IMG/VR virus record: IMGVR_UViG_3300031227_000031
DNA from: an uncultured virus (IMG/VR IMGVR_UViG_3300031227_000031)
Lineage: Duplodnaviria; Heunggongvirae; Uroviricota; Caudoviricetes
Length of the DNA: 20,000 nucleotides
Reading direction: 5' to 3' (one strand)
Both the position numbers and the translations under genes were made by a program. This document shows positions 1 through 20,000 of this stretch, in pieces. Under the pieces are notes generated by a model, which made no database searches, was not told the DNA's origin, and worked only from the letters and a program-made list of their open reading frames with translations. How positions within the stretch are numbered: position 1 is the stretch's first letter; every line of letters starts with the position of its first letter.

Positions 1-325
1 ACGCAAGGTAATAAGATCCTTCTTGACCATCAAGCTGATCAGCGCTTTTTCCGGTCAACGTACTGGGGATATTGGCTAAAGGCATGTTCCCGGCACCGGC
101 TGGGGTCCCGGATAATGTTGTCAAAGCGGATCCTGCGACTTTACTAGCAGTCGTAATTTGCGCAAGTTTTGTATCGACGATCGCTGCTGTAGGTGAGACT
201 TTTGCGTTTGTAACCAATAAATCTGAATCAGTGCCTAAAACTATCGCAGCCCAATTTGCGCGTAGATATCCAGGTGTATTAATTAATAGGCTATCATCAG
301 CCGGTAGTGTTGCGTTCCAAGCCAT
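1..325 (-). CDS. Probable tail fibre protein, N-terminal part (runs off window start)
   Basis: Not in the ORF track. Manual translation from ATG at 325 (SD GAGGTG at 333-338): MAWNATLPADDSLLINTPGYLRANWAAIVLGTDSDLLVTNAKVSPTAAIVDTKLAQITTASKVAGSALTTLSGTPAGAGNMPLANIPSTLTGKSADQLDGQEGSYYLA..., open to the edge. Ala/Thr/Gly-rich with an ADxLDG motif common in fibres; lies downstream of the tail tip gene. Confidence 0.7.
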   Translation of the reverse strand, partial: MAWNATLPADDSLLINTPGYLRANWAAIVLGTDSDLLVTNAKVSPTAAIVDTKLAQITTASKVAGSALTTLSGTPAGAGNMPLANIPSTLTGKSADQLDGQEGSYYLA

Positions 326-331
326 TAGATA

Positions 332-721
332 TCACCTCTTTTTCTTTTTTTGCCGACGATTAGGTTTACCTACTCGTGGCCGAATTTTTGGTTTATCAGG
401 TATCGTTGTTTGTTTTTGCGTCTGTTTTATTTTGCTCATATCAAACAATGTAACGCCATGATCTCGTAATTCTTGTTGCCAGCATTCAGTATGAAACGAC
501 ATGCCTACGCAATGGTTCGCCGCATGTTCCGGGCTTTTAAATATCGGAGGTGTTTCCGCAAAATATCTTTGAATAATTAAACATGGTTGCACGAAAACAT
601 AGCAAAGATCTTTGATCACCGGGCCGTCTTTATGTAAACAATTTTTACGATGGCAAATAGGAAGATTTATTTGCACTCCTTGCTGGACATTATCAGATTG
701 TTCTTGCTTTTGCTTTAACAT
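332..721 (-). CDS. Hypothetical protein, Cys/His-rich with a very basic C-terminus
   Basis: ORF track gives 332..769. ATG at 721 (MLKQKQ...) has GGAGG at 728-732, 6 nt upstream, so it is the likelier start. Contains CHRKNC, HC and FHTECW; ends PNRRQKKKKR. Confidence 0.65.
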   Translation of the reverse strand: MLKQKQEQSDNVQQGVQINLPICHRKNCLHKDGPVIKDLCYVFVQPCLIIQRYFAETPPIFKSPEHAANHCVGMSFHTECWQQELRDHGVTLFDMSKIKQTQKQTTIPDKPKIRPRVGKPNRRQKKKKR

Positions 722-947
722 CTTTAACCTCCATTTGTTCTGCGGCACATGCGTGCCGTACCGAATCATTGATTAATTCAATGATATATTTTGTATCAAC
801 GATTGTTTTTACTCCGACGCTATAAAGCTTTGTATCTATTTTGCCAGTATCATATTTGATTTGGTATTGCACAACTCCGGAAACAAAATTTCCGTCATCA
901 TCAAATTTATAAATTAATGTACGAGGTAAAATAGTTTGTTTCTGCAT
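693..947 (-). CDS. Hypothetical protein (84 aa) downstream of the tail tip gene
   Basis: AAGGAG SD directly after the stop of 957..4058; fits the operon packing; no motif recognised. Confidence 0.7.
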   Translation of the reverse strand: MQKQTILPRTLIYKFDDDGNFVSGVVQYQIKYDTGKIDTKLYSVGVKTIVDTKYIIELINDSVRHACAAEQMEVKDVKAKARTI

Positions 948-956
948 AACAACTCC

Positions 957-3900
957 TTATTTTCCATGGGCGTGCCAGCCGAATGTACCCGTTGCTAGCG
1001 TTCCATCAAGCTCATAAAGTTTCACCGTAAACCCTGTAGTAGACGGAATAACGCTAAATTTATGTGCATATCCAACACCGCTTGTAATGGTTATATTCAC
1101 AGCCGGCGCCTCATGGAAAGTTTTCGTGAACGTTATTTCGTCACCATCAGCCGCAACAGTGACTTCCCCTGTTCCCTTATCATCAACATCTGGGATATCT
1201 GCCTGAACTGTTAATTGGCTGACTAAAATATTTGAGCCGAGATTTTCTCTGGTGACAGTCATGCGGACCTGATAATACCGACAAATATGGTCGGCTAAAA
1301 TCCAATCTTCCCAATCAGTCCACGTCACATTATCTTCTGAAGTCCGGACCTCAAAGGTTAAAGCTGATGGTGCCTCGTATCCAGTAAATCTAAGCGTTTT
1401 TGAATCGTCAAATGCAGCCGAAGCATCATCATCCCAAGCTAAAGATGAAGTCGTTGTGGCAACTCTTAAAATAGCAAGGCGCGCGGTACAAACATACCCG
1501 ATGTCGTATTGCGGGGTCGTATATGTTCCCGTTAATTTCCCCGCGGAAAGAGTGAGGTTGTCTCCGCTTTTTTCTGTGTCCGATTTCGTGCCTCCCCAAG
1601 CAGTGTGTTCGTCATTGTCATCAACGATGTTTTGAAACGGAATATTATCAACGGTAAGTGTCGCCTCAGTCGCGTTCTCGGAATAATTTCCGCTGTTGTC
1701 AATGGCTTTTATCCAATACGCCTGATCAGAACCGGTCCGGATATCGTTCAAATCCGCTTGTGCCCCGGCTAAATCAGCGCCGACAACATCGCCGGAGATC
1801 CATGATGCGCCTTTACGAATTTCATAACGCCGGACATCGACGTCTGCCACCGGGGTCCAGACACAAGATAATTTGTCCCGATACTGTTTTACGAGAAACG
1901 CTAAAACATCTGAGGGCAAAGAATCCTTGCCAATAAGAACCAACGCATCAGATGCCGTTCCGGTAGAAAGGATCCCCTCTTTATTCAAAGTCTTCACTTT
2001 AATTGTGTATGAACTTTCGATTTCAAGATTATGAGTTATGACAAAAGACGTTTTTGTTCGATGAACGCTTGTTAAAAATGTATAATCGCCTCCGTCTTTA
2101 CTGATCTCAAGCTGGTACCAAGCAAGCTGATCAATGCTGTTTTCTAGAGCCGCCCAGAATACTGTCACGCTTGAAATATGTACGCCGTCATTATTCCGCC
2201 ATCCGTCTTCAGAAAGCGTCACGGAATCGACATTATCGAGCGATGTGAAAGGATTATACGGGGATCCATAGTCCCAGCCATCGATCGATGCCCCGGGCGT
2301 ATCATCAAGAATGCTGGAATTATACGCTTTGCAATTTATTTTAATTTTGCCTTCATCTGCCTCTTCAAACGACATCACACGGAACATGGCTTCTGTCCAG
2401 CCGGGATGCGAGTGCGTGACCGTAACGATATCCCCAGGCTCAACACAGATTGCATCAATAAATGCTTCAAAACTGCAAGAAATAGGGTTGATTTTGGTTT
2501 CGTATAATACCTGTTTGGCCCGGCGTAAGGCCTGTGATTGGCGGATTATCCCGTACATTTCAATGACGTCTTCAATAATATCGCGGGTATCTTGATCGAG
2601 TTCGTCTTCAGCCCAAGCAACCCGATCTGGATTGTACCGCTCCAATGGTTCAATCCATTTTATACCGATTTTATTCGGGCTTTCTTCACTGGCGCCGTAG
2701 CTCCAAGAAAAAGAGTTTTCAAGAATATTGTCTTCATCAAAAGCAAAAGCCGCTGTTTCATCAGCTTTTTCCAACACGATCTTGTATCCACTCCCGCTGG
2801 GAAAAATATAGCCGTTGCAAGTGCTCAATATTTCTACGATATTTTCAGCAACAGACCGTTCTTCATCAAAAATATAGTCAAATCGGTACCGTGCCTCAGT
2901 GCCATCGGCTCCGTCATCGACCAACCCTTCACAATAATCATATGTAGATCCAAACGAGGATGCATCAAGATCGTCTTCACTTAGCCCGGCACCGCCACGT
3001 TTACGGCTGAGTATCAAATAATCACGTAGGATAGCGATAGGGTTGCGTGAAAAGGTCGAACCCAACCATGTACTCCCAGAATACGTTTTTATTTTCCTGC
3101 CGCTGAGTTTCGCCCCGGCTGTAACATTTCCGCTTAAACCATCGTTTGCGACAATGGTTAATGCGGAGTATGTTAAATTTTTCATACCATGAACAATGCT
3201 AGCTGCGCGGCTATCAACAACTTGCGTGGCGGTACCTAGGTAATTGTCGTATGAGCAATCAGTGTGAACAGAATCGATTGTTTCTTCATTAAGTTCAACA
3301 TCTTCAATCGCTTGGCATTCGCCTTCACCATAAACGAGGAACCGTTTAACTGTTGGGCCCGGATCCGATTGCCAAATGATGTTGCCGCCAATAAGTAAGG
3401 GACCACCATAAATTAAAGGAACAATACCATCGTTTGAATAAGTGTTTGTAATCTCTTTATAACGGGAAGATGTAGTTGCACTTTTTTTTCTTAATTTCCG
3501 CGCTTGTTGAGCCGAAACAACTGCGGAATATACGCTATAAGATACTGCCGCAAAACCTAAGACCATAGCCAAGTTGATACCAAAAGACGCAAATCCTAAA
3601 TCAACGACGGCAAAAAATGTTGTAAAAATGTCTTCAGCCGTTCCTGGAAGAATAATTTCTTTTTTTCCTTTTGTGTGAACACCACCGACAAACGCATGCT
3701 TCCAATCAAAATTAAGTTTAACAATCCTGCTTTTTCCAAACCGTGAATTGATCTCAAGGAACTGATCGTATCCTAAAAATATGCCAGCGTGCACATGCCG
3801 GCCATCAAAGAAAACAGCGACGTCATCTGGCTCAAGCTCTTCGTATGGGAATTTTAAGAAATATTTTTTTGCTGCTTCAAGATTATTTTTATTCTCTTCT

Positions 3901-4058
3901 ATATCGTCAGGGATTATGCATTTTATGCCTTTTATTTTTTCAAGATATAAAGCGCATAAACCAACACAGTCGCACCCATCAACAGCTCGGCCTTTTTGTT
4001 GATACTTTATTCCAACGAGGCGGTTTATTGGTTTAGTGTTTTGTTCAACAAGAATCAT
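957..4058 (-). CDS. Tail tip/central hub (lambda gpJ-like host specificity protein) with an N-terminal NlpC/P60 peptidase domain
   Basis: Residues 1-130 show NlpC/P60 motifs (GIKYQQKGR..GCDCVGL, PDDVAVF, HAGIFLG). Then a hydrophobic segment, VPLIYG, SRNPIAILRDYL, FDEDNILENSFSW and VEPGDIVTVTH (gpJ-like), FN3-like repeats, and a C-terminal ITFTKTFHEAPAV...TTGFTVKLY...FGWHAHG domain. Start overlaps the upstream stop (TGATG). Confidence 0.85.
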   Translation of the reverse strand: MILVEQNTKPINRLVGIKYQQKGRAVDGCDCVGLCALYLEKIKGIKCIIPDDIEENKNNLEAAKKYFLKFPYEELEPDDVAVFFDGRHVHAGIFLGYDQFLEINSRFGKSRIVKLNFDWKHAFVGGVHTKGKKEIILPGTAEDIFTTFFAVVDLGFASFGINLAMVLGFAAVSYSVYSAVVSAQQARKLRKKSATTSSRYKEITNTYSNDGIVPLIYGGPLLIGGNIIWQSDPGPTVKRFLVYGEGECQAIEDVELNEETIDSVHTDCSYDNYLGTATQVVDSRAASIVHGMKNLTYSALTIVANDGLSGNVTAGAKLSGRKIKTYSGSTWLGSTFSRNPIAILRDYLILSRKRGGAGLSEDDLDASSFGSTYDYCEGLVDDGADGTEARYRFDYIFDEERSVAENIVEILSTCNGYIFPSGSGYKIVLEKADETAAFAFDEDNILENSFSWSYGASEESPNKIGIKWIEPLERYNPDRVAWAEDELDQDTRDIIEDVIEMYGIIRQSQALRRAKQVLYETKINPISCSFEAFIDAICVEPGDIVTVTHSHPGWTEAMFRVMSFEEADEGKIKINCKAYNSSILDDTPGASIDGWDYGSPYNPFTSLDNVDSVTLSEDGWRNNDGVHISSVTVFWAALENSIDQLAWYQLEISKDGGDYTFLTSVHRTKTSFVITHNLEIESSYTIKVKTLNKEGILSTGTASDALVLIGKDSLPSDVLAFLVKQYRDKLSCVWTPVADVDVRRYEIRKGASWISGDVVGADLAGAQADLNDIRTGSDQAYWIKAIDNSGNYSENATEATLTVDNIPFQNIVDDNDEHTAWGGTKSDTEKSGDNLTLSAGKLTGTYTTPQYDIGYVCTARLAILRVATTTSSLAWDDDASAAFDDSKTLRFTGYEAPSALTFEVRTSEDNVTWTDWEDWILADHICRYYQVRMTVTRENLGSNILVSQLTVQADIPDVDDKGTGEVTVAADGDEITFTKTFHEAPAVNITITSGVGYAHKFSVIPSTTGFTVKLYELDGTLATGTFGWHAHGK

Positions 4059-4936
4059 CAGTAATCACTCCTAAGCGGGATTGTATGGAACCCGCCGAAA
4101 TTGCCTTCGTTATTATATGTGTTCTCGCAGGTATTCAAAGTCTTATCGCATCCGCGATAAACAACATACTTTACACCGGCCACAACCGTTGAAGGCAACG
4201 CATAATAAAAATACAGAGTCCTTGTTGCTTGATCAAAATCTTTAATCAACCGTTTCTGACCACCGAGGGCGCCACCACCTAGGATCCCAATGTACCCGTG
4301 ATTCCAGTGATCGTCAGCCTGGGTAAGCACGTTAGTATCAATTAATGTGGTCGTACTTCCTCCAGTCGCGGTCCCTGTGACTTTATTGACGCTTGAATTG
4401 CGGTTGACTTGACATAGGGATCTACCAAACTGCCAGGGGCATTGAATGCGGTATTTCCGGCCGGTTTTATAATTCAACGTACCGAATTTTGAAACCAAAG
4501 AAGCTGTCATTGTTTTTTTACTAGAATCGAACGCAATTTGATTAATTTTCCCATCCCATACGATTTTAACATTATCGGCATTGTCAAGTTTATCCCGGAA
4601 TCCTAATCGAACAATGACACGTTTACCGCGAAAATCTTTATCTGCGGCCCAAGCTGCCATAGCGTCATTAACATTACAAACGCTTAACTCCATCGTCGGG
4701 ACTTTCATAGATGTTTCCCTGCCAGATGGCCCGCGTGTTATACCAAGGGCCATATATGTCGTAGGGATACTTTCTGGATAGTTGAAGAAATCAATATTCT
4801 TGTAAAAACTTACAAAATGGTGAGTGTCGCCATCGGTCTCGGTTTGTGAGCCGAGAAAAAAATCGTAGAAATTAATGATGCGGGTTTCGAGTTTATTTTT
4901 TGCTCGATCAAAAGCGTCTGTTGATGTATAAGCCAT
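4058..4936 (-). CDS. Baseplate hub protein (DUF2163/BR0599-like; lambda gpL / GTA g13 type), probable Fe-S cluster
   Basis: Four Cys in QCPWQFGRSLC ... GCDKTLNTC and terminal NFGGF, typical of this family; lies between the distal tail protein and the NlpC/P60 domain. Confidence 0.85.
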   Translation of the reverse strand: MAYTSTDAFDRAKNKLETRIINFYDFFLGSQTETDGDTHHFVSFYKNIDFFNYPESIPTTYMALGITRGPSGRETSMKVPTMELSVCNVNDAMAAWAADKDFRGKRVIVRLGFRDKLDNADNVKIVWDGKINQIAFDSSKKTMTASLVSKFGTLNYKTGRKYRIQCPWQFGRSLCQVNRNSSVNKVTGTATGGSTTTLIDTNVLTQADDHWNHGYIGILGGGALGGQKRLIKDFDQATRTLYFYYALPSTVVAGVKYVVYRGCDKTLNTCENTYNNEGNFGGFHTIPLRSDY

Positions 4937-5587
4937 TTAAGCATTTCCTGCTCGTGGTTCATAAGATGACCACCGGCATTCTTTTAACTCCACTCCGGCG
5001 TGAAGAAGTTGATAGGCGATTAATTTCCTGCTTAAATTAGCGTTAGCAAACCGCATAAGAAAATAAAATTCGTAGTCGATCGTCAGGATCCCGGAAGGTG
5101 CGGCAGTAAAAGTCGCATATGATTTTTCTGTGCCGAAATTATTCGATAATGTGCCTGAGACTTCAACGCCGCCGACATAAAGCGTAAAATTTGTGCTGGT
5201 ATCAACAGGGAACTCATCAAGCAAGTACGTTGTTTCAACTCCATCACCGTTGCCTAATGACTCGCTTGTGACCTGGAACTCATGGTTGACTTTGCAAAGG
5301 AACGATTCGTATTGGCCTTTATGTGAAACATAAAAATCCCAGATCGTATTCATTTCGGACTGAGTATGATACTTTAGTTGTAATGAAAATGTGCGGAGAC
5401 CCACGTCCCATCTAGCATCTCGGCGCTCGCGTCCACTTTCAGATTTTGTCATTATAGTTTTGAATTCAATAGATTCATCCATATCGAATTCAGGGCTTAG
5501 AGTAAGGATATCGTTCGACAAAGTTGTGGTTGTTGATGTAGTCGAGGTTGTTGAAGTGGTCGAGGTCGAGGTTGTAGAGGTGCTCAT
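4937..5587 (-). CDS. Distal tail protein (DUF2460-like) with a 21-aa N-terminal Ser/Thr tract
   Basis: Motifs FKTIMTKSESGRERRDARW, DFYVSHKGQYESF, LGNGDG, FTAAPSG and EFYFLMRF; directly after the tape measure (ATGA overlap). Confidence 0.85.
   Translation of the reverse strand: MSTSTTSTSTTSTTSTTSTTTTLSNDILTLSPEFDMDESIEFKTIMTKSESGRERRDARWDVGLRTFSLQLKYHTQSEMNTIWDFYVSHKGQYESFLCKVNHEFQVTSESLGNGDGVETTYLLDEFPVDTSTNFTLYVGGVEVSGTLSNNFGTEKSYATFTAAPSGILTIDYEFYFLMRFANANLSRKLIAYQLLHAGVELKECRWSSYEPRAGNA
5522..5584 (-). repeat. Ser/Thr tract, 21 codons
   Basis: Direct translation; immediately after the start Met of the distal tail protein. Confidence 0.95.
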
Positions 5588-7623
5588 CCGAACATCCTTT
5601 TCATTGTGGCGTTATATACTCCGCCACGATTGTTCATCGATCGGCTATAAATGCCTTCAATAACATCCGGGTTCTGCGCCAAATAATCCCTAAACGATCG
5701 ATTATCTATGGCATTAATATTAAAGACGTTTACCACTTGTGGCCCCCCGCCCATTGAATCTCCGCGGTTTAAACGATGAAGATTATTGGAACCAAGATTT
5801 CGCATCCCGGTCCGGTTCAATACGCCTTCCCCATCTTCAAGCATTGCAGGAACAATTCCACCACCTTGAAACCGGCGCACAGGGCCACCGCCAAGATACC
5901 GGTTAGCTGTAACGGTGCCACCACCATGGTAAGCTTTTCCCGCAAACGCCCCGCCAAAAATAGAGCCTAACACCGCATGTGCGGCCATGTCTGTGAAAAT
6001 TTTTATGACAGTATTTCCAAACGCTGTAAAAGCATCAGTCAATTTATCAAGATCCCCCATGACAACATCGAAAAAGAGCGTGGACACATTTTGTCGTGCT
6101 GAATCAGCGAATTTTTTAACAGACAATTCCCAATCATAATTGACGATTTTCTTGAATTTATCTGTAAAGGTTTCTAGCCCCTTAATCAGTCCACCAGCAG
6201 GCCCGCCTTCTGCCCCAGTTTGTGTGTTTTTAGCTTTGTTCATTTTATTCTCAAATTTAGCGAAAATTTTATCTAATTTTTCAAAAGGAGCAATTAAGTC
6301 TTGCGTTATTTGTTCGCCTAATCCTATACCTTCGTCGGGGAATAGTTTGTTCAGCCTTTCCATTCCTTGTGAAACAACATTCTTGAAGAACTTATCCTGG
6401 AACTCTTCGCCCGCAGCTTTTCCCATTGCGCCACCGGCTGAGTACCCGGCAGCTTTCATGTCTGCTTGAAGTTTTTTAGCGAGTGGAGAATCGGGCGAAC
6501 TTAGTGTTTGTTTATAAATATCCCCAGCGTACTGTTTTGTAAAAGGTGATTGTCTATTCGCATTCCGCTGTATTTGTTCAGGAAGAGCAGCGGCGATTTC
6601 AGCAAAAACAGAAATAACCTGCATCCCCTTATATAAAGGATCTATAACATAATGCTTAAGGATAACTCCTACACCAATGCCAAACTTCATAACTCCGGCT
6701 AGGCTTTGGTTAAAATTCGCGGCTTCATCTCCGCCTTCTTTCAACGCATCGCCCATTTCTATAAACTTATTTTTGATTTCGATAATTGCAACGCGGACAC
6801 TCGGCGCCATAATTAAGAATAAACCAAGCCGTTTTTGCCAATCATCAAAGACGTTACTAAGCTGCGCCACGGCCCCGGCATAAGTATAAATATCTTTAGC
6901 GGCTTTCCCTCCATGCTGTTTGTTGATAGCTTTTAATAATGCTGCAAACTTTGCAGACTCTGGAATATTTTTAGCGATACTTGTCCCGTACCTCGACATT
7001 GCGCCAATGTATCCACCAAAGGCTTTAGCCGTTATTGCGACAGCAGATTTTAGATCCATTTTCATTGCAACGGCAAAATCAATGGTAGCTTGTGTTGCGG
7101 CTTTAAGGTTGTTGGCGGCACCTTTTCCACCCATGGCCAAAAGCATATCCATGGCTTCCATTACGTCTTCTTCGCCGAAACGTGAGGTTTTCTGCATTTC
7201 AGCGGCGAATTTCTGAAACTCTTTGGAAGATGATTTACTAAACTTCCCAACCTTTTTTAAAGAAATATTCAAACGCGCAATGGCGTCTTCAAACCGTTGC
7301 GCTTTCTGCGTGGCTTCTTTTGTGAATTGAATTAATGGCCGTAGGGCAAATACCCAGACTAAAATAAGGTTACGGATCCGACCGATTTGGCCAGCAAGTT
7401 TACCGACTTCAAACCCGAAGGTCCGGGCATGTCGGCCAGCTTTCGTCATGGATTTACCCATTTTATCAAAATCAAGGGCCATACCTTTCCCTTGTTTTTT
7501 GATCTCGACACCGGCTTTTTTTATAGCAGCAATTTGCTCTTTCGTCGCTTTGACGAATTTACCAGTCGCCGCATCCTTAAAAGAAAGGTATGTCACAAAC
7601 TTATTTATGGTTTCATTTCCCAT
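5584..7623 (-). CDS. Tail tape measure protein (about 679 aa)
   Basis: Long helical Ala/Lys/Gly-rich protein; C-terminal YHGGG...FQGGGIVPAMLEDGEGVLN and VNVFNINAID motifs like lambda gpH relatives; follows the chaperone pair. Start set at ATG 7623; the ORF track extends to 7641. Confidence 0.9.
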   Translation of the reverse strand: MGNETINKFVTYLSFKDAATGKFVKATKEQIAAIKKAGVEIKKQGKGMALDFDKMGKSMTKAGRHARTFGFEVGKLAGQIGRIRNLILVWVFALRPLIQFTKEATQKAQRFEDAIARLNISLKKVGKFSKSSSKEFQKFAAEMQKTSRFGEEDVMEAMDMLLAMGGKGAANNLKAATQATIDFAVAMKMDLKSAVAITAKAFGGYIGAMSRYGTSIAKNIPESAKFAALLKAINKQHGGKAAKDIYTYAGAVAQLSNVFDDWQKRLGLFLIMAPSVRVAIIEIKNKFIEMGDALKEGGDEAANFNQSLAGVMKFGIGVGVILKHYVIDPLYKGMQVISVFAEIAAALPEQIQRNANRQSPFTKQYAGDIYKQTLSSPDSPLAKKLQADMKAAGYSAGGAMGKAAGEEFQDKFFKNVVSQGMERLNKLFPDEGIGLGEQITQDLIAPFEKLDKIFAKFENKMNKAKNTQTGAEGGPAGGLIKGLETFTDKFKKIVNYDWELSVKKFADSARQNVSTLFFDVVMGDLDKLTDAFTAFGNTVIKIFTDMAAHAVLGSIFGGAFAGKAYHGGGTVTANRYLGGGPVRRFQGGGIVPAMLEDGEGVLNRTGMRNLGSNNLHRLNRGDSMGGGPQVVNVFNINAIDNRSFRDYLAQNPDVIEGIYSRSMNNRGGVYNATMKRMFG

Positions 7624-7930
7624 GACGTTTCTGCGCCTCAATTTTAGCTATTTCATCTTCAACAATTTCAAATGCTTCAATCAACTTTGCTGGCTGTTGC
7701 CCGGCATTTCCTGGAAACAACAATGCGTTGTTTTTATATTGCTGGTACCATCTAACATACATTACTGATAATGGCGTGACTGATTTTGCCGGACACTCTT
7801 TAAGTATTTCTCCATCAAGCTCAAATATATGCCCTTGTTTCATGGGGCATTTCATTGATTTTGGCAATCGTGGGTTACATTCGTGGCATTGAATCTTATT
7901 TTGTCTTACCCAGACTGCCCGTCGGAGTTT
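7613..7930 (-). CDS. Tail assembly chaperone frameshift extension (gpT-like part of a gpGT fusion)
   Basis: The -1 frame relative to 7906..8376, entered at the A AAA AAC site. Reads KLRRAVWVRQNKIQCHEC...LLFPGNAGQQPAKLIEAFEIVEDE..., stop at 7613. Confidence 0.75.
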   Translation of the reverse strand, partial: KLRRAVWVRQNKIQCHECNPRLPKSMKCPMKQGHIFELDGEILKECPAKSVTPLSVMYVRWYQQYKNNALLFPGNAGQQPAKLIEAFEIVEDEIAKIEAQKRHGK

Positions 7931-8376
7931 TTTTCTTCCTCCTCCGACATACCTGATAATTCCCAAATTTTACTTGACAACCAACGCAAAGCTTGCATCG
8001 GAATAGATTTGATGACGTCGTCTACTACAAAGTTTTGAGTAACTCCAAAAACCGTTTTATTCTCGGTTTTATACTCAACAGGTTTACCGTCACGATGATT
8101 AAACTTCTCAAACCCTTTCAGCCCAAGTTTAACGATAATAATATCTTGCTCAAGGTTAGATATTTTTGAATGGATATTGACTTTAACGTTTTCTGGGTTA
8201 GGCTTCTCGCCTTCTTTCACTTTGTCGTCGATGCTAACTTCTTGAACTACAATCTCCGCCATAAGTTGCGCTACGGTAACAGAGTCTAAACCCGTAATTT
8301 TCCATATTGTAGGATTGTTTTTATCCCACGGTAACGTTTCATTAATAATTTGACCAAATGCGACAGCGTTAATCAT
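7906..8376 (-). CDS. Tail assembly chaperone (gpG-like)
   Basis: ATG 8376 with a GGGGAGG SD; ends ...LSGMSEEEEKNSDGQSG, with the EKN slippery signature; lies upstream of the tape measure. Confidence 0.8.
   Translation of the reverse strand: MINAVAFGQIINETLPWDKNNPTIWKITGLDSVTVAQLMAEIVVQEVSIDDKVKEGEKPNPENVKVNIHSKISNLEQDIIIVKLGLKGFEKFNHRDGKPVEYKTENKTVFGVTQNFVVDDVIKSIPMQALRWLSSKIWELSGMSEEEEKNSDGQSG
7927..7933 (-). other. -1 programmed ribosomal frameshift slippery heptamer A AAA AAC
   Basis: Minus strand ATG TCG GAG GAG GAA GAA AAA AAC TCC is an X XXY YYZ heptamer in the correct phase near the end of the chaperone gene, with an open -1 frame beyond it. Confidence 0.8.
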
Positions 8377-8393
8377 TTTTTTCCTCCCCGATC

Positions 8394-8978
8394 TCAAAGC
8401 GGCGTAAGACCGATAGAGTCAGACCAATCAGAAGTGCTTTCTCCTGAAGACTGCAAAGCACTTGATGTTCCGAATTTACCGAATCTTAACTTCGCCTTTT
8501 TGAGACCTGCCTTTTTTATTTTGTTATTAATCCACCTGAAAGTATCAGATCGAAGCCGGCGTGCCGTTCGATCACTTATGCCAATAAACATCCGGCGTAC
8601 ACGTGTTTTTCCTGCCCCTTCCTGCTGATGAATTATACCCAGCAAATCGCGTGGCGGGGATCCTTCAGACTTAACCCCTGCGGCCCATACTCCTTTACCG
8701 ATTTTCCAGGAACTTATAGCCCGGAACATCTGCCCGGTATTCCACAACGGGCGCGTGGCCATCTGCGGACTACTGGCCGTTTTTTTCTTACGTCGAATCG
8801 TTGATGGCGCCAACGCAGTCATCCGCCCTCCACGAAGGTCCTGACTATTCCGGATCCGTTTCTTTCCTTCATCAGCAACCTTTTTTGCCAATGATTTCAG
8901 TAAAGCATCCGGTTTATCAAGACCTTCGAGTTTAGGAACATACTCCGCAGTTATTCCGAACTCAAATTCACTTGGCAT
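8394..8978 (-). CDS. Virion morphogenesis / tail completion protein (Mu gpG, P2 gpS-like)
   Basis: Motifs ALAPSTIRRK, PLWNTGQMFRAIS, GIIHQQEG and RRMFIGIS. Start reassigned to ATG 8978, 1 nt after the tail tube stop (TAATATG). Confidence 0.75.
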   Translation of the reverse strand: MPSEFEFGITAEYVPKLEGLDKPDALLKSLAKKVADEGKKRIRNSQDLRGGRMTALAPSTIRRKKKTASSPQMATRPLWNTGQMFRAISSWKIGKGVWAAGVKSEGSPPRDLLGIIHQQEGAGKTRVRRMFIGISDRTARRLRSDTFRWINNKIKKAGLKKAKLRFGKFGTSSALQSSGESTSDWSDSIGLTPL

Positions 8979-8979
8979 A

Positions 8980-9987
8980 TTACGTAGTCGTGGTTGTGGT
9001 CGACGTCGAAGTTGTGGTTGTCGTAGTTGTGGTCGTACCAGCAAAGGTTATTGTTAACTCATCGTTCCCGGCCGTAGAGTTTTTATTGGCCTCCATTGTC
9101 GCGCTGTATGTACGAATACCTTCACGGTCATTCTGACTCAGCCCGGTGAACGCAGTTTTTGGCAACGCAATTGTGCAAATCGAATCATCGCTTGATTGAA
9201 GAATAATACTGATTGCAGCTTCAGTGCTTACCTTCAATCTATTAAAGAAATCAAAATCAGCAACGAGTTGCTGTTCCGGGTCCAAAGTTACGATCGGATC
9301 CCGGCCAACAATCATCGCATGCAGAATGCCGGTTTCGTCTTGCGGTTTTGGCCGATAAATGATTTCGTTTTGCATATTAATTTCCATATTCTGAATAAGC
9401 ATCGGCGAACTATGAACCGTGAACGTCGCGTTCTGGAAGATAAACGGTTTTTCATCTTCCGGTTCAGGGCTCGGCATAGACTCATCTTCATGTGTTGAAT
9501 ATTTACCCATAAACGTATACTCAACCATCACGGATTCACCAACAACAAAAATGAACCTTGCGTTGCCCATGGCACCCGCCAAGACTTTCTTCATTCCGTC
9601 TTCCCAAACAGCAATGGTGATTGTTTCCATAAGCGCTAATGTGGAAATCGGCGCATAAGCCGAAGACGTGCTGCCGCTCAATGATTCATCAAGCCCACTA
9701 GCCTGCAAGTACGGACCGTTAGACGGAGACTCCCCTATATTTGCAATCGGCGGTGCCATAAGTTCAGCCCGGAACGTCAATTCAGCAAGATGCTGCCCCG
9801 TAAGCGACGCATGGCGTGATAATGATGCCGTAAACGGATTACGCTTAAACTTTGCCGGATTGAATTCAAATGCTGGCTCATACGCTAAAATTTTAGCTTG
9901 TCCGGCGCCAACAGTTATCGCCGTGCCTTTTGTTGATTCCAAACGGCCACCAACGTGTATTCTTCTTGTGATCATACCTCCAGCCAT
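8980..9987 (-). CDS. Major tail (tube) protein with an 18-aa C-terminal Thr/Ser tail
   Basis: 335 aa, strong SD AAAGGAGG, beta-rich tube-like motifs (ESTKGT, LQASGL, GAMGN, DREGIRTY, GNDELTITF); follows the tail terminator; no sheath gene in the module. Confidence 0.8.
   Translation of the reverse strand: MAGGMITRRIHVGGRLESTKGTAITVGAGQAKILAYEPAFEFNPAKFKRNPFTASLSRHASLTGQHLAELTFRAELMAPPIANIGESPSNGPYLQASGLDESLSGSTSSAYAPISTLALMETITIAVWEDGMKKVLAGAMGNARFIFVVGESVMVEYTFMGKYSTHEDESMPSPEPEDEKPFIFQNATFTVHSSPMLIQNMEINMQNEIIYRPKPQDETGILHAMIVGRDPIVTLDPEQQLVADFDFFNRLKVSTEAAISIILQSSDDSICTIALPKTAFTGLSQNDREGIRTYSATMEANKNSTAGNDELTITFAGTTTTTTTTTSTSTTTTTT
8983..9036 (-). repeat. Thr/Ser tract, 18 codons (T9-STS-T6)
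   Basis: Direct translation; C-terminus of the tail tube protein. Confidence 0.95.
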
Positions 9988-10002
9988 TTTACCCTCCTTT
10001 TA

Positions 10003-10449
10003 TCAAAAGACGTTTCTGTCTCTTATGGTTAACCTTATTTCATATTTATGGCAAAGAATGTTTCCAAACATCCCCAAAACAATATCAGCCTCAATGGGAT
10101 ATTGCACAACTTCAGCGGTGTTGTTTAACTGGTCGTTCCCGCGGAATACTGCAATTATAGAAACAACGAGGTCTTCCACGGTTTTTGCCGTTTCATCCTC
10201 GTCTTTAAGCCCGTAAGCGCCTTCAATAACAAAATTAAAAGCATTCCGGGCGGTGCTATTGCTTCCATGAACAATTTCGCTCAAACTGTTCAAGGAAAAT
10301 TGGATAAAATTTATTTTGTCACTATCCTCAAAAGCATCTTTATAGGTAGACCACTCTTTACTATACCGCTTGTAATCATGGACTTGGCCAATACCACTGA
10401 CGCCCTCAAGAACAGTTTTTAGCGCTGTTCTGATGTTGGTGAGGGACAC
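10003..10449 (-). CDS. Probable tail terminator protein
   Basis: 148 aa, GTG start, IRTALKTVLEGVSGIGQVHDY N-terminus, alpha/beta pattern; directly upstream of the tail tube. Confidence 0.65.
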   Translation of the reverse strand: MSLTNIRTALKTVLEGVSGIGQVHDYKRYSKEWSTYKDAFEDSDKINFIQFSLNSLSEIVHGSNSTARNAFNFVIEGAYGLKDEDETAKTVEDLVVSIIAVFRGNDQLNNTAEVVQYPIEADIVLGMFGNILCHKYEIRLTIRDRNVF

Positions 10450-10503
10450 GTTATCGCCGCCTTTTTGTGTGCCGGGAGAAAACTACAATCGCTGGCGCCG
10501 GCA

Positions 10504-10752
10504 TTATTTTGTAATACGATCAATTTGTTTTTCGTTGGTTTTGATTTTTTGCTCAATGCACGAAAGTCTCCGTTCATAGCCGACCTCAAGATCTTGATGA
10601 TGAAATAAATGATTTGTAAAATGCGCATCAAGTTTTGCAACATCTGTCTTTATGTCGGTTAAAATGAAAAGAGCAATCGTAATCAGTACTGGCGTAATAA
10701 GTCTAAACATTTGCGTAAAGTCCTCAACGAATCGTCGAAAGTTTTCATGCAT
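10504..10752 (-). CDS. Small protein with one predicted transmembrane helix and a coiled coil (possibly holin-like)
   Basis: 82 aa; hydrophobic LITPVLITIALFIL followed by a heptad-like charged tail; fits the operon packing. Confidence 0.55.
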   Translation of the reverse strand: MHENFRRFVEDFTQMFRLITPVLITIALFILTDIKTDVAKLDAHFTNHLFHHQDLEVGYERRLSCIEQKIKTNEKQIDRITK

Positions 10753-10760
10753 CAGGGTTA

Positions 10761-11540
10761 TTACCTATTCTCGCTTGGATGGGTTAAGTAATCTGATTTC
10801 CAACTAAACGTCAGATCCATGTCAGCGAATGCAATTGCCCCGGCTTTTTCTTCACCGGCCCCGCCTTTGACATGGCTCTTGTACTGCCCATAATAAAGCT
10901 CGGCTAAATCCCTGTAATCAGCCGATTTTGCTGAATAATTCACAACATCCGCATCGACACTCGGTTCACTTGTTTGTGCGTATTTTGCTGATAAAGCCGA
11001 GCAACAAAAAGCCGTAGCCAACGCAGCCACAGCTTCAATGTCATTCTCGGGTACAGTGCATTCAGACTCAGAAACAACATGAGGAAGAAGATAGACATAT
11101 CGGAAAGTGTACCCGGATGCCGGTTTAAACGTTAGGAACCTTAAAACATTGCCACTTGCTTTTTTATAAATAATCCAATCATTGCCATCAACATACTGAG
11201 GTGTTTGTATATCTGAGCGAATTGGATATTCAATTCTGCTGATTATCTGAGAAAACTTATCTACCCATCCATCAGGAAAATCAAAGTCGTAGGTTGAACC
11301 ATCCGCGTCGGAATTTTCGTGGACTTGTTCTTGCGGTTTATCATTTGAATAAACACGAACAGCACGTTTTAATGATAATTCAATCTCGTTTGGTTTAAGG
11401 ATTTCTGAATCGTCTTGAAGATTAAAATTAATCCGACTTCGGATATCTTCAATGGAGGGGGATTGGAGAGTCGTAGATGTCGACGTCGTGGAAGTGGTCG
11501 ACGTAGTCGTGGTCGAGGTGCTCGTAGTAGACGTCGACAT
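10761..11540 (-). CDS. Head-tail adaptor/connector with a 23-aa N-terminal Ser/Thr tract
   Basis: SD AAAAGGAGG. Helical N-terminal part (IEDIRSRINFNLQD...EIELSLKRAVRVYS), central beta region, then VAALATAFCC...ADVVNYSAKSADYRDLA; position after the capsid genes. Confidence 0.7.
   Translation of the reverse strand: MSTSTTSTSTTTTSTTSTTSTSTTLQSPSIEDIRSRINFNLQDDSEILKPNEIELSLKRAVRVYSNDKPQEQVHENSDADGSTYDFDFPDGWVDKFSQIISRIEYPIRSDIQTPQYVDGNDWIIYKKASGNVLRFLTFKPASGYTFRYVYLLPHVVSESECTVPENDIEAVAALATAFCCSALSAKYAQTSEPSVDADVVNYSAKSADYRDLAELYYGQYKSHVKGGAGEEKAGAIAFADMDLTFSWKSDYLTHPSENR
11469..11537 (-). repeat. Ser/Thr tract, 23 codons
   Basis: Direct translation; immediately after the start Met of the adaptor gene. 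Confidence 0.95.
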
Positions 11541-11552
11541 TCACGCCTCCTT

Positions 11553-11933
11553 TTAAGTCAAATAAAGGTATAGCCGCGCTCCAGCGCTTATGCTAACGAC
11601 TTGAAGATCATGCGCAGGCACTGGGCGTACTAAAGCCGGTCCATTAACATTGTTCCCGGATACGGAAAGATCGCCCGCTTTTGCTTGCCAAAACTCTTGA
11701 TTTGTGCTTTTTTGTCTTATGAACACGGAATCAACGTCATTGGCAGCAAAAAAACAAAAACCGGAAATCATATACGTTTTATGCTTATACGACGCTGGAA
11801 TGATATCGCCGGTCTTCGTTATTACGAGAGGGTTCCCGATGGTCTGGATTCCGGTCGTAGTAGTCGAACTCGAAGTTGTTGACGTTGTCGAAGTCGTCGA
11901 GGTCGTTGAGGTTGAAGTCGAGGTTGTAGACAT
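11553..11933 (-). CDS. Probable virion structural protein with a 26-aa N-terminal Ser/Thr tract
   Basis: 126 aa; small beta-rich domain ending GARLYLYLT; lies between the head accessory genes and the adaptor. Confidence 0.6.
   Translation of the reverse strand: MSTTSTSTSTTSTTSTTSTTSSSTTTTGIQTIGNPLVITKTGDIIPASYKHKTYMISGFCFFAANDVDSVFIRQKSTNQEFWQAKAGDLSVSGNNVNGPALVRPVPAHDLQVVSISAGARLYLYLT
11853..11930 (-). repeat. Ser/Thr tract, 26 codons
   Basis: Direct translation; immediately after the start Met of 11553..11933. Confidence 0.95.
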
Positions 11934-11956
11934 TAATTATTCCCCCACGTAAAGGG

Positions 11957-12409
11957 TTAAGTTGTCGTCGTTGTCGAGGTCGTCGAAGTTGTCGAGGTCG
12001 TCGAAGTTGTTGACGTTGTCGAAGTCGTTGAAGTCGTCGTTGTAGATGTCGATTCAGTTCCTGCTGGATCCACTCCAACAACCTGCCAATATGTTCCGTC
12101 GCATTTAAAAATAGCCGCCTGCAACGGCGCAAATGAAACAGTGTCGTAACTCGCACCGCCACCATTAAACCCGGCCGCAACATAAACATCATTGGTTGAC
12201 GATGTCGCATGAATGCTAGCGATGATTATTTCAACGCCTTTATACACCGTAGACGCCACAGGTAAGGTTAAGGTAACGTTTTCCCCAGTGATGCGGAAAA
12301 CTTTATAATTCATTAATTCGGTTTCAGTTAAAGCTACTGATGTAGCTTTATCGACGGAAAGCTCATGATCCCGCAGCCCGTGAGGGAAACGTGTATTTCT
12401 CGATAACAT
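11957..12409 (-). CDS. Probable head decoration/fibre protein, paralog B, with a 31-aa C-terminal Ser/Thr tract
   Basis: SD GGAGG. TLTLP.AS...G...CDGTYW beta-domain pattern seen in phage fibre and decoration proteins. 61 of 118 identities, ungapped, to 12432..12794 by hand count. Confidence 0.65.
   Translation of the reverse strand: MLSRNTRFPHGLRDHELSVDKATSVALTETELMNYKVFRITGENVTLTLPVASTVYKGVEIIIASIHATSSTNDVYVAAGFNGGGASYDTVSFAPLQAAIFKCDGTYWQVVGVDPAGTESTSTTTTSTTSTTSTTSTTSTTSTTSTTTTT
11960..12052 (-). repeat. Ser/Thr tract, 31 codons (STSTTTT-(STT)6-STTTTT)
   Basis: Direct translation; C-terminus of 11957..12409. Confidence 0.95.
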
Positions 12410-12431
12410 TTTATTCCTCCCGGTTTATTTT

Positions 12432-12794
12432 TTACGAAGCCGCAGGTGATCCACCAACGCAGAACCAATACGTTCCATCACAGTAAAGCAAGATGGACCC
12501 CAAAGCAGGAAGGTTGATCGTGTCGTAATCCGTGCTTCCGCCATTAAACCCTGCCGCAACATAAACTTCGTTTGTTGCAGATGACGCATGAATACTCGCA
12601 ACAATAAGACCAACGCCTTTATACGTTGACGACGCTGCGGGAATCGTTATTTTTTTCCCGGTCCCACTTTGCGTGATCGCGCCATACTTCATCAATTCGG
12701 TTTCGGTCAACGTAGCATCATCAGATTTCGCAACACTCGATCGAGTATCCCGCACCCCATGAGGCATCCGTGTTTGTTTCGCTAAAATGACCAT
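12432..12794 (-). CDS. Probable head decoration/fibre protein, paralog A (no Ser/Thr tract)
   Basis: SD GGGAGG; first gene after the major capsid; paralog of 11957..12409. Confidence 0.65.
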   Translation of the reverse strand: MVILAKQTRMPHGVRDTRSSVAKSDDATLTETELMKYGAITQSGTGKKITIPAASSTYKGVGLIVASIHASSATNEVYVAAGFNGGSTDYDTINLPALGSILLYCDGTYWFCVGGSPAAS

Positions 12795-12809
12795 TATTTC
12801 CTCCCGTGG

Positions 12810-12846
12810 AAAAAAGGCAGGAAGGGTTTGACCCCGCCCTGCCTTT
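12810..12846 (-). terminator. Rho-independent terminator after the major capsid gene
   Basis: Minus strand AAAGGCAGG-GC-GGGGTCAAACCC-TT-CCTGCC-TTTTTT: GC-rich hairpin followed by 6 U, 17 nt after the capsid stop. Confidence 0.75.
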
Positions 12847-12863
12847 GGATTTTATGGCTTTGG

Positions 12864-15584
12864 TTAAACGATGCCAGCGGCATAGGCGCGGTAATCAGGC
12901 ACACATCCGCCATACTCGTGACGGACTTTATACCGAATCGTATCCGCAGTGAACACGTTGCCAACCGTGGGCTGATCCTGAACCAATATTTCAGGAATTT
13001 CTTTACCATTTAAAAAGCCAATCTCGATAGGATCGACTTCATCAGTGAAGCTGAGGTAATAGTTGTTTTCGTCACCTCGCAGGTACGGGCTAACCCGAAG
13101 ACTAGCAGCACCTTTCAGCACGTTCACGGCATTTTCACCGCTTTCCGGATGAAGCGTTGACAATAACAACTGTTCCGCTAATCCTTTCAAGGTTCTTGGT
13201 ATCCACAACTTCGGCTTGGATAACCCGAGGAACCGTGAACTCTTTGTAACAACGGGGTAATTATCGCCACTCTTATCATGCGCAGCAGCCGTTGTCCCGA
13301 ACAGCCCGCGGGTAACGGTTAAAACATCCGTAGCAACAACGTCAACCCGGATAAGCTCGCCATCGATTTTAATAACATCACCGGCTTTGATGTACGTTCC
13401 CGTTCCGCCAGTAACATTAATCGTGGTTGCATCCGAGGTCAATGTGTTATCGGCCGTTGCAGTTTTGTACCCATCCTCTATTGTATAATAGCAATAGTTT
13501 AATAACGTCTGCAAGGAATCATACCCTAAAGCAGTCGTTGAATAATTTTGATGGTAGATGTCAAACAGGTTGATGCCAGCGGCTACTGCATATTCATCTG
13601 CCCAATTAGCACCAGTATTAATCCCACTGGCGGAAGTAAAATCCATCATCAGATCAAATGCGAACTGATTCAAGGTTTCTTCAGCGGAACGAGCCAACTT
13701 TTGCGGGACTTTTTTCAACTGACGAAGATCGTCGTTGATGATTGACCGGCGGGTGATCGTTAACATACCACCTTTGGTCGCGATCCCATAAGCTTGCTCG
13801 GTATCCACCGGGTATCCCAATTCGGGATAAGACGGCGATGCCGTATCCGTTGGGGTTCCCTGCGTAGTTCTTGCAGCAATAACCGTTGGCAAAACACCAA
13901 ACCCGCCCCAACGAATGAGTTCCTGCATTTTGAAGTCTTTGACAGAAACTTTTTGCGCAATTTCCTTCCACATATGCGGAAGACCCTTATATTCCTTCAA
14001 CATGCGCCGGTTGATGGTATACCCGAGCATGTACGAAAAACTGGAAGATGTCACGGCTTCTTTCAACTTCGATCTTGGAAGTAAACCTGTGACTTCAGTA
14101 TCACCGGTAATAGCCACATAAGCTTCCCGGATACTTTCAAACGGCTCAACACCTTCATAATCCGCTTTTTCTTTTTCATCAGGTTCGTGGTCAAACGTCA
14201 AATCCAAGGATGCCTGCAACCGGTCACTACCGGTCCGGCCAACACGGATCTCTGCCGTCTGCCCATCACCGAGATCGATAATGTCGCCACTCTTAGATAA
14301 CGCAGCCAAAACATCCTTCTCAGAACGAATTGATTCTTTGATGGATGTTTCATTGATAATCTGGCCCTCAAAACCTTTACGAAGTTTTTCCCGTACGGGA
14401 TTCGGAAGGTTAGAAGCGTCAAGCTGTGCACTAAGAACAGCACGACTTTCAGCGATTTTTTGGGTCTTGATGATGTCATCAACTTTGGTCTCCAGATCCT
14501 TATTTTTCTTTTCAGCTTCCTTGGTCCGCTTTTCAGCTTCCTGAACGCGCTTCTCAGCTTCAGGATCCTTATTATCTTCTTTTTTCTTTTCAGGCGTGGA
14601 TTCTTTCACCCACTTTTGTAACAACGCGGTAGCCAAAGGAAAACTCTTGTTTTTAACCAACGTGGAAACTTGCTCCAACATTTTTTTACCTTTAGCGGCA
14701 AGCGCAAGTTTGGACTCTTTGGCTGAAAATTCGTCAATAGCCTTGGTCGCAGCTTCAATTGCGACATCGAGTTCAGCTGCCTCTTTTTCTTTGGCTGCAT
14801 CAGCCACGTCTTCGGCTTTTTTCTTATCTTCTTCAGCCACCGTTTTTTCCTCTTCAGCTTTTTGATGAAGATCATCAGCTTCTTTCATCAATTTACCCAT
14901 GATCTCAGAAACCTGATCTTCAGTAATATTTTTAACGTCAACGCCCCCAAGAAGCTCCGGTCTTGATTCCTGGATGATTTTGATTAATTTTTCAAACATA
15001 TCAGTTGACCTCCTCTCAGCTTCGTTATAGCTGGAAAGTAATTTTAGAAATCCGCCACCCGCTGCCGGGTGTGTTACCAAATCAACACTAAAAACGTTCT
15101 CGATACTATTAACAAGCTGAACTGGCCGGCCACTTAAGAGTTGTAAACTCTGTTCCCCATCAGCATTTATGGATAAACCTAAGACTTTTTTAACACCTTT
15201 GTCCCAGGCTGAAGTAAGGAGATCTTTAAGCCACGTAGAACCTTTAGAAATATTCAAGGTCCCGGTCAGGCCAGAAACTGATTCACCATCGCGGTTAACA
15301 GATTCATACTTGATGTCAGTAAGAAAACCCGCGGTATTCTTAGGGAACCCCTCGGGCCTCATTTCTTCTATTTTATCAGGGAGATGATCGAAGTGTTTAC
15401 TCTTGAACTCATAAAACATAACCTTCGCATTTTCAAAAAGATTGGAAGCGGCCTGAAGAACTTTTCCAGGATAATATTTCCCGTTCTTAGAAAGGCCCTC
15501 CTCAACAATCATGACTCGCCATTGATCACCATTGATTGACTCAAGTAATCTTAGCGCTTGAATTTGGAAAAACTTTTTTCTCAT
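12864..15584 (-). CDS. Prohead protease-scaffold-major capsid protein fusion (HK97 fold, Mu gpT-like capsid part)
   Basis: Residues 1 to about 185 are protease-like (GLSKNGKYYP, HFDH, GLSINADG, SVDLVTHPAAGGGF). About 196-450 is a Lys/Glu coiled-coil scaffold. The remainder is capsid-like (VKDFK, TKGGMLTITRRSIINDDL, GFLNGKEIPEI, YKVRHEYG...DYRA). Confidence 0.9.
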   Translation of the reverse strand: MRKKFFQIQALRLLESINGDQWRVMIVEEGLSKNGKYYPGKVLQAASNLFENAKVMFYEFKSKHFDHLPDKIEEMRPEGFPKNTAGFLTDIKYESVNRDGESVSGLTGTLNISKGSTWLKDLLTSAWDKGVKKVLGLSINADGEQSLQLLSGRPVQLVNSIENVFSVDLVTHPAAGGGFLKLLSSYNEAERRSTDMFEKLIKIIQESRPELLGGVDVKNITEDQVSEIMGKLMKEADDLHQKAEEEKTVAEEDKKKAEDVADAAKEKEAAELDVAIEAATKAIDEFSAKESKLALAAKGKKMLEQVSTLVKNKSFPLATALLQKWVKESTPEKKKEDNKDPEAEKRVQEAEKRTKEAEKKNKDLETKVDDIIKTQKIAESRAVLSAQLDASNLPNPVREKLRKGFEGQIINETSIKESIRSEKDVLAALSKSGDIIDLGDGQTAEIRVGRTGSDRLQASLDLTFDHEPDEKEKADYEGVEPFESIREAYVAITGDTEVTGLLPRSKLKEAVTSSSFSYMLGYTINRRMLKEYKGLPHMWKEIAQKVSVKDFKMQELIRWGGFGVLPTVIAARTTQGTPTDTASPSYPELGYPVDTEQAYGIATKGGMLTITRRSIINDDLRQLKKVPQKLARSAEETLNQFAFDLMMDFTSASGINTGANWADEYAVAAGINLFDIYHQNYSTTALGYDSLQTLLNYCYYTIEDGYKTATADNTLTSDATTINVTGGTGTYIKAGDVIKIDGELIRVDVVATDVLTVTRGLFGTTAAAHDKSGDNYPVVTKSSRFLGLSKPKLWIPRTLKGLAEQLLLSTLHPESGENAVNVLKGAASLRVSPYLRGDENNYYLSFTDEVDPIEIGFLNGKEIPEILVQDQPTVGNVFTADTIRYKVRHEYGGCVPDYRAYAAGIV
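14997..15014 (-). promoter_or_regulatory. Internal in-frame ribosome binding site and ATG (scaffold-capsid start)
   Basis: AGGAGGTCAACTGATATG: AGGAGG lies 9 nt before the in-frame ATG at 14999 (MFEKLIK...), at the protease/scaffold boundary. Confidence 0.65.
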
Positions 15585-15604
15585 AAAAAATCCCTTCTAT
15601 ACTA

Positions 15605-15634
15605 AGTATAAGCATGCCATAGCAATAAAGTCAA
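15605..15634 (-). promoter_or_regulatory. Sigma70-like promoter upstream of the protease-capsid gene
   Basis: TTGACT (15634-15629), 18-nt spacer, TATACT (15610-15605), in the AT-rich 67-nt gap between portal and capsid genes. Confidence 0.55.
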
Positions 15635-15651
15635 CCAAAATATAACTTTTT

Positions 15652-17106
15652 TTATTCTTCTTCTGTTTTTTCGTCTTTTTCTTCATCCTTTTTCTTTTTC
15701 TTATCATCTTCAATAACTTCATCAGAGCCGTCAGCCGAGGGCGCTTTTTTGTAGTTTTTCTGTTCCCGGCTTATTTGCTCGAGTTCTTGAATGTCCACAC
15801 CAAGATCCGTCATAAACGTATGGAACGACCGTTTGGCCGTATCCGGGCGAATCCACTCATTATCGACTGCCGTTTTCATAGCGCTGGAAAATTTATCCAA
15901 AGAATTAGCCATTGACTGTGCATCCCTTGAAATAATCGGAGATGGGAAAACAGCAAATGCGCAATCAGTGTTCTTGTCCAACATCCCGTGTATAATCTTT
16001 TGATCAAGCACAAACCTGAAAATACGCATAATAATATTCTTAAAGTACCGTTGCCGCGAACGAAGATGCTTCAATGTCGGTGCGGACATCGCTACAGCCG
16101 TAGCCCTTGTCGTGTTTTCGCCTTCACCAAACCAGTGCCCCGGGAACCCCGCGCCACCAAGAATCTGATTGCGGAACATTTTAGCCTCGTTTGAGGCATC
16201 GTCTGATTCAAGCTTTGAAGAAATGATGTTCCATTTTATCTTTTCATTATGAATACGCATTGATCCGGGTTTAGGCGCACGAAGATTTTTTGCGAATTCT
16301 TCAATCTCTTTTTTGCCCATGCCTTCACACAACACATCCCAAACAAATGTGTTAAGGTAAAATGCTCGTTCAAGCCTGGCAAAAAGAAATTGGTTGAATC
16401 CATCAATCCAATCGGCTAAACATAAAAGATCCGATCGCCCACGGCTTGACCAGGCAACCTTGTTGACTGCGAAATAAAAACATTCACCCATCAGCCGGCC
16501 ATGCGTTGAAGATCGTTTCGCGTTGTCTGCCCGGACAACTTTGAGTTTATATTTTTTTCGCCGTTTTTCCCATTCAACATATTCCGCTTCTTCTGGGTTG
16601 TCTTTATCCTGCTTGATTTTAGTGATCACTCCGGGATCAAGGTACCCCAACTTGACATCGCCGTTATATTTATTCACAAAAACGGGGTAACATTGTTCAC
16701 CCCAGAGCCCTAACTCTAAGGCCTTATCTCCTTGTTTCATTTCCCAATTATTATCAGGATCATTCCAAAAATTCATGAGGATATCTTGCACTTTTGGATC
16801 CTTGGCCATAAATTTAAACCCATCGCCAACAACAAAAGATCGCATGATCTCAAGAATCCGGTGCGCTAACGGATCTGAATCGTAAAGGTAAAAAGCGATC
16901 TCCTGCATCCGCGATTGGACCAGCACGTTCAGGTCCCGGTTAACGGTCTCCGTTAAACTCCGCCACCCCACATCTTCAGATCGTGGGTTTCCTACACTTG
17001 GCGTAGCTTCAATCAAGAACGCTTGTTTGACTTCCCCTTTAACTGAAGCAATGGATTCTTTAATTTTACTTCGTGGTGACTTTTTTGTAGATGTTTTTAC
17101 CGCCAT
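15652..17106 (-). CDS. Portal protein
   Basis: 484 aa after terL; motifs LYDSDPLAHRILEIMRSFVVGDGF, LWGEQC, SRGRSDL and GFPGHWFG...TTRATA; charged C-terminal tail. Confidence 0.9.
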   Translation of the reverse strand: MAVKTSTKKSPRSKIKESIASVKGEVKQAFLIEATPSVGNPRSEDVGWRSLTETVNRDLNVLVQSRMQEIAFYLYDSDPLAHRILEIMRSFVVGDGFKFMAKDPKVQDILMNFWNDPDNNWEMKQGDKALELGLWGEQCYPVFVNKYNGDVKLGYLDPGVITKIKQDKDNPEEAEYVEWEKRRKKYKLKVVRADNAKRSSTHGRLMGECFYFAVNKVAWSSRGRSDLLCLADWIDGFNQFLFARLERAFYLNTFVWDVLCEGMGKKEIEEFAKNLRAPKPGSMRIHNEKIKWNIISSKLESDDASNEAKMFRNQILGGAGFPGHWFGEGENTTRATAVAMSAPTLKHLRSRQRYFKNIIMRIFRFVLDQKIIHGMLDKNTDCAFAVFPSPIISRDAQSMANSLDKFSSAMKTAVDNEWIRPDTAKRSFHTFMTDLGVDIQELEQISREQKNYKKAPSADGSDEVIEDDKKKKKDEEKDEKTEEE

Positions 17107-18731
17107 ATTGAACTCCTTCGTGGTATTCTGTGCGTACTGAGCACCTTTTGTAAATGAACTGAATATGGTCTCACAACCCCAGGCATCTCCGCTTGAGGTT
17201 TTTCTTTGTTTTTTTCTTTGTTTTCTTCCTTATTTTCTTCGACTCCATCAACATTGCCGAGAGAATCAACGGAAATATTAATCATTTCACCAGACAATAA
17301 AGGGTATAGCCAACAAACAACATATTCAAAAGCGTTTACTTTGTGCGTTGACCAATCATCGTTATGGTCGGTCCCCTGCCGGTTAAGATGAGAGTACGCT
17401 ATGGCTTTTGAAAATTTGTCACAACGGGAAGATACCTGGATTTTCGGCAGCCCGTCAACCCTGGCTTTCAGCACGGTTTTAATTGTCCGTCGTTTTTCTT
17501 CATTGGTCCCGATATTTTTTGTGCGAATAATAAGGTGTCCCCCAGAAACCGCGGAGTACTCTTCAATAACTGAACGTTTCGATGTTCTGTCACGGCGATG
17601 CCCATGATGATGATCGCCGATTGCTAATATATCAGATATTTTTCCTGTATATCTTATATCTTGTAATATCTTTAAGAAGTTACGATAATGCTCTTGAGTT
17701 AAGAGATTCTTTTGCTCATAACACCACAACATAAAAAGCCGGTCTTTTTCATCTTGCTGTAAGAACTCAATGACTTCGCCTTCAAGCCCGAAATCAAAAC
17801 CAAGAATTAATGGATGTTTTGGATTATAATAGAAATTGCGACTTGATCGGTGGATATCATCAGACCATTCAATATAAGATTTTTCAGATTTTGTGCGATC
17901 GTATTTTATTTCAAGCTCTTGATTAACTTCTTCTTCCGTCATTGTTGCTGTTTTCTTCTTAAACCAGCCCTCATCCTTTAAAGGATGCTCAGACCAATGA
18001 AATTTCATGACCTTAAACCCACCACGGTCAAGCGTAAGCTCCCTCAACTCAACGTATTTATTTTCTTGCGCGTCTTCTGGCGGTGTCGAGTTTACTAAAA
18101 CAGAATTCGTACACGATCGCACAGCTTTCCACATCTCACGAAAAACATCAATATGCGCTGCTTCATCAACGAATACAAACTTATATTGCGTATCGCGACC
18201 AGCATTCTTATTCGCGGATTCACCTTTAATAACAGAACTCGTTGCTAAAACGTGGAATGTTAAAAACGGGGTATGCGTGCGAAGTTTAAATTCGGGGGGA
18301 AGATTTCTATACATAAAATGTACCCGGCCGATTAAAGAGTGGTATGTGCATCCGCTATCCTGCACCTCATTTTCTTTACGAGAAATGTTTAATGATGTGA
18401 AGTATTCCGTAAAAAGCGCCTGGTGTAACTGAAACGCCATTACCACCCAGCTTATTCCCATATCGCGAGACTTCTCACTGAAAACGTCGCCAAACTTAAT
18501 CAATTCCGCGAGCAACCGTTTTTGGTGTGGCCAAAGCACGAAATTAGCAATACGTTCTTTTTCCGGTCTATGTGGCATAAAAACTTTGCAGTGTTTCTCA
18601 ATAAACCGTTCTGGATCCTCTTTACACATCTGCCATTCCCGGATCCAAAAACGCCGTTTATCCTGAGCTTGCTGCACTCCGGATATCTTCAGCACTGAAG
18701 ACTTCAAGTTTTCTTGTTTCCCGTTTTTCAA
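17097..18731 (-). CDS. terL: Terminase large subunit
   Basis: Adenine-binding LWPHQ, Walker A-like EKSRDMGISW, Walker B FVFVDEAAH, coupling motif NSTP, nuclease GFDFG. Start uncertain (TTG 18731 overlaps terS by 74 nt; GTG 18677 is an alternative). Confidence 0.95.
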   Translation of the reverse strand: MKNGKQENLKSSVLKISGVQQAQDKRRFWIREWQMCKEDPERFIEKHCKVFMPHRPEKERIANFVLWPHQKRLLAELIKFGDVFSEKSRDMGISWVVMAFQLHQALFTEYFTSLNISRKENEVQDSGCTYHSLIGRVHFMYRNLPPEFKLRTHTPFLTFHVLATSSVIKGESANKNAGRDTQYKFVFVDEAAHIDVFREMWKAVRSCTNSVLVNSTPPEDAQENKYVELRELTLDRGGFKVMKFHWSEHPLKDEGWFKKKTATMTEEEVNQELEIKYDRTKSEKSYIEWSDDIHRSSRNFYYNPKHPLILGFDFGLEGEVIEFLQQDEKDRLFMLWCYEQKNLLTQEHYRNFLKILQDIRYTGKISDILAIGDHHHGHRRDRTSKRSVIEEYSAVSGGHLIIRTKNIGTNEEKRRTIKTVLKARVDGLPKIQVSSRCDKFSKAIAYSHLNRQGTDHNDDWSTHKVNAFEYVVCWLYPLLSGEMINISVDSLGNVDGVEENKEENKEKNKEKPQAEMPGVVRPYSVHLQKVLSTHRIPRRSSIWR

Positions 18732-19170
18732 CTTGACCCCCTAATAAATAAATCTCAAGCTTCATTAAACGTTCAAGCGTCGTATATGATGCTTTTTCCC
18801 TTATATTTCCCTTCTCAAGCTCTTCTTTGACTTGATCAATTGCCGTATGTACCATGTCTAAAAACTCGCGCCGGCGCTCAATTAAATCAACATTGAACTC
18901 TTTGGTGACGGAATCCTGAAACATCAACAAGCGGACCTTCAACGGGCGGATCCCGCGACGATCGTCACCTTTTTCAAAATACTTCTTAGCCGTATCATAA
19001 CACATTTCTGTATTCTTTGCGGCCTCACGTAATTGTTCACCTTCAGTTAACCGCTTATAAAGCTCGTCAATCTTTTCTTGCGGGATCTGATAGCGATACC
19101 CATACATCCTGTGAGGCTTCGGTTTCCGCAAATTCGCAAGCGAATTCGGGTTCGTTTGTTTTTTTCCCAT
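18658..19170 (-). CDS. terS: Terminase small subunit
   Basis: NPNSLANL N-terminal motif, HTH-like LREAAKNTEMCYDTAKKY, helical oligomerisation region; directly upstream of terL. Confidence 0.75.
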   Translation of the reverse strand: MGKKQTNPNSLANLRKPKPHRMYGYRYQIPQEKIDELYKRLTEGEQLREAAKNTEMCYDTAKKYFEKGDDRRGIRPLKVRLLMFQDSVTKEFNVDLIERRREFLDMVHTAIDQVKEELEKGNIREKASYTTLERLMKLEIYLLGGQVEKRETRKLEVFSAEDIRSAASSG

Positions 19171-19469
19171 TATTGAGCCACCTTCTTTCTGACCACGTAA
19201 TTAATTACACCCGTGATTTTATCCGCACCGGAATCGTATTCAGCCGTGAAAAATAACCGATAAATCCCTGCCCGCAATAAAGTGAGTTTATGATAAATCT
19301 GCGTACCTGAAATACTGGCAGCAGTTTCCGCTAAAAACGGCTTTGGTGTCCGGCCGTGCTCAAGTACCCTTATTTTCGCAGTTCCTGTATCCGGTGTTTG
19401 AGCGACACCATCAACTTTAAACGCCCCACGAAAGGTTCTAACATCGTTTTCATAATACACATGTTTCAT
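19170..19469 (-). CDS. Small Ig-like / BppU N-terminal-like protein
   Basis: 99 aa, all-beta pattern with AGIYRLFFTAEY; SD GAGGTG; stop overlaps the terS start (TAATG). Confidence 0.55.
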   Translation of the reverse strand: MKHVYYENDVRTFRGAFKVDGVAQTPDTGTAKIRVLEHGRTPKPFLAETAASISGTQIYHKLTLLRAGIYRLFFTAEYDSGADKITGVINYVVRKKVAQ

Positions 19470-19478
19470 TTTTACACC

Positions 19479-20000
19479 TCACCATGTATCAGGATCATCT
19501 TCTGTCTGATCCTCGAATTTATATAATTTTGTATCATTATAAAACTTAAAGTTTTCCGTATAATTTTCAAATTTTAAGTATTCAGTCTCATCTTTAAATT
19601 CGGGGGCGAACGGTAACGTCGTTGTCGTTGACGTTGATGTCGTGCTAGTTGACGTCGTTGACGTCGTTGACGTCGTGCTCGTCGATGTGGATGTCGTCGA
19701 CGAAGTCGATGTAGAACCTTCTTGCGTTGTTGACGTTGTTGACGTGCTTGTGGTCGATGTCGTGCTCGTTGACGTAGTTGACGTAGTTGACGTAGTTGAC
19801 GTAGTTGACGTCGAAGTTGTTGATGTCGTCGATGTGGTTGAGGTAGTGCTAGTCGTGCTCGTTGACGTCGTTGACGTGGTCGAAGTCGATGTTGTTGAAG
19901 TCGTCGATGTTGTTGAGGTAGTGCTAGTCGTGCTCGTCGATGTGGTTAATGTTGTCGAAGTCGATGTTGTTGAAGTCGTCGATGTTGTTGAGGTAGTGCT
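19479..20000 (-). CDS. Ser/Thr-rich (mucin-like) protein, C-terminal part; start lies outside the window
   Basis: Not in the ORF track. 173 codons with no stop, then TGA at 19479-19481. Reads [T/S tract]...TTTTLPFAPEFKDETEYLKFENYTENFKFYNDTKLYKFEDQTEDDPDTW*. The stop overlaps the SD of the next gene. Confidence 0.85.
   Translation of the reverse strand, partial: STTSTTSTTSTTSTSTTLTTSTSTTSTTSTTSTTSTTSTSTTSTTSTSTTSTTSTTSTTSTTSTSTTSTTSTTSTTSTSTTSTTSTSTTSTTQEGSTSTSSTTSTSTSTTSTTSTTSTSTTSTSTTTTLPFAPEFKDETEYLKFENYTENFKFYNDTKLYKFEDQTEDDPDTW
19617..20000 (-). repeat. Low-complexity Ser/Thr-coding tract with internal duplications
   Basis: 124 of 128 codons are Thr or Ser (exceptions L, Q, E, G). A 9-nt unit (gttgacgta) repeats about 4 times near 19768-19810. 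A 47-nt exact repeat at 19879-19925 and 19954-20000 gives a 75-nt period. Confidence 0.95.

Follow-up and report, generated by a model that had tools for sequence, protein, structure and literature searches.

Serine-rich repeat glycoproteins of Gram-positive cocci, such as GspB, Fap1, and SraP, are modified with sugars in the cytoplasm by GtfA/GtfB together with other glycosyltransferases (GTs), GT8 enzymes among them. Their very long Ser-rich tracts receive O-glycans from soluble cytoplasmic GTs before export, and a comparable order, with modification before assembly, is proposed here for phage proteins. Among phages, Freeman et al. (Cell Host Microbe, 2023) reportedly described O-glycosylated virions of mycobacteriophages Che8, Corndog, and Myrna. 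As presented in PMC12619734 and PMC12363180, capsid and tail-tube subunits of mycobacteriophages carry glycans at their C-termini, and these are made by phage GTs. The system proposed here resembles these in phage-encoded GTs, an acceptor at the C-terminus of a siphophage tail tube, and a suggested role in surface shielding (PMC12363180, PMC12619734). It differs in that the major capsid protein has no tract, long pure Ser/Thr (S/T) runs are found on at least five virion proteins plus a mucin-like giant, there are two tract types, each with its own enzyme island, and the islands, at 12 to 13 kb and with at least five transferases, are much larger; the glycans here are predicted from genes. Literature searches fit the remark in the original prediction that no described phage is known to have one tag spread so systematically.

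The window (the whole 20,000-nt stretch analyzed) carries pure S/T runs of 18 to 74 residues on six minus-strand genes (Table 1), each at its predicted place and on the coding strand. No pure run longer than 5 residues was found in any other ORF of the 22 examined, which confirms that terminases, portal, chaperones, and tape measure lack tracts, as do the capsid fusion, hub, and tail tip proteins; the longest S/T runs in the head and packaging genes (12864 to 19469) are 1 to 4 residues. The 128 tract residues of the gene open at the window end are broken only by L and QEG, with a longest pure run of 74, and its C-terminal triple repeat is kept in both poly-Ser and (STT)n relatives (G005, G006, G014, G013, G002, and L032). 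The longer form of the neck/tail-completion ORF (to 9044) reads tract DNA in a different frame.

TABLE 1 Features of the window; identities of the tail genes (957 to 8978) were assigned with Pfam and PHROGs
Feature	Coordinates	Strand	Tract	Basis
NlpC/P60 plus Phage-tail_3 tip protein	957-4058	-	None	Pfam, PHROGs
BR0599 hub	4058-4936	-	None	Pfam, PHROGs
DUF2460 distal-tail-type protein	4937-5587	-	N-terminal, residues 2-22, 21 S/T (5522-5584)	Pfam, E 3.4e-18
Tape measure	5584-7641	-	None	Pfam, PHROGs
Two chaperone-like ORFs	within 957-8978	-	None	Pfam, PHROGs
Neck/tail-completion	8394-8978	-	None	Pfam, PHROGs
Tail tube protein, 335 aa	8980-9987	-	C-terminal, residues 318-335, 18 S/T (8983-9036)	
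Adaptor-like protein, 259 aa	10761-11540	-	N-terminal, residues 2-24, 23 S/T (11469-11537)	
126-aa protein	11553-11933	-	N-terminal, residues 2-27, 26 S/T (11853-11930)	
150-aa small beta-sandwich-like protein	11957-12409	-	C-terminal, residues 120-150, 31 S/T (11960-12052)	
120-aa paralog of 150-aa protein (internal control)	12432-12794	-	None; longest S/T run 3	
Protease-scaffold-capsid fusion	12864-15584	-	None	Pfam, PHROGs
Portal	15652-17106	-	None	Pfam, PHROGs
Large terminase	17097-18731	-	None	Pfam, PHROGs
Small-terminase-like	18658-19170	-	None	Pfam, PHROGs
Conserved 99-aa protein	19170-19469	-	None	
S/T-rich (mucin-like) protein gene, 3' part, open at window end	19479-20000	-	(STT)n (19617-20000)	
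C-terminal module of S/T-rich protein, ~45 aa	19482-19616	-	Three xFKDxTxxYKF-like repeats	

With an S+T background of 13.5% outside the runs, the expected number of runs of at least 18 residues in 6,267 aa is 1e-12, and the longest S/T run never exceeded 8 in shuffles of all residues (0/2000); a chance origin of the tracts is excluded. Judged from their reading frames, the tracts are translated, since every N-terminal tract opens at an ATG with an upstream Shine-Dalgarno-like site (AAGGAGG, GGGGGA, or AAGGA). The distal tail gene, preceded by AAGGA, overlaps the end of the tape-measure gene with its start.

The six genes do not amount to six independent sites. The 150-aa and 126-aa genes are two halves of a single gene in relatives G002, G003, and L068, where the fused form consists of an N domain, an internal tract of ~146 aa, and a C domain; therefore, there are five independent protein sites, and the expectation of six unrelated ones was not borne out. 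The 126-aa protein is 45% identical (BLASTP) to the C-terminal part of the 399-aa G002 protein, which carries an internal 146-aa tract, and in the window the halves are parted by a TAA, a GGGGGA site, and an ATG. For the 150-aa protein, the ESM Atlas leads to clusters of phage depolymerase C-terminal beta-sandwiches (features score, 0.96). The original label of head accessory paralog is a putative one. Those of tail tube and DUF2460 distal tail protein were supported and that of adaptor weakly so, with 4 of 21 family members matching Pfam SU10_adaptor (best E, 8.9e-5).

Structural modeling identifies the 335-aa protein as a tail tube of the T5 pb6/P74-26 type with a duplicated tube domain (AlphaFold2 pLDDT, 74; Foldseek E, 7e-12; VIA Z against P74-26 and T5 pb6, 21.9 to 23.6), and an ortholog in G013 matches Pfam Phage_tube_2. 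Model residues 6 to 318 align with pb6 residues 5 to 358, and the core ends at 318. Every complete tail-tube ortholog (31 of 31, of which 19 are distinct) ends in a tract of 14 to 40 aa, and in the distinct ones this starts right after the common GNDE-x5 strand. As described in PMC5717097, T5 pb6, lambda gpV, and SPP1 carry Ig-like decorations where the tube fold ends C-terminally, at the tube periphery; the peripheral domain of pb6 spans residues 375 to 462, and such domains are regarded as dispensable accessories with a proposed role in carbohydrate contact. Here, a disordered S/T tract at this same point replaces the folded domain. Because it begins at the position equivalent to the pb6 Ig-like domain, the tail-tube tract probably faces outward, which agrees with the predicted exposure for the sole protein modeled in this way.

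Tracts were found in 46 of 69 portal-related viral loci, 40 with poly-Ser and 6 with (STT)n, the latter being the nearest relatives and the former the remoter ones. On this sequence comparison the trait is clade-wide. All tract-bearing portals lie within one clade, so the co-occurrence of enzymes and tracts is close to a single gain. Changing between Ser and Ser/Thr leaves the hydroxyl in place, as an O-acceptor requires. Tracts of the giant S/T protein reach ~850 aa, with one 973-aa protein consisting of ~850 Ser and only ~64 other residues. On the DUF2460 protein the tract is N-terminal in the window and G015, internal in G002 and G003, and C-terminal in poly-Ser relatives, and the adaptor-like tract is confined to (STT)n-type members (5/5, against 0/16 others), as expected of the portable tag originally envisaged.

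The closest complete relative, G002 (63,263 b; CheckV, 100% complete; portal 62% identical to that of the window), has among 80 scanned ORFs a ~13-kb island (49.9 to 63.26 kb) encoding a sulfotransferase, an RmlD-like protein, GT1/GT4 and four GT2 enzymes, a 4,6-dehydratase, a DegT aminotransferase, and two CmcI-type methyltransferases, with RmlA-like and RmlB-like genes outside it. The island reaches the contig end and the contig opens with the S/T-rich gene, which the island appears to precede. The adjacency is direct in L032 and L199, in each of which one contig carries, in this order, GT-B-like (55% against G002) and GT2 (67%) genes, the S/T-tract protein, the 99-aa protein, terminases, and portal. 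A different island occupies the same place in poly-Ser relatives G004, G005, G006, and G012, with three to five Methyltransf_24 genes and a GT9-like fusion; among these, G004 and G005 have an epimerase/dehydratase, and only G005 has LicD and a cytidylyltransferase. The G013 island is related but distinct, containing DegT, epimerase/dehydratase, and methyltransferase genes and a 912-aa relative of the GT9-like fusion, and in G011 a 447-aa GT2 directly precedes a poly-Ser protein. No Pfam glycosyltransferase was matched in poly-Ser G005 and G006 at E of 1e-4 or 1e-5. A conserved 345-aa protein of the poly-Ser island appears GT8-like only in the ESM Atlas (features, 0.97; TM, 0.60 to 0.65); the structure we predicted for it was of low quality (pLDDT, 52), and no match came from profile searches against PDB sequences. 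This GT8-like enzyme and one Atlas structural neighbor cluster carrying Gtf3_N recall GspB, Fap1, and SraP; in contrast to those, the tracts here are on virion proteins, with no accessory Sec system, signal peptide, or LPXTG anchor. No clear GtfA/GtfB pair was found either, and membership in the serine-rich repeat glycoprotein systems is unsupported.

In every tract-bearing record spanning the region, the S/T-rich gene adjoins a sugar island. Relatives G007, G008, and G009 have no tracts and no sugar-related Pfam matches among 31, 33, and 33 ORFs (≥140 aa), so that tracts and sugar enzymes covary among relatives, as the original prediction had proposed to check. Possession of a generic phage GT2 is no predictor of tracts, which occur in only 3 of 73 GT2-bearing viral loci; none was found within 10 kb in L125 (a 38% homolog) or within 10 kb of terS in L205, and G010 lacks a tract in its 36.6 kb despite two sulfotransferases and one CmcI-type methyltransferase. 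The window contains no modifying enzyme, and the window phage's 73,234-b contig was absent from the best 120 of 197 matches to one G002 GT2 family and from all 19 to another, in searches bounded by protein length, with intein-bearing or longer forms outside.

The best reading, which we consider somewhat likely on these gene associations, is that the tracts are glycosylated O-acceptor tags on virion proteins. A rather unlikely alternative is that they act unmodified, as flexible hydrophilic spacers or entropic bristles that distance distal domains and prevent particles sticking, with the islands having some other function. The tract joins two folded domains in G002, G003, L068, and many poly-Ser relatives, and such interdomain linkers need no modification; a galactose-binding-like F5_F8_type_C_2 module forms the distal domain in G012 and G014, and tract length varies widely between tube and giant protein. 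Carbohydrate-active enzymes of bacteria are reported to contain polyserine linkers (PMC2386152, PMC2699552), and homopolymeric Ser linkers are likewise reported between folded domains of secreted carbohydrate-active enzymes of Saccharophagus and Teredinibacter, as in the fused accessory proteins of relatives. Unlike in those descriptions, the tracts here are on virion proteins and also form free termini: those of the tail tube, adaptor, and distal tail have no distal domain to hold away. Spacing also leaves the 973-aa protein hard to account for, as well as the tie between the S/T-rich gene and sugar islands and the lack of islands in the three tract-less relatives.

It is improbable that host enzymes modify the tracts, or that a non-sugar group such as phosphate or a phospho-alcohol is added, instead of phage GTs acting. 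In some relatives, transfer of a phospho-alcohol or phospho-sugar is suggested by LicD-family and cytidylyl/nucleotidyl-transferase genes (G005 and G011), and no enzyme can be seen for the phage of the window itself; however, the nearest relatives have classical GT2 and GT-B genes immediately beside the S/T-rich gene, and no kinase was found among the 80 G002 ORFs. Somewhat less probable still is that the islands act on phage DNA or on the host surface and that their linkage to the tracts is incidental. Glycosylation of DNA or conversion of host serotypes is a frequent role of phage GTs, as described in PMC12619734, but no thymidylate-synthase-like hydroxymethylase was matched in the 80 G002 ORFs, and in both (STT)n and poly-Ser types the islands are co-oriented with the S/T-rich gene and abut it at the head of the structural operon. 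Moreover, the G002 and G005 islands have no multi-pass membrane proteins by a simple hydropathy scan, and G002 and G005 have no Pfam match to Wzx, Wzy, or undecaprenyl-phosphate-transferase; with no lipid-linked pathway seen, direct cytoplasmic protein glycosylation would fit.

Selection on the tracts is at the protein level by codon analysis, rather than on a simple DNA repeat, because synonymous codons are mixed (all four Thr codons, 36/26/43/57; Ser as TCA, TCG, and AGC) and Tandem Repeats Finder detects no periods other than imperfect, in-frame ones of 9 to 75 nt. These periods and the contig breaks within the giant gene of G002, G003, G015, and G014 might point to slippage-prone contingency repeats or to artefacts of assembly that have no role at the protein level, but this is very improbable given such codon mixing, periods that are all multiples of three, tracts that in 220 of 220 cases from independent contigs are in frame and on the gene strand, and a fixed position after the conserved strand in 19 distinct tail tubes.

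The glycosylated-tag reading agrees with the O-glycosylated coat originally predicted in tag portability, the site of the tube tract, and the islands of relatives, whereas the linker tracts of some relatives would also fit a spacer. The particle is probably sugar-coated, because the same tails persist in relatives, beside large islands of sugar enzymes. The tracts would be disordered, surface-exposed acceptor tags on siphophage virion proteins, placed on the C-terminus of the tail tube, the N-termini of the adaptor-like and distal tail proteins, the putative accessory protein of beta-sandwich type that is split here, and a long mucin-like protein whose small, conserved C-terminal module would act as an anchor. 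Soluble phage-encoded enzymes would make activated sugars in the cytoplasm of the infected cell and transfer them to the Ser/Thr hydroxyls, and the sugars may then be methylated and/or sulfated. This presumes that the island enzymes act on the tracts and that the window's own phage has enzymes of the island type. The assembled particle would thus bear a dense O-linked glycan brush, which, if real, may serve in shielding, adhesion, or colloidal stability.

The window carries the packaging, head and tail module of a siphophage, with every gene on the minus strand (Pfam and PHROGs), and lies on a contig that is 73,234 b long in the portal search. The S/T-rich gene, open at the window end, is followed by genes for a 99-aa protein, the small and large terminases, the portal, a 906-aa protease-scaffold-capsid fusion (Phage_capsid_4) and small proteins of 120, 150, 126, 259, 82 and 148 aa. 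Then come a 335-aa protein, a neck/tail-completion protein, two chaperone-like ORFs, a 685-aa tape measure, a DUF2460 protein, a BR0599 hub and a 1033-aa tip protein with NlpC/P60 and Phage-tail_3 domains. The DUF2460 assignment (E 3.4e-18, 66.3 bits versus a cut-off of 30.4) points to what we take to be a distal-tail-type protein of GTA-like tails. SU10_adaptor matched 4 of 21 members of the adaptor-like family (best E 8.9e-5), and the window's own 259-aa protein had no match. The virus record G001 is identical to the window across positions 1-17041 and extends 1.3 kb past position 1, where it completes a 305-aa fibre-like protein and adds two further small ORFs, one of them hydrophobic and possibly holin-like; no sugar gene was reached in this extension.

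Coordinates of features in the window and in related virus records (G) and retrieved loci (L)
Feature	Record	Coordinates	Ser/Thr tract or remark
DUF2460 protein	window	4937-5587	N-terminal, pure run of 21 residues
Tail tube, 335 aa	window	8980-9987	C-terminal, pure run of 18
Adaptor-like protein, 259 aa	window	10761-11540	N-terminal, pure run of 23
126-aa protein	window	11553-11933	N-terminal, pure run of 26
150-aa protein	window	11957-12409	C-terminal, pure run of 31
S/T-rich gene	window	19479-20000	pure run of 74 inside a tract of at least 128 aa
Triple-repeat module	window	19482-19616	C-terminus of the S/T-rich product
ORF beside tail tube	window	8394-9044	listed start TTG; likely true start ATG at 8978
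Extension left of window	G001	L001:133-417	
S/T-rich protein, 973 aa	G005	46145-49066 (L082:6145-9066)	about 850 Ser; triple-repeat module
Sugar-enzyme island	G002	49.9-63.26 kb	80 ORFs scanned
4,6-Dehydratase	G002	L079:3217-5289	intein (Intein_splicing, LAGLIDADG_3)
Last GT2 gene	G002	L079:10569-11264	
Free-standing LAGLIDADG gene	G002	L076:10969-11268	head module
Portal	L032	L032:6795-8291	interrupted after the conserved TTRA motif
Fused accessory protein	G012	L110:17558-18736	F5_F8_type_C_2 end
Fused accessory protein	G014	L116:13235-14389	F5_F8_type_C_2 end
1292-aa protein	G009	L096:2500-6378	beside a MuF-like gene

All six Ser/Thr tracts of the original prediction are present at their described places, and none of the other ORFs of the window contains a Ser/Thr run longer than 5 (22 ORFs examined); in the capsid protein, which carries no tract, the longest run is 4. 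At a background Ser plus Thr content of 13.5%, the chance expectation for runs of 18 or more is 1e-12, and the longest run stayed at 8 or below throughout 2000 residue shuffles. The tracts are a protein-level feature: those at N-termini begin with ATG starts preceded by Shine-Dalgarno-like sites, the codons include all four for Thr and TCA, TCG and AGC for Ser, and the DNA has imperfect in-frame periodicities only. An assembly artefact or a pure DNA repeat was rejected on these mixed codons and imperfect periods, together with the orientation of the tracts among relatives, where 220 of 220 lie on the gene strand. The TTG start listed for the ORF beside the tail tube falls within the tail-tube tract DNA, which in that frame gives an Arg/Gln/Pro-rich peptide; its true start is likely the ATG directly after the tail-tube stop.

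The original prediction assigned the tracts to six unrelated genes, and this holds except for the genes of the 150-aa and 126-aa proteins, which form one gene in the relatives G002, G003 and L068. The fused form has an N domain, an internal tract of about 146 aa and a C domain, and in the window the two genes are separated by a TAA, a GGGGGA site and an ATG. Predicted structures in the ESM Atlas liken the N domain, represented by the 150-aa protein, to the small beta-sandwiches that phage depolymerases carry at their ends, which we treat as a lead only. In the poly-Ser relatives G012 and G014, the last domain of the fused accessory protein is galactose-binding-like (F5_F8_type_C_2) and sits on a poly-Ser stalk of about 100 aa, as a possible carbohydrate-binding head.

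The 335-aa protein was modelled with AlphaFold2 from a 19-sequence alignment (pLDDT 74). The model resembles the P74-26 tail tube (8ed0_A; VIA Z 23.6, 292 aligned residues, rmsd 4.0) and T5 pb6 (VIA Z 22.6 for 9iny_A and 21.9 for 7qg9_A, with residues 6-318 of the model against 5-358 of pb6), with a Foldseek E value of 7e-12. The predicted fold thus identifies it as a tail tube of the T5 pb6 and P74-26 type, with a duplicated tube fold in one chain. T5 pb6 carries a C-terminal Ig-like decoration domain, which one report describes as peripheral (residues 375-462; PMC5717097), whereas the chain of the window's tail tube ends in the 18-aa tract, modelled as disordered (pLDDT below 50). Because the tract occupies the position of this peripheral domain, it very probably points outward in the modelled tube.

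The portal search returned 303 homologs, and an alignment of 26 then retrieved 69 viral loci, many of them near-duplicates (L039-L049, L067). Tracts occur in 46 of the 69, as poly-Ser in 40 and as (STT)n, the type of the window, in 6; of the 23 without tracts, 14 span less than 10.2 kb. A tail-tube ortholog is present in 33 loci, the window among them, and all 31 that are complete end in a tract, the remaining two being cut by the locus end; among the 19 distinct sequences, the tract starts directly after one same conserved strand. The N-terminal tract of the adaptor-like protein is present in 5 of 5 (STT)n-type members versus 0 of 16 others. In the DUF2460 protein, the tract is N-terminal in the window and G015, internal in G002 and G003 and C-terminal in the poly-Ser relatives, which indicates that the tag is portable.

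In a portal tree of 50 distinct rows (quick search, SH-aLRT support only; L032 and L068 absent), all 24 poly-Ser rows and 5 (STT)n rows fall into one clade of 37 rows with a support of 99. The eight tract-less rows of this clade are represented by loci of 4.2 to 8.4 kb only, and the 13 rows outside it are all without tracts. Many portal genes of the clade (P0005, P0007, P0008, P0014-P0016 and others) contain inteins, recognised by LAGLIDADG, HNH and intein-splicing Pfam domains, and the L032 portal is interrupted; the window's portal has no intein. Of 12 further loci obtained by searching metagenome contigs with terS, 10 have a Ser/Thr tract ORF upstream of terS; L205 has no tract within 10 kb of terS, and the L207 stretch holds no region upstream of it. 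Nothing nearer to the window than 57% was found in this search, and the window's terL recovered no relative among viral contigs; an exact 39-nt pattern had no match in viral or metagenome contigs. A scan of genome contigs for a host gave two MAG contigs only. G002, G003, G005, G010, G012 and G014 share replication genes for an AEP-type primase (AEP-TOTE and PriCT_1), Pam3 gp33/gp34-like proteins, an SNF2 helicase and ParB, and cyanobacterial labels appear on some GT homologs and ESM Atlas neighbours. The Pam3-like replication proteins and these labels are a weak hint that the host may be a cyanobacterium.

That the window lacks a modifying enzyme was borne out by Pfam and PHROGs, with which none was found there. 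The closest complete relative, G002 (63,263 b, CheckV 100%, core proteins 52-64% identical), carries a sugar-enzyme island comprising a sulfotransferase, an RmlD-like protein, a GT1/GT4, four GT2 enzymes, an intein-bearing 4,6-dehydratase, a DegT aminotransferase, two CmcI-type methyltransferases and a 322-aa GT-B-like protein, and RmlA-like and RmlB-like genes follow its tail module. Its last GT2 gene also seems to run into an intein (homologs cover about 80%, and one has a Hint domain). The contig breaks off within the island at one end and begins with the S/T-rich gene at the other, from which we infer that the two are adjacent. In L032 the adjacency is direct: a GT-B-like gene (55% to G002) and a GT2 gene (67%) precede an ORF that has a 20-aa Ser/Thr tract and the triple repeat, and after this ORF come the genes of the 99-aa protein, terminases and portal. 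L199, on another contig, has the same gene order.

The poly-Ser relatives have a different island in the same place, without BLASTP matches to the G002 island except for the dehydratase and aminotransferase types. In G005 (76 ORFs scanned), it contains four or five Methyltransf_24 genes, LicD, a cytidylyltransferase-like gene, an epimerase/dehydratase and six ORFs without a Pfam match. The islands of G004, G006, G012 and G013 are similar, with a Glyco_transf_9 segment within an 835-aa methyltransferase fusion in G012 and DegT and a dehydratase in G013; the Pfam scans of G004 and G006-G014 covered ORFs of at least 140 aa lying within the fetched stretches (27 of 42 ORFs in G013, 18 of 47 in G006 and 11 island ORFs in G004). 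The sugar island of G011 ends in a 447-aa GT2 directly before a poly-Ser protein. The conserved core of the poly-Ser islands consists of 280-aa, 345-aa and 226-aa proteins and a 591-aa fusion. The 345-aa protein (A2) is predicted to be GT8-like (ESM Atlas features 0.97; TM 0.60-0.65 to Glyco_transf_8 clusters); its AlphaFold2 model is poor (pLDDT 52), and a PDB sequence-profile search with it gave no match. The same search gave methyltransferase matches and a faint GT9 match only for the island protein A3, and chance-level rows only (E 0.3-0.9) for A4 and A6.

The relatives G007, G008 and G009, of which G008 and G009 have terminal repeats, contain no tract anywhere in their records and no sugar-related Pfam match among 31, 33 and 33 ORFs, respectively. 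Their tail tube is different and longer, and their replication genes differ too. In G009, a 1292-aa protein has a D12 DNA methyltransferase domain and a sub-threshold match to the anthrax lethal factor N/C domain (26.8 bits versus a cut-off of 27.4), and is possibly a virion protein that is ejected and has a metalloprotease-like part. The G010 record is a fragment of 36.6 kb that lacks the virion module; it encodes two sulfotransferases and a CmcI-type methyltransferase, and it contains no tract. The loci retrieved with the GT2 family of G002 come mostly from unrelated phages, and only 3 of 73 (902 kb) contain a tract; in L125, which has a 38% homolog, no tract lies within 10 kb. Phage DNA in general thus seldom carries tracts, and a GT2 by itself is no predictor of them, so a general association of phage GT2 enzymes with tracts was rejected. 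The co-occurrence of enzymes and tracts is close to one evolutionary event. No contig of the window's length appeared among the listed homologs of two G002 GT2 families (120 of 197 matches for one, all 19 for the other); intein-bearing forms fall outside the protein lengths searched, and inteins, which lengthen proteins, are common in the clade.

At the C-terminus of the S/T-rich product lies a conserved module of about 40 aa that contains three xFKDxTxxYKF-like repeats. This module is shared by both tract types (the window, G005, G006, G013, G014 and L032), has no family match and may be a virion anchor. In the G005 protein, single F, L or Y residues break the Ser run, most often every 15 residues or so, a spacing that translates into a repeat unit of some 45 nt. 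The contigs of several relatives break inside this gene.

Phage particles are assembled in the cytoplasm only. A simple hydropathy scan revealed no multi-pass membrane segments in the island enzymes, and no Wzx, Wzy or lipid-carrier transferase was seen by Pfam in the islands of G002 and G005, which fits a scheme in which the island enzymes would glycosylate proteins stepwise in the cytoplasm and the O-acceptor tags would give the particle a glycan brush. We therefore lean, by a modest degree, towards reading the tracts as O-acceptor tags that carry the putative brush. The main rival, that they are unmodified spacers or bristles, seems improbable to us, though by no means negligible.

Two reports (PMC12363180, PMC12619734) describe mycobacteriophages whose capsid and tail-tube subunits are glycosylated at their C-termini by phage-encoded enzymes. 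In Che8, Corndog and Myrna, the acceptor is C-terminal on both tail tube and capsid, whereas in the window's clade the tail tube has the C-terminal tract and the window's capsid has none. The GTs of those phages are phage-encoded; here, GTs occur in the relatives G002, L032, L199 and G011, and GT8-like and GT9-like ones in poly-Ser relatives. The S/T-rich product resembles serine-rich repeat glycoproteins (SRRPs) in its long Ser-rich region, but the 80 ORFs of G002 and 76 of G005 include no GtfA/GtfB pair, accessory Sec or cell-wall anchor (Pfam), and its C-terminus is a triple YxF-type repeat rather than LPXTG. To our knowledge, only a few mycobacteriophages have been shown to carry glycosylated proteins on their particles. 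We found no description in the literature of homopolymeric Ser/Thr tags, poly-Ser or mixed, spread over phage virion proteins.

Reading the tracts as O-acceptor tags leads to a wider and more doubtful proposal, which we offer tentatively: this clade of uncultured siphophages may build a mucin-like coat through a matched acceptor code, in which tag dialect and glycan chemistry co-evolved. The (STT)n tags would go with the GT2/GT-B/6-deoxy-amino-sugar/sulfo-methyl island, and poly-Ser with the GT8-like and GT9-methyltransferase fusion island (plus LicD in some). A protein of up to about 1000 residues, almost all Ser or Ser/Thr and fixed to the particle by its C-terminal triple repeat, would then be a virus-borne mucin fibre. 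If the tracts are glycan acceptors, a widespread environmental phage clade spends a fifth of its genome on sugar-coating its tail tube, neck, tail tip and mucin-like fibre, which would matter for understanding how phages escape recognition, adhere to surfaces or remain dispersed. Homopolymeric Ser/Thr tags with an adjacent enzyme island would then be a sequence signature for such systems, and tags and enzymes together a possible portable handle for the glyco-engineering of phage particles.
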